Notes under the pieces: model-generated
Seen by the model: the letters and a program-made list of their open reading frames with translations, nothing else
What the model was told of the DNA's origin: nothing
Databases searched by the model: none
Assembly: GCA_025463215.1 (NCBI GenBank)
Contig: JAOBWF010000296.1
Location: 14,098-78,097, forward strand
From: Acidobacteriota bacterium
GTDB taxonomy: Bacteria > Acidobacteriota > Vicinamibacteria > Vicinamibacterales > CAVVIG01
Direction: 5' to 3'
DNA length: 64,000 nucleotides
Shown here: positions 1 through 64,000 of the stretch, piece after piece
Position numbering within the stretch: position 1 is the stretch's first letter
Layout: each line of letters begins with the position of its first letter
Made by a program: the position numbers and the translations under genes

Positions 1-163
1 GCGCCAAGAAGGATGTTCAACTACCGGACACCGCAAGGAAGACCGCTCCAAAGCGGCGTGCGGGAAAAAAGCGATTTCCGGCCACAGTGCCCACTGCGTG
101 AGGCGCTGCAGCACGCTCTGATTGTAGGCCGCGCTGCGGAAAAGCGCGCCAGATCGCCGTGCT

Positions 164-484
164 ATGATGCGAATCGTGCGCGGCACGATGGGAACACTGC
201 TCGCGGCGACGCTGTTGACGTTGTCGATCGGCCTGCAGGTCCTCGAGGCGACTGGCCGCTGGGACCGGACGTTTCAAGATACCGGCGACGAGGCGGCGAT
301 CGTCACCGTCGTCCTCTGTATCGGCGCGGCACTCGTCGTCGCTGCGGTGACGCGTCCGCACTTCTGCTTGGTAGCAATCCAAGCGCCCGTGGTGTTCCGA
401 CCTGCCACGGGGTTAGAGTTCATCGCGCCGCTCGGCGCGCCATCACTCGTCGACGCAAGTCCTCCGCTCAGTCTCCGCATTTAG
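164..484 (+). CDS. small membrane protein / candidate leader (uORF) of the downstream TonB-dependent receptor
   Basis: Two hydrophobic segments and a Pro-rich tail ending SPPLSLRI; 88 bp upstream of the receptor gene; extended -10 TGCTATGAT at 160-168 suggests the true start is GTG 176 or ATG 188. Confidence 0.55.
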   Translation: MMRIVRGTMGTLLAATLLTLSIGLQVLEATGRWDRTFQDTGDEAAIVTVVLCIGAALVVAAVTRPHFCLVAIQAPVVFRPATGLEFIAPLGAPSLVDASPPLSLRI

Positions 485-572
485 CCCCAGCGCGAATCGA
501 ACCGTAACCGCGGCGGACGCGTGTGCTTCAGCACGCCTGCCCGTCGTTTCTGTCGATTTCCGCTGGAGGTCT

Positions 573-2708
573 ATGCATCGTTTGATCGTCGCCACGCTCT
601 TTGTGCTGCATGCGGGAATCGCCTCCGGCCAGGAGCCCGCGGCACGGCTCCGGATCGAAGTCCGATCCGAGGCTGGTCCGATTCGTGACGCCGACGTCGT
701 CATCAATGGAACGACACAAAAGACGGATCCGCAAGGCGTCAGCGCCTTCACGATACCAGCAGGTCATGTCGAAATCGTCGTGGTGAAGGACGGGTTCGCC
801 GCGGCCTCCGCATCGGTTGATCTCGCCGCCAGTCAACAACAAACCATCGTCATCGACCTGAATCGCGCGGCAACCGCCGAGGAACACGTGACGGTGTCGG
901 CGACGCGGACCGATCGTGGCATCGAAGATCAGCCGATGCGGGTCGAGGTGGTCGACCGAGAGGAGATCGACGAAAAGGTGATGATGACACCAGGCGATGT
1001 CGTCATGTTGCTCAACGAGACGGGCGGCGTGCGGGTCCAGGCGACATCGCCGTCGCTCGGCGCCGCGAGTATCAGAATTCAAGGCATGCGCGGCCGGTAT
1101 ACCCGGTTCCTGTCCGACGGCTTGCCGCTCTTCGGGGAACAGGTCTCGCTGGGCCTGATGCAGATTCCACCGATGGATCTTGGCCGCGTGGAGGTGATCA
1201 AAGGTGTCGCATCGTCGTTATATGGCGCCGGCGCGATGAGCGGCGTCGTCAATCTCGTGTCGAAGCGTCCCGCGGCAAAGGCAGAACACCAAGTCCTGCT
1301 CAATGCTTCGACGAGAGGCGCGACCGATGCCGGACTGTGGTACTCGACACCACTCGGCAGCAACTGGGGACTGACGTTGCTGGGTAGCGCGAACGGGCAA
1401 GCCAGGGGCGACGTGAATGACGACAGCTGGGCTGACATCCCGAAGTACGTGCGTGCCGTCGTGCGTCCACGGGTGTTCTGGGATGACAAGGCGGGGAAAT
1501 CGTTTTTTGCGACAGCCGGCGGCACGTGGGAACACCGGACCGGCGGCACCATGCCCGGACAAGTTCTGCCGACCGGCGGCGAATATGTTGAAGGGCTCGA
1601 CACGCGTCGGTCGGATTTCGGGTCCGCGTTTCAAGCGCTCGCGGCGAACGGTGTTGTGTGGAGCGCCCGAGCGTCGTGGACGATGCAGGATCAGGATCAT
1701 CGCTTCGGCGAGATTACCGAGCGTGATCGTCACGACACCGGATTTGCGGAACTGACACTCAGGCGAGCGATCGCGCAGCACACACTCGTGGCTGGTCTCG
1801 CGATTGAGCGTGATCGATTTCAGCCCATCGACACACCTCGGTTTGCCTACACCTACACGACGCCTGGTGTGTTCGTGCAGGACGATCTCGACGTCGCGCG
1901 GTGGTTGGCGGTGTCGGCGAGCGCGCGTCTCGACCATCACAGCGAGTTCGGGGCGTTCTTGAGCCCACGAATTTCCGCGCTCGTTCGCCGTGGACAGTGG
2001 TCGAGCCGCTTGTCTGTCGGCCAAGGGTTCTTTGCACCGACCGCGATCACGGAGGAGACCGAGGCCGCGGGCCTCTCTCGCTTGACGATCGCTGGTCCGC
2101 TCAAAGCTGAGCGCGGCACGAACACCTCGGTCGATCTCACCCGTGTCGCCGGACCGTTGTCCGCCACGGTCACGGGGTTCTACTCGCGCATCGTCGATTC
2201 CGTCGAGGTCGAACGGACGGATGCGTACGTGCTCAGAAATCTGGTGCAGCCGACAACCAACATGGGCGTCGAAGCAATCGCAATCTGGAAGACCGACGAC
2301 CTGTCTATCGTGGCCAATTACGGGTACGTCCGTTCGCGGGAATCGACCGAAGAGGGGCGCGTCGAAGTGCCGCTGACCCCGCGACACACCGTGGGCCTCG
2401 ATGGCGCCTGGGAATTCGGAGACGTGTGGAGGCTCGGCGTTGAGTGGTACTACACCGGACCGCAACGGCTGGAGGCGAATCCGTATCGGACGGAAAGTGC
2501 CGCGTACAGCGTCTTCGGTGTACTCGCGAGTCGGCGGCTGGGCCGGGCCCTGCTGTTCATCAACGGCGAGAACCTGACCGACGTCAAGCAGACTGACTGG
2601 AACCCGTTGCTGCGGCCGTCGCGCGGCATTGATGGCCGGTGGACCGTCGACGCATGGGCGCCCCTCGACGGACGCGTGATCAACGGCGGTGTGCGGATCA
2701 GCTTTTGA
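573..2708 (+). CDS. TonB-dependent outer-membrane receptor
   Basis: Signal peptide, N-terminal extension, plug motifs (VTVSATRT, RVEVIKGVASSLYGAGAMSGVVN), C-terminal ...GVRISF; RBS GGAGG. Confidence 0.93.
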   Translation: MHRLIVATLFVLHAGIASGQEPAARLRIEVRSEAGPIRDADVVINGTTQKTDPQGVSAFTIPAGHVEIVVVKDGFAAASASVDLAASQQQTIVIDLNRAATAEEHVTVSATRTDRGIEDQPMRVEVVDREEIDEKVMMTPGDVVMLLNETGGVRVQATSPSLGAASIRIQGMRGRYTRFLSDGLPLFGEQVSLGLMQIPPMDLGRVEVIKGVASSLYGAGAMSGVVNLVSKRPAAKAEHQVLLNASTRGATDAGLWYSTPLGSNWGLTLLGSANGQARGDVNDDSWADIPKYVRAVVRPRVFWDDKAGKSFFATAGGTWEHRTGGTMPGQVLPTGGEYVEGLDTRRSDFGSAFQALAANGVVWSARASWTMQDQDHRFGEITERDRHDTGFAELTLRRAIAQHTLVAGLAIERDRFQPIDTPRFAYTYTTPGVFVQDDLDVARWLAVSASARLDHHSEFGAFLSPRISALVRRGQWSSRLSVGQGFFAPTAITEETEAAGLSRLTIAGPLKAERGTNTSVDLTRVAGPLSATVTGFYSRIVDSVEVERTDAYVLRNLVQPTTNMGVEAIAIWKTDDLSIVANYGYVRSRESTEEGRVEVPLTPRHTVGLDGAWEFGDVWRLGVEWYYTGPQRLEANPYRTESAAYSVFGVLASRRLGRALLFINGENLTDVKQTDWNPLLRPSRGIDGRWTVDAWAPLDGRVINGGVRISF

Positions 2709-3238
2709 CGCAGCAACAATTCGTTGACGTGTCCGATGCGTTCACTCTATGGCGTGGGCTGCCGCCTTCGATGTCCGGGTTGCATTACTCGCGACGAGTA
2801 CGAAGGCACATCGATTCACACCTGCTAACTTCGTCCGAATTCTGTGCCAGAACCGTGTCACATAACCTTCGGAACCCTGGGGAAACATCGTCATTTACGA
2901 GGACACGCTGAAGCAGATGGTCGTTGCGGGAAGTCGTTGATCGGAAGTGCGTTCATAAGGCGATAGCAATTGCGCTGGCACACCGCGGCGACACGGACGG
3001 GGCGCGCACACATCAGCGCTCGCTCCAGTTCGAATCGCCCAGCCCGGAAGGCGCAATCATCCAGGACGCGTTGGTGCAGGGCGTGCACCGCAGCGAACCG
3101 CTGCAACGCGTCGATCGCGCGCCGGTTCGCTGCAGCGCTTTAGCCAGTGCGCGAGGAGGCTTCGCCCCGCGTTGGTAGCCTGAAAGCCTGCGCCGGATAC
3201 GAACACGTGAAACCGCGACGGCGCGAAGGGGCGGGAAC

Positions 3239-4864
3239 CTATCGAGGGTTTCGACTTAGCCACTCCTCGGTAATGCGCAGTTCGGGAAGGTCGCGATCGG
3301 CGCCATGCCAGTACTGCCGCGCCAACGAGAACTCTGCGCGCGCGCGGCGGTGGTCGCCGGCGTGCACCGCGCAAAGTGCGGCGGCGTAATGAGTGCCGGC
3401 GAACCAGCGATCGTGCCCGAACATTTGGCGGGCGACATTGGCGGCGAGCTCCCAATCGCCCACCTCGCGCGCCGTGCGCGCAATTGCCTGGAGTGTGAAC
3501 AACGCCTGGATCCACTCGTCGGGGCCGGTCTGGCGGCGAAGTGTCGTCACCACGCGGGCCAGCATCGCGCGACCCTTGTCCCTCTGCCCCGTCCTCAAGA
3601 AGAACTCTCCTTGAAGCTCCTCGAAGGATGGCGTTACCAGGCCCGCCCCTTGTGAAATCCCCTTGAGCGTCCGCAGCGCCGTGTTGCTCCGGTCGGCCGC
3701 CTCGGCCAATCGGCCCGCGGAGAGCAAGGCCGCGCCCGTCAGGATGTGACCGGTGGTGGCGACGATCGGGGAGGGGTGCGCGATCATCGTGCCGGCCGCG
3801 GCGATCGCTTCATCCCAGCGTCCTCGATCGATCAAGAACGCCGGCCACTCGCGCTTCGCGAACTCCTCGACGGTCAGCGGTGAGGCGATCGCAAACGCTT
3901 CCCGGAACCGCAGCTCCGCCGACTTCATCTGACCTACGTACTGAAAGGACGTCGCCATCAGATCGAGGTTGTGCTGATGGTGCCAGTCGGCGTCGATCGG
4001 AATGCGCTCCGACCGAGCGTAGTCCGTTTCGAGAGCGTCGGCGGCGAGGAATTCGGCAATTGCCTCGTCGGCCCGTCCGACTCGACGAAGGTCGTGACCG
4101 TACATGTGCCGCGCGTGCGGCACTGCAGGCGCTAGCGTCGCGAACGCGCAGCCGTGCTGCAATGCCTCGTCGATCCTGCCGGCCGACTCGAGCGCGTGGG
4201 TCAGATAGTGATGAGCCGCCGGCGAGTCCGGGTCGATCGCGAGCACGCGTTCGAAATAGATCGTCGATCCGGCAGGTGCTCCCTGACCGCGATCGCCCGG
4301 AGACGGCGACTCCGCCATGCCGCGCAACAACCACATTTCCGTGTCGCGCGGATAATGGACGATAGCTTCGTCGAGCCCGCGACGGTACATGGTGAGACGA
4401 CCGGGATCGCGCGGATGGGCGATCGCATCCAGTTCTAGGCCGCGAAGAGTGATGCGCAGCCGCTCGCGGTCGCTCGACTCCTTCGCCAGCTCTCGCGCGC
4501 GCTCGAGCGCCGAACCCGCCTCGGCCGGCCGATTCAGCTCTCCTTCGGCGTAGCTGAGTCCGAGCTGCGCCATCGCGAGCCGTGAGTCGATGCGCAACGC
4601 CTGGTGAAATGATCGCGCCGCTTCAATCCAGACAAACGCGTGCAGGTACGCAAGGCCTTGATCGTAGAACGCCTGCGCCTCGCCGGACGTGGTCGAGACC
4701 GCCTCGTGCACCGCTCCCATCCCGTGCCGAAGCGGCACAGGCCGATCCAGGAGATCCACCGGCAGCGTCTGCCGTTCGGAAGAACCGTGCGCGTGCTGCG
4801 CGCTGGCAGGAACGAGGACAAGACAGGACAGCAGCGCCGCAAGCGCCGGGCGCGCCCCGATCAC
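3239..4864 (-). CDS. secreted TPR-repeat protein
   Basis: Signal peptide, AQAFYDQGLAYLHAF...EAARSF, Ala-rich helical repeats, His-rich motifs (AHHYLTH, PHARHMYGH). Confidence 0.8.
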   Translation of the reverse strand: MIGARPALAALLSCLVLVPASAQHAHGSSERQTLPVDLLDRPVPLRHGMGAVHEAVSTTSGEAQAFYDQGLAYLHAFVWIEAARSFHQALRIDSRLAMAQLGLSYAEGELNRPAEAGSALERARELAKESSDRERLRITLRGLELDAIAHPRDPGRLTMYRRGLDEAIVHYPRDTEMWLLRGMAESPSPGDRGQGAPAGSTIYFERVLAIDPDSPAAHHYLTHALESAGRIDEALQHGCAFATLAPAVPHARHMYGHDLRRVGRADEAIAEFLAADALETDYARSERIPIDADWHHQHNLDLMATSFQYVGQMKSAELRFREAFAIASPLTVEEFAKREWPAFLIDRGRWDEAIAAAGTMIAHPSPIVATTGHILTGAALLSAGRLAEAADRSNTALRTLKGISQGAGLVTPSFEELQGEFFLRTGQRDKGRAMLARVVTTLRRQTGPDEWIQALFTLQAIARTAREVGDWELAANVARQMFGHDRWFAGTHYAAALCAVHAGDHRRARAEFSLARQYWHGADRDLPELRITEEWLSRNPR

Positions 4865-5373
4865 TTCAGCGCCACCACACGAGCCGGATCGATCCGGACG
4901 ACCAGAATCGTCAGCGTCTCTTCGACGTCGGAAAACCCGTGGGGCGTGCCAGCGGGGATGATCACTAGATCGCCCTTGGTCAGCCGTCGCCGTAGACCAC
5001 CGTCGATCCCATTTCCGGCGACGCCGGGCCCGTTCATCTGCGCCACCACTTCGGTGACGTTCCGGCGGCGCTGTGGGTTCACGATCGCACCGCCGGTCAC
5101 GATCGTCCCGACCCCCTCGAGAATTTCGTAGACTTCGGTGACCTGATCGTGGGACGAGGCGGCGGACAACCGCTCGCCCTTCTCGCGGTAGACGATGCCG
5201 ATGCCGACGTGGTGTCCGCCCGCATCGACGGTACGGATTTCTGTGTCGCTGATCTTGTTGGCGATCGAACGGGCTGCGGTCGCCTCAATTTCTGCGGCGG
5301 TGATCGCCGTCGCCGGGAGCGGTGCCGCGGCGATCACCTGGGCGAACGCGAGCCACGCAAGCACGGTCACCAC
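4861..5373 (-). CDS. secreted cupin-domain protein
   Basis: Cupin motifs H-DQVTEVYEILEG and GDLVIIPAGTPHGF; overlaps both neighbours (translational coupling). Confidence 0.85.
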   Translation of the reverse strand: MVTVLAWLAFAQVIAAAPLPATAITAAEIEATAARSIANKISDTEIRTVDAGGHHVGIGIVYREKGERLSAASSHDQVTEVYEILEGVGTIVTGGAIVNPQRRRNVTEVVAQMNGPGVAGNGIDGGLRRRLTKGDLVIIPAGTPHGFSDVEETLTILVVRIDPARVVALK

Positions 5374-8303
5374 TTCACTTGCATCTCCAGCCTAAGCAGG
5401 CGCGGCTGCAGCACGGTCGACGGCTGCAGATACGACGAGGTCAAGTAGTTCATCGACCGCACAGCGTACGCCGCGTGGTTATTGAACGCGTTGAACAGCG
5501 AAATGCCCGGCTCCAGGCGCAGTTTGCCGATCGCCACGTTCTTGCGCAGCGTCACGTCCATCTGCTTCACGCGATCGGAGAACTCCGTTCCCGGCGGAAT
5601 CAGCGGCACCGACAATGACGCAACGGTCATCCCCGGATCGACGAGCGCTCCAGGCGTGCACGCGCCCAGACAATTCGCCGGGTACCGCGTCGTCGGCGTA
5701 ATCAACCAGGCCGAGCCGGCGGTTGCCGTCCCATAGGTGTACTTGTACGTGGTGTACGAGGCGCCGAGCTGCAGCCCATACCTCAGCGGCATCGATCCCG
5801 CCAGCTTGAACTGCGGGTTCCAAGGAATGCCGTTTTGCGTCTGATCGCAATACAGCAGCATGTTCGGGTTGGTGAATCCATCGCACTGCACGACGGTGGT
5901 ACGATCGGTCGCCGTGCCGCCGAAAAGGGTCGCGCCGCCTGGGAACCGCGCATTGAACGCGATCTCGATCGCGTTGTTCCAGCGCCTCCCTTGCGGATCG
6001 GTGGTGTTGAGATTCAGCACGGCGCTCTGTTTGGCCGCGCTGACGTTGTAGACCGCGATCGGGCTCCCGGTAATCGGGTTGGCGATCGTCGTCAACGTGT
6101 AGTCGCTGAAACTCTGCAGCGTGTTTTGCGTGAGCGCCAGAGCATAGAAATTCGTTCGTACCCAGTTGGCGGTCACCGACACACGCGGCAGCAGTTCGTG
6201 CTGGATTCCGATGTTGTACATCACTTCGTAGGGGCGCTGCACGTTCGGATCGACCTGCGCCGTGCCGCACGGGGTCACGCCTGGCGTCGCAATTGTCGAG
6301 CAGCCAGGCGTAATCAGACCGAAGTTCTTCGGCAGCTGCGCGTAGTTGATCTCGCAGCCGGCGGTGTTGAACGTGCAGCCCGGCGACTGCTGAATGACGT
6401 CGTCGCCGTTCAGATCGCGCCACGTGACAGTGGCCGATTGCAGGCGCATCGGGTTCAGTGCCGCCGCGACACCGTTGGTCGCGGACAGCTCGTACTTGTT
6501 GACGCTGAACTTCACCGCCGTCTTCGCATTGCCGCGCAGATCGTAGACGATGCCGAGACGGGGAGCCCAGGTCTTCCAGATCGGCATGTCCTGAGGACCG
6601 AACGAACGATCCGGGACGTAGACTCCGGCCGTCGAGCTTTCGGCCGCGATCGACGAGTGGAAGTATTCCCACCGCATCCCATAGTTGATGGTCAGGCGGC
6701 GTACCGTCCAGGTGTCCTGTGCGTAGAGGCCCCATTGTGCGTTCATCGTGAAGCGATCCCGCTCGGGCGTGTTGTAGATCGCGGCCGATGTCGGCACACC
6801 GTTCTGATAGATCTGGCCGACCGCGCCGTTCAACGTCGTGCCCTGTTCGAGGAATCCCCACGTGTCCTGCGCCCCGAACTTCATCGTATGGGAACCGCTC
6901 ACGTAAGACGCCGACGACGAGAAGAAGCGGCGCACCGGAATCAAATAGTAGTTGCCGCCCGGGGCGGCATTGGTGACGGTGCCGAGTGACGTGTCCATGT
7001 GGTACGCAGCCGCGAACCATGGCAGCGTGCCGTACGGAGGCTCGACGCCCGGTTGATACGTCGTGTGCCGCTGCGCGCGGTACTCACCGTATCCCGCTTC
7101 GAACAGGAGCCGGTTCGACACGGTGGACGTCCATTTGCCCTGCAGCTGCTGATACAGCTTCGATGGCTCCCACACGCGCGAGGCCTTGACCGGGTCGTAG
7201 CCCGCCAGCATGTCGTGCCCTTCGTACTTGTTCACCCGATCGATATAGGCGGTGAACTTATTGCGTGGCGACAGTTGCGTCGTCAAACGGATCGACGCAT
7301 TCTCCACGTACTGATCGAGGACACCCTGGGTGCCGTCGGGATAGAACGTGTCGGCGACGGCGGTGTTCGCGCTGATCTTACGCGCCGCGGCGAACCACCA
7401 CACGCGATCCTTCACGATCTTTCCGCCCAGGCCGCCTTCGAGGTCGTAGAGCCCATCGAGCGAATCGCCCTTGGTCAACCCGCGCGCGATCAAATCCGGC
7501 GAAATGCTCGCCGCCTGCCACGTGTGCCGGCTGCCGTAAGCGTTCATCGAGCCGTGCAGATCGTTGCCGCCCTGACGAGGCACCATGTTCTGGCGGACGC
7601 CGCCAGTCGAGACGTCGGCGCCAGAGGTGGTGGTTTGGAAGACCATCTCCTCGTAGGACTGCGTGTTGGTGTACGCCTGGGTCGAGCCGTTCCCGCACAT
7701 GCCGTTCAGCTGAATGCCGTCGAGCGTCACCGTGGTCTCCTGTCCGGCGTTGCCGTGGAGCAGCATCCCGACCTGGTTCATCGCGTGCGCGCCACCGACG
7801 TCCGGCTGCGCATTCGTCACACCGGTGACCAGCTGTCCGTACGACTGCGCGGTCCGGCCGGTCGGAATTGCGTCAAGGATCTCGCGACTCATCACCTGCC
7901 CCTTCGCTGCGCTCTGCACGTCAACGACGGGCGACGCGCCGGAGACGGTGACCGTCTCCTCGAGCTCGCCGACCCGCAAATCGGCATTCACCGTCGCCGT
8001 GAAGTCGGTCGGCAGCTCGATCGCATTGCGCCGCACCGTCGAGAAGCCCTGGAGCGAAACCGTGATGCTATACACGCCGGGTCTCAGGTCCCGGATCTGA
8101 TACGCGCCGCGATCGTCGGTGGTGACCGACCGGATTTTCTCGATCAGCTGCGGGCTGGCGACTTCCACCGTGGCGCCGGGAATCACCGCGCCGGTCGTAT
8201 CTTTCACCACTCCGACAATGGCGCTCTGCGCACGGGCAATGCTCGGACAGAACGCGAGGCACATCAGCGCGACGACGAACGACTTTCCTATCAGTCTGCG
8301 CAT
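5367..8303 (-). CDS. Oar-like TonB-dependent receptor with N-terminal carboxypeptidase regulatory-like domain (paralog 1)
   Basis: GVVKDTTGAVIPGATVEV..LRPGVYSIT, ETVTVSG, C-terminal beta strand ..MQVKW; ATG 8303 preceded by GGAGGAG. Confidence 0.9.
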   Translation of the reverse strand: MRRLIGKSFVVALMCLAFCPSIARAQSAIVGVVKDTTGAVIPGATVEVASPQLIEKIRSVTTDDRGAYQIRDLRPGVYSITVSLQGFSTVRRNAIELPTDFTATVNADLRVGELEETVTVSGASPVVDVQSAAKGQVMSREILDAIPTGRTAQSYGQLVTGVTNAQPDVGGAHAMNQVGMLLHGNAGQETTVTLDGIQLNGMCGNGSTQAYTNTQSYEEMVFQTTTSGADVSTGGVRQNMVPRQGGNDLHGSMNAYGSRHTWQAASISPDLIARGLTKGDSLDGLYDLEGGLGGKIVKDRVWWFAAARKISANTAVADTFYPDGTQGVLDQYVENASIRLTTQLSPRNKFTAYIDRVNKYEGHDMLAGYDPVKASRVWEPSKLYQQLQGKWTSTVSNRLLFEAGYGEYRAQRHTTYQPGVEPPYGTLPWFAAAYHMDTSLGTVTNAAPGGNYYLIPVRRFFSSSASYVSGSHTMKFGAQDTWGFLEQGTTLNGAVGQIYQNGVPTSAAIYNTPERDRFTMNAQWGLYAQDTWTVRRLTINYGMRWEYFHSSIAAESSTAGVYVPDRSFGPQDMPIWKTWAPRLGIVYDLRGNAKTAVKFSVNKYELSATNGVAAALNPMRLQSATVTWRDLNGDDVIQQSPGCTFNTAGCEINYAQLPKNFGLITPGCSTIATPGVTPCGTAQVDPNVQRPYEVMYNIGIQHELLPRVSVTANWVRTNFYALALTQNTLQSFSDYTLTTIANPITGSPIAVYNVSAAKQSAVLNLNTTDPQGRRWNNAIEIAFNARFPGGATLFGGTATDRTTVVQCDGFTNPNMLLYCDQTQNGIPWNPQFKLAGSMPLRYGLQLGASYTTYKYTYGTATAGSAWLITPTTRYPANCLGACTPGALVDPGMTVASLSVPLIPPGTEFSDRVKQMDVTLRKNVAIGKLRLEPGISLFNAFNNHAAYAVRSMNYLTSSYLQPSTVLQPRLLRLEMQVKW

Positions 8304-8372
8304 ACAGCTCCTCCTCCGGAGCAACCGCGATCGGTCGCTTGCTGCACGATCCTGGACAGGTCTCATAGAGCG

Positions 8373-10310
8373 TTACGGCGTGCCGCCGCGGCCGCCGCCG
8401 AGCGCGAAAGCGACCAGCGCGTTGTCCGCGCCGGTGCCGGTCGCCATGACAATGAATTGCTTGCCCGACGCGGTGCGGTAAGTCATCGGGTTGGCGTTGT
8501 TGGTGTACGGCACGTTGCCGCGCCAGACTTCGCTGCCGGTCAGCGTGTCGAAAGCGTAGAGGTAGCCGTCACCGCCGCCGATGAACACTAGGCCGCTCTT
8601 GGTCACCATCGCCCCGCCGCGGCTGTTGGGGGATCCGAGACGATCGGGCAGGACGACCCCTTTCAGCAGCGGGTTGTTACGCAGCGACGGGCTGCCCTCG
8701 CCGAGTGGCACCTTCCACGCGATCGTCCCCTTGCTCAGATCGAGCGCCGTCAATACCGCGTACGGCGGCGAATTGAGCGGAAGCCCGCGAAGGGTCATCT
8801 CTTCGGCGCCACGCGCGAACATGTTGGAGTACTCGGGATCGACCAGCGCGTCGGTGCCATCGTTCTTCGCGACGCGATTGCGGCCGATCGAGTGCGCCGC
8901 GCGCACGAAGAGGTAACCGCTCCCCGGATCGAACGCGGCGCCTCCCCAGCTCGCGCCGCCGCCCTGCGACGGGCTTTGCAGCGTGCCTTCAAGCGACGGT
9001 GGCGTGTAGAGCGGGCCAAGGCGGTACTTCTTCATCTCCGCCTGCGCCATCGCCTTGATCTCCGGCGTCAGATTGTTCGCGTCCTCGAGCGTGACGCCCT
9101 GGTCGACAAACGCCGGCGGCTTGCTCGGGATCGGCTGCGTCGCGTACGGCTGCTCGCCGGGCACGTTGCTGTCACTCGGAACCGGCTTCTCGACGATTGG
9201 CCACACCGGTTTGCCGGTCACTCGATCGAACACATACGCGAAGCCCTGCTTGGTAACCTGGGCGATCGCGTCGATCTTCCGGCCGTTCACGGTGATCGTC
9301 GCCAGCACCGGTGGCGCGGGATTGTCATAGTCCCACAGCCCGTGGTGGACTTCCTGGAAGTACCACTTCATCCTCCCGGTCGCGACGTCGAGGCAAACGA
9401 CCGACTCCGCGAATAGGTTGGCGCCTTTGCGATCGCCGCCGTAGTAGTCGCTGCTCGGCGTCGTGGTCGGCAGATAGAGCAGCCCGCGCGCCTCGTCGAG
9501 CGCCATCGGCGCCCACACGTTGCCGTGGCCGTTCTTCTTCCACGACTCGTCGTCCCACGACTTGGCGCCGGCATCGCGCTCCGACATCGGGATCACCGCG
9601 AAGACCCACTCGCGCTTGCCGGTCCGCGCGTTGATGGCCTGGACCTGTCCGACCGGATCGGCGGACTGGACACGATCGGGGACCTGGCTGCCCATGATCA
9701 CGAGGTCTTTGTAGATGATCGGCGGCGAGCTCTGCGTCACATGCGTGAAGTCCGAGACGCGCTGGAGACCGTCGGTGAGCGAGACCGCGCCGTTGTTGCC
9801 GAACGAGGCGACCGGCCTGCCGGTCTTGGCGTCGAGCGAGAACAGCCGGTGCCGGCTGTTCAGGAATATGCGCAGCTTGTCGCCGTCGCGCCAGAACGCC
9901 GTTCCGCGCAGCTTCCAGCCGCTGCCGGAGAGCACCTGTCCGAGCTTGTAGGCCTCTCCATCAAAGCGCCATAGCTCTTTGCCCGTTTCGGCGTCGAGCG
10001 CGGCGATGCTGTTGTACGGTGTCGTCACGTAGAGGACACCGTCGATCATCAACGGCGTGCTCTCGAAGAAGCCCGGGACCGTGCCGTAATCCGGCAGCGG
10101 CGTTTCCCAGTGCTTCCACTGCCATGCGACGTGCAGCTGCGACAGGTTGTCCTTATTGATGTCGGTGAGCGCCGAGTACTTCATTCCGCCCTGATCGCCA
10201 CCGTAATAGGGCCACTCGACCTGCTTGGGCGGTTCGGCCACGGCCGCAGCCAGCCACGAGCCGGTGACAACAACTGCCAGAACCGACAACACCTGCTTCA
10301 TCACCGGCAC
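8373..10310 (-). CDS. PQQ-dependent dehydrogenase, quinoprotein glucose dehydrogenase-like (soluble, periplasmic)
   Basis: WPYYGGD..YSALTDIN, FESTPL, HHGLWDYD, Trp-docking repeats; signal peptide, no N-terminal TM anchor. Confidence 0.9.
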   Translation of the reverse strand: MPVMKQVLSVLAVVVTGSWLAAAVAEPPKQVEWPYYGGDQGGMKYSALTDINKDNLSQLHVAWQWKHWETPLPDYGTVPGFFESTPLMIDGVLYVTTPYNSIAALDAETGKELWRFDGEAYKLGQVLSGSGWKLRGTAFWRDGDKLRIFLNSRHRLFSLDAKTGRPVASFGNNGAVSLTDGLQRVSDFTHVTQSSPPIIYKDLVIMGSQVPDRVQSADPVGQVQAINARTGKREWVFAVIPMSERDAGAKSWDDESWKKNGHGNVWAPMALDEARGLLYLPTTTPSSDYYGGDRKGANLFAESVVCLDVATGRMKWYFQEVHHGLWDYDNPAPPVLATITVNGRKIDAIAQVTKQGFAYVFDRVTGKPVWPIVEKPVPSDSNVPGEQPYATQPIPSKPPAFVDQGVTLEDANNLTPEIKAMAQAEMKKYRLGPLYTPPSLEGTLQSPSQGGGASWGGAAFDPGSGYLFVRAAHSIGRNRVAKNDGTDALVDPEYSNMFARGAEEMTLRGLPLNSPPYAVLTALDLSKGTIAWKVPLGEGSPSLRNNPLLKGVVLPDRLGSPNSRGGAMVTKSGLVFIGGGDGYLYAFDTLTGSEVWRGNVPYTNNANPMTYRTASGKQFIVMATGTGADNALVAFALGGGRGGTP

Positions 10311-10401
10311 CTCTCGCTCGTTAACTGAACTGCGGTCGAGAGCGTCTTCATTGGGACAAATAAGTCGGTGTCAAGAAACAAATTCGTCGGCATCCGCGTG
10401 A

Positions 10402-10484
10402 TGTATAGAGGACCCACCCGCAGACTGCAACCGTTGTGGGACGAATGGCAGTCGGCAGGGGCCAACGGCAATTGCCGGGTACAC
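10402..10484 (-). promoter_or_regulatory. putative sigma70 promoter (TTGCAG-N17-TATACA) with upstream 20-bp-period repeats (candidate LytTR sites)
   Basis: On + strand: TATA 10404-10407, CTGCAA 10425-10430, GGGACGA 10438, GGGGCCA 10458; same architecture at 17979-18060. Confidence 0.6.
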
Positions 10485-10628
10485 GTGCTCGTGGATGGTG
10501 ACGCTGTCGTCTCGACATAGTCACCGTCGTGTCACGTCACGCGCGTGCAGTGACGTCCGATTACCCAGGAGGAGGACGAAAACCAGAGTTGTCAGCGACC
10601 AGGGTGATCGGTAGAATGCCGCCTACCC

Positions 10629-11822
10629 GTGTCTAGGGTTACGGCTTTTCCAGCCGAGCACCTCCACGTACCGGCCGCTCGCGACACCTCAGTCGCGCTC
10701 AAGGTGCGCCCGGTCGATTCGACGGCATCGCCGCGGAGCGCCGTCGAGCGGCTCGCGCTGTGGGCGGTGGCGGTCCCGTTGGGACTGCTCGACGGGCTGC
10801 ATTGGTATCTGCAGACGCCGCCGGTCAATCCCGCGGTCGTCGTGCTCCATGTCCTCGTCGCGTGGACGCTGTATCCCGCGCTGGTGCCGTTCGCGCAATC
10901 GGTCACCCGCCGCTTCCCGCTGGACACGGCCGCGTGGCCGCGCGCTGTTCCAGTGCACCTGCTGGCAGCGGTGGCGTTTCAGTACGTCCACCTGCAAATC
11001 ACGCACTTTCTGCTGGTGATGGTGGTGCGGCCCATCTTTTTCCCTGGCGCGACGACTGCGCGCTACTACTTTCCCGGTCTGCCACCGCAGCACCTGCGCG
11101 AATACCCGATCGATCTGCTCGCCTACTGGATCATCGTCGGTTTCTTTTACGCGGCGCACTATCGCTCCGAGCTGCACCAACGGGAAGTCGGTGCGGCACG
11201 GCTCGAAACCAGCCTGGCTGAGGCGCGTCTCGAGCTGCTGCGGCGCCAGCTCAGCCCGCACTTCCTCTTCAACACGCTGAACACCATCTCGGTGCTGGCA
11301 CAAAACGGCAATCAGACCGCCTTTCTTGAAACCCTGTCCCGGTTGAGTAACCTGCTCCGCGTCGCGCTAGACGAGACGCAGCCGCAAATCGTCCTGCTCT
11401 CGGACGAGCTGAAATTTCTCGAGGGCTATATCGCTATCCAGCAGATCCGCTTCGCCGATCGCCTGCACGTGCAGCTCAATGTCGAGAAGGTCTCGCGGCG
11501 CGGCCTGGTACCGTTCATGATCCTGCAGCCCTTGGTCGAGAACTCGATCGAGCACGGGTTCTCGGCGCTGACCTCCAGCACGGTGGTGATTATCGAAACG
11601 ACCGTGAAACGCTCGACGCTCATTCTGCGCGTCAACGACAGCGGACCGGGATTCACCAACGCGCCGGGGCCGCGCCACGACCGCATCGGCCTCGCCAACA
11701 CCGCGTCGCGCCTGCACCAGCTGTACGGCGACCGCCAGACGATCGAGTACGGACATTCTCCTGACGGCGGCGCATCGGTCACGATCTCCATTCCATTTGA
11801 GCAGGCGAGCGACCGCGACTGA
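10629..11822 (+). CDS. LytS/YehU-family sensor histidine kinase
   Basis: QLSPHFLFNTLNTI H-box, ILQPLVENSIEHG, IGLANT; N-terminal TM helices. Confidence 0.93.
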   Translation: MSRVTAFPAEHLHVPAARDTSVALKVRPVDSTASPRSAVERLALWAVAVPLGLLDGLHWYLQTPPVNPAVVVLHVLVAWTLYPALVPFAQSVTRRFPLDTAAWPRAVPVHLLAAVAFQYVHLQITHFLLVMVVRPIFFPGATTARYYFPGLPPQHLREYPIDLLAYWIIVGFFYAAHYRSELHQREVGAARLETSLAEARLELLRRQLSPHFLFNTLNTISVLAQNGNQTAFLETLSRLSNLLRVALDETQPQIVLLSDELKFLEGYIAIQQIRFADRLHVQLNVEKVSRRGLVPFMILQPLVENSIEHGFSALTSSTVVIIETTVKRSTLILRVNDSGPGFTNAPGPRHDRIGLANTASRLHQLYGDRQTIEYGHSPDGGASVTISIPFEQASDRD

Positions 11823-11836
11823 ATCCGGGAGGAACA

Positions 11837-12628
11837 GTGATTAACACTCTCATCGTTGATGACGAGCCGTTGGCCCGCGAAGGGATCCGGCTGGCCTTGA
11901 AAGGCGAGGCCGACGTGCGCATCGTGGGAGAGGCCGCCGACGGCGAGGCCGCTTTGAACGCGATGGAGAAACTGGCGCCCGATCTTATGTTCCTCGATAT
12001 CCGGATGCCAGGGTTGAACGGCTTCGACGTGCTGGCACGCGCCAGCCACAGCCACACCCGTATGCCGGTGATCGTGTTCGTGACCGCGTTCGATCGTTAT
12101 GCGGTCAAGGCGTTCGAAGCGAACGCGCTCGACTACCTGCTGAAACCGGTCGAGCCACAGCGGCTCAGGGCGGCGGTCGAGCGGACGCGGGCCGAGCTGG
12201 CGAAACAGGAAATCATCAAGGACGCGAAGCGGCGCGCCATGGATCTGCAGAGTGTCGAAGAGCGGCCTGTGGCGCCGCGATCCAGCGAGCCGCTCGCGCG
12301 AGCCGAGTATCTCGACCGCGTCGCTGTCCGCGTCCGCGATCGGTTCCTGCTGATCAAGATGAACGACGTTGACTGGATCGAGTCGGCCGCCAACTACGTG
12401 CAGCTGCACTCGCGGTCCCGATCGTTCCTGCTGAGAATGACGATGGGCGAGCTCGAAGCAAAGTTGGACCCGCACCGTTTCTCGCGCATCCATCGATCGA
12501 CGATCGTGAATATCGATCGGCTCGTGGAGGTCAAGCCGTCGCTGCACGGCGATTTCGACGTCGTGCTGCAGGACGGCACGACGCTGCGCATGAGCCGCGG
12601 TTACCGCGAGGCGCTGCTGCCGCGATAA
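11837..12628 (+). CDS. LytTR-family response regulator
   Basis: Receiver LIVDDEPLAR/FLDIRMP/DYLLKP; LytTR FSRIHRSTIVN..SRGY. Confidence 0.95.
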   Translation: MINTLIVDDEPLAREGIRLALKGEADVRIVGEAADGEAALNAMEKLAPDLMFLDIRMPGLNGFDVLARASHSHTRMPVIVFVTAFDRYAVKAFEANALDYLLKPVEPQRLRAAVERTRAELAKQEIIKDAKRRAMDLQSVEERPVAPRSSEPLARAEYLDRVAVRVRDRFLLIKMNDVDWIESAANYVQLHSRSRSFLLRMTMGELEAKLDPHRFSRIHRSTIVNIDRLVEVKPSLHGDFDVVLQDGTTLRMSRGYREALLPR

Positions 12629-12649
12629 TCTAGACTACTGAGCCGGCTT

Positions 12650-12952
12650 CTATTTCGCGGCGCTCAGCGCCTTCAGGTACGCGAACACCTGCTTGACTTC
12701 GTCGTCGCCCATCGACGCCTTGGATACCGGCGGCATCTCGCCGCCGCCTTCGCGGACGCGCGCGACGAACTCATCGACCTCCATGTCGATCGGCACGAGG
12801 CGCGGAGCCGCATCGCCCCGCCCCTCGTCGCCGTGACAGGTTGCGCAGACGCGATCGAACGGCGCTTTTCCGGCCGGCGGCTGGGCCTGGCCGGACATCA
12901 TCACCGCGGAGGTTAGCAGCGTCGCAGCAATACCGAGCGTGAAGGCGCGCAT
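12650..12952 (-). CDS. monoheme class I cytochrome c
   Basis: Signal peptide MRAFTLG.., CATCH, distal Met in GEMPP. Confidence 0.88.
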   Translation of the reverse strand: MRAFTLGIAATLLTSAVMMSGQAQPPAGKAPFDRVCATCHGDEGRGDAAPRLVPIDMEVDEFVARVREGGGEMPPVSKASMGDDEVKQVFAYLKALSAAK

Positions 12953-13043
12953 AGGGATCACCTGATTAAATGACGGGACAGACGAAGAGGCGGTACGGCT
13001 GGCGACTCTTCGAGCGTGTACAACCGACCGGCCGAACCTTCTT

Positions 13044-14882
13044 CTATTGCGGTAGCGCAAACACCCACACGCCAAACCCTGCCTGCGGCCAGTGGACTTC
13101 GGGGTTCAGTTCCCTCGCGACCGTCGTGATCCAATTGTGCGACATCGACGCGCCGGTGATGAAGGCAAAATATTGCCGCCCCTTGACCCTGAAAGTGATC
13201 GGACTCCCTTCCATCTTCGTCGCCATCCGCGGCGACTTCCACAGGATATTGCCGGTGCTGAGATCCAGCGCGTACATGTAACGATCCGTGTCGCCCACAA
13301 ACACCAGACCGCCGGCTGTCGTCATAACCGGTGTGGAGAACTGCGTCGCCTGCCGGTGCGTCCAAAGCGTCTTGCCGAACACGTCCATCGCCAACACCTG
13401 TGCCGCCAGACCCTTGAAGTCGGGATGGAACAGGTTGACCCGGCAGCATTCCCCTCCGTACTCGTCAGCACCCGACCCGGGGGTGTAGACCCGAGTGCTG
13501 CAGTTGAGCGACATTGGAATGTAGAACGCCTGGGTGGCGGGGTTGTAGGACATCTGCCGTGAATTCTTGAAGCCGGACGTGCTCGGGCACGTGTAGACCG
13601 GCTGCCCCATCGGAGCGTCGATCACTTCCGGGCGGTAGCGCACGAACCCTCGCTCGGGATCGATCTCCATCATGTTCTGCAGGCCGGTGTCCGTCGCTCG
13701 GATCAGGCGACCGGTCTGCCGATCGAGGTGCCACAACACGCCGGACTTCCCCATCTCGAAACCGGACTTGCGCGCGTATCCGGGAATGTCGACGTTGATG
13801 AATTCGTAAATCTCGTCGAGGTCGAAACTCTCGCCAGGAACGTACTGATGGTACCAGGCCATCTTGCCGGTGGCGGTGTCGAGCGCCAGCGTCGAATCGG
13901 TGTAGAGGAGCGACATGCCGTCCTTCTCACCGCGGCTCTTCCGATGCCACGGCTTCGCCTGCGTCGCGCCCCAGTAGGTCAGATGCAGGATCGGATCAAA
14001 GCTGCCGGTAATCCACGGATTGCCGCTGGTGGCGCCGCGTTTCTCGAGCGGGATCCCTTCCCACGTGTCGCCGCCGGGCTCACCGGGCGCCGCCGTCGTG
14101 TAGGTCCGCCACGCGCGCGCGCCGGTCTTGGCGTCGATCGCTCCGATGAAGCAGCGGACCCCCTGCGCACAGTCAACGCCGGAGATGATCTTTCCATCGG
14201 CGGCGAGCCCAGTACCCGACGAAGGGGTGTGACCATCGCCCGCATCGTACAGCGAGCCCTCGAACGCCTTGGTGCCATCGCGAACGTTGATCGCGTCGAT
14301 CTTGCCGTCGGCCGGATGAATGAAAGCCTTGTCCTCGTAGAGGACGATCCCGCCGCGGATGCCGCCGGTCGCCCCGGCCGACGTGCCTTTCGCCATCTGG
14401 TGGCGGTACTGCCACAGAAAATCGCCGGTCGCGGCGTCGAGTGCATGCACCACGCCACCCGGCATGCTGAGATACATGACCCCGTCGTGGACGATGGGGC
14501 CGACCCAATCATCCACGTTCGGTGAGGCGCCCTTCTCGATCCCCCACGACCACACCAGTTGCAGGCCGCGGACGTTGCTCTTGTTGACTTGATCCAGCGG
14601 GCTGAAACTCTGAGCGTCGTAGGTGCGCCGGTACATCAGCCAGTCGCCGGGATCCGGATTGCGCAACATCGCATCGGTGACCGGCCGGGTGGTGGTCACC
14701 GTGCGGTTGATCGGCGACCGAACCGGCGGCTTGTAATTCCGTTGCGCTTCCGACTGCTCCGCGCTGCGGCCGCGTCCCGCCGGGGCCTGACCGGCTTGCT
14801 CCTGCTGTGCCACCGGCGCATCCTGGCTCGTAGCCAGGACCAGCGCGAGCAGCGACAACACCCACGTGACTCGAGTTCGCAT
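13044..14882 (-). CDS. PQQ-binding beta-propeller, alcohol-dehydrogenase-like
   Basis: DWLMYRRTY..FSPLDQVN, GPIVHDGVMY, TAGGLVFVG, SPITF..GRQY; signal peptide. Confidence 0.88.
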   Translation of the reverse strand: MRTRVTWVLSLLALVLATSQDAPVAQQEQAGQAPAGRGRSAEQSEAQRNYKPPVRSPINRTVTTTRPVTDAMLRNPDPGDWLMYRRTYDAQSFSPLDQVNKSNVRGLQLVWSWGIEKGASPNVDDWVGPIVHDGVMYLSMPGGVVHALDAATGDFLWQYRHQMAKGTSAGATGGIRGGIVLYEDKAFIHPADGKIDAINVRDGTKAFEGSLYDAGDGHTPSSGTGLAADGKIISGVDCAQGVRCFIGAIDAKTGARAWRTYTTAAPGEPGGDTWEGIPLEKRGATSGNPWITGSFDPILHLTYWGATQAKPWHRKSRGEKDGMSLLYTDSTLALDTATGKMAWYHQYVPGESFDLDEIYEFINVDIPGYARKSGFEMGKSGVLWHLDRQTGRLIRATDTGLQNMMEIDPERGFVRYRPEVIDAPMGQPVYTCPSTSGFKNSRQMSYNPATQAFYIPMSLNCSTRVYTPGSGADEYGGECCRVNLFHPDFKGLAAQVLAMDVFGKTLWTHRQATQFSTPVMTTAGGLVFVGDTDRYMYALDLSTGNILWKSPRMATKMEGSPITFRVKGRQYFAFITGASMSHNWITTVARELNPEVHWPQAGFGVWVFALPQ

Positions 14883-14962
14883 GACCAACCCTCCCCAACG
14901 ATCATTCCGGAGCGGCCACCGTAGCCTTCCGGCAGTGTCTGCTCACTTGTCCGAAGCGACCC

Positions 14963-17896
14963 TCACCACTTCACCTGCATGCCGAGCCGGACAATCCGCG
15001 GCGGAAGAATCGTCGACGGCTGAAAATAGGATGTTGTCGCGTAGTTGAAGGAGCGGAAGCCGTACGCCGCCAGGCTGTTGAGCGCGTTGAACAGGCTCAA
15101 CTCGGGCTCGACCTTGATTCTGCCGACCGTGATCCACCGGCCGACGTTAATATCGAGCTGGTTGATGCGATCGCTCGATTCGGTGCCCGGTGCGATCAAC
15201 GGCACCGACAGCGACGCGACAGTCATGCCGGGATCGACCAGCGCTCCCGGTGTGCACGGTCCGGTGCAATTCGCCGCGTAGCGCGTGGTCGGCGTGATCA
15301 GCCACTGCGTGCCGTAGTTGGCGGTGACGTTACCGACGGCGGCGCCGCCAATCATGTACTTGTAGCTTTGAAATGACGCTCCCAGCGTGATGCTGTAGGG
15401 CAGCTGCATCGATCCGGACAGCTTCATGTTGATGAGCAACGGAATGTGGCTGGCGCTCTGGTCACAGTACAGCAGGTTGTTCGGATTGGTGGGATCGTCG
15501 CAGGCGATCTGAATCGTCCGATCCATCGACAGGCCGCCGAACAGCACTGCGCCCCGGCTCAGGCGCGCCGAGAAGCCGAATTCGGCGGCGTTGGTCCACT
15601 TCTTCGCGTTGGGATCGTTGGTCAACAGATTGAGCACTTTGGAGCGCGCGGCGGCACTGACGTTGTAAATGGTGATCGCGCTGCCGTCCAGCGGACTCGC
15701 GATCTGCACCGGAGTGTAGTCGGACGACTGCTGTGCCGCGTTGTAGGTCATCCCCAGATCGTAGAACTCGGTGTGGAAGTAGTTGGCGTTGACCGACACT
15801 CGCGGGAGCAGCTCACGCTGAATCCCCAGGCTGTACTGCAGATTCGCGCCGCGCTTGCGGTTCGGATCGAGTTGGCTCGTGGCGCAGGCCGGTACGCCGG
15901 GGGTGGCAATCACCGAACAACCCGGCGTCACGGTGCCGAAACCGGCCGGGAGCTGCGCCAGATTGAGCTCGTTGGTCTGCGCGATGTTGTCCTTGTTCAG
16001 GTCGTTCCACGTCACGGTCGCCGACTGACTGCGGATTGGATTGTAGGCGTTGGTCAGTCCGTCGGTGAGCTGGGTCTGATACTTGTTGACGCTGAACTTG
16101 ACCGCGGTCTTGCCGTTGCCGGAGACATCGTAGACAACGCCAAACCGAGGATTGAGGCTCTTCCACGTCGGAAACGTATCGCCGCCGTAATTTCGGTCGC
16201 CGACGAACCGCCCCGGTCCCACGACTTCGGCAGGGATCGACGCCCCGAAATCTTCCCAGCGCAATCCGGCGTTGACCGTGAACCGTTTCGCGGTCCATGT
16301 GTCCTGACCGTAGAGGCCCCAGAACGCATCCATCGAATTCGAATACCGCACCGGCGTGTTGAAGATGGCGGCGGATGTCGGCACGCCGTTCTGGTAGTTC
16401 AGCTCGAGGTCGCCGTTCTTGTCGTAGGCGAACGTTTCGAACCCCTTCTGATCCTGAACACCGACTTTGATGTTGTGCGACCCGGTGACGTAGGTCACGG
16501 ATCCGTCGAAGAAACGGCGCGTCGGATCCTGCGTCGTCGGTCCGATCGGCGCGGCGCCGGTCAGCGTTCCGAGCGACAGATCCCGGTGCGTCACATTGGC
16601 GAGCCACGCCGCCGATCCGTACGCCAGGCCGTAGCAGCTGCAATTGGGCTCGTACGAGTTGGTGCGGTACGCCTGGTAGTGGTTCGACCCGGCTTCAATC
16701 AGCAGCCGGTTCGACGCCGCGAACGTCCACTTGACCTGCGCCTGATCGTAGAGCGGCGACGGAGAGGTGAGGATGGCCGCGCTCGGCGCCTGTCCGCCGC
16801 TCATCGCCGCGCCGATGAACTTCCAGACGCGATCGTAGTAGCCGTTGAGCTGCATGCGCGAATTGAGCTGGCCACTCAGCCGGAGCGAGCTGTTCTTCAC
16901 ATACTGCGGGTTCACACCCTGAGTGCCATCTGGATTGAACGTGTCGGCGACGAGCGTGTCGACCTCGTTCTTGCGCGCCGCGGCAAACCACCACAGCCTG
17001 TCCTTGATGATTTTGCCGCCGAGACCGGCTTCGTAGTCGTAGATCTTGTCGAAGCTGTCGCCCTTCGTCAGGCCCCGAGCGACGAGATCGGGCGACAACG
17101 CATTGGCCTGCCACTTGCCGCTCGCGAACGCGAGGGCGCCGGATCCGTGAAATTCGTTTCCGCCTCGCCGTGTGATGAGGTTCTGACGCACGCCACCTGC
17201 GGACACGTCGGCGCCCGCGCCGCTGTTCTGGACGACGATCTCCTGGTAGTTCTGAGTGTTCGAATACGACTGTGTCGCGCCGTTACCGCACATGCCGTTG
17301 AGCTGAATGCCGTCAAGCAGCACGGTCGCCTGTTCGCCGGCCATTCCGTGCGCCTGTGACGCGTTCTGGTTCATGCCGTTCGAGCCGGCGACATCCGGCG
17401 TCCCCATGACGACGCCCGGCACGAGTGCCGCGGCGGTCTGAGCGCTGCGTCCGGTGGGAATCGCGTCGAGCACTTCGCGGTTGAGCGTCTGCGACTTCGC
17501 CGTGCTCTGAACATCGACCACCGGCGACGCGCCCGATACCGTCACCGTCTCTTCAAGCGCGCCGACGCGTAGCTCCGCATTGACGGTCGCGGTGAAGTTA
17601 CTCGGCAGCTCCAGAGCTTCGCGTTTGACGACGCTGAAACCGCCAAGCGTGAAGGTCACGGTGTACGTGCCAGCCACCAAGCCGACGACCTGATACACGC
17701 CGCGATCGTCCGAGGTGACCGCGCGCACTTTCTCGATGAGCGCCGGGCTCGCCGCTTCCACCGTGACGCCAGGCAGCACCGCGCCCGACGTGTCTCTAAC
17801 TACCCCAGCGATCGCACTTTGTGCGAACGCCGCTGACGGCGCCAACCAGGAGCCGACCATCGCGAGCATCAACCAGAGTCCGCCCTTCAATCGCAT
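14963..17896 (-). CDS. Oar-like TonB-dependent receptor with carboxypeptidase regulatory-like domain (paralog 2)
   Basis: GVVRDTSGAVLPGVTVEA, GIQLNGMCGNG shared with paralog 1, ends MQVKW; ATG 17896 after GAGAGG. Confidence 0.9.
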   Translation of the reverse strand: MRLKGGLWLMLAMVGSWLAPSAAFAQSAIAGVVRDTSGAVLPGVTVEAASPALIEKVRAVTSDDRGVYQVVGLVAGTYTVTFTLGGFSVVKREALELPSNFTATVNAELRVGALEETVTVSGASPVVDVQSTAKSQTLNREVLDAIPTGRSAQTAAALVPGVVMGTPDVAGSNGMNQNASQAHGMAGEQATVLLDGIQLNGMCGNGATQSYSNTQNYQEIVVQNSGAGADVSAGGVRQNLITRRGGNEFHGSGALAFASGKWQANALSPDLVARGLTKGDSFDKIYDYEAGLGGKIIKDRLWWFAAARKNEVDTLVADTFNPDGTQGVNPQYVKNSSLRLSGQLNSRMQLNGYYDRVWKFIGAAMSGGQAPSAAILTSPSPLYDQAQVKWTFAASNRLLIEAGSNHYQAYRTNSYEPNCSCYGLAYGSAAWLANVTHRDLSLGTLTGAAPIGPTTQDPTRRFFDGSVTYVTGSHNIKVGVQDQKGFETFAYDKNGDLELNYQNGVPTSAAIFNTPVRYSNSMDAFWGLYGQDTWTAKRFTVNAGLRWEDFGASIPAEVVGPGRFVGDRNYGGDTFPTWKSLNPRFGVVYDVSGNGKTAVKFSVNKYQTQLTDGLTNAYNPIRSQSATVTWNDLNKDNIAQTNELNLAQLPAGFGTVTPGCSVIATPGVPACATSQLDPNRKRGANLQYSLGIQRELLPRVSVNANYFHTEFYDLGMTYNAAQQSSDYTPVQIASPLDGSAITIYNVSAAARSKVLNLLTNDPNAKKWTNAAEFGFSARLSRGAVLFGGLSMDRTIQIACDDPTNPNNLLYCDQSASHIPLLINMKLSGSMQLPYSITLGASFQSYKYMIGGAAVGNVTANYGTQWLITPTTRYAANCTGPCTPGALVDPGMTVASLSVPLIAPGTESSDRINQLDINVGRWITVGRIKVEPELSLFNALNSLAAYGFRSFNYATTSYFQPSTILPPRIVRLGMQVKW

Positions 17897-17978
17897 ATAT
17901 CCTCTCCCTCTTGTGAGCTGGTGTCCGCGCCGACGAAGCGGACGCTCAGAGATCGAACGGCCAAACCGTGAGACGGGG

Positions 17979-18060
17979 GATATACCACGCGGCGCGGTGC
18001 TCGCAACGTCATTGGGACGAGACGCAAACGGCGAGGACAACCGGCGGCCGGCCGGGACCA
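17979..18060 (-). promoter_or_regulatory. putative promoter (TTGCGA-N16-TATATC) with three 20-bp-period repeats (candidate LytTR sites)
   Basis: On + strand: GGGACGA 18014, AGGACAA 18034, GGGACCA 18054; same 7-bp gap from the -35 element as at 10438. Confidence 0.6.
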
Positions 18061-18450
18061 ACGATGGGCGCCCCGACGCCGATGAGACCGGCGCGGGACC
18101 CGCGCGAGCACGGTTTACATGCATCCTGCATTGTCGCGAATGTGACGGTGACACCTCGATATGGCATCGCGCTGAACAGAGCGACAGCGCCTCGGCACAC
18201 GCGGGGCGCACGCGGACGCGGCGCGCGGGTTGGGACGGACCGCAATGGAGGCGGATGAACAGCAATAGGAAGGTACACAGGCTGATGGATCACGCGGCTC
18301 GCCTCATTTATAGTTGCAGCGCTGAAGCGGCGCGTTGTGAGCGCCGTTCTTCTCACATCGGCGTGATCGCTTTATGTTTTCGCCGAGTCGGTCTTGGCGA
18401 CTGGGGCGCGAGGCACCGCCGCGCGGGCTCGCCATACTTGGAGGGGTCGA

Positions 18451-19587
18451 ATGCTCGCGAAATCGTCACGTCATGTGGTTCGGGTCCTCGCGTGTCTCGT
18501 GCTGAGCGATGCGGCGTTCCTCGCCGCGCAGGTCGCAACTTCACGGCAGAAGCTCGACGCGCAGCTGGCATCGTCGACGAAGGAAGTCCGCACCGGCGAG
18601 AACCTCACACTGCCTCCGAGCGGGGATTGGCGCGCCCGATACAAGGAGACCGACTTCCCGGTCGTCAAGAAGGTCGCCGACAACGTCTATCTCTTCCAGA
18701 TGCCACACCCCGGCATCAAGGGTTGGCTGGTCAACAGCTTGATCGTGATCACCACGGACGGCGTCGTCGTGATCGAGGGTCAGATGAACGGCGCCAAGCT
18801 GGTCGACGAAGTCAAGAAGCTGACGGCCCAGCCGATCAAGTACCTCATCGTCGGCAGCACGCATGGCGATCACGGCGAAACGCAGATGGCCTCTATGCCA
18901 GGTGCGGACAAGATCACGTTTATCGGTCATGCAATCACTAAATGGTGGTTCGAGAACGATTCGAAGATCCCGAACCGGTCCGGCGAACTGCCAAACATTG
19001 TCAAGATCAACGACGTGGTGGGGACCCTGCCGGAAGACCCGAAGAGCGCACCGCCGCATGTGACGAAGATCCTCAAGGTGGGCAACGAAGAGTTCGACAT
19101 CATGTTCATGGGCCGCGGCCACGCCGGACCGGATCTCGAAACCTATCTGCCGAAGCACAAGATTCTGTGGTTAAGCGAATCTTTCGAATCGCGGCAACTT
19201 CCTTCGATGGGCGACAGTTCGTACCCCTCGGAATGGATTGCGATGCTGAAAGAGGCGGCGCTCATGAAGAATGTCGATAACTACCTCGGCGCACACGGAT
19301 TCATGGACACTCCGGCGATCAACAAGGAAGAACTCATCAACGATATCCGCGTGCTCGAACAGACCTACGCCGAAGCCAAGCGTCTGCACGATGCGGGCAT
19401 TCCGATCGACGAAGTCCCGAAGCATTGGCACTTCGGGGAGAATGCGGCGCTCTTTTTTGCAGATGCCGCATTGCCCGACATCACGGCGATTTATTGGGAA
19501 CTGGACAATAAGCTCCCCGCCTGTCCGCCGTGCCGCCCAAGACGATGGCAAGGAGGGGGCGACACGGCTGTCCTCCCCGTGAAGTAG
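18451..19587 (+). CDS. secreted MBL-fold metallo-hydrolase (degenerate metal motif)
   Basis: NSLIVITTDGVVVIE, PIKYLIVGSTHGDH, GRGHAGPD, GAHG; RBS GGAGGG. Confidence 0.8.
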   Translation: MLAKSSRHVVRVLACLVLSDAAFLAAQVATSRQKLDAQLASSTKEVRTGENLTLPPSGDWRARYKETDFPVVKKVADNVYLFQMPHPGIKGWLVNSLIVITTDGVVVIEGQMNGAKLVDEVKKLTAQPIKYLIVGSTHGDHGETQMASMPGADKITFIGHAITKWWFENDSKIPNRSGELPNIVKINDVVGTLPEDPKSAPPHVTKILKVGNEEFDIMFMGRGHAGPDLETYLPKHKILWLSESFESRQLPSMGDSSYPSEWIAMLKEAALMKNVDNYLGAHGFMDTPAINKEELINDIRVLEQTYAEAKRLHDAGIPIDEVPKHWHFGENAALFFADAALPDITAIYWELDNKLPACPPCRPRRWQGGGDTAVLPVK

Positions 19588-19627
19588 TTCGTCACATCCG
19601 ATGAGTCGCCTAGTGCGTGAGAACACC

Positions 19628-20851
19628 ATGGATGAGCGCCACTCCGAAGCCCGACGCGAATTTCTGAAGTTCCTTGTTGCGAGCCCCTACGTTGCAGCCC
19701 TGGGAGGAGCGGCGGTTTTCCTGCAGCAACACGGCATGGCGCAATCCGCCCAGGAATCAACTGGGGTGCTTGCAACACCGGCTGATGCCTTGAGCGTCCT
19801 CGACTTCGAGGAGACCGCTCGCAAAAAAGTGAATCCAGGCCATTGGGCCTACATGGCAAGCGGAGTGGACGACGACGCAACACTCCGGGCGAACCGAGAA
19901 GTTTTCAAGCACATCCAGTTGCGCCCGCGTCGATTGCACGATCCGCGAAAAGTCGATACGACAATCAATCTCTTCGGCACGTCCTACGCGAGCCCGATCT
20001 ATCTCTGTCCAACGGGCGGAGAAAAATCGTTCAACCGAGATGGCGAGCTGGCGGTCGCTCGAGCCGCGAGGGCGCGCAATACGCTCCAGATTTTATCGAC
20101 TGCGTCGTCGACCGGTGTCGAAGAGGTGAACCGGGAACTGGGCCGGCCGGCGTGGTACCAGGTTTATGCGCCGAACTCGTGGGAAGCTAACGCAGCCTTG
20201 CTGAAGCGCGTAGAAGCCGCTGGGTGTCCGGTGATCGCGCTCACGGTCGACAACATCACCGGTCGCAACAGCGAGTTCTATCTTCGCACCCGCCCGAAGG
20301 ACCTTTCGCAGTGCACGACGTGCCATCCAAGCGGCCCGGGCAGCGGCCCGCGGCCGATGACGGAGAACCTGCCTCGCGGGGGAGAAAGGGTCGCCGTCGA
20401 TTGGGCGCTGGTCGACAATATCCGCAAGACGTGGAAAGGAAAATTCTTCGTCAAGGGCATCGATACGCGTGAGGACGCACGGCTCTGCGTCGAACATGGC
20501 CTCGACGGCATCATGGTCTCGAACCACGGCGGACGTGCGACGGAGACGATCCGCTCCACGGTCGAGGCACTGCCCGAAGTCGTCGCTGAAGTTCGCGGCC
20601 GAATTCCGGTGTACGTCGACGGCGGTTTTCGCCGCGGCACAGACATCTTCAAGGCTTTGGCGTTGGGAGCCACCGCCGTCGGCATCGGCCGTCCCTTCCT
20701 GTGGGGACTCGGAGCGTTCGGTCAAGCGGGCGTAGACCGTGTGCTGGAAATCCTACAGGGCGAACTGAAACTCGTCATGGGCAATTGCGGTACGCAGACC
20801 CTCCGGGAGATCACGCCGGCCCATGTCGCTACACCGGATTGGAAAACGTAG
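19628..20851 (+). CDS. FMN-dependent alpha-hydroxy-acid dehydrogenase/oxidase with Tat signal and CxxCH insert
   Basis: LRPRRL, VSNHGGR, DGGFRRGTDIFKALALGA, GRPFLWGL; ARREFLK Tat motif; CTTCH at 20312-20326. Confidence 0.92.
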   Translation: MDERHSEARREFLKFLVASPYVAALGGAAVFLQQHGMAQSAQESTGVLATPADALSVLDFEETARKKVNPGHWAYMASGVDDDATLRANREVFKHIQLRPRRLHDPRKVDTTINLFGTSYASPIYLCPTGGEKSFNRDGELAVARAARARNTLQILSTASSTGVEEVNRELGRPAWYQVYAPNSWEANAALLKRVEAAGCPVIALTVDNITGRNSEFYLRTRPKDLSQCTTCHPSGPGSGPRPMTENLPRGGERVAVDWALVDNIRKTWKGKFFVKGIDTREDARLCVEHGLDGIMVSNHGGRATETIRSTVEALPEVVAEVRGRIPVYVDGGFRRGTDIFKALALGATAVGIGRPFLWGLGAFGQAGVDRVLEILQGELKLVMGNCGTQTLREITPAHVATPDWKT

Positions 20852-20984
20852 CCGTGTTCGTGCGCCGGATTTAGGCGATCCTGACGTCGCGGGGCCGACG
20901 CAGCCGTGCTGGTCAAGCCTGACGTCCGACCGGGCACCAGGAAGGAGCTTGAACTGGTGCTGAGGGTCTCCCGCTTGATCAAGG

Positions 20985-21968
20985 TCAGCGCGCTTCATAG
21001 ACGCGGACTGCAGGTTTCTGGCTGCCGCGGTGCGGAACCGCGATGTAAAGGCGTGATTGCTCCGGGACGAAGAGCGACGTGCGGGCTCCCGGCGCGGTCG
21101 CGACGTGCGCGATTCGAGCGAAGCGGCTCGCATCCCCTTCCTGAAATACGTCGACGTATCCCTCACCACCGCTCACGTACAGACGCTTGCGGACCGCGTC
21201 GTAAAAGAGGTCGTCGGTATCGCCGACGATGTCGAACGAACCCGATTCTTTGCCGGTGGCTGTGTCGTACATAAGGACCTTGGCTGGCCGGCGGCATCCC
21301 ACAAACAAGCGGCGGTTCGGTTCGTCCAGCGCCAGCGGGAAGTTCGATTTCGCTCCGACGACCGGCCATGTTGCGATCACCTTCATCGCGGTTCGATCAA
21401 CGACCGCAATCTGATTCGCATCTGGTACATTGACGAATACGCGAGACCCCGAGCGTTCGAGCTGAAATGATTCGGGATGGCCGGCAAGACGCGCTTCGCC
21501 GAGAACTTTGCCATCGGACGGGCTGATGGCAGCCAGGGCGCCGCCGCCAAATCCGACGAAGAGACGCTTGGCGACCGCATCGTACCGGACATTATCCGAA
21601 TCATCGCCGAGCTTGACCGCCCCCGCAGCGTGATGATCGTTCGTGTCGACAAACTGCACGCCATCACCTTGCCCATTCGCGACCGCAACCATGTTCGCCC
21701 CCACGACGACGGCAATCCCTTGCGGCTCCCGAAATCCGGCAAGGCTCTTTTCGTGAGTGCCGGTCTTCACATCGAGAACTTCGACGGTGTTGTTCCCGAG
21801 GGCTGCGACATAGAGTCGCTGCGCCGCTACGTCGAACGCCAGATGATCGATCCGGCCGTCCACATTCGGAAGCGCAATCGTCCGGACCAGTACTAAGGGC
21901 GCCTGGTCCGACGCCGCTTGAAATGAGGAGAGCACGATCATCGCCGCCGGGATCATCCAGATGCGCAT
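20985..21968 (-). CDS. YncE-like secreted beta-propeller protein
   Basis: GRIDHLAFD, RLYVAALGNNTVEVLD, repeated beta-propeller blades, GARTSLF. Confidence 0.85.
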   Translation of the reverse strand: MRIWMIPAAMIVLSSFQAASDQAPLVLVRTIALPNVDGRIDHLAFDVAAQRLYVAALGNNTVEVLDVKTGTHEKSLAGFREPQGIAVVVGANMVAVANGQGDGVQFVDTNDHHAAGAVKLGDDSDNVRYDAVAKRLFVGFGGGALAAISPSDGKVLGEARLAGHPESFQLERSGSRVFVNVPDANQIAVVDRTAMKVIATWPVVGAKSNFPLALDEPNRRLFVGCRRPAKVLMYDTATGKESGSFDIVGDTDDLFYDAVRKRLYVSGGEGYVDVFQEGDASRFARIAHVATAPGARTSLFVPEQSRLYIAVPHRGSQKPAVRVYEAR

Positions 21969-21983
21969 TCGCTCCGCACAGGG

Positions 21984-23231
21984 TCACTGACCGACGCGCC
22001 ACGGCGAGAACTCGGGCCACTTCTTCAGGGCATCGGTTGCCCACGAATTGGTCTTGTCTTTGTGGCAGCCGATGCAAGGATTCGGCACCTTGAGTGTTTC
22101 GGTGACGGATGGGCTGATGAACTTGAACGTATGGCTGCGCACCATCACGTCGCCGATGGTCTGCTCGATCGCGGGCATGTGGCAGCTGATGCACTCGCTG
22201 CCGGCGGAACCAGCTTGGTGATGCGTGTGGTCCTCGATCGTTCCCGTGTGGGGACCGTTCGGCGATTTCGGCCCGTGGCACGTCAGACACAGCAGCCTGG
22301 ACGACTTGATCAAGTCGGCATTGTTCTGCGTGCCGTGCACGTCGTGGCAACTCGCACAGGTGATCCCGCGCGTGTACATGACGCTCGGCACAAAATCATT
22401 GCCCTGCATACGGTTTTTGTGAGCCGTCCCGTCAGCAAAGTGCGTGAACGTCGTCTCGCCGAGTTTGTGCTCCTCAAGCTCCCAGAAGTCCTTCAGGTTC
22501 AAGCCGACTCGAAATCCGACCGGCCAGTCGTACTGCCGGCCCTCGACCGGATTCACGAGAGGCCGGCCCTGCGAGTGACACTGGATGCAGACGTTGACGG
22601 CGCTCACGGGATCGAGACGCGTCGGGTTGACGATGGTGGCGCGCGAGGGTGTGGCGACATGTTCGCTGCCAGGCCCATGACACTTCTCGCAGCCGACGTT
22701 CCATTCGGTGACGGCCTTCGTCTTGACGTCGTAGTTCACCGAATGACAACCGTCGCAGGTTGGTCCGGTCGGCCGTTTACTGTTCTCCGGCGGATAGAAC
22801 GCCGTCCACCAGTCCGTGCCCATCGCCACGTTGTAGGGGCGCCACTGGCGATGCGTCACGTCCCACTGGGCCGGAAGCGGAAAGTAGTCGTCACCGACCT
22901 TCGTGAAATACCGCTGCTTCCACTTACTGCCGTACACGAACGCGATCTGGTCTCGGCCGAACGTCAGAAGCGGATCCGGCTTGGACAGATCCGGAATGAT
23001 CGCGTCGGCATGGTCGTGCGGATCCCGCACGACATTGGCCATCCGGGTTTGCTTCCACCGCTCGTAGATCGGGCGGTGGCAGCGCGCGCACGCCGCCGAG
23101 CCGACATAGGTCGCTGCTGCCGGCGCTTGCGTCGACGCCTGCTGTGCGGCGACGGCGGGCAGACCGACACCGAGCCACAGCCCGCCGAACAATGCTGACC
23201 ACACCATCAGGCCGGCGCGAAACCAGGTCAT
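21984..23231 (-). CDS. octaheme cytochrome c (c554/c552-like), copy 1
   Basis: Signal peptide; 8 CxxCH: CARCH, CDGCH, CEKCH, CIQCH, CASCH, CLTCH, CISCH, CIGCH. Confidence 0.92.
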   Translation of the reverse strand: MTWFRAGLMVWSALFGGLWLGVGLPAVAAQQASTQAPAAATYVGSAACARCHRPIYERWKQTRMANVVRDPHDHADAIIPDLSKPDPLLTFGRDQIAFVYGSKWKQRYFTKVGDDYFPLPAQWDVTHRQWRPYNVAMGTDWWTAFYPPENSKRPTGPTCDGCHSVNYDVKTKAVTEWNVGCEKCHGPGSEHVATPSRATIVNPTRLDPVSAVNVCIQCHSQGRPLVNPVEGRQYDWPVGFRVGLNLKDFWELEEHKLGETTFTHFADGTAHKNRMQGNDFVPSVMYTRGITCASCHDVHGTQNNADLIKSSRLLCLTCHGPKSPNGPHTGTIEDHTHHQAGSAGSECISCHMPAIEQTIGDVMVRSHTFKFISPSVTETLKVPNPCIGCHKDKTNSWATDALKKWPEFSPWRVGQ

Positions 23232-24139
23232 CGGCTCGCTGTCGCCTTCCCTTTGCCGAGCTCATCGAGCGCGGCCTTGAAGCCGGCCGCGAGTTTGTCC
23301 GCAGGTCCGGTCCCCCAGTAGTGGAGGAAGTAAATCGTCGGACTGGTTCCGGTCATATGGTGGTGAATCGCCACGACGTCGAGGCCATTCTTCCGAAGGG
23401 CCTTCAGCACGGGCGTGACCTCGGCCTGCGTCATGGCGACATCCCCCGCGATCGCGGCATTCTCATTCGTGCCGACGAAGGCCGCCCACGTGTTGAGGCC
23501 CATCCGAGCATTGATCAGTGCCCCCATCTCGGTCAGCTTCAGATCGTCGCGACCGACGGTGATCTTGTAAACCGCGCCGTTGGTCTCTCCCTGGTGGCCG
23601 GCGATTTGGGCCATCTTCGCAGTGTCGATCGACGGCGTCTGAGCCGGCGTGCCAGCAGCAGGCGGGGCCGCAGGACGACCGCCCTTCCCGATTAGATCGA
23701 GCGCCGGCTTGATCTTGCGCGCCAGTTCGGCCGGGCTGCCGTGACCATGGACATGCATGTAGAACATCCGCGGCTCGTCCCAGAAGAAATGGTTGTGGAG
23801 TGCGGTCGCTTCAAGGCCGTTGTCGAGGAGCGCAGACATCACTGGGTTGACCTCTTCTTGCGTGAGCACGAGGTCGCCCATCATCACGTCCATCCCACCG
23901 GTGCCCTTGGTCATCGCCACCCAGCCGCCGAAACCAAACGGCGTCGGCGTCTTGACGTTCGCGACAGTAATCGAGAGATCGCTCCGAGGGATATTCACCT
24001 TCAGCACGTTGTCCTTGAAATCCCCGGTCTTTCCCAACGTATCCAACACCTGTTTGTACGGCGCCGGCATCTCCTGCGCCTGCGCAAGAGACGCCAGTGA
24101 GATCAACAACACAACCGTACACCAGACAAAGCGCTTCAT
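23228..24139 (-). CDS. DUF1259 (LppY/LpqO) tandem-domain protein
   Basis: Two repeats: MGDLVL..EVNPV..TALHNHF..MHV and GDVAM..EVTPV..AIHHHM..LHYWG. Confidence 0.88.
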   Translation of the reverse strand: MKRFVWCTVVLLISLASLAQAQEMPAPYKQVLDTLGKTGDFKDNVLKVNIPRSDLSITVANVKTPTPFGFGGWVAMTKGTGGMDVMMGDLVLTQEEVNPVMSALLDNGLEATALHNHFFWDEPRMFYMHVHGHGSPAELARKIKPALDLIGKGGRPAAPPAAGTPAQTPSIDTAKMAQIAGHQGETNGAVYKITVGRDDLKLTEMGALINARMGLNTWAAFVGTNENAAIAGDVAMTQAEVTPVLKALRKNGLDVVAIHHHMTGTSPTIYFLHYWGTGPADKLAAGFKAALDELGKGKATASR

Positions 24140-24148
24140 GGATCCTCC

Positions 24149-24628
24149 CTATCGTTTCTGCAGTTGATCGAGCAGCCGCTCGACATGTTTCTTGATGGCA
24201 TCGCGCTGGGCCGCGTACCCCTGATCCTCCGGTACGTCGTCCCAACTCTCCGCCTTGCCGCTCGATGCCGCGTGCGACGGCAGGCTGCAGCCGATGGCAA
24301 AGATGTGCGTTGCCTTCGTGACATCGCCCGTCGTGATCGGGGACGGCTTGGCACTGGGCACGGCAAGGCCGTCCTCGCGTAGGCCCTTCAAGGCGGAGAC
24401 CGACAGTTCCGCTTGCGGGTTGGCGCCCCGATAGGTGGCGCGGTCCGGCAAGCCGCGCTCTGCCGCGAGCTTGTTGAAATAGGCGGTCGCGATGACGCTC
24501 TTCGCCGCGCCGTGCTCGCATACGAACACAACTCTCTCGTCCCCAGTGTCTTGCGCCGCCCCGGCACGCGCGAGAGCGATGACCATCAGCGTCAGTGATA
24601 AACCCGCACGAACGCGACGCTTCATCAT
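24149..24628 (-). CDS. secreted ArsC/low-molecular-weight PTP-like protein
   Basis: VVFVCEHGAAKS P-loop-like motif (CX5K instead of CX5R), WDDVP; signal peptide. Confidence 0.75.
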   Translation of the reverse strand: MMKRRVRAGLSLTLMVIALARAGAAQDTGDERVVFVCEHGAAKSVIATAYFNKLAAERGLPDRATYRGANPQAELSVSALKGLREDGLAVPSAKPSPITTGDVTKATHIFAIGCSLPSHAASSGKAESWDDVPEDQGYAAQRDAIKKHVERLLDQLQKR

Positions 24629-26016
24629 GCTTGTCCTCTTGGTAACGAGATTCGAAACACCGATCCACTCGTCGCACCAGCATCAACGCGAATGGACCCG
24701 CCGTTGATCTCGACCGCCCACTTCGCAATCGCCAACCCGAGCCCTGTTCCACCGGCATCCCTCGAGCGGGCGGTATCCACCCTGAAGAAGCGATCAAAGA
24801 TTCGCTCCCGGTGCTCGGCCGCTACGCCCGGACCTTGATCAGTCACCTCGACCACCGCTTGATTACCATCGGCGAGGATTGACACGGCGATCGACGCTCC
24901 CATCGGGCTGTATTTGATCGCGTTGTCGATCACGTTCGTAATCGCCTCACGAAGCACGAGCCGATCGGCGCGAACCGACAGACCCTCTGCTCCCTCAATC
25001 GAGATCCGCTGCCCGCGTTCCTCGGCGAGCACGCCCAGCGAGGCGGCGACGTCTCGCGCCAGTTGTCCAAGATCGAGCGGCTCGCGCGAGAGATGCACGC
25101 TGCCGGCATCGCCATGCGAAAGCCGCAGCAATGTGTCGACCAACGTCGTGAGACGGTCGATCTCCTCGAGCATGCTGCCAATGGCTTCCTTGTACTCGGC
25201 AGGCGTGCGGGTTTCGACCAAGCCGGCTTCGCCAATCCCGCGGATCACCGCGAGCGGGGTCCGCAGTTCGTGCGACGCGTCGGCCGTAAAACGACGCAGC
25301 TTGTCGAACGAGGACTCGAGACGCGCGAAGGTGTCGTTGATTACGGCCGCCAGGCGTCCGATCTCGTCGTGCTGATTCGGAACCGAGACGCGTTCGTGGA
25401 GGCGCTCGGCGGTCACCCGCCGCGCTTCGATCGCGAGGTGATCGATCGGCGCCAGCGCTCGCCGCGCGAGGACATAGCCGCCAAGCCCCGCCAAGACGAT
25501 GACGAGCGGCAGCCCCAGTGCGAGCACTTTGAGCACTTCCGACAGTTGCTCGCGCAGCCGTTCTTCCGAACGCGACACTCTCAACACGACGGAGCGACCG
25601 CCGACCAGCGTCGTTCCGGTCAACGTCCGCCAGCGCCGCCCGGCAGCGACAATCGAGTCATAGTGCGCCTGCGCTCCGGCGGTCGCGAGCGCGACGGGAG
25701 GCAATGCCCCCGATGCACCCGAGCGGCCAATCTGATCGCCGCTCGACGACCACACATCGCTGCCGCGATCCTCGTCATTATCCGGATCGTGGTGACGATC
25801 GCCGGTCCAGACAATGCGACCGTCCGGCGTCGGCGCAAGCAGGCCCTCCGCCGATTCGAAGTCATCGTGCAGCTGCTCGTCCACGCTCTCCTGGAATTCC
25901 TGGCGAACGGCAATGAACGTCGCGGCGGCGTACACGACCAGCATCAAGGTTAGCACCACGGCGTACCAGGCGGTCATCCGTACCCGAATCGACGCGGCGG
26001 ACCACGGCACCTTCAC
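24625..26016 (-). CDS. heavy-metal-type (CusS-like) sensor histidine kinase
   Basis: 2 TM + HAMP, FTADASHELRTPL, NAIKYS, IFDRFFRVD, GLGLAI; GTG start overlapping the regulator stop. Confidence 0.93.
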   Translation of the reverse strand: MKVPWSAASIRVRMTAWYAVVLTLMLVVYAAATFIAVRQEFQESVDEQLHDDFESAEGLLAPTPDGRIVWTGDRHHDPDNDEDRGSDVWSSSGDQIGRSGASGALPPVALATAGAQAHYDSIVAAGRRWRTLTGTTLVGGRSVVLRVSRSEERLREQLSEVLKVLALGLPLVIVLAGLGGYVLARRALAPIDHLAIEARRVTAERLHERVSVPNQHDEIGRLAAVINDTFARLESSFDKLRRFTADASHELRTPLAVIRGIGEAGLVETRTPAEYKEAIGSMLEEIDRLTTLVDTLLRLSHGDAGSVHLSREPLDLGQLARDVAASLGVLAEERGQRISIEGAEGLSVRADRLVLREAITNVIDNAIKYSPMGASIAVSILADGNQAVVEVTDQGPGVAAEHRERIFDRFFRVDTARSRDAGGTGLGLAIAKWAVEINGGSIRVDAGATSGSVFRISLPRGQA

Positions 26017-26705
26017 GGCTCGCCTTCTCGCAGAACGAAGCCGACGCCGCGCACGGTGTGAATAAGCCGATCGGTCGCATCGGAATCGACCTTCTTCCGC
26101 AGCCGAGCCATTTGCACGTCGATGACGTTGTCGAGCGGAGTCGCGCGACGCGGTTCCTTCCACACCTCGCGCGCCAGCATTTCCCTGGACACCAGGTGGC
26201 CCTGGTGACGAAGCAGGTACTCGAGCAGTTCAAACTCTCGGGCCGTGAGTTCAAGCAACCGGTCGCCCCGAATTGCGCGTCTGGCGACGAGGTCCATCTC
26301 GAGGTCTGCCGCCTTCAACCGAAAGGCTTCAGACGGGCGCCCACGGCGCAGAAGCGCTCGAACCCGCGCCAGCAGTTCCGGCAGGGCAAACGGCTTGACC
26401 AGATAGTCGTCGGCGCCGAGGTCGAGGCCCAGCACACGGTCCTCCACGCCGTCGCGAGCCGTCAGGATCAAGACCGGCGTATCGATGTGCCGCTGCCTCA
26501 GAGTTCGCAGAATTTCAAGGCCGCTTCGGCCCGGCAGCATCACGTCGAGCAGGACCAGGTCGAATGCCTCGGCATTCGCACGGAAAAACCCGTCCTCGCC
26601 CGTTGAGGCGACGACCACGTCGTAATGCTCGCCCTTCAGAGCTGACGCCACGGCCTGGGCCAGTTTTCGCTCGTCCTCGACGATCAGTACCCGCACTCGT
26701 CGCAT
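26013..26705 (-). CDS. OmpR-family (CusR-like) response regulator
   Basis: LIVEDE, LDVMLPG, GADDYLVKPF, NVIDV..RLRKKVD..LIHTVRGVG. Confidence 0.95.
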   Translation of the reverse strand: MRRVRVLIVEDERKLAQAVASALKGEHYDVVVASTGEDGFFRANAEAFDLVLLDVMLPGRSGLEILRTLRQRHIDTPVLILTARDGVEDRVLGLDLGADDYLVKPFALPELLARVRALLRRGRPSEAFRLKAADLEMDLVARRAIRGDRLLELTAREFELLEYLLRHQGHLVSREMLAREVWKEPRRATPLDNVIDVQMARLRKKVDSDATDRLIHTVRGVGFVLREGEP

Positions 26706-26731
26706 CTTACCGGCCACCCACAAGCGGGAAC

Positions 26732-26747
26732 CTGACTTTTGTGTCAG
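26732..26747. promoter_or_regulatory. CTGAC-N6-GTCAG inverted repeat (CusR/CopR-box-like) upstream of the regulator gene
   Basis: CTGACTTTTGTGTCAG; same motif at 30137. Confidence 0.6.
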
Positions 26748-26752
26748 ATTGG

Positions 26753-28948
26753 TCAGAAGCGAGTGGTGTACTGGAGCTTCGCCGAGGCTCGATCGAAAAC
26801 AGGCTCGAAGCGCCCCTCGTCGAGCGTTCGATGCCAGCCGCGATTAATCGTTAGGAAGAGATCATTGCCGGGCTGGAGGATCCAGCGAAACCGGCTCTGC
26901 AAGCCAAGAACCCTCGACTCATTGTCGTACTGCGCAAGATTCGCCCACGACAGGTTGGGAGTGACGTTATAGTCGGCTTTCACGGTCAGAAGGTCGGTCT
27001 GGAACGCGCCCTCAGGGAGCATGGCTACATCTCGCTCGCCCTGGACGGACAGTGCCACATGGCGGCTCGGCTTCAACGTGGCTCCAAACTCGACCTGCCC
27101 TAACGTTCCTTCGTAGAAACCGCCCCACCACACGGCCGCGTCGATCACCCACCACCTCTTGGTCGCGGTGTTCACTTCAGTCCGGTATCTCGTCCACCGG
27201 TACGACCCGGACGGAATCACGACGCCCGGCGAAATCTCGAACGGCAGATCGAGGTGTTCGAAGGTGGGGACGTAGTCCCATTCCAGGTGCTCGCCGGACT
27301 CCGTCCGCAGATTGACGGGCGCGGTGAACACGCTCCAGCTTTCCAGACGATTCTGCACATTCGTGACCACAACGGGATTCACTTCAAAGAAGAACTGCCT
27401 GACGCCCCAGCGCTCGGGTCTGGGCTGAAATGCGAGGGAGACATCGGTCTTCCGGATGCCAGTGCGCGGGACGAAGCCGAGTGCGGGTTGGAACCGCTCC
27501 CCGATCTGTCGCCAGTTCAGCGCGACGTCCCATCGATCGTTCGGATAGTCGATCCGAAATCCGCCGGCGCCATCGCGCGCCCCCGTAGCGCCGTCGTCGG
27601 TGCCAAGCAGGAACAGATCGAGCGACAGGTTCTTGTTGCCGTGAAAGGTCGATGTCGCAAACCGCGCGTCGCCGCCGATCAACGTGTTGGTACCGGAACC
27701 GCTCGGATCGCCGTGCGTCAGGATGCCACCCACCCATGATTGCTGAAACAGATTGCGGCTAACGCGCGCGACGAGAAGATTCTGCCGATCAATGGATCCA
27801 CCCGGCAGTGCGGCATCGCCGACTGCCCCCGTCTCCACCTCGAGGACGCCGATGTTGTAGTCGGACTGCCGGCCGGTCAGCTTGACGCCGAGACGCACGG
27901 GTACCGCCACATCGTCCAGCAGTCCGATGCGCCGGCTGAAGAACGGGCGGAGATCGGTCGTATTGATTAACCCGGCGACGTCAAAGACACCGGCACCTTC
28001 GAGGAAGAAGCTTCGCTTCTCTGGAAAGAACAGCGGAAACCGCGTGAGATTCACCTGGCGAAGATCGGCTTCGGTCTCCGCAAAGTCCGTGTTCACGGTG
28101 ACGGCGGCGTTCACACTCGGTGTCAGGCTTTTGAACAGATCAACACCGGCAGCCGCGTCACCGGCGCCGCTGCTCCTCCCGGCCGAACCGTATGGCCGGA
28201 CGTCGAGGCCCAGGCCCTGCCCCACACCGTCAAGGCCGTCGAGTTGTCCTACTTCCGCGAGGTTGCTGATCCAGACGTTCTGCCGCGCAGCGGTCCACCG
28301 ATCGATCTCCTGCCGGCGTTTGATCTGCCGCTCGACGTTGAAGCCCCAGACTGGCTGACCCGGCTTGAACCGGAGCGTCTTGAACGGAATCTCAATCTCC
28401 GCGACCCACCCGTCGGTCGTGATGCGGGCGGCGGCGTTCCAGATCCCATCCCAGTCGCGGCTGAGACTCTCGGCGTTGTTCGACACCTGCCCGTCCGCGC
28501 GAGCGCCTGCCGCATTCACTTGAAAGAAGAACCCGTTTCGATGGTCGAAGAAAGGATCAAGGACGATGGTCAGACGATCGTCGACCTCGAGGTCCGCATC
28601 GCGGGATAGCTGGGTCGCGATGATCTCGCGCGGCGATCGGTCATGGCAGACGGCGCCTATGTACAAGGCCGTCCCCGTGAGCAATACTCGGATCTCCGTC
28701 TCTTCGGAGGGTTCGCCGCCCTCGACAGGTTCTCGCTGGACGAACCGACTCAGCGGGATCGTCGATTGCCACGCCGCTTCATCGAGCCGCCCATCGATCC
28801 GAATCGTCTCAGTGGTGCGCGTCGCCGTCGTGTGCACGATGAGGACGTCGGCCGCTTGCCCCGCCGTGAGCGGCACGCTGAACCACGCGATGACCGCGAC
28901 ACACGCCGCAGCTACTGACCGACGCGCCACGGCGAGAACTCCGGCCAT
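26753..28948 (-). CDS. DUF5916 / CBM9-like domain outer-membrane beta-barrel protein
   Basis: IRIDGRLDEAAW, GWVAEIEIPFKTLRF, NTDFAETEAD..NLTRFPLFFPEKR, C-terminal YTTRF; start uncertain (overlaps cytochrome 3' end). Confidence 0.85.
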   Translation of the reverse strand: MAGVLAVARRSVAAACVAVIAWFSVPLTAGQAADVLIVHTTATRTTETIRIDGRLDEAAWQSTIPLSRFVQREPVEGGEPSEETEIRVLLTGTALYIGAVCHDRSPREIIATQLSRDADLEVDDRLTIVLDPFFDHRNGFFFQVNAAGARADGQVSNNAESLSRDWDGIWNAAARITTDGWVAEIEIPFKTLRFKPGQPVWGFNVERQIKRRQEIDRWTAARQNVWISNLAEVGQLDGLDGVGQGLGLDVRPYGSAGRSSGAGDAAAGVDLFKSLTPSVNAAVTVNTDFAETEADLRQVNLTRFPLFFPEKRSFFLEGAGVFDVAGLINTTDLRPFFSRRIGLLDDVAVPVRLGVKLTGRQSDYNIGVLEVETGAVGDAALPGGSIDRQNLLVARVSRNLFQQSWVGGILTHGDPSGSGTNTLIGGDARFATSTFHGNKNLSLDLFLLGTDDGATGARDGAGGFRIDYPNDRWDVALNWRQIGERFQPALGFVPRTGIRKTDVSLAFQPRPERWGVRQFFFEVNPVVVTNVQNRLESWSVFTAPVNLRTESGEHLEWDYVPTFEHLDLPFEISPGVVIPSGSYRWTRYRTEVNTATKRWWVIDAAVWWGGFYEGTLGQVEFGATLKPSRHVALSVQGERDVAMLPEGAFQTDLLTVKADYNVTPNLSWANLAQYDNESRVLGLQSRFRWILQPGNDLFLTINRGWHRTLDEGRFEPVFDRASAKLQYTTRF

Positions 28949-30078
28949 GTCCTCAATGCCGCGGTGGCCCAGGCCGGCGTCTTGTCGGTGTGGCACGTCG
29001 TGCACGCGTCCGGCATCTTCAGCCGTTCCGCTTCCGCCGGCACGATGAACTTGAACGTATGGCTGCGCACCATGACATCGCCCAGCATCTGGGCAATCTT
29101 CGGCATGTGACAACTGACGCATTCGCTGCCGGCCGATCCCGGTGCGTGGTGGGTGTGTTGCTCGATCGTCGCTGTATGCGGGCCGTTCGGCGACTTCGGG
29201 CCATGACAGGTCAGGCAGACTGTGCGCGCCGGCTTGATCAAATCGGCATTGTTCGGTGTCCCGTGCGGATCGTGACAGCTCGCACAGGTGACGCCGCGCG
29301 TATACATCAGGCTCTGAACGAAGTCGTTGCCCTGCATTCGATTCTCGCGGGCACTGCCCTCGGCAAAATGCAGGGTGTCCTGCGTACCCACGGTGTGGTC
29401 GTCCAGTTTCCAGAAGTCGGCGAGTCGCAGACCAACGCGAAACCCCACCGGCCAGTGAAACTCACGGCCTCCGATGGGACCATGTGGATGGCCTTCGGAG
29501 TGACACTGAACGCAGACGTCCACAGCCGCAACGGTCGACAGCTTCGCGGGATTCACGATGTTCGTCGCCGCCGGCCGCGCGACGTGATCGCTGCCCGGCC
29601 CGTGGCACCGCTCGCAGCCGACGTTCCATTCCGTCACCGTCTTACGCTCGACGTCGTAATTGACCGAGTGGCAGCCGTCGCAGAGCGCGCTGGTCGCGCG
29701 GCTGACGCCGTACGCGACCCACCGACGATGCGTCACGTCCCAGGTCACCGGGAACGGGTTAAAGTCGTCTCCCACCTTCTTGAAGTAGCGCTGCTTGTAT
29801 TTGCCGCCGTAGACGAACGCGATCTGATCCTTCGTGAAGGTCACGAGCGCATCCGGCGTGCTGAAATCCCCGACGATCGCCTCAGGATGCTCGCGCGGGT
29901 CGCGGACGACGTTGGCCATGCGGGTCTTCTTCCAACGCTCGAAAGTCGGCGCATGGCAGCGCCCGCAGGCGGCCGAACCGACATAAGTCGCAGTGGCTGG
30001 CGCCGGCGACTGCGCCACCACCCACATGGTCGCGCACGAGAGACAGCTGGCCAGCACAACGAGCCGCAGTCCGGTCAT
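28912..30078 (-). CDS. octaheme cytochrome c, copy 2
   Basis: 8 CxxCH: CGRCH, CDGCH, CERCH, CVQCH, CASCH, CLTCH, CVSCH, CTTCH; same C-terminus WPEFSPWRVGQ as copy 1. Confidence 0.92.
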   Translation of the reverse strand: MTGLRLVVLASCLSCATMWVVAQSPAPATATYVGSAACGRCHAPTFERWKKTRMANVVRDPREHPEAIVGDFSTPDALVTFTKDQIAFVYGGKYKQRYFKKVGDDFNPFPVTWDVTHRRWVAYGVSRATSALCDGCHSVNYDVERKTVTEWNVGCERCHGPGSDHVARPAATNIVNPAKLSTVAAVDVCVQCHSEGHPHGPIGGREFHWPVGFRVGLRLADFWKLDDHTVGTQDTLHFAEGSARENRMQGNDFVQSLMYTRGVTCASCHDPHGTPNNADLIKPARTVCLTCHGPKSPNGPHTATIEQHTHHAPGSAGSECVSCHMPKIAQMLGDVMVRSHTFKFIVPAEAERLKMPDACTTCHTDKTPAWATAALRTWPEFSPWRVGQ

Positions 30079-30136
30079 TCGTGATCCAGTGCGCACGCGG
30101 GTAAACCTAGCAGGAAACCATTCGATTTCTCCGAAT

Positions 30137-30163
30137 CTGACGCAAACGTCAGGAACATGTCAG
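30137..30163. promoter_or_regulatory. CTGAC-N6-GTCAG(-N6-GTCAG) box upstream of the octaheme operon
   Basis: CTGACGCAAACGTCAGGAACATGTCAG. Confidence 0.6.
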
Positions 30164-30231
30164 GCGCGGCGCCGCGATGCATCGCTACGAGTGATCGCCC
30201 TTGCGTCGCGCGGCGCGACCTGACAATTTCC

Positions 30232-31047
30232 CACACCCTGGCCGGTTCGCTGGCGACCGCGCTGGGCTCCTTGAGCGCCGGCGCCATCGTTCAGGCGCTG
30301 CAGCGGACTGGCGCGATGACCGACGTCAGCAGCTATCGCCTCGTGATCCTCGTCTACGCCGCCCTGGGAGCCGTGCTCGCATTCCTGATCACACGTGTGT
30401 CGTCAGCGTCGGAGGTCGTCGGCCAGGGCGAGCAACTCGCGGCTCGAGCGACGCTCGCCGGTCTTACGGGTCTCCACGAAGGGCGCCGCATCGTGCTCAA
30501 ACTCTCGAGTTTGTTCGCGCTCGACTCATTCGGCGGCGGGTTCGTGATCCAAAGTTTCGCGGCCTACTGGTTTCACCTGCGGTTCGGTGTGAATCCAGCA
30601 ACACTGGGTGTCCTGTTCTTCGCCGCGAACGTCCTCGCGGGCATTTCGGCGCTTTTCGCGGCCCGGATGGCCGCCCGCTTCGGCCTGCTCAATACGATGG
30701 TCGCCACGCACCTGCCGTCGAACGTTCTGCTGATTCTCATACCGTTGATGGGGACCCTGCCGCTGGCGGCGCTGTTGCTGCTCGTCCGCTTCAGCATCAG
30801 CCAAATGGATGTTCCAACGAGGCAGTCCTATGTGATGGCCGTCGTCCGGCCGGAGGAACGCTCCGCTGCGGCGGGCATCACGGGAGTGGCGCGAACCCTC
30901 GGCGCCGCACTCAGCCCGATGCTCGCGGGTCTGCTATTCGCCAGACCGTCACTGATCAATGTTCCGTTCTTCATCGCCGGCACGCTGAAGATGACCTACG
31001 ACGTGTGGCTGTATCGGGAGTTCAGGGCGGTCCGGCAGCACGACTAA
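30232..31047 (+). pseudogene. 5'-truncated MFS transporter
   Basis: Only C-terminal TMs present (LFALDSFGGGF, SQMDVPTRQSYVMAVV); no credible start or N-terminal helices. Confidence 0.7.
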
Positions 31048-31079
31048 GGCGAAGCGACGCTCTCCCAATTAGCGCACTT

Positions 31080-31280
31080 CACCCGAAGGTTAATGCCGCG
31101 AGCTCGTGCGCGAGTGACCCGGTGAACCCTTCGATCGCCATCTTCCTCGCGGTGTATGCCGCAGCCAGCGGCATCGGCGCTCGTGTCACGCTCGACGTGA
31201 CGTTCACGATCACGCAGGACCCTCGCACACGAAGCTGAGGCAGCACCGCCCTGCGTCATCGCCATCACGCCGAAGGTGAC
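31080..31280 (-). pseudogene. degraded SDR oxidoreductase internal fragment
   Basis: Minus-strand translation TFGVMAMTQ / VIVNVTSSVTRAPMPLAAAYTARKMAIEGFTGSLAHELAA with frameshift; YxxxK motif. Confidence 0.65.
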
Positions 31281-31323
31281 GCGTGCTCGGACGCTCGTCA
31301 CTTGGCGGCCGACGCACCATCAT

Positions 31324-31920
31324 CTAGATTGGCTTTGCCTCGCGCGCGCCGTCGTCCGGTCCGTCCAATATCGCCTCGGCATCGATTGTGATGTCGATCG
31401 TCTTGCCGACCACGACCCCGCCTTTCGCGACGACATCATTCCAGCTGACTCCGAAATCGTGGCGGTTGATCCTCGTGTGTGCGACGAATCCGGCTCGCAC
31501 CCTCGGACCCTTGTCGATCCATTTTCCCTCCTCCTCTTCCCACCAAGGGGTTAGCCATTCGCCGAGGAATCTGACATTGAGTTCAACCTCGCGCGATACC
31601 CCTCGGATCATCAGCGCGCCTGTCAGGGTGTAGTCGCGCGCGCCTGCGACTTCGACCTGATTGCCTTTGAATGTGATCCTCGGATGATTCTCGACATCCA
31701 GAAAATCAGCGCTCCGGAGGTGTGCGTCACGCTGAGGCTGCCCCGTCCAGATCGCCGCGGCATCGATTGCTACGTCAGCTGAGGACTGAGCGGGATTCTC
31801 GGGATCGAAGACCAGTGATCCGCTCACGTTCTTGAAGTGCCCGCGAACGTACGTGACCATCATGTGCCGCGCGCGAAACATTGCGGCGGTGTGACCCGGT
31901 TCGAACAACCATGTACCCAT
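31324..31920 (-). CDS. YceI family protein
   Basis: FRARHMMVTYVRGHF, RDAHLRSADFLDVENHP, INRHDFGV. Confidence 0.92.
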   Translation of the reverse strand: MGTWLFEPGHTAAMFRARHMMVTYVRGHFKNVSGSLVFDPENPAQSSADVAIDAAAIWTGQPQRDAHLRSADFLDVENHPRITFKGNQVEVAGARDYTLTGALMIRGVSREVELNVRFLGEWLTPWWEEEEGKWIDKGPRVRAGFVAHTRINRHDFGVSWNDVVAKGGVVVGKTIDITIDAEAILDGPDDGAREAKPI

Positions 31921-31993
31921 CTCACAGACTCCGCTCAGCCGTGACGCCCATTTCGACCTCCATGCCGTGTCGCGCAGTCGCGGACGACGACAG

Positions 31994-32523
31994 TCAGTAG
32001 TACCGCCGGCGGTAGGTCAGCGCGAACACAATCGGCAGCGCGACGAAGATGCTCAGTGCGAGTACCGGAGCGAGGAACGCGCATGCGATCCCCAGCAGCG
32101 CGACAAGCAACTGCACACCGAAACGCCGCACAATGTAGCGTCGCTGGTTGACTGTCGGTTGGTCTGTGATGTGAGAATGGTCCGCGACGAACCACACGCC
32201 TGCCAGCGTCGACGTACAAGCGGCGAGATTGGCACCATAAATGGCGAGCGCCACCGGCGCGAGCGGGTAACGACCGAGCACCGCGGTCGAGAAGGGTAAC
32301 ACGGCAATCGTGAATAGAAACAGCATGTTCGCCCAGATCAGAGTGACCTTGACGCCGCGCAGTGAGGCGAAAATCAGGTGGTGGACGAGCCAGTAGTACG
32401 CAACGATTGCGAAGCTCAGCGCGAAGGTTCCGAGCTCGGTGCGCTAATCCCTTCTGTCCGGTCGGTTCGATATTTCCGACCGGTTCCTTGTCTTTCCTCG
32501 TTCGACGAACCATCGCTGCTCAT
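31994..32523 (-). pseudogene. TMEM175/DUF1211 K+ channel-like gene with internal deletion and frameshift
   Basis: ATG 32523 (RBS GGAGA) gives ..KYRTDRTEGIS, then joins out of frame to ELGTFALSFAIVAYYWLVHHLIF..WANMLFL..LPFST. Confidence 0.7.
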
Positions 32524-32568
32524 GACATTCTCCCGACAATTGCCTTTCGATGCGGCGGTCGGCGCTGA

Positions 32569-32700
32569 TCAGAGAATCGCTTTCGCGCTTCCAGGGTAGT
32601 CGGTGCGAAAAGCCATCTCGCGGCCCGCATCGTACTCGGCACGCAGCTTGTCCAGCTTCGCGCCGATCAGGCGATACGCATCGCTTCCGAGGATGACCCA
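32569..32700 (-). pseudogene. C-terminal fragment of an SDR oxidoreductase
   Basis: VILGSDAYRLIGAKLDKLRAEYDAGREMAFRTDYP* resembles the SDR C-terminal tail; no upstream domain. Confidence 0.55.
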
Positions 32701-33117
32701 GCCGTCTGTCATCAACGGTGTTCCGCGCAAAGTCGAACACCACGGACGCGCTTAGCTTCAGGAAATCAATAGACAGCGGCCCGATGACGGTTCGAATTCT
32801 GCCGAGGCGGCCAAGTACTGCAGAAGATTTTTCGACCGGATCGGAGGCGGGACATCCATTCGTCTTCGCAGATCAACACGGCGGGCGCGGTGCGCGCAAT
32901 CTGACGAGCCAGAGTCGTCTTGCCGCTGTCGGCTTTGCCAGAAAAGAAGTGCAGTGCCGCTAGTCGCGATTAACCTGGTGTTCACGTGACTCGCCGCGGG
33001 AATCGCGATGGCGGGCGAGGCCTGTCGATCTAGAGGATCCCCAATCGACCATACCGTGAGAGGGTATTGGAACCGCCACCCCCGGCTGTTCACACCACTA
33101 TTGGAGACCGATCCAAA

Positions 33118-33477
33118 ATGAAGTATCTGATGTTCATCAAACATGCCGAAGTCGTCGGAGGGACGCAGCCGCCGAACGCGCTTATGGACGCCATGGGCGA
33201 GTTTGTCGGCAGAATGTTCGCGAGCGGCGTGCTCAAGGACACCGGCGGTCTCAAGCCGATCTCCGAGGCTTACCGGATTCGGTCGAGCGGCGGGAAGCTG
33301 CAGGTGATCGATGGACCGTTTGCGGAGACGAAAGAAATCATCGGCGGCTACGCGCTGGTCGAGACGACGTCGAAGGAAGAGGCCATTGCCGTGGCGCGGG
33401 AATTCATGGAACTGCACCGACTCCATTGGCCGGAATTCGAGTGCGAGTCCGAGGTCCGGCCCGTCGAGGACATGTAG
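33118..33477 (+). CDS. YciI (DGPF) family protein
   Basis: MKYLMFI, VIDGPFAETKEIIGGY, EVRPV; RBS GGAG. Confidence 0.92.
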   Translation: MKYLMFIKHAEVVGGTQPPNALMDAMGEFVGRMFASGVLKDTGGLKPISEAYRIRSSGGKLQVIDGPFAETKEIIGGYALVETTSKEEAIAVAREFMELHRLHWPEFECESEVRPVEDM

Positions 33478-33686
33478 CGCTTCCATCGTTCCCGGCGTAG
33501 CCGACGATGCTGAGTGTACAAGCTGACGCGTGAGTGGATCGAAGGCGCCCCTGATGCGCATCGCCGGTCAATCGGCGCTGTTCGGGTCGCGATAAACGCC
33601 GCAGCGTTTATCAACGGACGCGGCGACGAGCGGCGAAGTATCCGGTGCAAATCAGAAGCTCGCGTTGGGTCTTCGTTCAGTTCCCG

Positions 33687-35624
33687 TCATCTGAACGTCG
33701 CGACGACGTCGCGATCCACAATCCTGATGCGTTCTTGTCGTCGTTCTCGCGCCCCGCGCAGCTCGATCACGTAGTCGCCTGGCGGCAGCGGGCCGAGCGA
33801 CAGGCGGCCGGGCGGTTCGATAGCGCGATCTGACGCGCTGTCGAGCCGCGCGTCCATCATCTGACCAGCGTCGCTCAGGACACGAACCAGCAGCGAACCC
33901 GACGCGGCGGGCAGCTCGACGCTGACGTCGGCTCGATATCCGGCGCCGAGCGTCAGCACGACACCCGCCCGATTCTCCTGGGGAACCTGCACCGTCGAGG
34001 CCACGTACCCAGTCGCGGCCGCCGTCACGCGCAGCGTGCCCACGGGTGCGTCGGACAGCGTGACAGCTCCTTTCGCGTCGGTGACTGCGAGCTGCGGCGC
34101 CCACAGTGGATTCGCCGATGCCACTTCAACGATGGCATTGGGGAGGGGCGCGCCGGATGCGGTCACCACGCGGACCGCCACGCGCGTGTCCGGCAGCGCC
34201 ACGAGCGCCACGTCGTGGAGGATGCCAGGCGGCTCGGGCAAGCGTTGCTCGGTGGCATGAAACCCCGGCGCGGTCACCGTGAGTATCCCCGGGCTGGACC
34301 CGACAGCTTCGAGCAGCGCTTCGCCGCTGATCGTTGTCGTCGCTTCGGCGCGGCCGCCGCCTTCGACGGTCCACGTGACGAACGCTCGCGGCACCGGCCG
34401 GTTCGTGGCAGCGTTGATGACGCGAACAGGCAGGAAGCCGTCCGGGACGGACACGGCGACCTCGCCTCCGTCGATCGGCACGTCGACCCGCCTCACGTAC
34501 AGCGAGTTGGCGAACTGCACGCCAATGTCCGACGGACCTGGCGGGAAACTCGTGAGCGTGACATGCCCGTCGGCAACGGTTGTGCCGCGGCAGTTCGTCG
34601 TATTGAGCGAGAGTGCGATGAGCGACGGCGCACCCCGTCCGGTCAACCGCACGGGCGATGGAGATGCCGGGTTGTCCGGTCTCGCCGACACCACGGCGCC
34701 TTGGAGGGGACCCACCGGCGACGAGATTCGGAACGTGGCTTTGCCTGCCACGACGAAGCGTGTGTTGACGATGCCGGTGCCGGACACCGGTACGGTCCTC
34801 GCGACCGAGAGTTGCTGGGTCACACACGGCCCCACCGCCGCCGTCCGCACCCGATACCGTCCCGCCGCGAGCCGCTCGAAGGTCACGCGCCCCGCCGCAT
34901 TCGTTTGCACGGGCCACGGGAACTGGAGCGGCGACAGCGGCAGCAGATCTTCGAGCAGCACAAGGTGATCCGGCACTGGCCTGCCCGACGCATCGACCAG
35001 GTCGACGTGAAGGGTGGAGCCGGGCTGCACGATAATCGTTCCGCCGTCGAGGATCGCGTCCGCGCCGGTGACGGAGATATTCGGTACGCGCGTCTGCGCG
35101 AAGATCGGCATGTCGAGCGCCAGCGCGGTGATGCCGTGCGGCAGCGGACCGACCCGTGTCGCTCCGTCCGCGTCGAGCTCAAACGAGTTCGCATCCGGCG
35201 CCTCAAGGATCGGCGCGCCCCCGCCGTCGAACGAGCGATAGCGGATCACCGGCGAGGTGATCGGCTCACCCGTCGGGGCAATGAACCGGACGCGGAAATA
35301 GGTCGCGGGCTCGAGATGGATCGGTGGCAGGCGCAGCATTCGTGACGCCGGCACTGTGACGCCGAACGGGTATGGCGCGAAACCCGGCACGCTGACCAGG
35401 ACGCGATAGAGCCCCACCCGATCACCGAGGATGTGGAAGCGGCCGGTTCTGTCGATCGACGTCGACGCCGGAGCGCCCAACGATGAATAGACGACCGTTC
35501 CCGCCGACACCGGAATGCCGCCGGGCGCCAGGACGTAGCCGTAGATCCCGGGCGCATCGGCCGCGTCTTGTGACGTGAGCCAGACTGGGACGGCGAGCAA
35601 CGCGAGCAGTACAAATGGGCGCAT
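33687..35624 (-). CDS. secreted protein with carboxypeptidase regulatory-like (beta-sandwich) repeats
   Basis: Signal peptide; repeated units VDASGRPVP..TNAAGRVTFERLAAGRY, TDAKGAVTL. Confidence 0.75.
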   Translation of the reverse strand: MRPFVLLALLAVPVWLTSQDAADAPGIYGYVLAPGGIPVSAGTVVYSSLGAPASTSIDRTGRFHILGDRVGLYRVLVSVPGFAPYPFGVTVPASRMLRLPPIHLEPATYFRVRFIAPTGEPITSPVIRYRSFDGGGAPILEAPDANSFELDADGATRVGPLPHGITALALDMPIFAQTRVPNISVTGADAILDGGTIIVQPGSTLHVDLVDASGRPVPDHLVLLEDLLPLSPLQFPWPVQTNAAGRVTFERLAAGRYRVRTAAVGPCVTQQLSVARTVPVSGTGIVNTRFVVAGKATFRISSPVGPLQGAVVSARPDNPASPSPVRLTGRGAPSLIALSLNTTNCRGTTVADGHVTLTSFPPGPSDIGVQFANSLYVRRVDVPIDGGEVAVSVPDGFLPVRVINAATNRPVPRAFVTWTVEGGGRAEATTTISGEALLEAVGSSPGILTVTAPGFHATEQRLPEPPGILHDVALVALPDTRVAVRVVTASGAPLPNAIVEVASANPLWAPQLAVTDAKGAVTLSDAPVGTLRVTAAATGYVASTVQVPQENRAGVVLTLGAGYRADVSVELPAASGSLLVRVLSDAGQMMDARLDSASDRAIEPPGRLSLGPLPPGDYVIELRGARERRQERIRIVDRDVVATFR

Positions 35625-35785
35625 GACCCGTCGGCAGTTTGCCTGCCGACCGGTGGCAGGTCAACTTGCCGCCATTCCTTGGACTCGCAACGCTGGTTCG
35701 TGGCCTGCAGCTCTTCGACGCCGTTCGCTCGCCGGCCGCGAACCGCTGAAACGAGCCGGGGTGGCGCTAATCGCTACGATCGCTC

Positions 35786-36253
35786 CTAACGATCGTGCTC
35801 GACAGAACCATGACGCGCTGTCTGCCGAATCATGTGTCCACCGTGCGTGTGGGATCCAAACGCGAATATCGATGGGGCTTCGGCCAGCAACCAGAGCGCG
35901 ATCGCCGCGTCGAAGATCATGCATCCAAACGACGACGTCGGCATGAAGGGCCAGATCGGGTTGCCCCAGAGGTGATGGACGATGTCCCAGCAGGAGTGCA
36001 TGAGCCACGCCACGCCGATGAACCGATAGGATCGCAGGCCGACGTAGATGACCGGCGTCACGATCGCGGGAAAGACGAGCTCCCACGGACCGAATCCGCC
36101 GCTCAGGTACACACCGCTCGCGCCAGCCGCGAGGATCGCGTTCAAGCGGTGACGGGATGGCTCTTTCACCAGCGACATCAGGACGACGAACGCGACGGCT
36201 CCGATGACTGGGCCGAGGTAGTCGATGAGGACAACAGGGGGCGCGCTGTGCAT
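35786..36253 (-). CDS. DUF6010-like membrane protein
   Basis: AGASGVYLSGG, FIGVAWLMHSCWDIVHHL; divergent from the AraC regulator. Confidence 0.7.
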   Translation of the reverse strand: MHSAPPVVLIDYLGPVIGAVAFVVLMSLVKEPSRHRLNAILAAGASGVYLSGGFGPWELVFPAIVTPVIYVGLRSYRFIGVAWLMHSCWDIVHHLWGNPIWPFMPTSSFGCMIFDAAIALWLLAEAPSIFAFGSHTHGGHMIRQTARHGSVEHDR

Positions 36254-36316
36254 AGAGTTCCGCCTTCCGGTCATCCTACGGGTTATGGCAGACTGAGCCC
36301 AGTGGCTCACAAGACA

Positions 36317-37321
36317 ATGCTCGCGGGATTTCAGCCAACCCGATATGGTGCCCGAAGGCAAAGACACGTGGTCGCCGTGGTGGCCTTCGACGGCGTCGTC
36401 CTCGGTGACCTGTCGACGCCATGCGAGATGTTCGGACGGGCTCGCGGTCGCGATGGGCAGCCGTTCTACGAGGTTCGGATTTGCAGCCTCGCGCCTGAGG
36501 TGAAATCCGAGCACGTCACGCTACGAGTCCCATGGCGACTCTCGTCGTTGAGCCGGGCCGACACCGTGATCGTGCCGGGGATGGCCGACCTTGATGGATC
36601 CATTCCCGAAGTCCTGCTGCGGGCGATTCGCCGAGCGGTCGATCGCCGAGCGCGTGTCGCGTCCATTTGTACCGGCGCGTTTGTTCTTGCCGCAACCGGA
36701 GCGCTTGACGGCCTGCGGGCCACGACCCACTGGCTCGCCGCAGCGGAACTGGCGCGGCGATATCCGACGATCGATGTCGACGCGGACGTGCTGTATGTGG
36801 ATAACGGCCAGCTGCTCACGTCTGCCGGCGCCGCCGCAGGTTTCGATCTGTGTCTGCACCTCGTGCGACGCGATCTCGGCGCCGAAGCGGCGGCCGAAGT
36901 CGCGCGAGCCGCGGTGATGCCGCTCGAGCGTGCCGGCGGGCAGGCGCAGTTCATTGTTCATGAAGCACCTGTCGGCGATCACACGTCAATTGGCCAGCTT
37001 CTCCCCTGGATTGAACGGAATCTCAGCAGTGATCTCTCGCTTCCAGTCATCGCACGCCAGGCGGCCATGAGCACGAGAACGTTGAGCCGTCACTTCCGCG
37101 CGCAAATCGGTACGACTCCGGCCGATTGGGTTGCCCGCGCACGCATTCGCCGTGCGCAGCGCCTGCTCGAAACAACGGAGTGGACCGTGGAGAGGCTTGC
37201 CGCAGAAGCCGGTTTCCGATCGGCGGCCGTGATGCGCGAGCACTTCAGCCAGATTGTCGGAACCGCACCGCTTGCGTATCGCCGAGCGTTTTACCGTGGA
37301 AAGAAACCGCAGTCGGCCTGA
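36317..37321 (+). CDS. GlxA-family transcriptional regulator (DJ-1/PfpI + AraC HTH)
   Basis: SICTGAFVLAATG..ATTHW, TSAGAAAG, RAGGQAQF, MSTRTLSRHF; start approximate. Confidence 0.92.
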   Translation: MLAGFQPTRYGARRQRHVVAVVAFDGVVLGDLSTPCEMFGRARGRDGQPFYEVRICSLAPEVKSEHVTLRVPWRLSSLSRADTVIVPGMADLDGSIPEVLLRAIRRAVDRRARVASICTGAFVLAATGALDGLRATTHWLAAAELARRYPTIDVDADVLYVDNGQLLTSAGAAAGFDLCLHLVRRDLGAEAAAEVARAAVMPLERAGGQAQFIVHEAPVGDHTSIGQLLPWIERNLSSDLSLPVIARQAAMSTRTLSRHFRAQIGTTPADWVARARIRRAQRLLETTEWTVERLAAEAGFRSAAVMREHFSQIVGTAPLAYRRAFYRGKKPQSA

Positions 37322-37414
37322 CGCGCCGCAGGCCTGGGCGGCCTTGTTGGTGAGCGTTCGAGTTGCTGCCATAGATCGCGATCTTGGTGCGGCCTTCTCT
37401 GTGAGGTAGCTGGC

Positions 37415-38437
37415 GTGAAAACAATCGGCTTTTTGTCCTTCGGCCACTGGACACCGGCGCCGTATTCCGAGGTGCGGACCGCATCCGACGCCCTTCTGCA
37501 GTCGATCGAGTTAGCCGTAGCCGCCGAGGATCTGGGCCTGGACGGCGCGTACTTCCGCGTGCATCACTTCGCACGCCAGCTCGGCTCGCCCTTCCCGCTC
37601 CTCGCCGCCGTCGGCGCGCGCACAAAAACGATTGAGATCGGGACCGGCGTCATCGACATGCGCTACGAAAACCCGATGTACATGGCCGAGGATGCTGGCG
37701 CCGCAGACATCATCGCTGGTGGGCGTCTGCAACTGGGCATCAGCCGCGGATCACCGGAACAGGTGATCGACGGCTGGCGGCATTTCGGCTATGCGCCGCG
37801 TGACCGCGAGACGACCGCCGACATGGCGCGGCGCCACGCTGAAGTGTTCCTTGAGCGGCTGAAGGGCGAGGGCTTCGCGGAACCCAATCCACGGCCTATG
37901 TTTCCCAATCCGCCGGGGCTGCTGCGCCTCGAGCCCTATTCACAAGGATTGCGCGAGCGGATCTGGTGGGGCTCGAGTTCGAACGCGACGTCCGTATGGG
38001 CCGCGACACTGGGCATGAATCTCCAGAGTTCCACGCTCAAAGATGATGAGACCGGCGAGCCGCTGCACGTACAGCAGCGCAAGCAGATTGAAGCCTATCG
38101 TGCGGCGTGGAAGGACGCCGGACACCGGCGTGAGCCACGCGTATCTGTCAGCCGCAGCATCTTCGCGCTCGTCGACGACCGCGACCGGGCGTACTTCGGT
38201 CGGGACGCCCGCGACCAGGACCAGGTCGGCTACATCGATGCGAACACGCGTGCCATCTTCGGGCGCTCGTACGCCGCGGAACCAGACGTGCTGGTCAAAG
38301 CACTCGCGGCGGACGAAGCTATCAAAATGGCCGACACGTTGCTGCTCACGATCCCGAACCAGTTGGGTGTCGACTACAACGCCCACGTGCTCGAAAGCAT
38401 CCTCAAGTACGTCGCTCCGGAACTCGGCTGGCGCTGA
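37415..38437 (+). CDS. LLM-class flavin-dependent oxidoreductase
   Basis: GFLSFGHW, YFRVHHFARQL, IEIGTGVIDMRYENP. Confidence 0.92.
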   Translation: MKTIGFLSFGHWTPAPYSEVRTASDALLQSIELAVAAEDLGLDGAYFRVHHFARQLGSPFPLLAAVGARTKTIEIGTGVIDMRYENPMYMAEDAGAADIIAGGRLQLGISRGSPEQVIDGWRHFGYAPRDRETTADMARRHAEVFLERLKGEGFAEPNPRPMFPNPPGLLRLEPYSQGLRERIWWGSSSNATSVWAATLGMNLQSSTLKDDETGEPLHVQQRKQIEAYRAAWKDAGHRREPRVSVSRSIFALVDDRDRAYFGRDARDQDQVGYIDANTRAIFGRSYAAEPDVLVKALAADEAIKMADTLLLTIPNQLGVDYNAHVLESILKYVAPELGWR

Positions 38438-38603
38438 CTGCGAACTCTGGTGACGCAACGCTCAGAACAGCGTGGTAGCGGCCGCCGCGTGCATTGGTAT
38501 TCGGGGTTTGACGCCGATCTCAACTACAGACTGTTTCTCCGCAATTTATTGTGGACTCCGCTCAGTCTGAGGCCTTGAGAGCGAGACCACGAAGTCGAGA
38601 AAC

Positions 38604-38882
38604 GCCATCTGCGGCGCGGTCGATGCCCTCACGCGCGCGCTCGCGGTTGAGCTGGCGCCGATCCGCGTCGATGCCGTATCGCCGGGTGTCGTGCGGACGG
38701 CGCTGTGGGACAACATGGCGGAGAACGACCGTGAGGCGCTCTATCGCGAGGTGCGCAGCGCGCTACCGGTCGGCCGCGTCGGCGAGGCGTCCGACATCGC
38801 GGAAGCCTATCTCTATCTGATGCGGGAAGCGTTTAGCACCGGGCAGGTGATTGCCGTCGATGGTGGAACGATGTTGATGTGA
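38604..38882 (+). pseudogene. C-terminal SDR fragment
   Basis: ICGAVDALTRALAVELAPIRVDAVSPG..TGQVIAVDGG; Rossmann N-terminus missing. Confidence 0.75.
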
Positions 38883-39151
38883 GGCTCTGTTTTCAGGTAC
38901 ACGTCAACCTAGCGCGGTAGCCGATGTTCTGGAATCGCCTGCACGATCGAGCGTACGACGCCGCGTGCGTCGGTCTTCCGGGCGACTTGCAGCCGCGTCC
39001 AGCGCACTCGCTGCGGAAATTGTGGAGCGTCCTCGATGCTTCCAATCACCCGCGTGGCAGGACGGTCGGAAGGCACTGTTCTACCCCTACGGAACAACGC
39101 GTGTCCACACTCTCGTTGAACGGGACTGACGGGAGCATCATTACGCCACCC

Positions 39152-39847
39152 ATGCCACTCCATCGAGCCGAAGAGGACCGCGTCACGACCCCGTGCCTGG
39201 TCGGTCTGACGGTGGTGACCGGGATCATTGACGCCGTCAGCTTTCTTGGTCTCGGCCACATCTTCACGGCGAACATGACCGGCAACGTCGTGTTCCTCGG
39301 CTTCGCTCTCGGTGGAGGCACAGGAGTGTCGCCACTGCGTTCGATCACCGCGCTTGGCGCCTTCGCATGTGGTGGCGTTCTCGGCGGGCGCATCAACACT
39401 CGCGAGCTTGCCGCAGGTCCTTCGCTGCTCGCGGCGATGTGTGTCGAGAGCCTGTTGTTGGGTGTTGCGGCGGCATCGACGATGGTGCCTGGGTTTGGCG
39501 CGTCCTCCGGCGCCTACGCCGTGATTGTACTGACGGCTGTCGCAATGGGCTTGCGCAACGCGGTGGTTCGAAAACTCGGCGTCCCCGATCTGACGACTAC
39601 CGTTCTCACGATGACGGTTACCGGACTGGCGGCCGACTCGCGACTCGCGAGAGGTCATGGAGTTCGACGAGCGACGCGCGTGCTCTCGATCATTGCGATG
39701 GGGATTGGAGCGGCATCCGGAGCCGTGCTGCTTCGAAGGTCTGGCCTGTCAGTGGCGATTGGCGTCGCCGCACTCGCGGTTGCAGGGCTGTCGTTATTTT
39801 TGTATGTAAGACTTCGCCAGACGAATGGCGAACGGATACAGGATTAG
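39152..39847 (+). CDS. YoaK/DUF1275 family membrane protein
   Basis: GIIDAVSFL..FTANMTGNVVFLG, AMGLRNA, TTTVLT. Confidence 0.88.
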   Translation: MPLHRAEEDRVTTPCLVGLTVVTGIIDAVSFLGLGHIFTANMTGNVVFLGFALGGGTGVSPLRSITALGAFACGGVLGGRINTRELAAGPSLLAAMCVESLLLGVAAASTMVPGFGASSGAYAVIVLTAVAMGLRNAVVRKLGVPDLTTTVLTMTVTGLAADSRLARGHGVRRATRVLSIIAMGIGAASGAVLLRRSGLSVAIGVAALAVAGLSLFLYVRLRQTNGERIQD

Positions 39848-40006
39848 GACCGGCTTTGTGGAGACGCGCTACCGCCAGCAGTAGCGTTCGCGCATCGTCT
39901 CCGGTGACGAAAGACTGAACGATCGTCCCGACTGAGCGGCGGGACCAGAATTGTGCAAGACATCCGAATACTGACGTTTTAGGATCGCAGATAAGAAGGA
40001 CACCGT

Positions 40007-40939
40007 ATGCGAGCAGTGACCATTACCAGACCGGGTGGGCCTGAGGTGCTCGCCGTTATGGACCACCCGGTGCGAGCCGCTGGAACGGGCGAGGTTCGAA
40101 TCGCCGTCAGGGCGGCGGCGGTCAATCCGACCGATATCTTGATGCGCAAGAACCCAGAGGTGTACGCGAAGGGTTCGCCGGGCATTCCGGGGATGGATGC
40201 AGCCGGCGTCATCGAATCGATCGGCGAGGGTGTACAGCGATTGAAGGTCGGTGACGAGGTGATGGCCGTCGCGACACCGCGGCGGCCAGAGGGAGGAGCG
40301 CAGATCGAGCTGCTGGTGGTGCCGGCGGCATCGGTGGTGCCGATCCCGCGCGGGGCGACGCTGGGGCAAGCGTCCACGTTGCCGATGAACGGGTTGACGG
40401 CGCGGCTCGCGCTCGACCTGATCAACTTGTCGGCCGGGCAGACGCTCGCGGTCAGCGGCGGGGCGGGGCTGCTGGCGCACTACATGATCGTGTTGGCGAA
40501 GCAGCGGGCGTTGCGCGTCATCGGGGACGCCAAGCCGTCCGAGACCGAGCTCGTGCGGAGCTACGGCGCCGACGTCGTGGTCACACGGGGCGACCGGTTC
40601 TGCAGTGAGGTGCGCGCCGAGGTGCCCGATGGCGTGGACGCGCTGTTCGACACGGCCCTGCTTGGTCGCGACTCGTTTTCGGCGATCCGCGACGGCGGCG
40701 CGTACGTTCCGGTGCGAGGCTGGGACGACAGTCCATCCGAGCGCGATATCCGCATCCGGCCGGTCATGGTGATGGAAGCACTCGCGCGTACCGACTGGCT
40801 GAACGAACTGCGCGACCTCGCCTCCAGCGGTGCCATCACGCTGCGTGTCGCCGCCGAGTACCCGCCGGAGCGTGCCGCCGACGCCCACCGCGCCATGGAG
40901 GCCGGCGGCCTGCGCGGCCGCGGCATCATCGTCTTTTAG
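40007..40939 (+). CDS. NADPH:quinone oxidoreductase-like MDR protein
   Basis: GGPEVL, AAAVNPTD, PGMDAAGVI, PMNGLTA. Confidence 0.9.
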   Translation: MRAVTITRPGGPEVLAVMDHPVRAAGTGEVRIAVRAAAVNPTDILMRKNPEVYAKGSPGIPGMDAAGVIESIGEGVQRLKVGDEVMAVATPRRPEGGAQIELLVVPAASVVPIPRGATLGQASTLPMNGLTARLALDLINLSAGQTLAVSGGAGLLAHYMIVLAKQRALRVIGDAKPSETELVRSYGADVVVTRGDRFCSEVRAEVPDGVDALFDTALLGRDSFSAIRDGGAYVPVRGWDDSPSERDIRIRPVMVMEALARTDWLNELRDLASSGAITLRVAAEYPPERAADAHRAMEAGGLRGRGIIVF

Positions 40940-41080
40940 GGCTTCTGATGACCACCTCGGGATTTCGTTGCACACGCCAAGTGACGCTGGCGGCGGTCGT
41001 GATCACGATCAAGCGTCCGCGCCCGATCGGCATACAGCGATTGCCAATCACCCCGGGCAAGTTGTTATGACGGTGCTCTG

Positions 41081-41848
41081 ATGGCTCGCATTTTCATCAC
41101 CGGCAGCACGGACGGTCTAGGCCGCGCCGCAGCGAAGGCGCTCATAGACGAGGGCCATCACGTCGCTCTGCACGCGCGATCTCGTGAGCGCGCCTTGGCG
41201 GTCGATGATCTCGCGTCACGATCGGCTGGCGTGGTCATCGGCGACCTAAGCAGCGCTGTCGAGACCCGAAGCGTCGCGGACCAGGTGAACGCGATCGGAC
41301 GGATGGATGCGGTCATCCACAACGCCGGAATATCTTCGACAACCGGCCGCTCAGCGACGCCGGAAGGCCATGCGACCATCTTCGCCGTCAACACCCTCGC
41401 GCCCTACATCCTCACGGCTCTGATCGACCGTCCGCGGCGATTGGTGTACCTCAGTAGCAGCATGCATCGTGGCGGCGCCGGCTCGTTGCGCGACATCGAT
41501 TGGATCGAGCGGCGCTGGGACTCGACCCGAGCCTATTCAGAGAGCAAGCTGTACGTCACAGCACTGGCGTACGCGGTCGCCCGGCGGTGGCCGGATGTTG
41601 TGAGCAATGCCGTCGATCCGGGCTGGGTCGCGACGAAAATGGGCGGCGCGGGAGCGCCAGACGATTTCGAGATGGGGTATCTCACGCAGACCTGGCTTGC
41701 GGTCAGTGATGATCCCACCGCGATCGTCAGTGGCCGATACTGGCATCATCGTCGACCGCAGGTTCCGGCCGGGGAAGTGTCTGATGGCCGCTTTCAAGAT
41801 GGACTCTCGGCCACGCTCGCCGAATTGACCGGCGTGACGCTCTTCTGA
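41081..41848 (+). CDS. SDR family oxidoreductase
   Basis: ITGSTDGLG, HNAG, YSESK. Confidence 0.92.
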   Translation: MARIFITGSTDGLGRAAAKALIDEGHHVALHARSRERALAVDDLASRSAGVVIGDLSSAVETRSVADQVNAIGRMDAVIHNAGISSTTGRSATPEGHATIFAVNTLAPYILTALIDRPRRLVYLSSSMHRGGAGSLRDIDWIERRWDSTRAYSESKLYVTALAYAVARRWPDVVSNAVDPGWVATKMGGAGAPDDFEMGYLTQTWLAVSDDPTAIVSGRYWHHRRPQVPAGEVSDGRFQDGLSATLAELTGVTLF

Positions 41849-42871
<1,023 letters not shown>

Positions 42872-43371
42872 GCGCCGCCGACGATCGATGTCGTCTCGTA
42901 CCGACGAACATCGGAGCCTTATGTGGCGGGAACTCGTTGGATCGATGATGTGCGAGCGCGCCTGAATCCTACCGGCGGAAACGTCGTGTAGGACGTCGAA
43001 GTGTCTTTGGTCACTTACGCCGATCGCCCCTCCCGGGTCGTGAAAGCGTGGGGGCAGCCCCGTCGGCAACCGCATCGACGATGCCGCGGCAATGCCGCCC
43101 GCTTCAGCGTCGCGAAGCTGCGTGCTTCCTGCGGCCCCGCCCGCCAACACGATTGCGGCGCACACCAACACCGCACGGCGGAATCCTTCTGTCGAGATGA
43201 CCTCCATGCTCCAGGCGTCGCGATCGAACCGAGCGCTGCGACGCCGATCAGGCCGGCGGCACGGACCACCCTATGGTTGGTCGGGACGTGCGTCGGCGCG
43301 TGCGCTCATGACATCGAAGAAACGGTTGTTGACGATTGATGGCCGCCGCTGGCGTTGGGTATCTCTCGCCG

Positions 43372-44541
43372 TCACGTCGCCTGTGCGCTGGCAGGTATCG
43401 GTAATCTCAGGTCAAAAGAAAACGTCGATCCCTGTCCGGGAACACTTTCTACCTGCACGCTGCTCCCGTACAGTCCGAGCAGCCGTCGTGTGATCGTCAG
43501 CCCGAGACCGCTTCCGCCGAAGCGCAGCGCCGTCTCGTAGCTCGCCTGCGTGAACTCGTTGAAGATGCGATCGACCACGTCCGGCGCGATGCCGATGCCC
43601 GTGTCCGATACGGCAAATGCGAGGGTCACACCGTCGGTGCCCAGTTGCTTCGTCCGGACCGTTAACGTGACCTCTCCTGCGGACGTGAATTTCACGGCAT
43701 TTCCGACAAGATTGGTCAGGATCTGCCGAAGCGCCACTGGATCGCCACTCAGCGAGGGCGGAACGCTGTCCGCGATTGACGAACGGATCGTCAGGCCCTT
43801 CTCGCGGACGGCAGCCTCGAACGTCGACATCACATCGTCAACGACGGCCTCGAGAGAGAATGGCGTCTCCACCAGCGCGAACGAGCTCGATTCCGCTTTG
43901 CTCAGGTCGAGCACGTGGTTCAGCAGATTCAGCATGTTCTCCGACGACGATTTGAGCAGTCGCACGAGGCGGCGCTGCGGCTCCGCCAGGTCGCTGCGAT
44001 CAAGCATCTGCGCGACGCCCATCAGCGCGTTCAGCGGGTTGCGGATGTCATGACTGAGCATCGCCAGGAGGTCTGCCTTGTCTTTCGCGACTTGCTCGGC
44101 TTTGCGCCGTGCCAGCAGCAGCTCTCGTTCATACCTGCGCCGATCGGTCGAATCGAACAGCGTGATTCGGTTGAACAGCGGCGTGCCGTCGGGGTCGCGC
44201 TTCTCGCGTGAATTCGCCAGAACGGGAAGGATGCGCCCATCATCGCGGACAACCTCGAGCGCGATCTCATTCACGGCACCCTGCATTCGCAGCAGCGGCG
44301 CATAGTGGGTTTCGTAGTAGATGCGCGAACCGACGGTGAGCAAGGTTTGAAATTTTCTGCCGGCCAGCAACGTCTCGCGTGACGCCCCCGCCCACTCGAT
44401 GAACGTGTGGTTCGCCCTGACGATGGTGCCGTCTGGCAGCGTCGAGAGGTACCCACAAGGGGCGTGCTCGTACAGGTCCTCGGCGCTCTCCTCGAGGAGC
44501 GCCTCGTCGACGCGCGAGCGGAATTCATCACGGGAAGTCAC
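43372..44541 (-). CDS. PAS-domain sensor histidine kinase (RsbP-like PAS)
   Basis: EDLYEHAPCGYLST..SRIYYETH PAS; LSHDIRNPL, NAVKFT, GGSGLGL; GTG overlaps the rsbQ stop. Confidence 0.9.
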   Translation of the reverse strand: MTSRDEFRSRVDEALLEESAEDLYEHAPCGYLSTLPDGTIVRANHTFIEWAGASRETLLAGRKFQTLLTVGSRIYYETHYAPLLRMQGAVNEIALEVVRDDGRILPVLANSREKRDPDGTPLFNRITLFDSTDRRRYERELLLARRKAEQVAKDKADLLAMLSHDIRNPLNALMGVAQMLDRSDLAEPQRRLVRLLKSSSENMLNLLNHVLDLSKAESSSFALVETPFSLEAVVDDVMSTFEAAVREKGLTIRSSIADSVPPSLSGDPVALRQILTNLVGNAVKFTSAGEVTLTVRTKQLGTDGVTLAFAVSDTGIGIAPDVVDRIFNEFTQASYETALRFGGSGLGLTITRRLLGLYGSSVQVESVPGQGSTFSFDLRLPIPASAQAT

Positions 44542-45362
44542 GTGAGTGAATCGATGAAACCTCTAATCGCATCGACCGTCTCGTCGGGGGCGCTCAGGTT
44601 CGGACAATGACCCGTGGCTTTCATGACCACGAGTTGACTGCCGGGGATGTGACGACAGACGTATTCACCGACGCCGTGGGGAGCGATCACATCGTCCGAG
44701 CACTGCAGAATCAAGGCGGGCGTCCGGACTGCGCCGAGGTCCTGCCGGTTGTCTGAGAAGAAGGTCACGCGTGCGAAGTGCGCCGCAATGTCGGGGTCGG
44801 TGCGGCAGAAGCTGTTGGTCAGCTCCTGGCCCAGCTCGGGACGCTCCGCGTTGCCCATGATCACGGGGGCCATCGAGCTCGACCACCCGAGGTAGTTGCT
44901 GTCAAGCGAACTCAGCAGTCCTTCGATGTCCTGTCGTGAGAATCCGCCGACGTAATCGTCGTCGTCGATGTATCGCGGAGAGGGGCCGACGAGGACGAGC
45001 GCCTGGAAACGATCCGGTTCCCTGTTCGCGGCGAGCACGCCGATCATGGCGCTGACCGAGTGTCCGACGAAAATGACATCAGAGAGCTGCAAGTCGCGAC
45101 AGATCTCGAGGACGTCGGTTGCATACCCGTCGAGCGTCGCGTATTTCTTTCGATCATAGGCGGACGCGTCGGATTGCCCCGCCCCGACATGGTCGAACAG
45201 CACGACGCGATGAGAGTCCTCGAAGGCGGGGACGACCAGACGCCACATGTTCTGATCGCACCCGAATCCGTGGGCGAAGAGCATCGGCGGGTGCCCGTGC
45301 CCAGAGACCCGAACGTTGTTGCGGCGGATGACATCCGGGCGTGCCGAGAAAGACCGAGACAC
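44538..45362 (-). CDS. rsbQ: RsbQ-like (KAI2/D14 family) alpha/beta hydrolase
   Basis: RNNV, AHGFGCDQNMW, GHSVSAMIG, PSPRY, GHCPNLSAP. Confidence 0.9.
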   Translation of the reverse strand: MSRSFSARPDVIRRNNVRVSGHGHPPMLFAHGFGCDQNMWRLVVPAFEDSHRVVLFDHVGAGQSDASAYDRKKYATLDGYATDVLEICRDLQLSDVIFVGHSVSAMIGVLAANREPDRFQALVLVGPSPRYIDDDDYVGGFSRQDIEGLLSSLDSNYLGWSSSMAPVIMGNAERPELGQELTNSFCRTDPDIAAHFARVTFFSDNRQDLGAVRTPALILQCSDDVIAPHGVGEYVCRHIPGSQLVVMKATGHCPNLSAPDETVDAIRGFIDSLT

Positions 45363-45493
45363 TCGCTCGATTTTGAACGAGCTTCCACACGGATGCAACG
45401 GAGTTCGCCGCCAACAAGAACCTCAGCTAAAGGCGAGCTCTAGCAGGTGATGACGGTACGGGTGTCTAACTTCCCGCGCCGAGGCGGCTTCGT

Positions 45494-46183
45494 TTACTTG
45501 CGCGTTGCCGGGGCGGCGGCGCCGTCGGAGCCGCTGTCCGTTGCGGACCCTCGCTTCGGCCGTCGGACGGTCCTCACCGTGCGGCTCTTTCCTCCGCCGC
45601 AGAAGAACTGCTCCCCGCCATCGGACTCGAGCCCGGACACGCCCATCCCGGCCGGCATCTCCAGCCGCTCCATGACCTCTCCCGTTTGCGGATCCACCCG
45701 CCTCAACTCGCTTTGATCGCCTTCCCAGGTGCCGTGCCAGAGCTCGCCGTCGACCCACGTCACGCCGGTGACGAAGCGGTTCGACTCGATCGTGCGGAGA
45801 ATCGTCCCTCTCTCAGGATCGATCTGATGAATCTTGCGGCCCCGATGATGCCCGACCCAGAGCGTCCCTTCGGCCCACGTGAGACCCGAATCGCCGCCGC
45901 CGCCTGGCGCCGGAATCGTGGCGACGACACGGCCGCTCTTCGGATCGATCTTCTGGATGCGATCCTCGGCGAGCTGAAACAGGTGCCGGCCGTCGAACGC
46001 CGTGCCGGCATGCGCGGCGACATCGATCGAGCGCTGCGTCTCTCCACTCGCAGGATCGAAGCCGTTCAGCTTGTCTCCGGCAGCGAACCAGACGTGCTGA
46101 CCGTCATAGGTGACCCCATTCACGCTGTCGACATCAGGAAACGGTCCATATTCACGGACGATCTCGGCGCGTGATCGATGCAT
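45494..46183 (-). CDS. glutamine cyclotransferase-like beta-propeller protein
   Basis: AEIVREYGPF, GVTYDGQHVWFA, SNRFVTGVTWVDGELWH. Confidence 0.8.
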   Translation of the reverse strand: MHRSRAEIVREYGPFPDVDSVNGVTYDGQHVWFAAGDKLNGFDPASGETQRSIDVAAHAGTAFDGRHLFQLAEDRIQKIDPKSGRVVATIPAPGGGGDSGLTWAEGTLWVGHHRGRKIHQIDPERGTILRTIESNRFVTGVTWVDGELWHGTWEGDQSELRRVDPQTGEVMERLEMPAGMGVSGLESDGGEQFFCGGGKSRTVRTVRRPKRGSATDSGSDGAAAPATRK

Positions 46184-46192
46184 GCTTCCACC

Positions 46193-47419
46193 TTAGTCAA
46201 TCGGGAGGACAGTTGGGAGTAACAAGGTCGTCGTGAAACCGGGCACGGGCGGGGTCATCCACCGACGCGCTCGCCCGCGACCGAACGACTGCACGCGGGC
46301 GCCTGCCGCCAGCGAGTCGAGTGCCCGCTGCACGGTCCGCTGGCTCGTGCCGAGGGCGAGGGCCAGCGCCGAACTCGACCACGACTCGCCGTCGGCCAGG
46401 AACGCGAGCACGGCCGCATGCGCCTCGTCGATGTCGACCGGCCACGCCAGCACGACGACCTCGCGCGTGCGGCGCGGCGCCAGCGCAAACCCTCGCTTCG
46501 TCGCGGTCACGTCGGCCAGCGTCCGCAGCACCGTACGAAGCCGCCCGACTTCGACCCGCAACCGCGCGCGATGCGATTCGTCGGCGCGCTTCGCGCCGAA
46601 GGCGCGCGCAACGAGCGTGTCCCGCGGTACGTCTCCCGGCCACGCCTCGGCCAGGACACGGGCCAGCGTGAACAACACCGGGCGGGTGGCGAGCGAGACG
46701 AGCGTGCGGGCGTCGCGCACGACCCGGCGGCACGCGTCCACGACGAATGCGTTCGACGCCAGCAACCGTTCGACGTCCTCGAGCTGGACGAGCTGCTCGC
46801 GGCCGCTCGCGATCAGGCGCGCAGCGGGCCTGTTCAGCACGAGGATCGCGCTGTCGACTTCCGCGGTCAGCGCGGGGATACCGGCGTCGCGCGCGGCGCG
46901 CCCGGCGCGAGCGAGCGCCGCGCGCGCCGCCTTCGTCCGCAACCGCCGAATCGCGATACCAGCGACCACCAACTCGTGGGCGGTCCTCGACGCGGGCGGG
47001 AAGGGCTCCGGATCGACGTTGGCGAGCGTGCGCTCGGCCTCGTCGAGGCGCCCGATCAGGACGAGGCGCCGGACCTCGAGATAGCGCGCATGCGCGGCAT
47101 TCACCCTGTCGCCGTGTTCTTCGAGCGTCGCCCGCGCTGCGTCGAGCGTCTTCGCCGGCCAGCTCAGGTCGCGCGAGACGAGCGCGATCTCGGCCTCGGC
47201 GACGATGCACCGGGCGCGCGCCACCGCCTCCTTGGGACCAAAGGCACGCGCGGCCCGTCGCAAGAGCGCCTTCGCTCGGACAAGATCGCCGAGCTGCGCC
47301 ATCGCGATGCCACGCAGCGCGAGAGCGGGCGCGTCGTCGCGCAGGGCGATGCGCTTCAGTGCGCCGAGGGGATCACCCGCTGCGAGCGCACGCGCCGCGG
47401 CCGTGATTAACGAGTCCAT
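46193..47419 (-). CDS. TPR-like / helix-turn-helix regulator
   Basis: MDSLITAAARALAAGDPLGAL.., C-terminal WSSSALALALGTSQRTVQRAL HTH. Confidence 0.8.
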   Translation of the reverse strand: MDSLITAAARALAAGDPLGALKRIALRDDAPALALRGIAMAQLGDLVRAKALLRRAARAFGPKEAVARARCIVAEAEIALVSRDLSWPAKTLDAARATLEEHGDRVNAAHARYLEVRRLVLIGRLDEAERTLANVDPEPFPPASRTAHELVVAGIAIRRLRTKAARAALARAGRAARDAGIPALTAEVDSAILVLNRPAARLIASGREQLVQLEDVERLLASNAFVVDACRRVVRDARTLVSLATRPVLFTLARVLAEAWPGDVPRDTLVARAFGAKRADESHRARLRVEVGRLRTVLRTLADVTATKRGFALAPRRTREVVVLAWPVDIDEAHAAVLAFLADGESWSSSALALALGTSQRTVQRALDSLAAGARVQSFGRGRARRWMTPPVPGFTTTLLLPTVLPID

Positions 47420-47564
47420 CGGAATCCCGCCACACTTGTCACTCCCACCCGTTCATTGTCAGGCGCTAAATCTATCTCATGACCAACAACCACGGCGGCC
47501 GCGCAGGACGCGACTGCCCCTGCGACCGACGCTGGCAACGCCCGCACACAAGGAGACACGATCG

Positions 47565-48350
47565 ATGACGAAGCACACGACCGGAACACGTGACGAATGG
47601 CTTGCCGCGCGGCTCGAGCTGCTCGATGCAGAAAAGGACCTCACGCGGCGCAGCGACGCGCTGGCGCGCCGGCGGCAGGATCTGCCCTGGGTTCGGATTG
47701 ACAACGAGTATCGATTCGAGACCGACCGGGGAAGCGCCTCGCTGCCGGATCTCTTCGCAGGGCGCTCGCAGCTCCTCGTCTACCACTTCATGTTCGGGCC
47801 GGACTACACGGCGGGGTGTCCGTCCTGCTCGGCAATCGCCGACGGTTTCAACGGCTCTGTGGTTCACCTGGCGAACCACGACGTCGCCTTCGCCGCGGTG
47901 TCGCGAGCGCCCTTCCCGAAGCTGCAGGCGTACAAACAGCGGATGGGATGGACGTTCCCGTGGGCGTCGTCGTTCGACAAGGATTTCAACTTCGATTTCC
48001 ACGTCTCGCTGACGGAGCAGCAACAGCGCGACGGCACGGTCGAATACAACTACCGCCGCGAGGCCGCGTGGACCCTGCGTGGGATCGGCGACGCCTTGAC
48101 GAAAGGGGGCGAGGGGCCTGTCGCCGAGATCGCCGCGATGACCGGCACCGACGTGCCCACCTACACGCGCGAGAGGCCGGGCATGAGCGCGTTCGCGCTC
48201 GAGGACGGCGTCGTCTACCACACGTATTCCACATATGCGCGCGGAGTGGACGGCCTTTGGGGGATGTACCAGTGGCTTGATCGCGCACCCAAGGGCCGAA
48301 ATGAGGCGGGCGTCTGGTGGCGCCGGCACGACGAGTACAACAAAGGCTGA
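47565..48350 (+). CDS. DUF899 thioredoxin-like protein
   Basis: LFAGRSQLLVYHFMFGP..GCPSCS, WLDRAPKGRNE; RBS AAGGAG. Confidence 0.9.
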   Translation: MTKHTTGTRDEWLAARLELLDAEKDLTRRSDALARRRQDLPWVRIDNEYRFETDRGSASLPDLFAGRSQLLVYHFMFGPDYTAGCPSCSAIADGFNGSVVHLANHDVAFAAVSRAPFPKLQAYKQRMGWTFPWASSFDKDFNFDFHVSLTEQQQRDGTVEYNYRREAAWTLRGIGDALTKGGEGPVAEIAAMTGTDVPTYTRERPGMSAFALEDGVVYHTYSTYARGVDGLWGMYQWLDRAPKGRNEAGVWWRRHDEYNKG

Positions 48351-48360
48351 GCACTTCGTC

Positions 48361-49152
48361 ATGGCTTCCGAGCGAGCGTCCAAGCACGCCTTCTGCGCGG
48401 TTTCAGCGCTGCTCTTCGCCGCCAGCGCGGCGCTGACGACACTCTGGTGCGCGTCCATGTCCGCGATGGGCGGGATGCCGATGCCTGACGGCTGGACGAT
48501 GTCGATGGTGTGGATGCGGATGCCCGGCCAGACATGGCCGGGCGCCGCCGCGTCGTTCCTCGCCATGTGGGTCGCGATGATGGTGGCGATGATGCTGCCC
48601 TCGCTGGCGCCGATCCTATGGCGCTACCACCAGGCCGTCGGCACGAGAGGCGTGACGCACGGCGGTCGGCTGACCACGCTCGTGGGCGTGGGTTACTTCT
48701 TCGTCTGGACGATCGTCGGAATGGCCGCGTTTCCGGTGGGCGTCGCGCTAGCGGCGGTCGAGATGCACGAGCCGGCGATGGCGCGCGCCGTTCCGGTCGC
48801 GATCGGCGTCGTCGTCCTGATCGCCGGCGCGCTCCAGTTCACCGCCTGGAAGGCGCGTCATCTTGCCTGCTGGCGGCAGGCGCCCGGGCGGGGCCATACG
48901 TTGTCTGCCGACCCGGGCGCGGCCTGGCGACACGGCGTGCGCCTCGGCCTGCTGTGCACCTACTCCTGTGCCGGCCTGACCGCGATCCTCATGGCCTTCG
49001 GGGTCATGGACCTTCGCGCGATGGCCGGCGTGACCGCAGCGATCACCATCGAGCGTCACGCACCTGCCGGTGAGCGCGTCGCGCGAGCCATCGGGGCCGC
49101 CGCGGTGGCGGCAGGGTTGCTTCTGGTCGCGCGTTCAACGGGACTCGGATGA
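48361..49152 (+). CDS. DUF2182 predicted metal-binding membrane protein
   Basis: Met-rich N-terminus, MWVAMMVAMMLPS, QFTAWK. Confidence 0.88.
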   Translation: MASERASKHAFCAVSALLFAASAALTTLWCASMSAMGGMPMPDGWTMSMVWMRMPGQTWPGAAASFLAMWVAMMVAMMLPSLAPILWRYHQAVGTRGVTHGGRLTTLVGVGYFFVWTIVGMAAFPVGVALAAVEMHEPAMARAVPVAIGVVVLIAGALQFTAWKARHLACWRQAPGRGHTLSADPGAAWRHGVRLGLLCTYSCAGLTAILMAFGVMDLRAMAGVTAAITIERHAPAGERVARAIGAAAVAAGLLLVARSTGLG

Positions 49153-49403
49153 CGCGTCTTCACCGCCCACCTGAACTTCGCGGACGTGGCGGCTTGGGAC
49201 TCCAGCGCGCCGATACGCTCCACGCGGTCACCCGCCGCCGCACATCCAGAGCAAGGCCGTCGCGTACACGATTGCGCATCGTTGAGCAGTCAGCCGGACG
49301 ACGCGGCCTGCGTGCGGCGCCAGTCGCGCCCGCAATGCGGCACGGTGGTTGCCTCCACTTGCCGAGAGACGAAGTTGGCGCAACGACCCGAGGCAAGAGT
49401 GAC

Positions 49404-50402
49404 ATGGACCACTACAGGCCGCCCTTCACGTTCGGTATCGGCGGCGTGCCGTTAGGGAATGAGTTCTCGGTGGTCACCGATGACGATGCGAACGCGATTT
49501 TCAAAGCGGCCTGGTCTGCCGGCGTTCGATACTTCGATGTGGCTCCGTGGTACGGACTCGGTCTGGCAGAGCGCCGGTTCGGCTCCTTTCTCCACGACAA
49601 GAAACGAACCGACTACGTCCTCTCATCGAAGGTGGGCAAGCTGCTCAAAGCGTCGAAGACCGCACACAATCGGGAGCTGTTTCCGTTTTCGCCGTCGCCG
49701 AACGACGTGGTGTTCGACTATACGGGCCCAGGCATCCGGCGTTCGATCGAAGACAGCCTGCAACGATTGGGCGTCGACAGCCTCGACATCGCCTTCGTCC
49801 ACGACCTTTCGCCGGACAATGCGCTGCTGCCGACTCCGTGGGAGGAACAGTTCGCGATTGCGACGAAGGGAGCCTTCCCGGAACTGACCCGCATGCGCCA
49901 GGAGGGCATCATCAAAGGGTGGGGGGTCGGAGTCAACACGCCCGAGCCGATCCTGCGACTGCTGGAAGCGGCCGATCCGGATGTGTGCCTCCTTGCGTCA
50001 CAGTATTCCTTGATCGATCACAAGAATGCGCTCGACCATGTGTTCCCGGCGGTACGCAAGAAGAACGTCTCCCTCGTGATCGGTAGTTCGCTCAACGCCG
50101 GATTCATATCCGGCAGCGCGAGGTTCAACTACGGGAAGGACTCCTACAAGATCCCCGGAGCCCTTATCGAGAAGCGCAAGAGGCTGCGTGAGGTCGCGGC
50201 GAACTACGCAGTCGATCTGCGAACGGCCGCCCTGCAGTTTTCTGCCGCGCCCGATGTTGCCGCGGCTCTTGTGGTCGGCGTCAGCACGGAGCGTCAACTC
50301 CTGGAAGACGTCACGTCGATGCAGACGAAGATTCCATCCGAGTTCTGGGCCGAATTGAAGCGCCAGCAGCTGATCGAGGTCGACGCACCGACGCCGGCGT
50401 GA
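49404..50402 (+). CDS. aldo/keto reductase (D-threo-aldose dehydrogenase-like)
   Basis: GGVPLGN, YFDVAPWYGLGLAE, SSKVG, FDYT..SIEDSLQRLG. Confidence 0.9.
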   Translation: MDHYRPPFTFGIGGVPLGNEFSVVTDDDANAIFKAAWSAGVRYFDVAPWYGLGLAERRFGSFLHDKKRTDYVLSSKVGKLLKASKTAHNRELFPFSPSPNDVVFDYTGPGIRRSIEDSLQRLGVDSLDIAFVHDLSPDNALLPTPWEEQFAIATKGAFPELTRMRQEGIIKGWGVGVNTPEPILRLLEAADPDVCLLASQYSLIDHKNALDHVFPAVRKKNVSLVIGSSLNAGFISGSARFNYGKDSYKIPGALIEKRKRLREVAANYAVDLRTAALQFSAAPDVAAALVVGVSTERQLLEDVTSMQTKIPSEFWAELKRQQLIEVDAPTPA

Positions 50403-50465
50403 TCGACAGACAGCGCCCGCTGGCGGCGGCTCGGTCCGGGTCCCGTGGGCATCCCTGGTCATTAC

Positions 50466-51871
<1,406 letters not shown>

Positions 51872-51875
<4 letters not shown>

Positions 51876-52174
51876 GGCCGGCTCCCCTCCGGGCGTTTAC
51901 CGGTCTTGAACATCTTGAGCATGCGATCCGTGATCAGGAATCCGCTGACGACGTTCGTCATCGACATGAACAGGGCGAGCGCACCGAGGCCGCGAATGTG
52001 CGGCGGATAATCTCCGCCGGCGACGAGAATCGAGCCGACGACCGCGATCGCGGAGATGGCGTTGGTGATCGACATCAGCGGGGTGTGCAGCAGCCGCGAC
52101 ACCCGGCGAATCACCCCGACGCCGATCAGCGAGGCGAGCACGAACACGTACAGCATCGCCCAGAAATCGATCAT
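51872..52174 (-). CDS. pntA: NAD(P) transhydrogenase subunit alpha part 2
   Basis: LLHTPLMSITNAIS, GFLITDRMLKMFK. Confidence 0.93.
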
Positions 52175-53343
52175 GGCACGGTGTCCGCGTGATGCTCCGC
52201 CTTCTGCAGGGCGTCGCGGGTGCGGGCGTGCGTCACCTCGCCGGCGTAGGTGATGAGCGAGTCCCGTTGAATCTCGTCCTGACGATCGAGCTGGAAGACC
52301 CGGTCTTTCGTGAACGCCTCGACGAAGGCCGTCAGGTTCCGCGAAAAGAGCAGGCTCGCATGGTACGGCAGCGTGGCAGGCAGGTTGAGCGGCGCGAGGA
52401 TGGTGACGCCGCCGGCGTGGACCGTCTCCCCTGGCTTCGTCAGCTCGCAGTTGCCGCCGCCGTCGGCCGCCAGATCGACGATCAGCGACCCGGCCTTCAT
52501 CGTCCTCACCGTGTCTGCGGTGATCAGCCGCGGCGCGAGCACACCGCCGATCAACGCGGTGGTGATCACGATGTCGGACTGGGCGCATTGCTCGGCCAGG
52601 AGCTGGCGCTGGCGCCGCTGGTCGTCGTCAGACAACGCCCCGGCGTAACCGCCCCCCGCAGCCGCGCTGTCCTTCAGCTCGATGCCGACGTACTTGGCGC
52701 CGACGCTTTCAATCTGCTCCTTGACCTCGGGGCGCACGTCGGTCGCGACGACAGTGGCCCCGAGCCGCTTCGCCGTCGCGACCGCCTGCAGGCCGGCGAC
52801 CCCGGCGCCGATCACGAACACTTTGGCGGGACGGACCATCCCGGCCGCGGTCATCAGCATCGGCAAGTACCGGTTGAACGCGACGGCGGCCAGGAGGACC
52901 CCCTTGTAGCCGCTGATGTTCGCCATTGACGAGAGCGTATCCATCGCCTGCGCGCGCGTCGTGCGCGGGATCGCGTCGGTCGAGAAGGAGGTGATCTTGC
53001 GGGCGGCGAGCGCGCGCACCGCCTCGAGATTCCGCAGCGGCATCAGCGAGCCCAGATAAATCGTTCCGGGCCGCATCGACTCGATCTCCAGCCGTTGCGC
53101 CGCACCGCTCGCCGGCACCGTCACCTTCAGCACCGCATCGGCGGAACCGACAAGCGACGCCGGATCGGATCCGACCGTGACGCCCAGCGCGCGGTATTCG
53201 TCATCCGGGAAGCCCGCGGCGGTGCCGGCCCCCGACTCCAGTGACATCTCATAACCGGTCGCGATCAGTTTCTTGCACGACTCGGGCACGAGCGCGACCC
53301 GGCATTCGGCCGGAGCGGTCTCTCTGGGGACGGCGATCCGCAT
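52171..53343 (-). CDS. pntA: NAD(P) transhydrogenase subunit alpha part 1
   Basis: MRIAVPRE, RAQAMDTLSS, GAGVAGLQA, GGNCELT. Confidence 0.95.
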   Translation of the reverse strand: MRIAVPRETAPAECRVALVPESCKKLIATGYEMSLESGAGTAAGFPDDEYRALGVTVGSDPASLVGSADAVLKVTVPASGAAQRLEIESMRPGTIYLGSLMPLRNLEAVRALAARKITSFSTDAIPRTTRAQAMDTLSSMANISGYKGVLLAAVAFNRYLPMLMTAAGMVRPAKVFVIGAGVAGLQAVATAKRLGATVVATDVRPEVKEQIESVGAKYVGIELKDSAAAGGGYAGALSDDDQRRQRQLLAEQCAQSDIVITTALIGGVLAPRLITADTVRTMKAGSLIVDLAADGGGNCELTKPGETVHAGGVTILAPLNLPATLPYHASLLFSRNLTAFVEAFTKDRVFQLDRQDEIQRDSLITYAGEVTHARTRDALQKAEHHADTVP

Positions 53344-53387
53344 CACGACTCCTTTGTCTATGCACATCCGGCGCGGCGCAGCCAGGG

Positions 53388-54584
53388 CTAGGCGGCAATC
53401 ATGCCGTTCGGATCGATGACGTATTTCCTTGCCGCGCCGGTGTCGAAGTCGTGGTAGCCGGCGGGGGCGTCGTCGAGGGTGATGACGGTGACATTCACGG
53501 CTTTCGCGATCTGGATTCTGTCGTGGAGGATGGCATGCATCAGCCGCCGGTTGTACTTCATCACCGGCGTCTGGCCGGTGAAGAACGAATGGCTTTTCGC
53601 CCAGCCCAGGCCGATGCGGATGCCGAGCGTCCCGACCCTGGCGCTCGGGTCGCTGGCCCCGGGGTCATCGGTGACGTAGAGGCCCGGAATACCGAGCGCA
53701 CCGCCGGCGCGTGTCGCCTCCATCAACGCGTTCAGCACCGTGGCGGCCTGTTCTCGCGCGGCATCCTTCCCCTGTCCGTGTGCTTCGAAGCCGACGCAGT
53801 CGACCGCGGAATCGACCTCGGGCACGCCGAGGATGGCGTCGATTTGCTGCGCCAGCGTCGCATCGCGCGTGAGGTCGATGGTCTCGCAGCCGAAACTGCG
53901 CGCGTGGGCGAGGCGAGCCGCATTCATGTCGCCCACGATCACGACCGCCGCGCCGAGCAGTTGACACGACGCGGCGCACGCCAGCCCGACCGGCCCCGCG
54001 CCGGCGACGTACACCGTCGATCCGGTTCCTACGCCCGCAGTCACCGCGCCGTGGTACCCGGTCGGAAAGATGTCGGTGAGCAGCGTCAGGTCCTTGATCT
54101 TCGCGAGGGCCTGGTCCTTGTCGGGAAACTTGAGCAGGTTGAAGTCGGCGTACGGAACCATGACGTATTGGGCCTGCCCTCCGATCCAGCCACCCATGTC
54201 GACGTAGCCGTAGGCGCCCCCAGGGCGCGACGTGTTCACGTTGAGGCAGATGCCCGTCTGCTGTTCCTTGCAATTGCGGCATCGCCCGCAGGCCACGTTG
54301 AAGGGGACGGATACGATGTCGCCGACGCGGATGAACAGGACATCGCGTCCGGCCTCGATGACTTCCCCGGTGATCTCGTGCCCGAGGATCAGGCCGGATG
54401 GCGCCGTGGTGCGGCCGCGCACCATGTGCTGGTCCGATCCGCAGATGTTCGTCGAGATGACCTTGAGAATGACGCCGTGCTCGATCGCTCGGCCGGTGGT
54501 CTCGTCCACGAACTTCGGAAAGTCGATCGATTCAACCTGTACTTCTCCTCGTTTGATGTATGCGACGCCGCGATTCGATGTCAT
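53388..54584 (-). CDS. fdhA: glutathione-independent formaldehyde dehydrogenase
   Basis: STNICGSDQHMVRGRT, GHEITGE, CGRCRNC, PGLYVTDDPG, GWAKSHSF. Confidence 0.93.
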   Translation of the reverse strand: MTSNRGVAYIKRGEVQVESIDFPKFVDETTGRAIEHGVILKVISTNICGSDQHMVRGRTTAPSGLILGHEITGEVIEAGRDVLFIRVGDIVSVPFNVACGRCRNCKEQQTGICLNVNTSRPGGAYGYVDMGGWIGGQAQYVMVPYADFNLLKFPDKDQALAKIKDLTLLTDIFPTGYHGAVTAGVGTGSTVYVAGAGPVGLACAASCQLLGAAVVIVGDMNAARLAHARSFGCETIDLTRDATLAQQIDAILGVPEVDSAVDCVGFEAHGQGKDAAREQAATVLNALMEATRAGGALGIPGLYVTDDPGASDPSARVGTLGIRIGLGWAKSHSFFTGQTPVMKYNRRLMHAILHDRIQIAKAVNVTVITLDDAPAGYHDFDTGAARKYVIDPNGMIAA

Positions 54585-54938
54585 GTCGATCTCCTCAGAA
54601 TCCCATCACGGGAGGTGACGAACGTTGGCCTGGTGCGCTCCTGCCAATCGTCCCCCGCGGCAACTCCCGCGCCATGTTTGGAGGGACGCCGGTCAACGAC
54701 AAGCCGGGCGCATGCATCCGGTCAGGTGCACACGGACGCGCACATCTGTGCACGGCTGCTCCGAGTAATACGCAACGCGAAGGATCGATCACGTCCGAGG
54801 ATGTCCGTGAGCTCTTGCGACAGTTCGATCGGTGCGGTGCGCGGATCGTGGCGCGCAAGTTGCGGCGCTCGCGTGCGGCACCTCGGAGCGCCACGGGTCC
54901 GGCACGGTCCGAACGGGGACGGCAATACAGGAGGGCTG

Positions 54939-56069
54939 ATGTCATCGGGTGATCGGAACGAGCTCTTCGACGCGACCGGGGCACCACGCGATCCCGCGCG
55001 CCGCGATTTCATCACTACCGCCGGGATGTTCAGCGCCGCCGCGGCCGTCGGCGCCGGCAGGGTTGGCGATGCCGAGGGGGAGCAGAGCGACCAGGGCTCC
55101 GGCGGGATGCCGGTGCGGCCTCTGGGCCGCACCGGCATCCGCATTTCCGCTCTCGGCGTCGGCGGCCACCACCTCGGCGATCTGTCCACGATGGACGAGG
55201 CGATCGGGCTCGTGCACGAAGCGGTCGATGCCGGCATCACGTTCTTCGAAAACTGCTGGGAGTACTACAACGGCAAAACCGAAACCTGGCTGGGACAGGC
55301 CCTCAAGGGACGCCGCGACAAGGTCTTCCTGATGACGAAGGTCTGTACGCACGGCCGGAGCGGCGCGCTCGCGATGCGGATGCTGGAAGAGTCGCTGCGG
55401 CGCCTGCAGACCGATCATCTCGACCTGTGGCAGATCCACGGCATCGTCTACGACAACGATCCCGAGCTGGCCTACGCCACCGGCGGTGTGCTCGAGGCCT
55501 TCGACGCGGCCAAACAGCAGGGCAAGGTGCGCTTCGTCGGATTCACCGGTCACAAGGATCCAGGCTTTCATCTGAAGATGCTCGCGCTCGGTTATCCGTT
55601 CGATACGGTGCAGATGCCGCTCAATCCGTTCGACGCCGCCTTCCACAGCTTCGAGCGGCAGGTCCTGCCCGAAGTGAATCGCCGCGGCATGGGCGCGCTC
55701 GGCATGAAGAGCATGGGCGGCACCGCCTGGGCGATCCAGCACGGCGTGGTCACCGCCGAGGAGCTGCTGCGCTACGCGATGAGCCTCTCCGTCAGCACGA
55801 CGATCGCCGGCATGGATTCGATCGATGTGCTTCGGCAGAACGTGCGGATCGCTCGCAGCTTCACGCCGCTGACCGACGCGGAGATGAACGCGCTGCGGGC
55901 GCGCTGCGCGGCGACCGCCGCCGATGGCCGGTACGAGCCCTACAAAGTGTCGCTCCGGTACGACAATCCGATGACGCGCCTGCCGCACGGGTTTCCGATC
56001 GATTCGACGCAACGAGAGGTCAGGGAAATGTTGGACAGGGGTGGGAACGGCAGCTGGGGGACCCGATAA
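54939..56069 (+). CDS. aldo/keto reductase with Tat signal (paralog 1)
   Basis: ARRDFIT Tat motif; FFENCWEY, MTKVC, WQIH, GFTGHKDP; RBS GGAGG. Confidence 0.88.
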   Translation: MSSGDRNELFDATGAPRDPARRDFITTAGMFSAAAAVGAGRVGDAEGEQSDQGSGGMPVRPLGRTGIRISALGVGGHHLGDLSTMDEAIGLVHEAVDAGITFFENCWEYYNGKTETWLGQALKGRRDKVFLMTKVCTHGRSGALAMRMLEESLRRLQTDHLDLWQIHGIVYDNDPELAYATGGVLEAFDAAKQQGKVRFVGFTGHKDPGFHLKMLALGYPFDTVQMPLNPFDAAFHSFERQVLPEVNRRGMGALGMKSMGGTAWAIQHGVVTAEELLRYAMSLSVSTTIAGMDSIDVLRQNVRIARSFTPLTDAEMNALRARCAATAADGRYEPYKVSLRYDNPMTRLPHGFPIDSTQREVREMLDRGGNGSWGTR

Positions 56070-56092
56070 CGCGTTGACGCCAAGGATGCACC

Positions 56093-57160
56093 ATGATGCG
56101 CGACACGCTTCACGATCCCGAACGGCGCCGTCTCCTGCACGCGGGCCTTGCGGGCGCAGGCGCCACCCTGGCCGCTGCGGTGCTGCCGGGGTCCGCCGCG
56201 GCGGCCCCGATCCCGACCGGCGCGCAAGGCGATACGGCCGCCGACATTCCGCGGCGGCCGCTCGGACGCACCGGCGAGCAGGTCTCGATCATCGGCGTCG
56301 GCGGCTATCACCTCGGGACGCTGCCGTCGGTCGACGCCGCGATGCGGCTCGTCCACGAAGCCGTGGACGCGGGCGTGAACTTCTTCGACAACGCATGGGA
56401 ATACAACGATGGCCGCAGCGAGGAGTGGCTGGGGCGAGCCCTCGAGGGACGGCGGGACAAGGTGCTGGTGATGACCAAAGTCTGCACGCACGGGCGCGGC
56501 AAGCAGGTGGCGATGCAGCAACTGGAGGAGTCGCTGAGGCGCTTGCGCACGGACCATCTGGATGTCTGGCAGATCCACGAAGTGATCTACGAGAACGATC
56601 CTGATCTCCATTTCGCCCCCGACGGCGTCGTCGCCGCGCTCGACCAGGCGAAGCAGGACGGCAAGGTCAGGTTCGTCGGCTTCACCGGCCACAAGAGCCC
56701 GGCCATCCATCTGCAGATGCTGGCGCGCCCCTATCCGTTCGACACGGTGCAGATGCCGCTCAATTGCTTCGACGCCACGTATCGCAGCTTCGAGCAGCAG
56801 GTGTTGCCGCGCGTCGTGCAGCGGCAGGCCGCCGCGCTCGGCATGAAGAGTCTCGGCGGCGACGGTCAGCCGATTCTGCACGGCGTGGTCACTGCCGGGG
56901 AAGCGTTGCGCTACGCGATGAGCCTGCCGGTGGCGACGACCATTACCGGCATCGACGCGCTCGAAGTGCTGCGTCAGAACCTGGCGATCGCGCGAGGCTT
57001 CGTGCCATTGAGCGCGTCCGACATGCAGGCTCTCCGCGAGCGCTGCGCCGCCTACGCGGCCGACGGACACCTCGAGCTGTACAAGTCGACCAAACGATAC
57101 GACGGTGGCGTGGGCCGCGACCAGCACGGTTATCCACCGTCGAAGGAACTTCCGTACTGA
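56093..57160 (+). CDS. aldo/keto reductase with Tat signal (paralog 2)
   Basis: ERRRLL Tat-like motif; FFDNAWEY, MTKVC, WQIH, GFTGHKSP. Confidence 0.88.
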   Translation: MMRDTLHDPERRRLLHAGLAGAGATLAAAVLPGSAAAAPIPTGAQGDTAADIPRRPLGRTGEQVSIIGVGGYHLGTLPSVDAAMRLVHEAVDAGVNFFDNAWEYNDGRSEEWLGRALEGRRDKVLVMTKVCTHGRGKQVAMQQLEESLRRLRTDHLDVWQIHEVIYENDPDLHFAPDGVVAALDQAKQDGKVRFVGFTGHKSPAIHLQMLARPYPFDTVQMPLNCFDATYRSFEQQVLPRVVQRQAAALGMKSLGGDGQPILHGVVTAGEALRYAMSLPVATTITGIDALEVLRQNLAIARGFVPLSASDMQALRERCAAYAADGHLELYKSTKRYDGGVGRDQHGYPPSKELPY

Positions 57161-57353
57161 AGACGGAGTCGAGGAGCAGGGTGTGTCGAAAGAACGTGCG
57201 TGCACACAACGAAGCGGGTGGGGAGACCACTTGTGCGCAGATCGAGACGGCGACCACACGCTGCCGGTCGCGGCAGCCGAACTTCTCGTGATGTTCCGCG
57301 TGGCGGCGGGCGGAACCGTGCTTGCGTCGAAATGATCCGGGTGCAGTAGCAAG

Positions 57354-57992
57354 ATGACCACGTTCAAGATCATCCCGGAAGTCTCGGCGGCGTTCTCCCG
57401 GCGCACGTTCATCAAATCGGTGATCGCCGGCAGCGCCGGCGTCGCCTCGGCGAACTATCTGTTCCGCGCCTCGTCGCTCGCCGGCCAGACCGGCGTCGGC
57501 GGCGGCGCAGAGCGGCTGATTACCTTGAACGTCAACGGCCGGCAGCGGCGGGTCGACGTCATGCGGCAGGAGACCCTGGCATGGACGCTCCGCTACAAGC
57601 TGGGCCTCACCGGCACCAAGCTGGGATGCGACCGCGCCGAGTGCGGCGCCTGCACCGTGCTGATCGACGACGTGCCGCACTATTCGTGTTCGATCCTGAC
57701 CCACACCGTCCGCGCCAGGAACGTCCAGACGATCGAAGGGCTGGCGAGCGCCGATGGAATGCTGCATCCGGTGCAGCAGGGCGTTGTCGACGAACAGGGA
57801 TTCCAGTGCGCCTTCTGCATGTCGGGGTTCGTCATGGCGACGGTCGGCTACCTCAAGACGCATGCCGCCCCCACGCGCGAGGAGCTCGCCCATGGCATCT
57901 CGGGGAACCTGTGCCGCTGCCAGGACTACGACAAGATTCTGACCGCGATGATGCGCGGCGCAGAGAACCTGAGAGGGGCGCAGCGTGGATGA
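57354..57992 (+). CDS. xanthine dehydrogenase family 2x[2Fe-2S] subunit with Tat signal (PaoA-like)
   Basis: SRRTFIK; GCDRAECGACTV, QCAFC, GNLCRC. Confidence 0.93.
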   Translation: MTTFKIIPEVSAAFSRRTFIKSVIAGSAGVASANYLFRASSLAGQTGVGGGAERLITLNVNGRQRRVDVMRQETLAWTLRYKLGLTGTKLGCDRAECGACTVLIDDVPHYSCSILTHTVRARNVQTIEGLASADGMLHPVQQGVVDEQGFQCAFCMSGFVMATVGYLKTHAAPTREELAHGISGNLCRCQDYDKILTAMMRGAENLRGAQRG

Positions 57993-60459
57993 GTACGGCA
58001 TCGGCCACAAACTGATCGGCAAGGACTATCCCACCGCCGACCTGCGGGCGAAGGTCACCGGCCAGGCGAAATACGCGGAGGACTATCGCGCCGAGGGCAT
58101 GCTGTTTTGCAAGCTGCTGCTCAGCCCACTGCCCCACGCTCGGATCAGGAGCATCGATGCGCGCGAAGCGCTCGCGATGCCTGGCGTCAAGGCGATCATC
58201 ACAGCCGACGATGTGCCGCCGCCAGCCGACAGCATCGACGACAACGGCAACGCCGTCCAGGCGAGCAAGTGGAGCGAGCGCGCGCTGACCAAGGAGCCGC
58301 TCTACCACGGCGAACCGGTACTGGCGGTCGCCGCCGTCGACGAGCTCACCGCGGCCGACGCGATCGAGAAGATTCACGTCGATTTCGAGCCGCTCCCCTT
58401 CGTGCTGGATCCGCTGGACACGCTGCGGCCGGGCGGCCCCAACGCGCGAACGGATGGCAACGTCTGGCAGGTGTTCGGCCTGCCGCGGCCGAAGGAAATA
58501 CAGCTCAAATGGACCGCGGCGGACATGGCCGACGCCAACGCCGGCCGTCTGCCGATGGGCGAAACCCCCGATGACTGGTCGTACGGCGATCTCGACGCCG
58601 GCTTCCAACGCGCCGCGCTGGTCCTCGACGAGTCGTTCGTCACGCCCGACGTGAGCCATCAGACGCTCGAGACCCGCAGCGCGATGGCGTACTGGCAGAA
58701 CGGCAAGGTGTATGTGCACACCGGCACCCAGAGCACGGTGCAAACCGTGCCCGCCCTCGCCCGCTGGCTGCATCTCGATCCCAGCAAGGTCGTCTTCATC
58801 AGCGAGTACACGGGCGGCGGATTCGGCAGCAAGGTCACCGGCGGCATTTCGATGATCATTCCGGCGCTGCTGTCGAAAAAGGCCAACGCGCCGGTGATGA
58901 TGCGCATCACGCGCGAAGAGGAGCATTACATCGGCCGCGCGCGCCCCGGCTTCCAGGGGCGGATGAGAGTCGGCTTCTCCGCCGACGGACGGATCACCGC
59001 CCTCGACATGTTCGTGATCTCGAACAACGGTCCCTACGAGGCCCAGGGCGACGCCGCCACGTCGGGTCGCATGGTCTCGCTGCTCTACCAGCCGCAGGCG
59101 ATGCGCTGGCGCGGGGTGACGGTGCTGACCAACACCCCGCCGCGCAGCGCGCAGAGCGCGCCAGGCGGCATGCAGGGCATCACGATCATCGAGCCGATCC
59201 TCGCCAAAGCGGCGCGCAAGCTGGGGCTCGATCAGGTCGCCGTTCGCCGCGTCAACTGTCCGGAGGGCAAGGCGCAGTTCGGACCGGTGATCAACGGCCA
59301 GCGGCAGCACGCGACGAGCGCCTTCATCAAGCAGGCGCTCGACCGCGGCGCCGAGCGGTTCAAATGGCGCGAACGGCTCGACCGCACGCCGAAGCAGCGC
59401 GGCACCAAGGTGCGCGGCGTCGGCGTCGCGGTGAGTTGTTACGTCGGCGGCACGACCGGGTTCGACGGATTGCTCGTGATCAAGCCGGACGGGCGGATCG
59501 CCTTTCACTCGGGGATCGGCAACCTGGGCACGGAGTCCGTGATCGACGTCCACCGCGTCGGCGCCGAAGTGCTCGGCGTGCCCTGGGAGAAGTGCGACAT
59601 CACCTGGGGCAGCACGGCGAAGAACCTCCCCTGGACGTGTCCGTCCGGCGGCAGCCAGACGACGCATGCGATGACGCGCGCGGCGCATGCGACGGCGATG
59701 GCGGCCCGGCAGCAGCTCCAGCAGATCGCGGCCAAGACGCTGGGCGGCCGGCCCGAAGACTACGAGGTCGCGAACGAGCGCGTCTTCCGCAAGGGCGGCG
59801 GGCGCGGCATGACGCTGGGAGAGGCCGCACGGCGCGCCATCGAACTCGGCGGCGTCTACGACGGCCACGAAGCGCCCGCCAACCTGAACAGCTTCACCAA
59901 GACGTCGATGGCGGCGATCGCGGGCCAGGGTCTCGTCGCGGCTGCCCGCGACGTCTACCCGCACGACGGCATGACGCATTCGTATGTCGCCAGCTTCGCG
60001 GAGATCGAAGTCGACGTCGAGACCGGCAAGTACTCCATCGTCGACTTCCTCGCCTATGCCGACGTCGGCACCGTGATCCATCCCAAAGCGCTCGGCGGCC
60101 AGGTGCTCGGGCGGTCGACGCTCGGCATCGGCCACGCGATCGGCCAGAAATGGGTATTCGATCCGCACTATGGCGAGCTGCTGTCGAAGCGGTTCTATCA
60201 GAACAAACCGCCGACGATTCTGGATGTCCCCGTCGACATGGACTGGGCCGCCCTCGACATTCCGGATCCGGAGACGCCGGTCGGCGCGCGAGGCATCGGC
60301 GAGCCCCCGGTGGGCGGCGGATGTTGCGCGATCCTGAACGCGCTCTCCGATGCGCTCGGCGACGAGATCTTCCGGCGCGCGCCCGTCAACCTCGACACGA
60401 TTCTCACGTCGCTCGAAGCGAAACGGCCGATCCAGCAGCCGCTGACGGCCCACATCTGA
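57985..60459 (+). CDS. xanthine dehydrogenase family molybdopterin-binding subunit
   Basis: KVTGQAKY, GGGFGSK, ARGIGEPP. Confidence 0.93.
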   Translation: MDEYGIGHKLIGKDYPTADLRAKVTGQAKYAEDYRAEGMLFCKLLLSPLPHARIRSIDAREALAMPGVKAIITADDVPPPADSIDDNGNAVQASKWSERALTKEPLYHGEPVLAVAAVDELTAADAIEKIHVDFEPLPFVLDPLDTLRPGGPNARTDGNVWQVFGLPRPKEIQLKWTAADMADANAGRLPMGETPDDWSYGDLDAGFQRAALVLDESFVTPDVSHQTLETRSAMAYWQNGKVYVHTGTQSTVQTVPALARWLHLDPSKVVFISEYTGGGFGSKVTGGISMIIPALLSKKANAPVMMRITREEEHYIGRARPGFQGRMRVGFSADGRITALDMFVISNNGPYEAQGDAATSGRMVSLLYQPQAMRWRGVTVLTNTPPRSAQSAPGGMQGITIIEPILAKAARKLGLDQVAVRRVNCPEGKAQFGPVINGQRQHATSAFIKQALDRGAERFKWRERLDRTPKQRGTKVRGVGVAVSCYVGGTTGFDGLLVIKPDGRIAFHSGIGNLGTESVIDVHRVGAEVLGVPWEKCDITWGSTAKNLPWTCPSGGSQTTHAMTRAAHATAMAARQQLQQIAAKTLGGRPEDYEVANERVFRKGGGRGMTLGEAARRAIELGGVYDGHEAPANLNSFTKTSMAAIAGQGLVAAARDVYPHDGMTHSYVASFAEIEVDVETGKYSIVDFLAYADVGTVIHPKALGGQVLGRSTLGIGHAIGQKWVFDPHYGELLSKRFYQNKPPTILDVPVDMDWAALDIPDPETPVGARGIGEPPVGGGCCAILNALSDALGDEIFRRAPVNLDTILTSLEAKRPIQQPLTAHI

Positions 60460-60474
60460 GGAAGGTCGCTCGTC

Positions 60475-61500
60475 ATGGCCGTGATCCGAGACGTCATGCC
60501 GGCGTTCGAGCTGGTGCAGCCCGGCTCCATCGCCGATGCGCAGAAAATCCTCGAGCGGCGCGGCGGCGAGGCATGGGTGCTGGCCGGCGGGATGGACAGC
60601 TTCGACTGGCTGAAAGATCGGATCAAGCGGCCGAGCGTGGTCGTCGATCTGAGCGGCATCGCCGAGCTCAAGGGCATCCGGACGACGGCCGACGGCATCG
60701 AGATCGGCGCAATGACGACGCTGACGGAGATCGTCACGCACCACGTGGTCCGGCAGCAATACGGCCTGCTCGCGCAGGCGGCGGAACTGGTCGCGTCGCC
60801 GCAGATCCGCAATCAGGGCACGATCGGCGGCAACGTATCGCAGGATGCGCGCTGCTGGTATTACCGGGCGGGCTGGCCCTGCTATCGCGCCGGCGGCAAC
60901 CTCTGTTACGCCGACACACCGGTGTCGCGCAATCGCGAGCACGCGATCCTCCACGCGAGACGGTGCGTCGCGGTGAATCCGTCGGACGCGGCCCCGGCGC
61001 TGATTGCCCTCGATGCGAAGTTCGTGATTCAGACGCCGAAGGGCGAGCGCGTGGTCGACGCCGAGGACTATTTCATCGGCCCCGATATCGACATCACGCG
61101 GCTGCACATCCTCCGCCCGGGAGACCTGCTCACGGCGATCCGGATCCCGGTGGCATGGTCCACCGCGGCCGGCGCGCGGTTCTATTTCGAGAAAGTGCGA
61201 GACCGGAACGTGTGGGACTTTCCGTTGCTGAACGTGGCGTCGGCGGCGGTGATCGCCGACGGACGGATCGAGCGGCTCCGCATCGCGGTCAATGGCGCGG
61301 CCGCCCGTCCGCTCAGGCTGAAGAAGGTCGAAGACGCCGTGCGCGGGCAGCCGCCGATCGGAGCCACCGGCGAGATGGCGGGGAAGCTGGCGATCCAGGG
61401 GGCGGTGCCGCTGCAGTTCAACGGCTACAAGATCCCGTTGATGCGGAATCTGGTGAAGCGCGCCATCGGCGGCGTCCAGGAGGACACGTGGGGATCCTAG
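60475..61500 (+). CDS. xanthine dehydrogenase family FAD subunit with [4Fe-4S] insert (PaoB/HcrB-like)
   Basis: LAGG, ASPQIRNQGTIGGN, RCWYY..C..C..NREHAI..C..PSD. Confidence 0.92.
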   Translation: MAVIRDVMPAFELVQPGSIADAQKILERRGGEAWVLAGGMDSFDWLKDRIKRPSVVVDLSGIAELKGIRTTADGIEIGAMTTLTEIVTHHVVRQQYGLLAQAAELVASPQIRNQGTIGGNVSQDARCWYYRAGWPCYRAGGNLCYADTPVSRNREHAILHARRCVAVNPSDAAPALIALDAKFVIQTPKGERVVDAEDYFIGPDIDITRLHILRPGDLLTAIRIPVAWSTAAGARFYFEKVRDRNVWDFPLLNVASAAVIADGRIERLRIAVNGAAARPLRLKKVEDAVRGQPPIGATGEMAGKLAIQGAVPLQFNGYKIPLMRNLVKRAIGGVQEDTWGS

Positions 61501-62306
61501 AGTGGGCGACCAGTCCGTGGGGGCAGCGCGTGCCGATTCACATCGCGTGGTTCCTGATTTACGTGGCGGCGATTGCCGGACTGCTGTTTCTGATGGTGCA
61601 CGCCACGTACGTGCGCTACTTCGCGAAGGACAAGCAGTTCGCCGGCGGCGCCTCGCCTGAAATCGCGAAGACCTTCCCCGCGCGGATTCCGCGACACTCG
61701 CTGGTCGCGCGGCTGTTTCACTGGATCATGGCCGCCTCGATGTTGACGCTGCTGTTCAGCGCCTTCCTGCCGAAACTGGGCGTCGAGTTCGACTGGGTGA
61801 CGTACCACTGGATCGCCGGCGCCGTCCTGACCGCGTCCATCATCTTTCACGTCATCCACGCCTCGTTCTGGCTCGACTTCTGGGCGATCTGGCCGGACCG
61901 CCAGGACATCACGGACGCGGCGAGAAGAACGCGGCGCTTCCTGGGCCTGAGTGCGCCACCGCCGAGAAAATTCGCCAAATATCCGCTCGACAACAAGCTA
62001 TACCACGGCGCGATTATCGCCACCGGTCTGACCGCGATCGGCACCGGTCTGTTCATGCTGGGTCGAGTACGCACGATCTTCCTTCCCCGCAATCCCTACG
62101 TGTTCGACGACATGACGTGGGGGCTGATGTACGTCCTGCATGGACTCGCGGGGGTCGGGCTGATCGCGCTGGTGATCATCCACATCTACTTCGCCATCCG
62201 GCCGGAGAAGGTCGAGATCACGAAGTCGATGATCTTCGGCACCATGGGCCGCGACTTCTATCTCAAAGAGCACGATCCCGAGCGGTGGCGGGTTCGGAAG
62301 GTGTGA
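61488..62306 (+). CDS. FdnI-like di-heme cytochrome b membrane protein
   Basis: RHSLVARLFHW, YHWIAG, LHGL, IIHIY; GTG start after GGAGGA; 3' part of ORF 59364..62306. Confidence 0.85.
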   Translation: MGILEWATSPWGQRVPIHIAWFLIYVAAIAGLLFLMVHATYVRYFAKDKQFAGGASPEIAKTFPARIPRHSLVARLFHWIMAASMLTLLFSAFLPKLGVEFDWVTYHWIAGAVLTASIIFHVIHASFWLDFWAIWPDRQDITDAARRTRRFLGLSAPPPRKFAKYPLDNKLYHGAIIATGLTAIGTGLFMLGRVRTIFLPRNPYVFDDMTWGLMYVLHGLAGVGLIALVIIHIYFAIRPEKVEITKSMIFGTMGRDFYLKEHDPERWRVRKV

Positions 62307-62324
62307 AGCCGGCGACGTTGTGGA

Positions 62325-62873
62325 TCACGCGCCGTTGTTCGACCCGGCAGGAGGCGTCCTGCCGGCCGATCGTCGGCGGCCGGATCGCCGCGTCGCCATT
62401 GGAGAGCCGTACCCGGACGAGGGCTCGAGGCGGGTGGCGTCCGGCGTGAGCTTGCTCAGGATGTCGTCGAGGGCGCGGAGATCTCGCGATTCGAGCGCCA
62501 GCATCCCGGCCGGCGGCTCGCGGAACGCGCTCATGATCTCGTCCCTCGCCGCCAGGCCGCGCGAGGTGAGCACGACCAGCTTCACCCGCCGGTCGGTCGC
62601 GATCGTCCGGCGCTGAGCCAGACCGAGCCGCTCCAGTCGATCGACCACCCACGTCGCATTCGAGGCATCGGTACCCCAGGCCGCCGCCAGCGCGCTCATC
62701 GGCTTGCCCTCGGTGGGGTCGAGCGTGCTGAGCGCCTTGGAGTCGTTCGGGGTCAGCCGGAAGCGCTCCAGCGTGGCGTCCCGCTCGTGCCTGGTGCTGA
62801 TGAAGAAATCGAACAGCCTCCGCCAGGCGCGTGCGGCCAGGGTCCTCTTCGCCGACGGGCGACGCACGGCCAT
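62325..62873 (-). CDS. MarR family transcriptional regulator
   Basis: MSALAAAWGTDASNATWVVDRLERLGL..DRRVKLVVLT. Confidence 0.9.
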   Translation of the reverse strand: MAVRRPSAKRTLAARAWRRLFDFFISTRHERDATLERFRLTPNDSKALSTLDPTEGKPMSALAAAWGTDASNATWVVDRLERLGLAQRRTIATDRRVKLVVLTSRGLAARDEIMSAFREPPAGMLALESRDLRALDDILSKLTPDATRLEPSSGYGSPMATRRSGRRRSAGRTPPAGSNNGA

Positions 62874-62916
62874 CCGCGGACGATACACGGCCGCGCGGGA
62901 CGGTTCAAGGAAATGA

Positions 62917-62956
62917 ATAGTTTACGTGATTATATAGTTGAACTAATTAAACTAAA
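62917..62956. promoter_or_regulatory. AT-rich MarR-type operator in a divergent promoter
   Basis: TAGTT at 62918 and 62935, AACTA at 62941 and 62950 (TAGTT-G-AACTA and TAGTT-N10-AACTA palindromes). Confidence 0.65.
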
Positions 62957-62984
62957 TTCCCGTATCATCTTCCGGAGATGAAAC

Positions 62985-63800
62985 ATGGCTGATACACCGG
63001 TGGAGACCATCGCGTTCGCTGGCAAGGTGGCCCTGATTGCCGGGGCGAGCCGCGGCATTGGCGCGGCAACCGCCCGCGCGTTCGCGCGAGCCGGCGCCTC
63101 GGTCGTGCTGGCGGCACGTGACGAGCGGGCGCTCCACTCGGTCGTCGAGAGCATCCGCGCGGCAGGAGGCCAGGCGCTCGGCATCCCTGCCGACGTCGGC
63201 GACGCCGCGTCGGTCGAGCAACTGGTGCGCCAGACGCTGAGCACGTTCGGCCGTCTCGACGCCGCCTTCAACAACGCGACGGACGGCCCGCTGCCGGCGC
63301 CGCTTGCGGACATCGATCCGGCCGACTTCGATCGCGGCATCCGCACCAACGTCCGCGGGACCTTCCTCGGGATGAAGTACCAGATCCCGGCGATGCTCCG
63401 CTCCGGCGGCGGCGCGATCGTGAACATGGCGTCGCTCGCGGGGCTGAACGGCGTGGCCAATCTGGCCGCGTACGTCGCCGCCAAGGCCGGGATCATCGGG
63501 TTGACCAAAGTGGCGGCGCTCGATTACGCCGACCAGGGGATTCGCGTGAACGTCGTCGCTCCCGGACCGATCCTCACGCACCATCTGGAGCAGGCGGGCG
63601 AGGAGGCGCGGCGCGGCGCCGCACGTTCCACGCCCATGGGGCGGGTCGGCCGCGCGGAAGAAGTCGCCGCCGCGGTCCTCTGGCTCTGCTCGGACCAGCC
63701 GTCATTCATCACCGGTGTCACGCTGCCGATCGACGGTGGCCAGTACGCCGGGCTCAAGCCACCGCATATGTATCGCCAGGGCCAGCCGATGAACACCTAG
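62985..63800 (+). CDS. SDR family oxidoreductase
   Basis: AGASRGIG, AFNNA, YVAAK, IRVNVVAPG, IDGG. Confidence 0.93.
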   Translation: MADTPVETIAFAGKVALIAGASRGIGAATARAFARAGASVVLAARDERALHSVVESIRAAGGQALGIPADVGDAASVEQLVRQTLSTFGRLDAAFNNATDGPLPAPLADIDPADFDRGIRTNVRGTFLGMKYQIPAMLRSGGGAIVNMASLAGLNGVANLAAYVAAKAGIIGLTKVAALDYADQGIRVNVVAPGPILTHHLEQAGEEARRGAARSTPMGRVGRAEEVAAAVLWLCSDQPSFITGVTLPIDGGQYAGLKPPHMYRQGQPMNT

Positions 63801-63842
63801 GGCGGTCCGGCGGGTGGTGCGAATCGAAGGTGGCTCGTTGGG

Positions 63843-64000
63843 TTACGGTGCCATCACGTAGCCTGCCGCCGTCCACGCCTCGACGCCGCCCTTCAACGCC
63901 TTGACGTTGGTGAAACCCTCGCCGCGGTACTTCGCTGCCTGACCGGCAGCGCTGCCTTCGTTCGGTCAGGCACAGTAGAAGATGACCTCCTGCGTCTTCG
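63843..64000 (-). CDS. rhodanese-domain protein, probable selenoprotein (partial, 5' end outside the window)
   Basis: KTQEVIFYCA-[TGA 63968-63966]-PNEGSAAGQAAKYRGEGFTNVKALKGGVEAWTAAGYVMAP*; rhodanese signature continues past the TGA. Confidence 0.8.
63933..63951 (-). promoter_or_regulatory. candidate bacterial SECIS hairpin
   Basis: mRNA CGCUGCC-GGUCA-GGCAGCG, 7-bp stem; G-initiated loop begins 21 nt after the UGA. Confidence 0.7.

Follow-up and report, generated by a model that had tools for sequence, protein, structure and literature searches.

Two operons in the 64,000-nucleotide stretch of DNA from a soil acidobacterium analysed here (the window) each combine an Oar-subclass TonB-dependent transporter with a PQQ-type dehydrogenase, a pairing that recurs in related genomes and in metagenomes. 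On balance, and with considerable doubt, we favour the reading that they form a regulated envelope unit that would import a substrate and oxidise it in the periplasm with scavenged PQQ. The unit spans positions 3239–18265, where two minus-strand operons have a LytS-family kinase/LytTR regulator pair between them; Pfam matches and open reading frames agree with the gene content and order that an earlier, sequence-only reading had described for these twin operons.

Operon A (minus strand) comprises PQQ enzyme A (8373–10310), a soluble eight-bladed quinoprotein of the glucose/quinate/shikimate dehydrogenase type, followed by the transporter OarA (5367–8303; 978 aa from M22), a Cupin_2 protein (4861–5373; 170 aa; PF07883, 29.4 bits) and, as the last gene, a TPR-repeat protein (3239–4864; 541 aa). 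The TPR start and the cupin stop share 4 nt, and the cupin gene overlaps the OarA stop by 7 nt. Operon B, also on the minus strand, opens with OarB (14963–17896; 977 aa from M124), a paralogue of OarA, and continues with PQQ enzyme B (13044–14888), a soluble quinoprotein of the alcohol/sorbose dehydrogenase type, and a monohaem c-type cytochrome of ~100 aa from M42 (12650–12952; PF13442, 48.4 bits). The kinase (10629–11822) and regulator (11837–12628) are encoded on the plus strand, the former separated from PQQ enzyme A by a divergent intergenic region (10311–10628). Divergent from OarB, and possibly associated with the unit, is a gene for a metallo-beta-lactamase-fold (MBL) protein (18394–19587, plus strand). 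Three of the open reading frames extend upstream of the starts used here: OarA (5367–8366; likely start M22 at 8303), OarB (14963–18265; start M124 at 17896, set by orthologue alignments and equal to the coordinate at which the earlier reading had ended the region) and the cytochrome (12650–13075; likely start M42 at 12952). Inspection of the sequences indicated signal-like N-termini on all products of the unit, including the cupin and, as a hydrophobic segment, the TPR protein. The region appears to be correctly assembled: 2800–19800 is tiled by contigs of run X1, which is probably the source sample, and a single contig of X2, from another sample, covers 8361–10927, a stretch with the beginning of OarA, PQQ enzyme A and the beginning of the kinase. 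The regulator/cytochrome junction (12628–12650) is bridged by X1 record 7 and by none of the X2 contigs listed. Scans for promoters (one promoter-like site, shuffle mean 2.3) and terminators (11 terminator-like sites, shuffle mean 9.3) were uninformative.

OarA and OarB are identical at 567 of 1,008 aligned positions (56%), as expected of the paralogues they had been taken to be. Sequence and model together indicate that both have the features of the Oar subclass, namely an N-terminal extension, a TonB-box region with a plug, a large plugged barrel and a C-terminal aromatic residue. The extension matches PF13620 (CarboxypepD_reg) at 66.6 bits in OarA and 50.9 bits in OarB (cutoff 32.3), OarA matches PF25183 (OMP_b-brl_4) at 85.4 bits, and OarB matches the plug family PF07715 at 28.2 bits (cutoff 23.9). 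No Pfam plug match was obtained for OarA at E≤0.001; the stretch in question aligns closely with the OarB plug. Residues E116, V120, G122, P125, V127 and D128 of the EETVTVSGASPVVD stretch, which by resemblance we take to be the TonB box, are invariant in 17 homologues. The AlphaFold model of OarA (pLDDT 69.7, pTM 0.70) matches solved TonB-dependent transporters, among them PirA, FusA, YddB, PqqU and PfeA, with a Foldseek probability of 1.00 and E-values of 1e-24 to 1e-18; a PDB sequence search with OarA returned no match at E≤0.01.

The sequence-only reading had also drawn attention to unusual Cys-containing segments (GIQLNGMCGNG, PGCSxIATPGVxxC and ITPTTRYxANCxGxCTPGALVDPGM) and to the ending MQVKW. 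All of these are present in both transporters, but their rarity is confined to part of them. Among 33 aligned family members, C224 in the plug and the pair C689/C700 are limited to three (OarA, OarB and the orthologue at locus L009), whereas the pairs C828/C840 (27 and 30 of 33), C664/C671 (22 of 33) and C899/C903 (18 and 19 of 33) are family-wide; the C-terminal aromatic is likewise ordinary, as W or F ends 28 of the 33. A link to a Cys/Met motif was not found in the available part of a paper on copper TonB transporters (JBC 2026, PMC12914433).

PQQ enzyme A matches PF01011 over its full length (638.9 bits, 1–595 of 595), and enzyme B does so in two stretches (158.8 bits). Neither is a member of a curated NCBIfam subfamily among those compared: enzyme A scores 422 bits against TIGR03074 (membrane GDH/quinate/shikimate; cutoff 832.65), enzyme B 317.5 bits against TIGR03075 (methanol/ethanol; cutoff 480.05), and the two score 241 and 251 against TIGR04528 (acido-empty-quinoprotein group A; cutoff 650). 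Alignment indicates that enzyme A lacks the N-terminal transmembrane region of E. coli Gcd. The columns of Gcd W404, D466, D468 and K493, presumably the stacking Trp, the catalytic Asp, the Asp two positions on and the Lys, are invariant in nine GDH-like proteins including enzyme A, and correspond to W292, D356, D358 and K381 of enzyme B, in columns invariant in eight proteins. The best solved relatives of enzyme B are 22vi, 4mh1 (sorbose dehydrogenase), 9m2c, 7wmd and 4cvb. Both quinoproteins have ordinary Sec signal peptides.

The cytochrome has a signal peptide and a single CXXCH motif (CATCH, residue 77 of the long open reading frame), and orthologues of 50–55% identity occur in the metagenome loci L052, L056, L063 and L064. 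An orthologue of the cupin (56%) lies inside the OarB–PQQ_B operon of L063. Pfam assigns the TPR protein to generic TPR families and to nothing else; orthologues (43–54%) are located beside PQQ_B orthologues in L054–L056, and a paralogue (54–57%) adjoins a PQQ-like gene on contig C31 of this genome (G000). Its single-sequence fold is poor (pLDDT 47.9), too weak for comparison with a SusD-like fold. Among NCBIfam models the MBL protein matches "quinoprotein relay system zinc metallohydrolase 2" best, with 38.6 bits against a cutoff of 280. No SusD-family or CAZyme Pfam match was found in 3239–19587, and by Pfam neither operon encodes a substrate-specific enzyme (CAZyme), a SusD-like lid or an inner-membrane transporter, so that any cargo is a guess and the unit is not a classical PUL. 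Of the earlier proposal of a PUL-like unit in which import is coupled to quinoprotein oxidation and cytochrome c, the linkage is borne out by its enrichment and recurrence, while the glycan sense of the term is not supported.

The link between transporter and quinoprotein is not chance. In G000, 5 of the 21 PQQ genes are within two genes of an Oar-type transporter, compared with a mean of 0.69 in 20,000 within-genome shuffles that kept contig structure, 11 of which reach 5; three have an Oar-like gene as immediate neighbour, a count that averages 0.37 in the shuffles and reaches 3 in 88 of the 20,000. Counted as Oar/PQQ pairs with a gap of ≤1.5 kb, there are 5 in G000 against 0.56 expected, and the same excess is seen in two near-complete relatives, G005 (4 against 0.51) and G018 (3 against 0.43); the gene labels used for these counts missed further G000 pairs on C5, C147 and C31. 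A conserved receptor–PQQ linkage in relatives had been set beforehand as the deciding test, and it was found, as enrichment in three genomes, in several gene orders and in metagenome orthologues. The set of transporter, PQQ enzyme and cytochrome c recurs in several arrangements: PQQ→cytochrome c→Oar (G000:C45 and L047) and PQQ_B-like→cytochrome c→Oar (L036), alongside PQQ→Oar→MBL, with the MBL gene after the transporter (L012, L014, L015 and L028), PQQ→Oar with no called MBL gene (L011, and a contig-end pair on G000:C391), Oar→PQQ→ThuA→lactonase-like protein (L046) and PQQ–x–PQQ–Oar–Oar (L009 and L044). A second batch of loci was partly selected for adjacency. When the 20 closest Oar homologue loci were taken with neighbours ignored in the choice, a PQQ gene was directly upstream in six, one of them fragmented. 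In the transporter tree, PQQ-adjacent members are spread over separate clades with unlinked transporters in between, and the label has to change at least three times. Against the uptake–oxidation reading, 16 of the 21 PQQ genes in G000 are not beside a transporter.

The closest relative of the unit in a genome, and the single locus returned by a related-locus search of genome contigs with OarA, is L009, where the OarA orthologue (80% identical) follows a PQQ_A orthologue and the OarA and OarB orthologues are in tandem. In metagenomes, PQQ_B orthologues (69–89% identical) were found at 17 loci, with cytochrome c in four, a cupin in one, TPR proteins in three and an amidohydrolase in six; 15 of these loci have upstream context, and OarB orthologues (57–75%) adjoin the PQQ_B gene in eight, an adjacent Oar being absent in the other seven. 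Four of the metagenome loci extend far enough upstream of an OarB on the same strand, and in all four this OarB has orthologues of the kinase and regulator divergently upstream, although these loci probably represent two or three populations, L061 and L062 being near-identical. The pair there is on the opposite side of OarB relative to the window, so the twin layout around the regulator pair, while present in the window, is not a fixed arrangement. Among eight loci chosen solely as 42–47% PQQ_B homologues, an adjacent Oar was found in one, gene picking having missed the PQQ gene in two of the eight; marine homologues of 42–44% adjoin an amino-acid-permease fusion instead, which also counts against the uptake–oxidation reading.

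The pairing recurs in relatives that are apparently unable to make PQQ. The absence of pqq biosynthesis genes, first remarked for the window, extends well beyond it: pqqC was found in none of 13 genomes of the genus and none of 19 of the family, with 4 of 61 genomes of the order serving as positive control. In G000 itself (87.9% complete), pqqC and pqqB gave no match and pqqE gave only sub-cutoff radical-SAM matches. A PqqU homologue was likewise found in none of the 13 genus genomes (full-length homologues were detected elsewhere in the order, in G029, G027 and G024), yet each of the 13 has 12–31 PQQ-domain matches. Some other route must supply PQQ, and the Oar transporters are candidates. 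Searched with E. coli PqqU, G000 gives its highest score, 43.7 bits, for a transporter on contig C5; OarA and OarB are not among the G000 matches and thus are not PqqU homologues by this measure. The C5 transporter and the 711-aa transporter at 573–2708 of the window were both considered as PqqU and rejected, as PDB searches with each rank CirA/siderophore receptors first, with YncD/PqqU absent or far down and the similarity restricted to the plug.

The lack of both pqqC and PqqU is what gives weight to cofactor import, an alternative already raised by the sequence-only reading and taken here to mean that the Oar transporters bring PQQ or a PQQ–metal complex to the neighbouring apo-quinoprotein. 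There is a precedent in P. aeruginosa, where the available text of a preprint gives PqqU (PA2289) and Gcd (PA2290) consecutive locus tags (bioRxiv 10.64898/2026.04.27.721047). The OarA model also superposes on PqqU (rank 4, TM 0.71, target-normalised), but it fits all the other TonB-dependent transporters too, sequence similarity to PqqU is confined to the generic plug, and OarA has no PDB sequence match. We consider this alternative unlikely. At least 5–8 distinct transporter–quinoprotein pairs in one genome, differing in clade and enzyme, would be uneconomical for a single 330-Da cofactor, and the paralogue clades closest to OarA and OarB have no PQQ neighbour. An Oar→PQQ pair is also present in G027 despite its pqqC and full-length PqqU homologue, and the transporter there is thus not needed for PQQ supply. 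A shade less likely still, in our view, is the broader form of this idea, in which, throughout this Vicinamibacteria-type genus, Oar transporters beside quinoproteins would constitute a second, unrelated family of PQQ or PQQ–metal importers, each serving its neighbouring apo-enzyme under its own regulator.

The regulatory genes belong to the LytS/LytTR type. The kinase has a membrane N-terminal region followed by His_kinase (PF06580, 83.8 bits) and HATPase_c (PF02518) domains, and the regulator joins a receiver (PF00072) to a LytTR domain (PF04397). The 5TM LytS sensor domain is absent among the Pfam matches of the kinase, suggesting that its membrane sensor part is of another kind. Kinase orthologues (56–57%) are divergent from OarB in L060–L063, compared with 33–37% identity for the nearest in-genome paralogue; the regulator has orthologues (55%) in L060–L062, and its best NCBIfam match, BtsR, scores 186.6 bits, below the cutoff of 246. 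Upstream of OarB, 122–162 nt from its start, is a triple direct repeat with a 20-bp period, GTCCC-N15-GTCCT-N15-GTCCC (18014–18058, minus strand), with a fourth GTCCC at 18095–18099. The pattern GTCCY-N15-GTCCY-N15-GTCCY has its sole instance here in the 5.79-Mb genome, both strands counted (0.053 expected). An equal three-repeat architecture with the 20-bp period lies 100–140 nt upstream of the OarB orthologues of L060, L061 and L063, the upstream region of L062 matching that of L061, and GCGTCTCGTCCC is invariant in the alignment. LytTR sites are described, in the accessible part of one study, as repeats of 9–11 nt spaced 11–13 nt apart (PMC4847170). The triple repeat fits a LytTR operator and is a conserved candidate site for control of operon B by the regulator.

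For operon A the evidence is a shared 10-mer. Between the divergent genes for PQQ enzyme A and the kinase, GTCCCAATGA (10348–10357 on the operon strand) has the exact sequence of the promoter-proximal repeat that precedes OarB, and the genome has it at these two places only. The upstream regions of both operons have in common the 10-mer TCATTGGGAC; a shared 10-mer of any sequence arises in 66 of 300 shuffles and so is not significant alone, and the reason for retaining this one is that it falls on the promoter-proximal member of the triple repeat. Neither in the window nor in L009 did a repeat with the 20-bp period turn up ahead of the PQQ enzyme A gene. Operon A is probably also under the LytTR regulator.

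These regulatory data bear on the reading that there is no direct coupling, the pairs reflecting general clustering of envelope genes or inherited ancestral neighbourhoods. In its favour, both families are large (some 50 Oar-like and some 20 PQQ genes, most of them unpaired), related genomes are non-independent samples, and one batch of loci was, as noted above, partly selected for adjacency. We nevertheless hold this reading to be more doubtful again than PQQ import: the contig-preserving permutation gives only 11 in 20,000, the same parts recur in other orders and other clades, and the kinase–regulator pair has been kept with OarB–PQQ_B through rearrangement, as has the upstream repeat.

It is very unlikely that the transporters instead import the active-site metal of the quinoproteins (chelated lanthanide or calcium) or some different metal, with the free Cys next to Met in GMCGNG forming part of a metal site. 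Both enzymes do have a DxD motif (WDYD and FDLD), a lanthanide marker in the literature, and C224 is unpaired and confined, in the 33-member alignment, to OarA, OarB and the L009 orthologue. E. coli Gcd, a Ca/Mg enzyme, has the DxD as well (D466 and D468, invariant), so that in this clade the motif has no diagnostic value. It is present in all 485 GDH-type enzymes of the set described in the available part of a recent preprint (bioRxiv 10.64898/2026.07.10.737718). TonB-dependent lanthanide uptake is known in methylotrophs from such parts of that literature as were accessible, but the same preprint text places lanthanide transporters with PqqU-like receptors of ~700 aa, not with Oar types (10.64898/2026.07.10.737718). 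The multiplicity of pairs argues against metal import as it does against PQQ import, and the window shows no gene for lanmodulin, an ABC importer or chelator biosynthesis. Least likely of all is that the transporters move the neighbouring quinoprotein, cupin or TPR protein to the surface or medium, in the way that the protease PopC of Myxococcus xanthus depends on Oar, of like architecture, to be secreted from the periplasm (PMC6434023, accessible text), given that this export by a TonB-dependent transporter is a single case, that PopC has no Sec signal peptide (same text) whereas the quinoproteins do, and that a monohaem cytochrome c of the periplasm recurs as partner, which is sensible only with periplasmic oxidation.

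Under the favoured reading of substrate import with periplasmic oxidation, OarA and OarB would bring in through the outer membrane one or several organic substrates that are scarce or bulky, most plausibly sugar-like or polyol-like compounds or related alcohols or lactols. A soluble, Sec-exported dehydrogenase of the PQQ type, transcribed together with each transporter, would oxidise what has been taken up, enzyme A presumably acting as a glucose-dehydrogenase type and enzyme B as an alcohol/sorbose-dehydrogenase type. The monohaem cytochrome c encoded with them may then hand the electrons on to the respiratory chain, and products may be handled by periplasmic accessories, here the cupin and TPR protein, in related cassettes an amidohydrolase or MBL-fold hydrolases. 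Judging from the repeat pattern, the LytS-family kinase and LytTR regulator would switch on at least operon B through the triple direct repeat upstream of OarB. The organism is predicted to make no PQQ, and the enzymes would depend on scavenged cofactor.

Several known systems have parts of this design. PULs and TonB-dependent carbohydrate utilisation loci combine a transporter with a CarboxypepD_reg-type extension, periplasmic enzymes that process the cargo and a dedicated sensor/regulator. The unit resembles them in keeping transporter, periplasmic enzymes and sensor/regulator together and in the many paralogous cassettes per genome, but it is without a SusD-like lipoprotein, glycoside hydrolase or lyase, its enzyme is an oxidoreductase feeding cytochrome c, and its barrel is of the PF25183 type. 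The Pseudomonas ped cluster and the systems of acetic acid bacteria take up small substrates via porins in organisms that make PQQ, and to our knowledge their core units have no dedicated TonB-dependent transporter. Accessible accounts of these systems do share with the unit a soluble PQQ alcohol dehydrogenase, a dedicated c-type cytochrome and two-component control. The gcd–pqqU locus of P. aeruginosa, as far as the available texts describe it, likewise sets a TonB-dependent transporter beside a PQQ glucose-dehydrogenase-type gene in a PQQ-scavenging organism (PMC12124388; bioRxiv 10.64898/2026.04.27.721047). Unlike PqqU (YncD), OarA and OarB are ~980 aa long, have an N-terminal extension, lack specific similarity to it and belong to a set of several pairs per genome.

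M. xanthus Oar can be likened to OarA and OarB by architecture, with a PF13620 extension, a TonB box and plug, and a barrel, but it functions in protein secretion and development, and a quinoprotein neighbour is not reported in the accessible portion of that paper (PMC6434023). The XoxF3 clusters of Acidobacteria and Gemmatimonadetes, in the part of their description available, also bring together a PQQ dehydrogenase, cytochromes and a TonB-dependent receptor, and in addition a YncE-like beta-propeller, with no comment on the receptor in that text (PMC10875860); they are methanol-dehydrogenase systems with cox genes and NRAMP (same partial source), whereas the enzymes here are of the GDH and sorbose/alcohol-dehydrogenase types. 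Like in concept are the six-bladed PQQ enzymes in CAZyme clusters, for which oligosaccharide import, periplasmic PQQ oxidation and electron flow to cytochromes have been proposed (bioRxiv 10.64898/2026.07.10.737718, available text). Those enzymes differ in fold, by their blade number, from the two here, their clusters hold CAZymes, and the text available does not analyse a specific transporter pairing (10.64898/2026.07.10.737718). No described Oar–quinoprotein cassette was found among the papers that the literature searches listed, as far as these are openly accessible.

Acidobacteria are among the most abundant soil bacteria and have dozens of Oar-type transporters; in this lineage there are many quinoproteins too, almost all without a known substrate. 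From a recurring set of transporter, PQQ dehydrogenase and cytochrome c, with a sensor of its own and a recognisable candidate operator, one can predict the enzyme that each transporter would feed. The set further points to the oxidation of scarce organic compounds in the periplasm as a source of energy, and it provides a promoter and regulator pair open to testing. It also sharpens the question of where quinoprotein-rich bacteria without pqq genes and PqqU obtain their PQQ, the lack of both making these bacteria dependent on PQQ producers in the community.

The window holds two minus-strand operons, A and B, called from the ORF listing, codon-position GC, and Pfam and NCBIfam scans. Operon A comprises PQQ enzyme A (8373–10310), the TonB-dependent transporter OarA (5367–8303, counted from its likely start), a cupin with a signal (4861–5373) and a TPR protein (3239–4864), the last three genes overlapping or almost abutting. 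Operon B encodes the paralogous transporter OarB (14963–17896), PQQ enzyme B (13044–14888) and a monohaem cytochrome c with one CXXCH motif (12650–12952). The stretch separating the operons encodes, on the plus strand, a His_kinase/HATPase_c sensor kinase (10629–11822) and a receiver-LytTR regulator (11837–12628); this pair runs divergently from enzyme A and converges on the cytochrome gene. The transporter-quinoprotein unit contains no CAZyme, SusD-like protein or inner-membrane transporter. The source, G000, is a metagenome-assembled genome of 5.79 Mb in 441 contigs (completeness 87.9%, contamination 7.2%); the whole region is tiled by contigs of the probable source run, and one contig of a second soil sample reaches from OarA across enzyme A into the kinase gene.

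Adjoining the unit, 19601–24139 encodes an FMN-dependent alpha-hydroxy-acid dehydrogenase, a beta-propeller weakly similar to YncE and to PQQ-catabolism-associated propellers, a multihaem c-type cytochrome and a DUF1259 protein. Farther away, two neighboring genes with aldo-keto-reductase domains (one protein of 942 aa) precede those of a three-subunit xanthine-dehydrogenase-type molybdenum enzyme with 2Fe-2S, MoCo-binding and FAD subunits (53241–61500), and a 645-aa protein (33687–35624) has two CarboxypepD_reg domains plus a Big_1-like stretch but no barrel.

OarA and OarB show 56% identity across 1008 aligned positions and share the Oar-subclass architecture (PMC6434023): an N-terminal CarboxypepD_reg extension, a conserved EETVTVSGASPVVD stretch taken here as the probable TonB-box region, a plug and a large barrel. 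OarA has no PDB match by sequence. An AlphaFold model built from 17 homologues (pLDDT 69.7, pTM 0.70) matches solved TonB-dependent transporters with a Foldseek probability of 1.00; the top ranks include PirA, FusA, YddB and the PQQ importer PqqU, with no preference among the matches that would indicate a cargo. The receptor motifs quoted in the sequence-only reading are all found in both proteins, and its description of them as unusual holds in part. In a comparison of 33 aligned family members, the MQVKW terminus is an ordinary aromatic barrel ending and three cysteine pairs are family-wide, while C224 and the C689/C700 loop are confined to 3/33, namely OarA, OarB and the orthologue at related locus L009. 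C224, in the numbering of the long OarA ORF, is an unpaired plug cysteine adjoining a methionine, in GIQLNGMCGNG.

At only 25% identity, enzymes A and B represent separate branches. The closest family to enzyme A is that of the membrane glucose/quinate/shikimate dehydrogenases, whose membrane anchor it lacks, and enzyme B is nearest to solved soluble alcohol and sorbose dehydrogenases. Both look like working PQQ enzymes, because the residues aligned with W404, D466, D468 and K493 of Gcd, the E. coli PQQ glucose dehydrogenase, are kept. The DxD motif is commonly taken as a lanthanide marker, according to a 2026 preprint (10.64898/2026.07.10.737718); since E. coli Gcd has it too in the same alignment, the motif is unable to decide the metal.

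The link between transporter and quinoprotein genes is real and beyond chance. G000 has 49–51 Oar-like and 21 PQQ-like ORFs, and PQQ labels were shuffled 20,000 times across its 4642 picked genes with the contig structure kept. An Oar-like gene is the immediate neighbor of three of the 21 PQQ genes (shuffled mean 0.37; at least three in 88 of 20,000 shuffles) and is found within two genes of five (shuffled mean 0.69; at least five in 11 of 20,000). Both adjacency and the number of PQQ genes are under-counted here because 14 of the 21 PQQ-like ORFs run up against the end of a contig; the PQQ paralogue family seems to break the assembly. Three further pairs were missed by the permutation labels: on contig C5, a GDH-like enzyme and then a CarboxypepD_reg-plug-barrel transporter; on C147, an Oar-like gene and then a PQQ-like one; and on C31, a series of cytochrome c-like, TPR, PQQ-like, 448-aa and Oar-like genes. 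In the C5 cassette (L031, 4829–16945) the enzyme, of the soluble GDH-like type, directly precedes the transporter (CarboxypepD_reg-Plug-TonB_dep_Rec), after which come two radical-SAM genes and a GMC oxidoreductase; the transporter is the best G000 match to E. coli PqqU, at a generic 43.7 bits.

The sequence-only reading had looked to relatives for a conserved linkage of receptor and PQQ enzyme, and such a linkage is present. Counting pairs with a gap of at most 1.5 kb, from full PF01011 and PF13620 match lists plus fetched loci, two near-complete relatives hold four pairs against 0.51 expected (G005) and three against 0.43 expected (G018); these genomes and G000 are related and non-independent, and each is to be read singly. 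Among the 20 best OarA homologue loci of relatives, selected blind to their neighbors, six have a PQQ gene directly upstream (one of the six is fragmented), and four of these six also have a gene of metallo-beta-lactamase (MBL) fold downstream. Cassette orders include PQQ-Oar-MBL; PQQ-cytochrome c-Oar, in G005 and on contig C45 of G000; PQQ_B-like-cytochrome c-Oar, in a different family within the order; Oar-PQQ-ThuA-lactonase-like; and PQQ-x-PQQ-Oar-Oar. In a quick tree, PQQ-adjacent transporters form separate clades interleaved with unlinked ones, with at least three label changes; two of these clades contain rows fetched for their adjacency, so that the tree shows multiplicity and not frequency. 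More distant homologues of enzyme B are mostly unlinked to Oar: an adjacent Oar gene was found in one of eight relatives' loci picked solely as 42–47% homologues, in two of which the gene picker missed the PQQ gene. At individual loci, an Oar gene adjoins an enzyme B homologue in L069 and a classical transporter does so in L111. Marine homologues of 42–44% identity (L074, L083 and similar loci) lie directly downstream of a fusion of amino-acid permease, EIIA and TrkA_C, a different, inner-membrane transporter partner.

MBL-fold proteins beside the cassettes hint at a wider PQQ-associated accessory set. The best NCBIfam match of the one at 18394–19587 is "quinoprotein relay system zinc metallohydrolase 2" (38.6 bits, cutoff 280), and a protein in L012 (11876–13009) has the same best match at 97.2 bits, also under the cutoff.

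Closer orthologues of this unit preserve its parts more than their arrangement. L009 has the order PQQ, amidohydrolase, PQQ_A orthologue, OarA orthologue (80%) and partial OarB orthologue (70% over 404 aa), with the two transporters in tandem and no kinase-regulator pair upstream of PQQ_A. Scanning metagenomes with enzyme B left 80 retained loci, of which 17 show 69–89% identity; 15 of those 17 have upstream context. An OarB orthologue (57–75%) is adjacent in 8/15, placed directly upstream on the same strand in six, divergently in one and three genes away in one. At all four loci whose sequence continues upstream of a same-strand OarB, kinase (56–57%) and regulator (55%) orthologues are divergent from it, except that the L063 contig ends within the kinase gene and shows the kinase alone. 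These copies are taken as orthologues because the nearest in-genome paralogues are just 33–37% identical; with L061 and L062 near-identical, the four loci probably stem from no more than two or three populations. Cytochrome c genes lie beside the PQQ_B orthologue at four loci, TPR orthologues at three and a cupin orthologue at one, and a PF01979 amidohydrolase does so at six. This amidohydrolase (352–538 aa), absent from the window, recurs by orthologues of enzyme A or B in L052, L058, L059, L061, L063, L071 and L009; its best NCBIfam match, a Caulobacter-type Xaa-Pro dipeptidase, is far under cutoff. In L062 an OarA-like gene (67% over 126 aa) follows the regulator gene, placing the sensor pair again between two transporter units. 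Thus, of the twin operons proposed around one pair, the parts list is conserved but the exact layout is specific to this genome, as would be expected for a functional unit.

The operon strand carries GTCCC-N15-GTCCT-N15-GTCCC upstream of OarB (18014–18058, 122–162 nt ahead of the start codon), with a fourth GTCCC 41 nt further up. The pattern GTCCY-N15-GTCCY-N15-GTCCY has this single occurrence on both strands of the 5.79-Mb G000, where 0.053 are expected from the pentamer's own frequency. Three GTCCC units with a 20-bp period are located 100–140 nt upstream of the OarB orthologues in L060, L061 and L063, and the L062 region matches that of L061, these three units included. An alignment of the five upstream regions contains an invariant GCGTCTCGTCCC block, the array in the window being offset by two units from the other four. 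L062 also has two GTCCC units 20 bp apart between the regulator and OarA-like genes. LytTR regulators are reported to bind 9–11-nt repeats separated by 11–13 nt (PMC4847170), and the triple repeat, whose spacing fits such sites, is a candidate LytTR operator. No periodic array was found upstream of enzyme A. The sequence GTCCCAATGA, 47 nt ahead of the enzyme A ORF start, exactly matches the promoter-proximal unit in the OarB array, and this 10-mer occurs in just these two places in the genome. Because some shared 10-mer arises in 66/300 shuffles, the match is not significant alone and does no more than suggest that operon A is under the same regulator.

The absence of pqq biosynthesis genes, first noted for the window, extends to the genome: G000 (87.9% complete) shows no pqqC or pqqB, and a pqqE search gave only weak radical-SAM matches. 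No pqqC was found in 13 genus or 19 family genomes searched; the search works, since 4/61 genomes of the order were positive. With the E. coli sequence from the K-12 record as query, full-length PqqU homologues (28–31% identity) were detected in three genomes of the order and in none of the 13 genus genomes, each of which has 12–31 PF01011 matches. A published survey reports PqqU in only 17 Acidobacteria, all Vicinamibacteria, and suggests that the others depend on diffusion or their own synthesis of PQQ (PMC12124388).

The favored reading is that a substrate would be taken in by the Oar transporter and then oxidized in the periplasm. It is favored because there are many distinct transporter-enzyme pairs per genome, because a periplasmic cytochrome c is the third component that keeps recurring, and because accessory hydrolases differ between cassettes, as in substrate-specific loci. 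Sugar-like or related polar compounds are weakly indicated as cargo by the sorbose dehydrogenase among the solved relatives of enzyme B and by the ThuA-like, lactonase-like, MBL or amidohydrolase genes in some cassettes. Import of PQQ itself by the Oar transporters keeps real weight, given a genus without any known PQQ route and the precedent of P. aeruginosa, in which PqqU (PA2289) adjoins Gcd (PA2290); on the other side, a pair exists in the related genome G027 despite its own pqqC and PqqU homologue, which argues for substrate import and oxidation. Transport of a metal and Oar-type export are less likely accounts of the transporters, as is mere co-location of the genes.

The logic of substrate import coupled to periplasmic oxidation resembles, and combines, that of PULs and of pseudomonad periplasmic oxidation systems. 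An import-then-oxidize idea has likewise been proposed, in the 2026 preprint, for six-bladed PQQ enzymes in CAZyme clusters (10.64898/2026.07.10.737718), and acidobacterial XoxF3 clusters are drawn with a TonB receptor in a 2024 paper, apparently without discussion in the accompanying text (PMC10875860). In the literature searched we found no description of a recurrent cassette of Oar-type transporter, 8-bladed quinoprotein and cytochrome c with a LytTR system. The Oar/PQQ unit supplies testable transporter-enzyme-regulator triplets, and brings to light the question of PQQ supply in a quinoprotein-rich lineage.

Follow-up and report, generated by a model that had tools for sequence, protein, structure and literature searches.

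Predicted operator repeats with a 20-bp period beside a LytS/LytTR gene pair in an Acidobacteriota genome

Most of what is known about LytTR regulators comes from Firmicutes, where they act in virulence, competence and bacteriocin circuits, and from a small number of nutrient sensors in enterobacteria. To our knowledge, their operators share no common consensus, and each must therefore be found separately. In the 64,000-nucleotide stretch of Acidobacteriota DNA analyzed here (hereafter the window), a LytS-type kinase gene and a LytTR regulator gene are flanked by two paralogous operons, and short GGGAC repeats lie upstream of both. This raises the question of which protein binds the repeats and which genes it controls through them. 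As detailed below, comparison with related loci indicates that the repeats are probably an operator of the adjacent kinase/regulator pair.

Repeats and genes in the window

A first-pass annotation had described three-unit repeats at two sites in the window, and we found all their elements where they had been placed, letter for letter. The sites and the genes around them are as follows.

5367..8366, minus strand: TBDR1, TonB-dependent-receptor-like outer membrane protein (CarboxypepD_reg domain and beta-barrel)
8373..10301, minus strand: PQQ1, PQQ-dependent dehydrogenase, first gene of operon 1 (PF01011, 1.2e-191)
10438..10484, plus strand: site 1, read from sequence, with the PQQ1 operon (minus strand) on one side and the kinase gene (plus strand) on the other; GGGACGA 10438-10444, GGGGCCA 10458-10464, GGTACAC 10478-10484
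10629..11822, plus strand: histidine kinase, LytS-type (His_kinase PF06580, 1e-23; HATPase_c PF02518, 5e-07)
11837..12628, plus strand: response regulator, receiver (PF00072, 4.1e-27) and LytTR (PF04397, 2.7e-23, residues 169-260)
12650..12955, minus strand: c-type cytochrome, last gene of operon 2 (profile matches)
13044..14888, minus strand: PQQ2, PQQ-propeller protein (profile matches)
14963..17896, minus strand: TBDR2, TonB-dependent receptor, first gene of operon 2 (CarboxypepD_reg and Plug)
18014..18060, plus strand: site 2, read from sequence, upstream of the TBDR2-PQQ2-cytochrome c operon; GGGACGA 18014-18020, AGGACAA 18034-18040, GGGACCA 18054-18060
18232..18278, plus strand: site 3 (weak), found by MAFFT, upstream of the metallo-beta-lactamase-fold gene; GGGACGG-N13-CGGATGA-N13-GGTACAC
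18451..19587, plus strand: metallo-beta-lactamase-fold protein with signal peptide (quinoprotein relay system zinc metallohydrolase 2 model, weak at 6.6e-10 and below cut-off)

The repeat period is exactly 20 bp at sites 1 and 2, and units 2 and 3 of site 1 have one mismatch each. The two sites are not the complete set for the window, since the weaker site at 18232 had been missed. Site 3 matches site 1 at 33/57 positions beyond the anchor, the top value among 4265 GGGACG-anchored segments (mean 15.9, sd 3.4), and scores 2.6 bits with a weight matrix built solely from 18 foreign sites in other genera. An extra GGGACAA, previously listed with the repeats, is indeed present at 10353-10359, but a role as a repeat is unsupported: it has no partner 20 bp off, scores -7.5 bits and lies downstream of the proposed -10 box.

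The kinase shows a PHFLFN histidine motif. Its first 198 residues are hydrophobic and match no family, and a Pfam search at E <= 0.001 found no 5TMR-LYT membrane sensor domain in the protein. The regulator shows the DDE...FLDIRMP receiver motifs, including the phospho-acceptor aspartate, and its nearest NCBIfam models are BtsR (186.6 bits, cut-off 246) and LytR (134.3 bits, cut-off 375), both under cut-off. PQQ1 has WDYD at 323-326; DYD is described, in the available part of PMC11845868, as a signature of rare-earth-dependent alcohol dehydrogenases. We set a lanthanide reading of PQQ1 aside, its best NCBIfam model being the glucose/quinate/shikimate family, where the motif may have another meaning.

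Several searches of the locus itself were negative. No Rfam family reached its gathering score between 10200 and 18500, a blastn-short search of the genome with the three sites gave nothing beyond chance words of 12-16 nt, and the 20-bp repeats are too short and degenerate for a repeat search, which missed them. Contig X2 spans 8500-10927 with eight differences; among the five listed, the sole intergenic one (10563) lies outside site 1, and the comparison is uninformative because the sequence is too near the window's own. The short contigs X4 and X5 span site 2, with four and five differences respectively.

Within the window, self-similarity is greatest at lag 20 in both intergenic regions (21/40 and 24/40 matches). 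This is not above background: across 300 random genome segments, the mean is 22.5 and the 95th percentile 25. Genome-wide, exact GGGAC-N15-GGGAC pairs do not peak, with 6 at spacing 20 vs 2-20 at spacings 10-31. The degenerate three-unit pattern of the first-pass annotation has two matches in the genome, namely the two sites to which it had been fitted. The claim that the 20-bp periodicity exceeds chance thus fails for the window alone but, as shown in the next section, holds for the loci of relatives.

The repeats follow one clade of the regulator

We collected 22 loci (403 kb) around orthologues of the regulator (41-60% identity). There, same-strand GGGAC pairs occur 18 times at spacing 20 and 0-3 times at every other spacing from 6 to 65. 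An unbiased scan that paired 5-mers with spacings (about 29,000 combinations) recovered GGGAC at 20 as the strongest signal (p 8e-19; next 3e-8); TTCAT at 21 and AACCT at 14/21/28, from the same scan, could be traced to coding sequence or to tandem repeats of heptamers. The motif is present in 11/22 loci, from nine genomes in seven other genera, counts that overstate the independent events because related genomes are not independent. In the foreign sites, unit 1 has the conserved core tGGGACrrrnCGAGC and unit 2 has GGGACsr. It is the pair that is well conserved from the originally proposed three-unit repeat: most relatives of the regulator keep only two units, and apart from site 2 a single relative has an exact third unit. 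The orthologous operon 2 in locus L126 carries CCGCAA-N7-GGGACGA-N13-GGGATGC-N13-GGGACGC, the same three-unit layout as site 2.

The other 11 loci have no site above 9 bits, except for one 13.5-bit match in L131. They include L121, which has the closest orthologue of the regulator (57-60% identity), divergent from a PQQ1 gene of 73% identity, on a contig of only 8.3 kb; aligning its intergenic region with site 1 revealed no convincing conserved block. One foreign pair, inside the Asp/Glu racemase gene of L124, is probably there by chance. In five relatives' genomes, 12/79 exact pairs fall in the regulator loci, which make up about 0.43% of the DNA, and a control pattern read backwards gives 46.

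The foreign-site matrix was run over the 5.79-Mb genome of the window (11.6 million positions), where 11 matches exceed 12 bits. Site 2 ranks first (17.9 bits) and site 1 eleventh (12.0 bits), so the window sites are degenerate beside the foreign ones, which score 15-47 bits. In the 64-kb window only four positions exceed 5 bits, sites 1 and 2 and two others at 5.6 and 5.1. We discarded the remaining nine matches above 12 bits as members of a regulon: seven lie within ORFs, and the two intergenic ones (C133 and C111) have no good unit 1. No wider regulon is therefore supported, and the genome-wide LytTR regulon suggested earlier gives way to a set of local sites.

Three sets of control loci show no comparable signal. 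Distant LytTR regulators, used as controls only and drawn from genome and metagenome contig scans with the regulator protein at 47% identity or less, gave 0 pairs at spacing 20 in 80 loci (1.24 Mb) and 2 in 80 metagenome loci (0.55 Mb). Twelve loci with PQQ1 orthologues but no regulator (0.22 Mb) have 0 pairs. Among PQQ1/TBDR1 orthologue loci, the closest (L133; 86% and 82% amino-acid identity) has neither kinase nor regulator and scores no higher than 0.3 with the matrix. In a tree of the regulators, 12/12 motif-bearing proteins fall on one side of 15 rows (support 92/87), and on the other side 0/8 proteins carry the motif; the motif requires 3 changes, against a mean of 7.9 in shuffles, of which 0/500 were as low. 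The kinase and the regulator are the sole genes common to all mapped motif-bearing loci. Because the same repeats accompany its relatives in other soil bacteria, they are very likely the docking sites of the regulator. The original proposal that the adjacent LytTR protein binds them is thus supported by co-occurrence with its orthologues, position on one side of the tree, absence in controls, agreement with published geometry and the recurrence in relatives of a 7-bp gap to TTG.

Candidate promoters and the direction of control

Promoter-like elements accompany the window sites and are listed here by position.

10402..10430, minus strand: candidate promoter reading left into the PQQ1-TBDR1 operon; -35 TTGCAG (10430-10425), 17-nt spacer, -10 TATACA (10407-10402)
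10492..10521, plus strand: promoter-like element right of site 1, TGGATG-N18-CATAGT, 7 bp past unit 3, which would read to the kinase gene
10589..10617, plus strand: consensus-like promoter just before the kinase gene, TTGTCA-N17-TAGAAT (10/12 matches; 0.0 expected in shuffles)
17979..18006, minus strand: candidate promoter reading left into the TBDR2 operon; -35 TTGCGA (18006-18001), 16-nt spacer, TGG and -10 TATATC (17984-17979)
18286..18314, plus strand: promoter-like element right of site 3, TGGATC-N17-TATAGT, read from sequence

On the plus strand, the two leftward -35 elements read CTGCAA (10425-10430, site 1) and TCGCAA (18001-18006, site 2), and the gap between unit 1 and the predicted -35 is 7 bp at both sites. 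The TTGC and TATA hexamers proposed earlier are thus present, and their 7-bp gap recurs in relatives: at 7/20 foreign sites the opposite strand has TTG at exactly this distance from unit 1, and six of the seven face a TonB-receptor gene. A consensus promoter scan, however, calls neither minus-strand promoter; the hexamers match at 3/6 and 4/6 positions, and neither -10 box has the T expected as its sixth base. The scan did not call the 18286..18314 element either. As for the 10492..10521 element, which overlaps an inverted repeat (10494-10528), a promoter towards the kinase gene is conceivable from its hexamers.

From these data, we infer the following mechanism. The membrane kinase would sense a signal, probably nutrient-related, and phosphorylate the regulator, molecules of which would sit side by side on successive GGGAC units, one per two helical turns. 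The promoter-proximal unit would lie 7 bp upstream of a weak TTG-type -35, at about -49 to -43 relative to the start of transcription, and the regulator bound there would recruit RNA polymerase to both minus-strand operons, PQQ1-TBDR1 and TBDR2-PQQ2-cytochrome c. On its other side, site 1 probably also exerts feedback on the kinase/regulator operon, and the weaker site 3 may drive the metallo-beta-lactamase-fold and FMN-dehydrogenase genes.

In the relatives, the repeats face either way with respect to the nearest gene, which is unusual for direct repeats and makes the target strand of site 1 ambiguous. One tentative and rather unlikely extension is that site 1 serves two divergent promoters symmetrically, bound by an orientation-independent LytTR activator of a nutrient-sensing regulon. 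Consistent with this, -35-like hexamers lie exactly 7 bp beyond both outermost units of site 1 (TTGCAG left, TGGATG right), and the GGGAC pairs of relatives, in either orientation, keep a similar distance to a -10 box. If so, one LytTR array would activate both the PQQ1-TonB-receptor operon and the regulator's own kinase/regulator operon, and an undescribed soil-bacterial regulon would couple TonB-dependent uptake with periplasmic quinoprotein oxidation.

The operator could also act mainly or only on plus-strand genes, through autoregulation at site 1 and on the metallo-beta-lactamase/FMN-dehydrogenase genes at site 3, the minus-strand TTGC and TATA boxes being coincidental. About 13/20 foreign sites have no left TTG and their nearest gene lies in the GGGAC direction, an extended -10 (TGnTAAGCT or TGnTTAGAT) is often found 35 or ~52 bp past unit 2, and L126 has two GGGAC pairs upstream of its kinase gene in direct orientation. 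In addition, sites 1 and 3 share TGGAT[GC]-N17/18-[CT]ATAGT 7 bp past unit 3, and GGTACAC-N7-TGGAT occurs twice genome-wide, at these two sites only. We nonetheless consider this reading improbable: site 2, the top-scoring one, has no promoter-like element on its right, its layout is kept before the orthologous TonB-receptor operon of L126, and seven foreign sites, six of them facing TonB-receptor genes, show the exact 7-bp TTG gap.

That the repeats are regulatory DNA of another protein, a transcription factor or alternative sigma factor encoded elsewhere and merely co-occurring, is in our view a remote prospect. The motif is missing from half of the loci with regulator orthologues, and the core GGGAC (with GAGC in unit 1) is shorter than the usual 9-11 nt LytTR half-sites. 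However, the motif follows the regulator clade and not the target genes, PQQ1/TBDR operons without the regulator are without the motif, and no genes other than the kinase and the regulator are common to all mapped motif-bearing loci. A direct-repeat period of 20 bp is, moreover, a LytTR hallmark in the available parts of PMC4847170 and PMC11347149.

It is very improbable that the regulator binds the sites but represses. LytTR repressors with three direct repeats are known, such as CoxC (PMC11347149, available part), but the CoxC operator overlaps the -35, whereas the units here stop 7 bp upstream of it, and weak -35 and -10 boxes are usual for activator-dependent promoters. Chance matches in G+C-rich intergenic DNA, for which the background-level periodicity of the window and the unenriched exact pairs of the genome might speak, can practically be dismissed, since the sites rank 1 and 11 among 11.6 million positions with a matrix from other genera only, and both are intergenic, on the same strand, 7 bp from TTGC and before paralogous operons flanking the regulator.

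Significance and comparison with known LytTR systems

The reading that we favor, repeats bound by the adjacent regulator, credibly adds a new predicted operator to a known regulator class. For an uncultured soil-bacterial LytTR clade, this operator would be tGGGAC-N15-GGGAC, with a 7-bp gap between its proximal unit and the -35. The operator is linked with TonB-dependent receptors and PQQ dehydrogenases, abundant classes whose regulation in these bacteria is poorly understood, and could help to trace the regulon, and in time the signal, in the genomes of relatives. In the portions of the literature available, we found nothing linking LytTR regulators with TonB-dependent receptors and PQQ dehydrogenases, and our search for LytTR two-component systems with TonB-dependent receptors in Acidobacteria also found none.

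The receiver-LytTR architecture of the regulator is shared with AgrA, ComE, AlgR and VirR. These regulators bind paired direct repeats upstream of the -35, activate and frequently autoregulate their own operon, but they differ from the system in the window in controlling virulence, competence or bacteriocin genes and in having an A+T-rich consensus. LytTR sites are described as two direct or inverse repeats of 9-11 nt, 11-13 nt apart (PMC4847170, available part), and the geometry in the window fits the period of about 20-24 bp given in the accessible text of PMC4847170 and PMC11347149. Most LytTR regulators bind upstream of the -35 and activate, and RcoM1 and CoxC have three-repeat operators (PMC11347149, available part). 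With three imperfect direct repeats, 12-13 bp spacers and a place beside the -35, as that text has it, the latter match the three-unit layout of site 2 and of L126. However, RcoM1 and CoxC are one-component sensors (haem/PAS or MHYT) whereas the window protein is a response regulator, their repeats (TTCNNGCA / TTNNNGCN) are unlike GGGAC, their three units compare with only two conserved in most relatives of the window regulator, and the repressing, -35-overlapping operator of CoxC differs from the layout in the window.

The closest parallels are BtsS/BtsR (YehU/YehT) and YpdA/YpdB of Escherichia coli, which likewise combine a PF06580 kinase with a receiver-LytTR regulator and, as predicted for the window, use direct-repeat units spaced by about two helical turns in front of a transporter promoter, in a small and local regulon. 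Both are LytS/LytTR systems that sense pyruvate and turn on the gene of a nutrient transporter. For YpdB, the bound sequence is a direct repeat of GGCATTTCAT (PMC4847170, available part). The window regulator is only distantly related to BtsR and YpdB, BtsR being its best NCBIfam model but below cut-off, and the GGGAC motif is unrelated. In contrast to the inner-membrane carriers controlled by the two E. coli systems, the predicted targets in the window are TonB-dependent outer-membrane receptors and periplasmic PQQ dehydrogenases.

Two TonB-receptor/quinoprotein operons around a two-component system

ORF calls combined with Pfam and NCBIfam searches reveal, in a G+C-rich window (67% for the whole genome), a two-component system flanked by two paralogous operons, each encoding a TonB receptor and a quinoprotein:

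5367-8366, minus: TBDR1, CarboxypepD_reg-type TonB-receptor-like protein
8373-10301, minus: PQQ1, full-length PQQ dehydrogenase
10629-11822, plus: kinase, LytS-type PF06580 domain
11837-12628, plus: receiver-LytTR response regulator
12650-12955, minus: c-type cytochrome
13044-14888, minus: PQQ2, PQQ-propeller protein
14963-17896, minus: TBDR2, TonB-dependent receptor with Plug
18451-19587, plus: secreted metallo-beta-lactamase-fold protein
19601-20851, plus: FMN-dependent dehydrogenase

The upstream regions of the two operons hold site 1 (10438-10484) and site 2 (18014-18060), three-unit GGGAC arrays that the first-pass annotation proposed as LytTR-binding sites. The regulator's closest named relatives are BtsR and LytR, each below the NCBIfam model cut-off, and the sequencing runs containing the stretch are soil metagenomes. 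PQQ1, whose gene adjoins a TonB receptor gene, reads WDYD at the catalytic aspartate (residues 323-326), where an aligned calcium-type quinohaemoprotein alcohol dehydrogenase has WDYTS. Rare-earth-dependent alcohol dehydrogenases have DYD as their signature according to passages of PMC11845868. The meaning of this motif in PQQ1 is uncertain because its best NCBIfam model is of the glucose/quinate/shikimate family; inspection of the PQQ2 sequence revealed no DYD-type motif.

Upon re-reading the window, the letters, coordinates and 7-bp gaps described for both arrays proved correct, and the minus-strand elements TTGCAG-N17-TATACA and TTGCGA-N16-TATATC, as well as a GGGACAA at 10353, are present as claimed. 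On window evidence only, the repeat signal is weak. Exact GGGAC occurs in just three of the six units. Self-similarity is best at lag 20 in both upstream regions, but the scores, 21/40 and 24/40, are no higher than for segments drawn at random from the genome (mean 22.5, 95th percentile 25). A regular expression for all six units matches just these two places in the genome, to which it was fitted. Neither of the minus-strand promoters was picked up in a consensus promoter scan, which did call TTGTCA-N17-TAGAAT (10589-10617), just 5' of the kinase gene. The lone GGGACAA, within the presumed 5' leader of PQQ1, has no partner unit. In this part of the leader (10348-10390), it has the 10-mer TCATTGGGAC in common with unit 1 of site 2 (18009-18018) and overlaps a 13-nt direct repeat, ACAAATAAGTCGG / ACAAATTCGTCGG, at a 22-bp spacing.

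The GGGAC repeat in loci of regulator orthologues

The same genus has no close orthologue of the kinase or regulator (the regulator search matched 0 of 12 genomes at E <= 1e-65), and orthologues with 41-60% identity are found in other genera of the family and order. We sampled 22 loci around these orthologues, each up to 20 kb (403 kb in total); in most, CarboxypepD_reg TonB receptors adjoin the kinase/regulator pair, with PQQ dehydrogenases in several. Same-strand GGGAC pairs number 18 at spacing 20, versus 0-3 at each other spacing from 6 to 65. GGGAC at 20 is also the top signal in an unbiased scan of all 5-mers at spacings 10-40 (p 8e-19 among ~29,000 combinations; second, 3e-8), and the motif therefore emerges without prior assumption. 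These pairs come from 11 loci in nine genomes of seven genera, one of them, inside a racemase gene (L124), probably being a chance match. The consensus of the relatives' sites, tGGGACrrrnCGAGC...GGcaGGGACsr, has GGC just 5' of unit 2, in agreement with the GGC elements previously noticed in the window's spacers.

Counted as exact GGGAC-N15-GGGAC, the repeat is at background in the window's genome (6 pairs versus 2-20 at neighbouring spacings). A weight matrix built solely from the relatives' sites places both arrays among its top hits. Among 11.6 million positions, 11 exceed 12 bits, with site 2 ranking first (17.9 bits) and site 1 eleventh (12.0 bits); of the remaining nine hits, seven are within ORFs. 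In the window, scores above 5 bits are reached by site 1, site 2 and two further positions (5.6 and 5.1). Half of the orthologue loci (11/22) have no site, including that of the window regulator's nearest relative (L121); its contig is only 8.3 kb long, and there the regulator gene is divergent from the gene of a 73%-identical PQQ1. A third unit is the exception among relatives.

Leftward of unit 1, a TTG follows after exactly 7 bp at sites 1 and 2 and at 7 of the 20 foreign sites (those from relatives), with a chance expectation of ~1% per site. Each of these seven has a -10-like hexamer 16-17 bp beyond the TTG, and six of them face a TonB-receptor gene. Upstream of an operon 2 orthologue (L126; TBDR and a 77%-identical PQQ2), CCGCAA-N7-GGGACGA-N13-GGGATGC-N13-GGGACGC reproduces the three-unit layout of site 2. 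The promoter architecture that the first-pass annotation saw as shared by the two operons is therefore conserved. At the other foreign sites, no TTG lies to the left and the genes faced are those in the GGGAC direction; an extended -10 (TGnTAAGCT or TGnTTAGAT) frequently follows 35 or ~52 bp past unit 2. The relatives' repeats thus occur in both orientations, the proximal GGGAC being ~33 bp from the -10 box either way.

The extended -10 box TGnT(T)A..T, seen in L031, L032, L036, L122, L123 and L129 (TGCTTAGAT, TGCTTAAAT, TGCTAAGCT), recurs at fixed distances from GGGAC pairs, and promoters in this family appear to use it. Two relatives from different regulator subclades, L037 (10163-10212) and L032 (~9646), have tandem heptamers AACCTCC/AACCTCG in at least eight copies, either upstream of the kinase gene or next to it.

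MAFFT aligned site 1 with 18232-18295 (site 3), not with site 2. Past the GGGACG anchor, 33 of 57 bases are identical, the best of 4265 such anchors genome-wide (mean 15.9, sd 3.4, next best 29). Both sites run on through GGTACAC, 7 bp, TGGAT[GC], 17-18 bp and [CT]ATAGT; neither the rest of the genome nor any of the relatives' loci contains GGTACAC-N7-TGGAT. The TGGAT[GC]/[CT]ATAGT pair, 7 bp past unit 3, looks like a rightward promoter, directed from site 1 to the kinase gene and from site 3 to that of the metallo-beta-lactamase-fold protein. With the matrix from the relatives' sites, site 3 reaches just 2.6 bits because its unit 2 reads CGGATGA, and it is possibly a weak site. The protein encoded 3' of it weakly matches (6.6e-10, below cut-off) the NCBIfam model "quinoprotein relay system zinc metallohydrolase 2", an identity that would give it a functional connection with the PQQ genes. 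A cluster of GTGAC/GTCAC elements (10494-10556) separates site 1 from the kinase promoter and overlaps the proposed rightward element, with an imperfect inverted repeat (10494-10509 pairing with 10513-10528; 16-nt arms, 81% complementary) and a palindrome (10531-10554), which could be a second regulator's operator.

Association of the repeat with the regulator

In the whole genomes of five relatives, 12 of 79 exact pairs fall in regulator loci, ~0.43% of the DNA, and a control pattern read backwards occurs 46 times. Spacing-20 pairs number none in 80 loci of distant LytTR regulators (1.24 Mb) and two in 80 metagenome loci (0.55 Mb). Twelve loci of 70-88%-identical PQQ1 orthologues contain no such pairs, and none has the kinase/regulator within reach. 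The closest orthologue of the PQQ1-TBDR1 operon (L133; 86% and 82% amino-acid identity), with a TBDR2 orthologue immediately after it, is accompanied by no two-component system, and its locus reaches a maximum matrix score of only 0.3.

L133 (G030:C144, 6393-16902), from another genus of the family, carries the PQQ1 (86%), TBDR1 (82%) and TBDR2 (70%) orthologues in head-to-tail order on a single strand, and neither a kinase nor a regulator lies between them; the window arrangement therefore looks like an inversion plus gain of both the two-component system and its operator sites. Elsewhere, a consensus-like site (GGGACGAGACG...GGGACGGAA) lies beside a 42%-identical LytTR regulator on a metagenome contig (L157, ~1762), and a 16.7-bit site is found at a contig start (L141, position 114; G121:C393), 1.5 kb upstream of a PQQ1 orthologue.

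A maximum-likelihood tree built for 23 regulators places all 12 that bear the motif on one 15-row side (support 92/87); the eight on the other side all lack it. The motif changes three times, versus 7.9 in shuffles (0/500 as low), which shows clustering rather than independent events because related genomes share labels.

A candidate LytTR operator for uptake and oxidation genes

By analogy with LytTR systems described elsewhere, we propose that the phosphorylated regulator would bind GGGAC units side by side and, from ~-45 and ~-65 (~-85 with a third unit), would activate weak promoters. According to passages of PMC4847170, LytTR sites consist of 9-11-nt repeats with 11-13-nt spacers; passages of PMC11347149 describe three-repeat operators for RcoM1 and CoxC, and most LytTR regulators as binding upstream of -35 and activating. 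The regulator would probably act on the two TonB-receptor/quinoprotein operons and on its own operon, perhaps also on the metallo-beta-lactamase-fold/FMN-dehydrogenase genes; the signal, regulator binding, sign of regulation and start sites are what we infer. A literature search returned nothing that connects TonB receptors and PQQ enzymes to LytTR regulators. While the regulator family is already known, the candidate operator sequence and the target class, both from uncultured soil bacteria, are new; the operator is solid as a computational prediction, and the general surprise modest. A nutrient-sensing role for the window regulator would be in line with BtsR and YpdB, both of which switch on transporter genes.

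Follow-up and report, generated by a model that had tools for sequence, protein, structure and literature searches.

The last positions of the DNA stretch analysed here (the window, 64,000 nucleotides in all) carry, on the minus strand, the 3' part of a gene for a small rhodanese-fold protein whose active site contains an in-frame TGA codon. The explanation that best accounts for the observations jointly, and one that we hold to be very probable, is that this is a functional rhodanese selenoprotein gene, in which UGA codon 66 would be decoded as selenocysteine (Sec) through SelB and a hairpin located just downstream, and in which the chemistry would be that of a Cys64/Sec66 pair. The first reading of this locus, as a Sec rhodanese with a SECIS element, was essentially right; the kind itself is known. 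Rhodanese selenoproteins with a C-x-U motif are already catalogued, both in NCBIfam (NF041203) and in reviews of 2022 and 2026, so that their existence is not new, and those published are bioinformatic predictions. The word 'hidden', used in an earlier note on this DNA, is apt with regard to annotation, since table-11 gene calling yields fragments of the gene, and inapt with regard to the kind of protein.

The gene and its in-frame TGA codon

The window corresponds to G000:C222:14098-78097, part of a MAG of 441 contigs (87.9% complete, 7.2% contamination) from a soil Acidobacteriota of the Vicinamibacterales-like kind. On the minus strand, positions 63843-63998 translate as KTQEVIFYCA-TGA-PNEGSAAGQAAKYRGEGFTNVKALKGGVEAWTAAGYVMAP-TAA, which bears out the frame that had been proposed, with the TGA at 63968-63966 and the terminal TAA at 63845-63843. 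The window ends within the gene, whose 5' part extends 163 nt beyond. Read in the contig, the whole frame comprises 106 codons and a stop (L001:1941-2261(-), equal to G000:C222:77940-78260) and begins with an ATG start preceded by a Shine-Dalgarno-like GGGGGAGGGA, both of which lie past the window end. The ORF track had been said to miss this gene, and indeed table-11 ORF lists give fragments only. The following features were identified in the window.

63843..64000, minus strand: 3' part of the predicted rhodanese selenoprotein gene, codons 55-106 and the TAA (frame, Pfam, AF2 model)
63966..63968, minus strand: UGA codon 66, third residue of C64-A65-U66 (ortholog conservation, Cys homologs)
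63972..63974, minus strand: TGT codon of Cys64, the canonical position of the rhodanese catalytic Cys at the end of the central beta-strand (HMMER alignment)
63933..63951, minus strand: SECIS-like hairpin CGCUGCC / GGUCA / GGCAGCG (14/14 alignment, covariation, RNAalifold)
63843..63845, minus strand: TAA stop codon (frame reading)

The encoded protein reaches the gathering score of the Pfam family Rhodanese (PF00581; 35 bits versus a cut-off of 22.2, over residues 43-100), and is a single-domain rhodanese-fold protein of 106 residues, probably with a cytoplasmic location. A divergent ORF of 212 codons, L001:2218-2856(+), lies past the window end and, when its longest start is taken, has about 44 nt in common with the 5' end of the rhodanese gene; it encodes L-A-G-C after a hydrophobic stretch, which we take to be a lipobox-like motif.

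In a collection of species-representative genomes, 13 orthologs (46-78% identity) were found, and all of them keep the TGA at codon 66, within the active-site motif [FY]-[FY]-C-A-U-[PS]. The MAGs in which they occur are labelled as Acidobacteriota/Vicinamibacterales, Methylomirabilota, Thermodesulfobacteriota/Syntrophobacterales and 'delta proteobacterium'. The C-A-U motif is also found in the translated ortholog of genome G221, and the orthologs of G008 and G017 contain one in-frame TGA each. In a phylum-wide sample of 401 genomes, only the present MAG (G000) and G221 gave matches at E <= 1e-18. Sequence identity amounts to 46-77% before the TGA and 46-89% after it, and is equal or higher after the TGA in 12 of the 13 orthologs, the exception being L056 (46% after versus 48% before). 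The orthologs share an intact frame that runs through to a common C-terminus.

These comparisons bear on the possibility that the TGA is a true stop, in which case the locus would be a pseudogene, or its product an N-terminal fragment of 65 residues, and what follows the TGA would be the decaying remains of a rhodanese-like frame. It is a fact that table-11 ORF calling ends at this codon, that many database gene calls end there too, and that the MAG encodes RF2. A remnant, however, would gather frameshifts and other stops, whereas here the frame is intact, the TGA is retained across three phyla, and the stretch behind it is generally at least as well conserved as the one before it; furthermore, a product of 65 residues would, according to the structure model, be devoid of two helices and a strand of the fold. 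We regard a true stop as extremely improbable. A sequencing error, which the earlier note had named as a way in which its reading could fail, is ruled out by the conservation of the TGA across independent assemblies and not by reads: among four runs examined, a single run covers the codon and is identical there, and this run is the probable source of the assembly and hence not independent.

A search of 1.84 billion cluster representatives returned 1602 matches at E <= 0.001, of which the best 150 were inspected and 46 full-length homologs chosen from these were aligned. In these TGA-free homologs the residue most often found at position 66 is Cys (22 of 46), followed by Ser (12), Asp (4), Thr (2), Ala (2), and Gly, Trp, Glu and Phe (1 each). 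The Cys/TGA pairing that had been suggested as a check is thus found at this position, and the earlier concern that homologs might have Trp or some other residue instead is answered by Cys, rather than Trp, being the commonest. Since Ser, Asp or another residue stands at position 66 in 24 of the 46, a second chalcogen is not essential to the fold family. Two other cysteines are far more constant: position 64 is Cys in 42 of the 46 aligned homologs, and Cys25, in the motif L-L-V-C-A-Y (at about L001 2187-2189, past the window end), is Cys in 45 of the 46, above the conservation of position 66.

The public gene calls in this family carry several kinds of irregularity. Among the best 150 of the 1602 matches, gene calls that stop exactly at ...FYCA/G number about 16, and those that stop at ...IIFY about 27. 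Some database entries (P0010, P0049, P0075 and P0003, for example) have Trp at the column of the TGA, and P0003 has W at both active-site positions, with its own stop also read through as W; the metagenome loci closest to P0003 have TGA at all three of these places. The scattered Trp readings are consistent with TGA translated under a TGA=Trp code. Entries P0009, P0017 and P0108 shift frame or skip the active-site region, and other miscalls, P0014 among them, have long spurious N-terminal extensions, shift frame or 'splice' around stops. Truncations, Trp readings and frame jumps of this kind are what in-frame stops typically produce in gene calling. Taken with the conservation in orthologs and Cys homologs, the comparisons lead us to predict that UGA66 is decoded as Sec and that the gene is a functional selenoprotein gene.

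The hairpin downstream of the TGA and the selenocysteine machinery

The perfect hairpin that the earlier note had described, with its loop 21 nt past the UGA, is present at 63951-63933 as CGCUGCC-GGUCA-GGCAGCG, i.e. a stem of 7 bp closed by a 5-nt loop, the stem starting 14 nt and the loop 21 nt 3' of the UGA. Folded as a single sequence, the region does not stand out from shuffled versions (z = -0.89; an equal or better fold in 38 of 200 shuffles), and the hairpin by itself is not special in a genome of 67% G+C; it rises above chance only by comparison. The same columns form the hairpin in all 14 aligned orthologous sequences (the 13 orthologs and this gene), with 95.9% of the cells paired, and none of 500 shuffles matched this pairing or the covariation. 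Sliding the 3' partners lowers the pairing to 25-56%, and the same helix was predicted independently by RNAalifold. Compensatory changes occur in two of the seven pairs (columns 28/44 and 30/42), from U-A to C-G or G-C and from G-C to U-A. Part of the conservation of the hairpin is at the protein level, because it encodes S-A-A-G-Q-A-A. With the TGA in columns 10-12, the third codon positions of the alignment fall in columns 27, 30, 33, 39, 42 and 45; the compensatory pair 30/42 therefore consists of two synonymous Ala sites, and the invariant pair 33/39 lies on sites that the protein leaves free.

The apical loop reads GGUCA or GGUCG in 11 of the 14 sequences, AGGCA in two Methylomirabilota and AGGCU in L056. 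The letters GGUC are also those of the apical loop of the E. coli fdhF SECIS, and on this basis the hairpin had been called fdhF-like. The likeness holds insofar as both hairpins closely follow the UGA within the coding region and carry G and U in their small apical loop. Stem and spacing are different: the fdhF element, as described in PMC8659212, starts 11 nt from the UGA and has a bulged U17, with G23/U24 in the loop, whereas the hairpin found here has a spacer of 14 nt and no bulged U. A more general description of bacterial SECIS elements, given in PMC1088965, is that of a stem-loop just 3' of the UGA with a small, G-containing apical loop, and the hairpins of all 14 sequences are of this form. 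A scan of L001:1800-2400 against Rfam at E <= 10 returned no SECIS-type family; the sole match, to the sRNA ASdes (14.6 bits, E = 2.5), is due to chance. That the hairpin is a SECIS-like element serving UGA66 is a well-supported prediction, and it is comparative evidence that points to recruitment of SelB by it.

Two other pairings in this region were considered. The overlapping palindrome that the earlier note had brought up as a possible competitor does exist, as the 12-nt GGCAGCGCUGCC at 63956-63945; as a conserved, competing element it was rejected, since just 2 of the 14 orthologous sequences have it in perfect form, and so it looks incidental. Furthermore, the context of the UGA, CCUGACC (63962-63970), is the exact complement of GGUCAGG (63938-63944), which comprises the loop of the putative SECIS and the first bases of the stem, all on the minus strand, and a longer single-sequence fold favours this pairing. 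It too was rejected as a functional pairing, with 90.8% of cells paired, no compensatory changes, and 105 of 500 shuffles doing equally well.

A Sec-containing protein implies that the organism encodes the machinery for Sec insertion, and the search for selA, selB, selC and selD that had been proposed on these grounds was successful in the same MAG. It contains a tRNA-Sec (61 bits; called SeC(tca) by ARAGORN), selA (535 bits, summed), selB (313.5 bits; the match lies near a contig end and covers positions 1-345 of the 581 in the model) and selD (349 bits; it has an in-frame TGA of its own), all above the curated cut-offs. That these genes belong to the same cell is concluded from binning and composition in a MAG with 7.2% contamination, the tetranucleotide correlation of the sel-gene contigs with C222 being 0.97 against a bin median of 0.974. 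Among 61 related genomes, selA was found in 50, including the ortholog-bearing G008 and G017. In selD (G000:C127:3769-4701(+)) the TGA is codon 11 of the matched stretch, in the context S-C-A-G-U-A-S-K, from which it follows that the selenophosphate synthetase is probably a selenoprotein too.

The MAG has at least five TGA-bearing rhodanese genes. Three of them are near-identical and longer (G000:C262:56673-57011, C128:136-468 and C197:13312-13644, all on the minus strand), with a hydrophobic N-terminus, the motif L-Y-C-T-U-P-S-E and scores of 89-91 bits to NF041203 (72-91 bits for the rhodanese paralogs of this genome as a whole); each is followed, 16 nt after the UGA, by a 6-bp hairpin with a GUU loop. 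These three may be true paralogs or may reflect strain mixing, given the 7.2% contamination. A fourth rhodanese selenoprotein paralog, G000:C336:14080-14427(-), has the motif T-Y-C-A-U-T-D-E and a perfect hairpin of 7 bp with a 5-nt loop and a 14-nt spacer. In two congeners the orthologs of this fourth gene have Cys (L037 and L039; T-Y-C-A-C-S-D-E), and there the hairpin is reduced to 4 bp or absent, while the downstream peptide is kept. This contrast between Sec and Cys forms, which comes from two close relatives and from the C336 paralog rather than from the subfamily of the window gene, points the same way, in favour of the hairpin as a putative SECIS.

The UGA could also be read without selenium, either by a code in which TGA stands for Trp or Gly or by near-cognate suppression, and the hairpin would then be a by-product of an Ala-rich peptide. 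The database entries with Trp at the column and the insignificant single-sequence fold can be quoted in favour of this. Against it stands the use of TGA as a stop, which in this MAG it otherwise is: prfB, encoding RF2, is present (486 bits versus a cut-off of 370), and 32 of the 55 mechanically called ORFs in the window that are 300 aa or longer end in TGA, making it the commonest terminator of long ORFs. Several of the 13 orthologs themselves terminate at TGA, and among the U-x-U relatives described below a further TGA terminates 77 of the 80 loci (best 80 of 454), with the sequences diverging beyond it. The Trp residues of P0003 correspond to TGA in its closest loci, and in that entry even the stop was read through. 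Also against it are the full gene set for Sec insertion, the compensatory changes at synonymous sites, and a column that holds Cys rather than Trp in 22 of 46 homologs. We consider it highly improbable, and Sec at codon 66 remains the preferred reading.

Fold, active site and related rhodaneses

An AF2 model was built from an alignment of 62 sequences with Cys in place of Sec (pLDDT 89.3, pTM 0.83). Foldseek gave 65 PDB matches at E <= 0.001; those listed are rhodanese domains, E. coli GlpE (1gmx) being among the top fold matches (TMq 0.79). The solved chain closest in sequence is 6mxv (E = 2.6e-9), which matches the C-terminal half only. HMMER aligns Cys64 with the catalytic Cys of solved rhodanese domains, for which a gap of two residues is needed. 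In the model, the strand of residues 59-63 is followed by just C-A-U and then by a helix (67-81); the usual rhodanese active-site loop is replaced here. GlpE and PspE of E. coli, like other single-domain thiosulfate sulfurtransferases, share the size, the fold and the Cys at the end of the central strand. The sequence similarity is weak (24.7 bits to the NCBIfam GlpE model, versus a cut-off of 102), and the active-site stretch of the protein studied here is C-A-U-P-N-E, with Sec at +2 and no Arg or basic cradle.

The best NCBIfam match is NF041203, 'rhodanese_LYCAU, rhodanese-related (seleno)protein', which bears out the statement in the earlier note that Sec-containing rhodaneses had been predicted in bacteria. 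Common to both are the rhodanese fold, the motif [LF]-Y-C-A-U (F-Y-C-A-U here) and Sec two residues past the catalytic Cys. The match nevertheless scores only 59.6 bits versus a cut-off of 115 and aligns residues 45-104 only, which is below the equivalog threshold, and the protein has an N-terminal half of its own (LLVCAYDDEAKC) and falls 20 residues short of the model length. Ten further clade members and Cys homologs were compared with NF041203 and all ten scored 54-70 bits, likewise below the cut-off. On this sequence evidence, the clade appears as a sister subfamily of the broad C-x-U kind, outside the threshold of NF041203, and is probably a subfamily without a curated model. As its members score under the cut-off, annotation pipelines truncate the gene.

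A further group of relatives was found when metagenome contigs were searched with P0003, the database protein most closely related to this one. This gave 454 relatives, and the best 80 were taken (L058-L137). All 80 loci have two in-frame TGAs one codon apart, in the motif F-Y-U-[A/G/V]-U-P (U-A-U in 75, U-G-U in 4 and U-V-U in 1), so that the position of Cys64 is a TGA in every one of these 80 soil loci. The same hairpin is present in 79 of them, 14 nt after the second UGA and 20 nt after the first; the lone locus without it has a 3-codon deletion. Apparently, a single predicted SECIS serves two UGAs, at distances of 20 and 14 nt. A maximum-likelihood tree was computed from 38 rows, midpoint-rooted and with the root as assumed; in it, the 11 U-x-U rows sampled fall into a single clade (100/98), which is nested within the C-A-U group of the Acidobacteriota (96/92). 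For this tree, C was used for Sec as well as for Cys, and the Sec/Cys label is thus not in the data. The U-x-U form is absent from the table of the 2026 review. A 'rhodanese-related sulfurtransferase' with U-x-U was noted in 2007 in the metagenome of the Olavius algarvensis symbionts (PMC1976440); it resembles the soil clade in having a second Sec beside the first in a rhodanese active site, and differs from the gene in this window, which has C-A-U.

We propose the following mechanism. At UGA66, the conserved hairpin 14 nt downstream would recruit SelB carrying Sec-tRNA(Sec), so that selenocysteine is inserted, termination by RF2 is avoided and 40 more codons are translated up to the TAA. In the protein, Cys64 and Sec66 most likely constitute a redox or chalcogen-transfer dyad, as suggested by the geometry of the motif in a model made with Cys for Sec. 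One of the two residues, Cys64 or Sec66, would take up a sulfane sulfur (or selenium) atom or attack the disulfide of a substrate; the other would then resolve the resulting intermediate by forming a selenenylsulfide within the protein, to which a diselenide would correspond in the U-x-U sister clade. Cys25 lies at the end of the adjacent strand, where rhodaneses usually have an acidic residue, which it presumably replaces. From the topology of the fold it could be a further resolving thiol, and may represent a third redox residue.

The protein could also be a selenoprotein in which Sec66 is not part of a redox dyad. Cys64 would then carry a persulfide as in GlpE and PspE, with Sec tuning the loop, or Sec would be a selenium carrier that hands selenide to SelD. 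This is compatible with the alignment of Cys64 to the catalytic Cys of solved sulfurtransferases, with its much stronger conservation (42 of 46) compared to position 66, and with the abundance of Sec users in a genome that has at least five TGA-bearing rhodanese genes and a predicted Sec-containing SelD. Less easily reconciled with it are the replacement of the canonical loop, seen in the two-residue gap of the HMMER alignment, and the exchange of Cys64 for Sec in the sister clade, which is more in keeping with a paired chalcogen motif than with Sec as a spectator. Nor did the gene neighbourhoods of the 13 orthologs connect the gene with selD or with any pathway for sulfur or selenium. Of the 70 ORFs of at least 110 aa in these neighbourhoods, 62 were compared with Pfam (the eight left out being those that overlap the rhodanese gene itself), and no family recurs across lineages; the families found repeatedly are peptidase M13, in two loci, and MscL/MscS, also in two. 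All in all, we see such a role for Sec66 as a real but lesser possibility, and favour the Cys64/Sec66 dyad.

Meaning for the family and its hosts

Extending the interpretation to the family as a whole, the short 'LLVCAY...FYCAU' proteins could be a distinct, uncurated selenoprotein subfamily in which the rhodanese fold of persulfide carriers has been turned into a chalcogen-pair oxidoreductase, with a strained Se-S ring in C-A-U, an Se-Se ring in the derived, soil-abundant U-x-U form, and one 7-bp hairpin for both UGAs. We offer this as a speculative proposal that is rather unlikely to hold in its entirety. If it is true, spacings of at least 14 and 20 nt within one mRNA would be compatible with the bacterial rule for the distance between UGA and SECIS.

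The public gene calls of this clade are systematically wrong, and the nearest curated model falls short of recognising it; with a model built for the clade, a selenoprotein that is widespread in soil would be recovered. The gene would also add to the evidence of heavy selenium use by Vicinamibacterales-like Acidobacteriota, as seen in the occurrence of selA in 50 of 61 genomes and the presence of at least five TGA-containing rhodaneses in this one. Finally, the C-A-U and U-x-U sister clades would provide a natural series on the benefit of a second selenium in a thiol-type active site, and one in which the limit to the distance between UGA and SECIS could be tested in bacteria.
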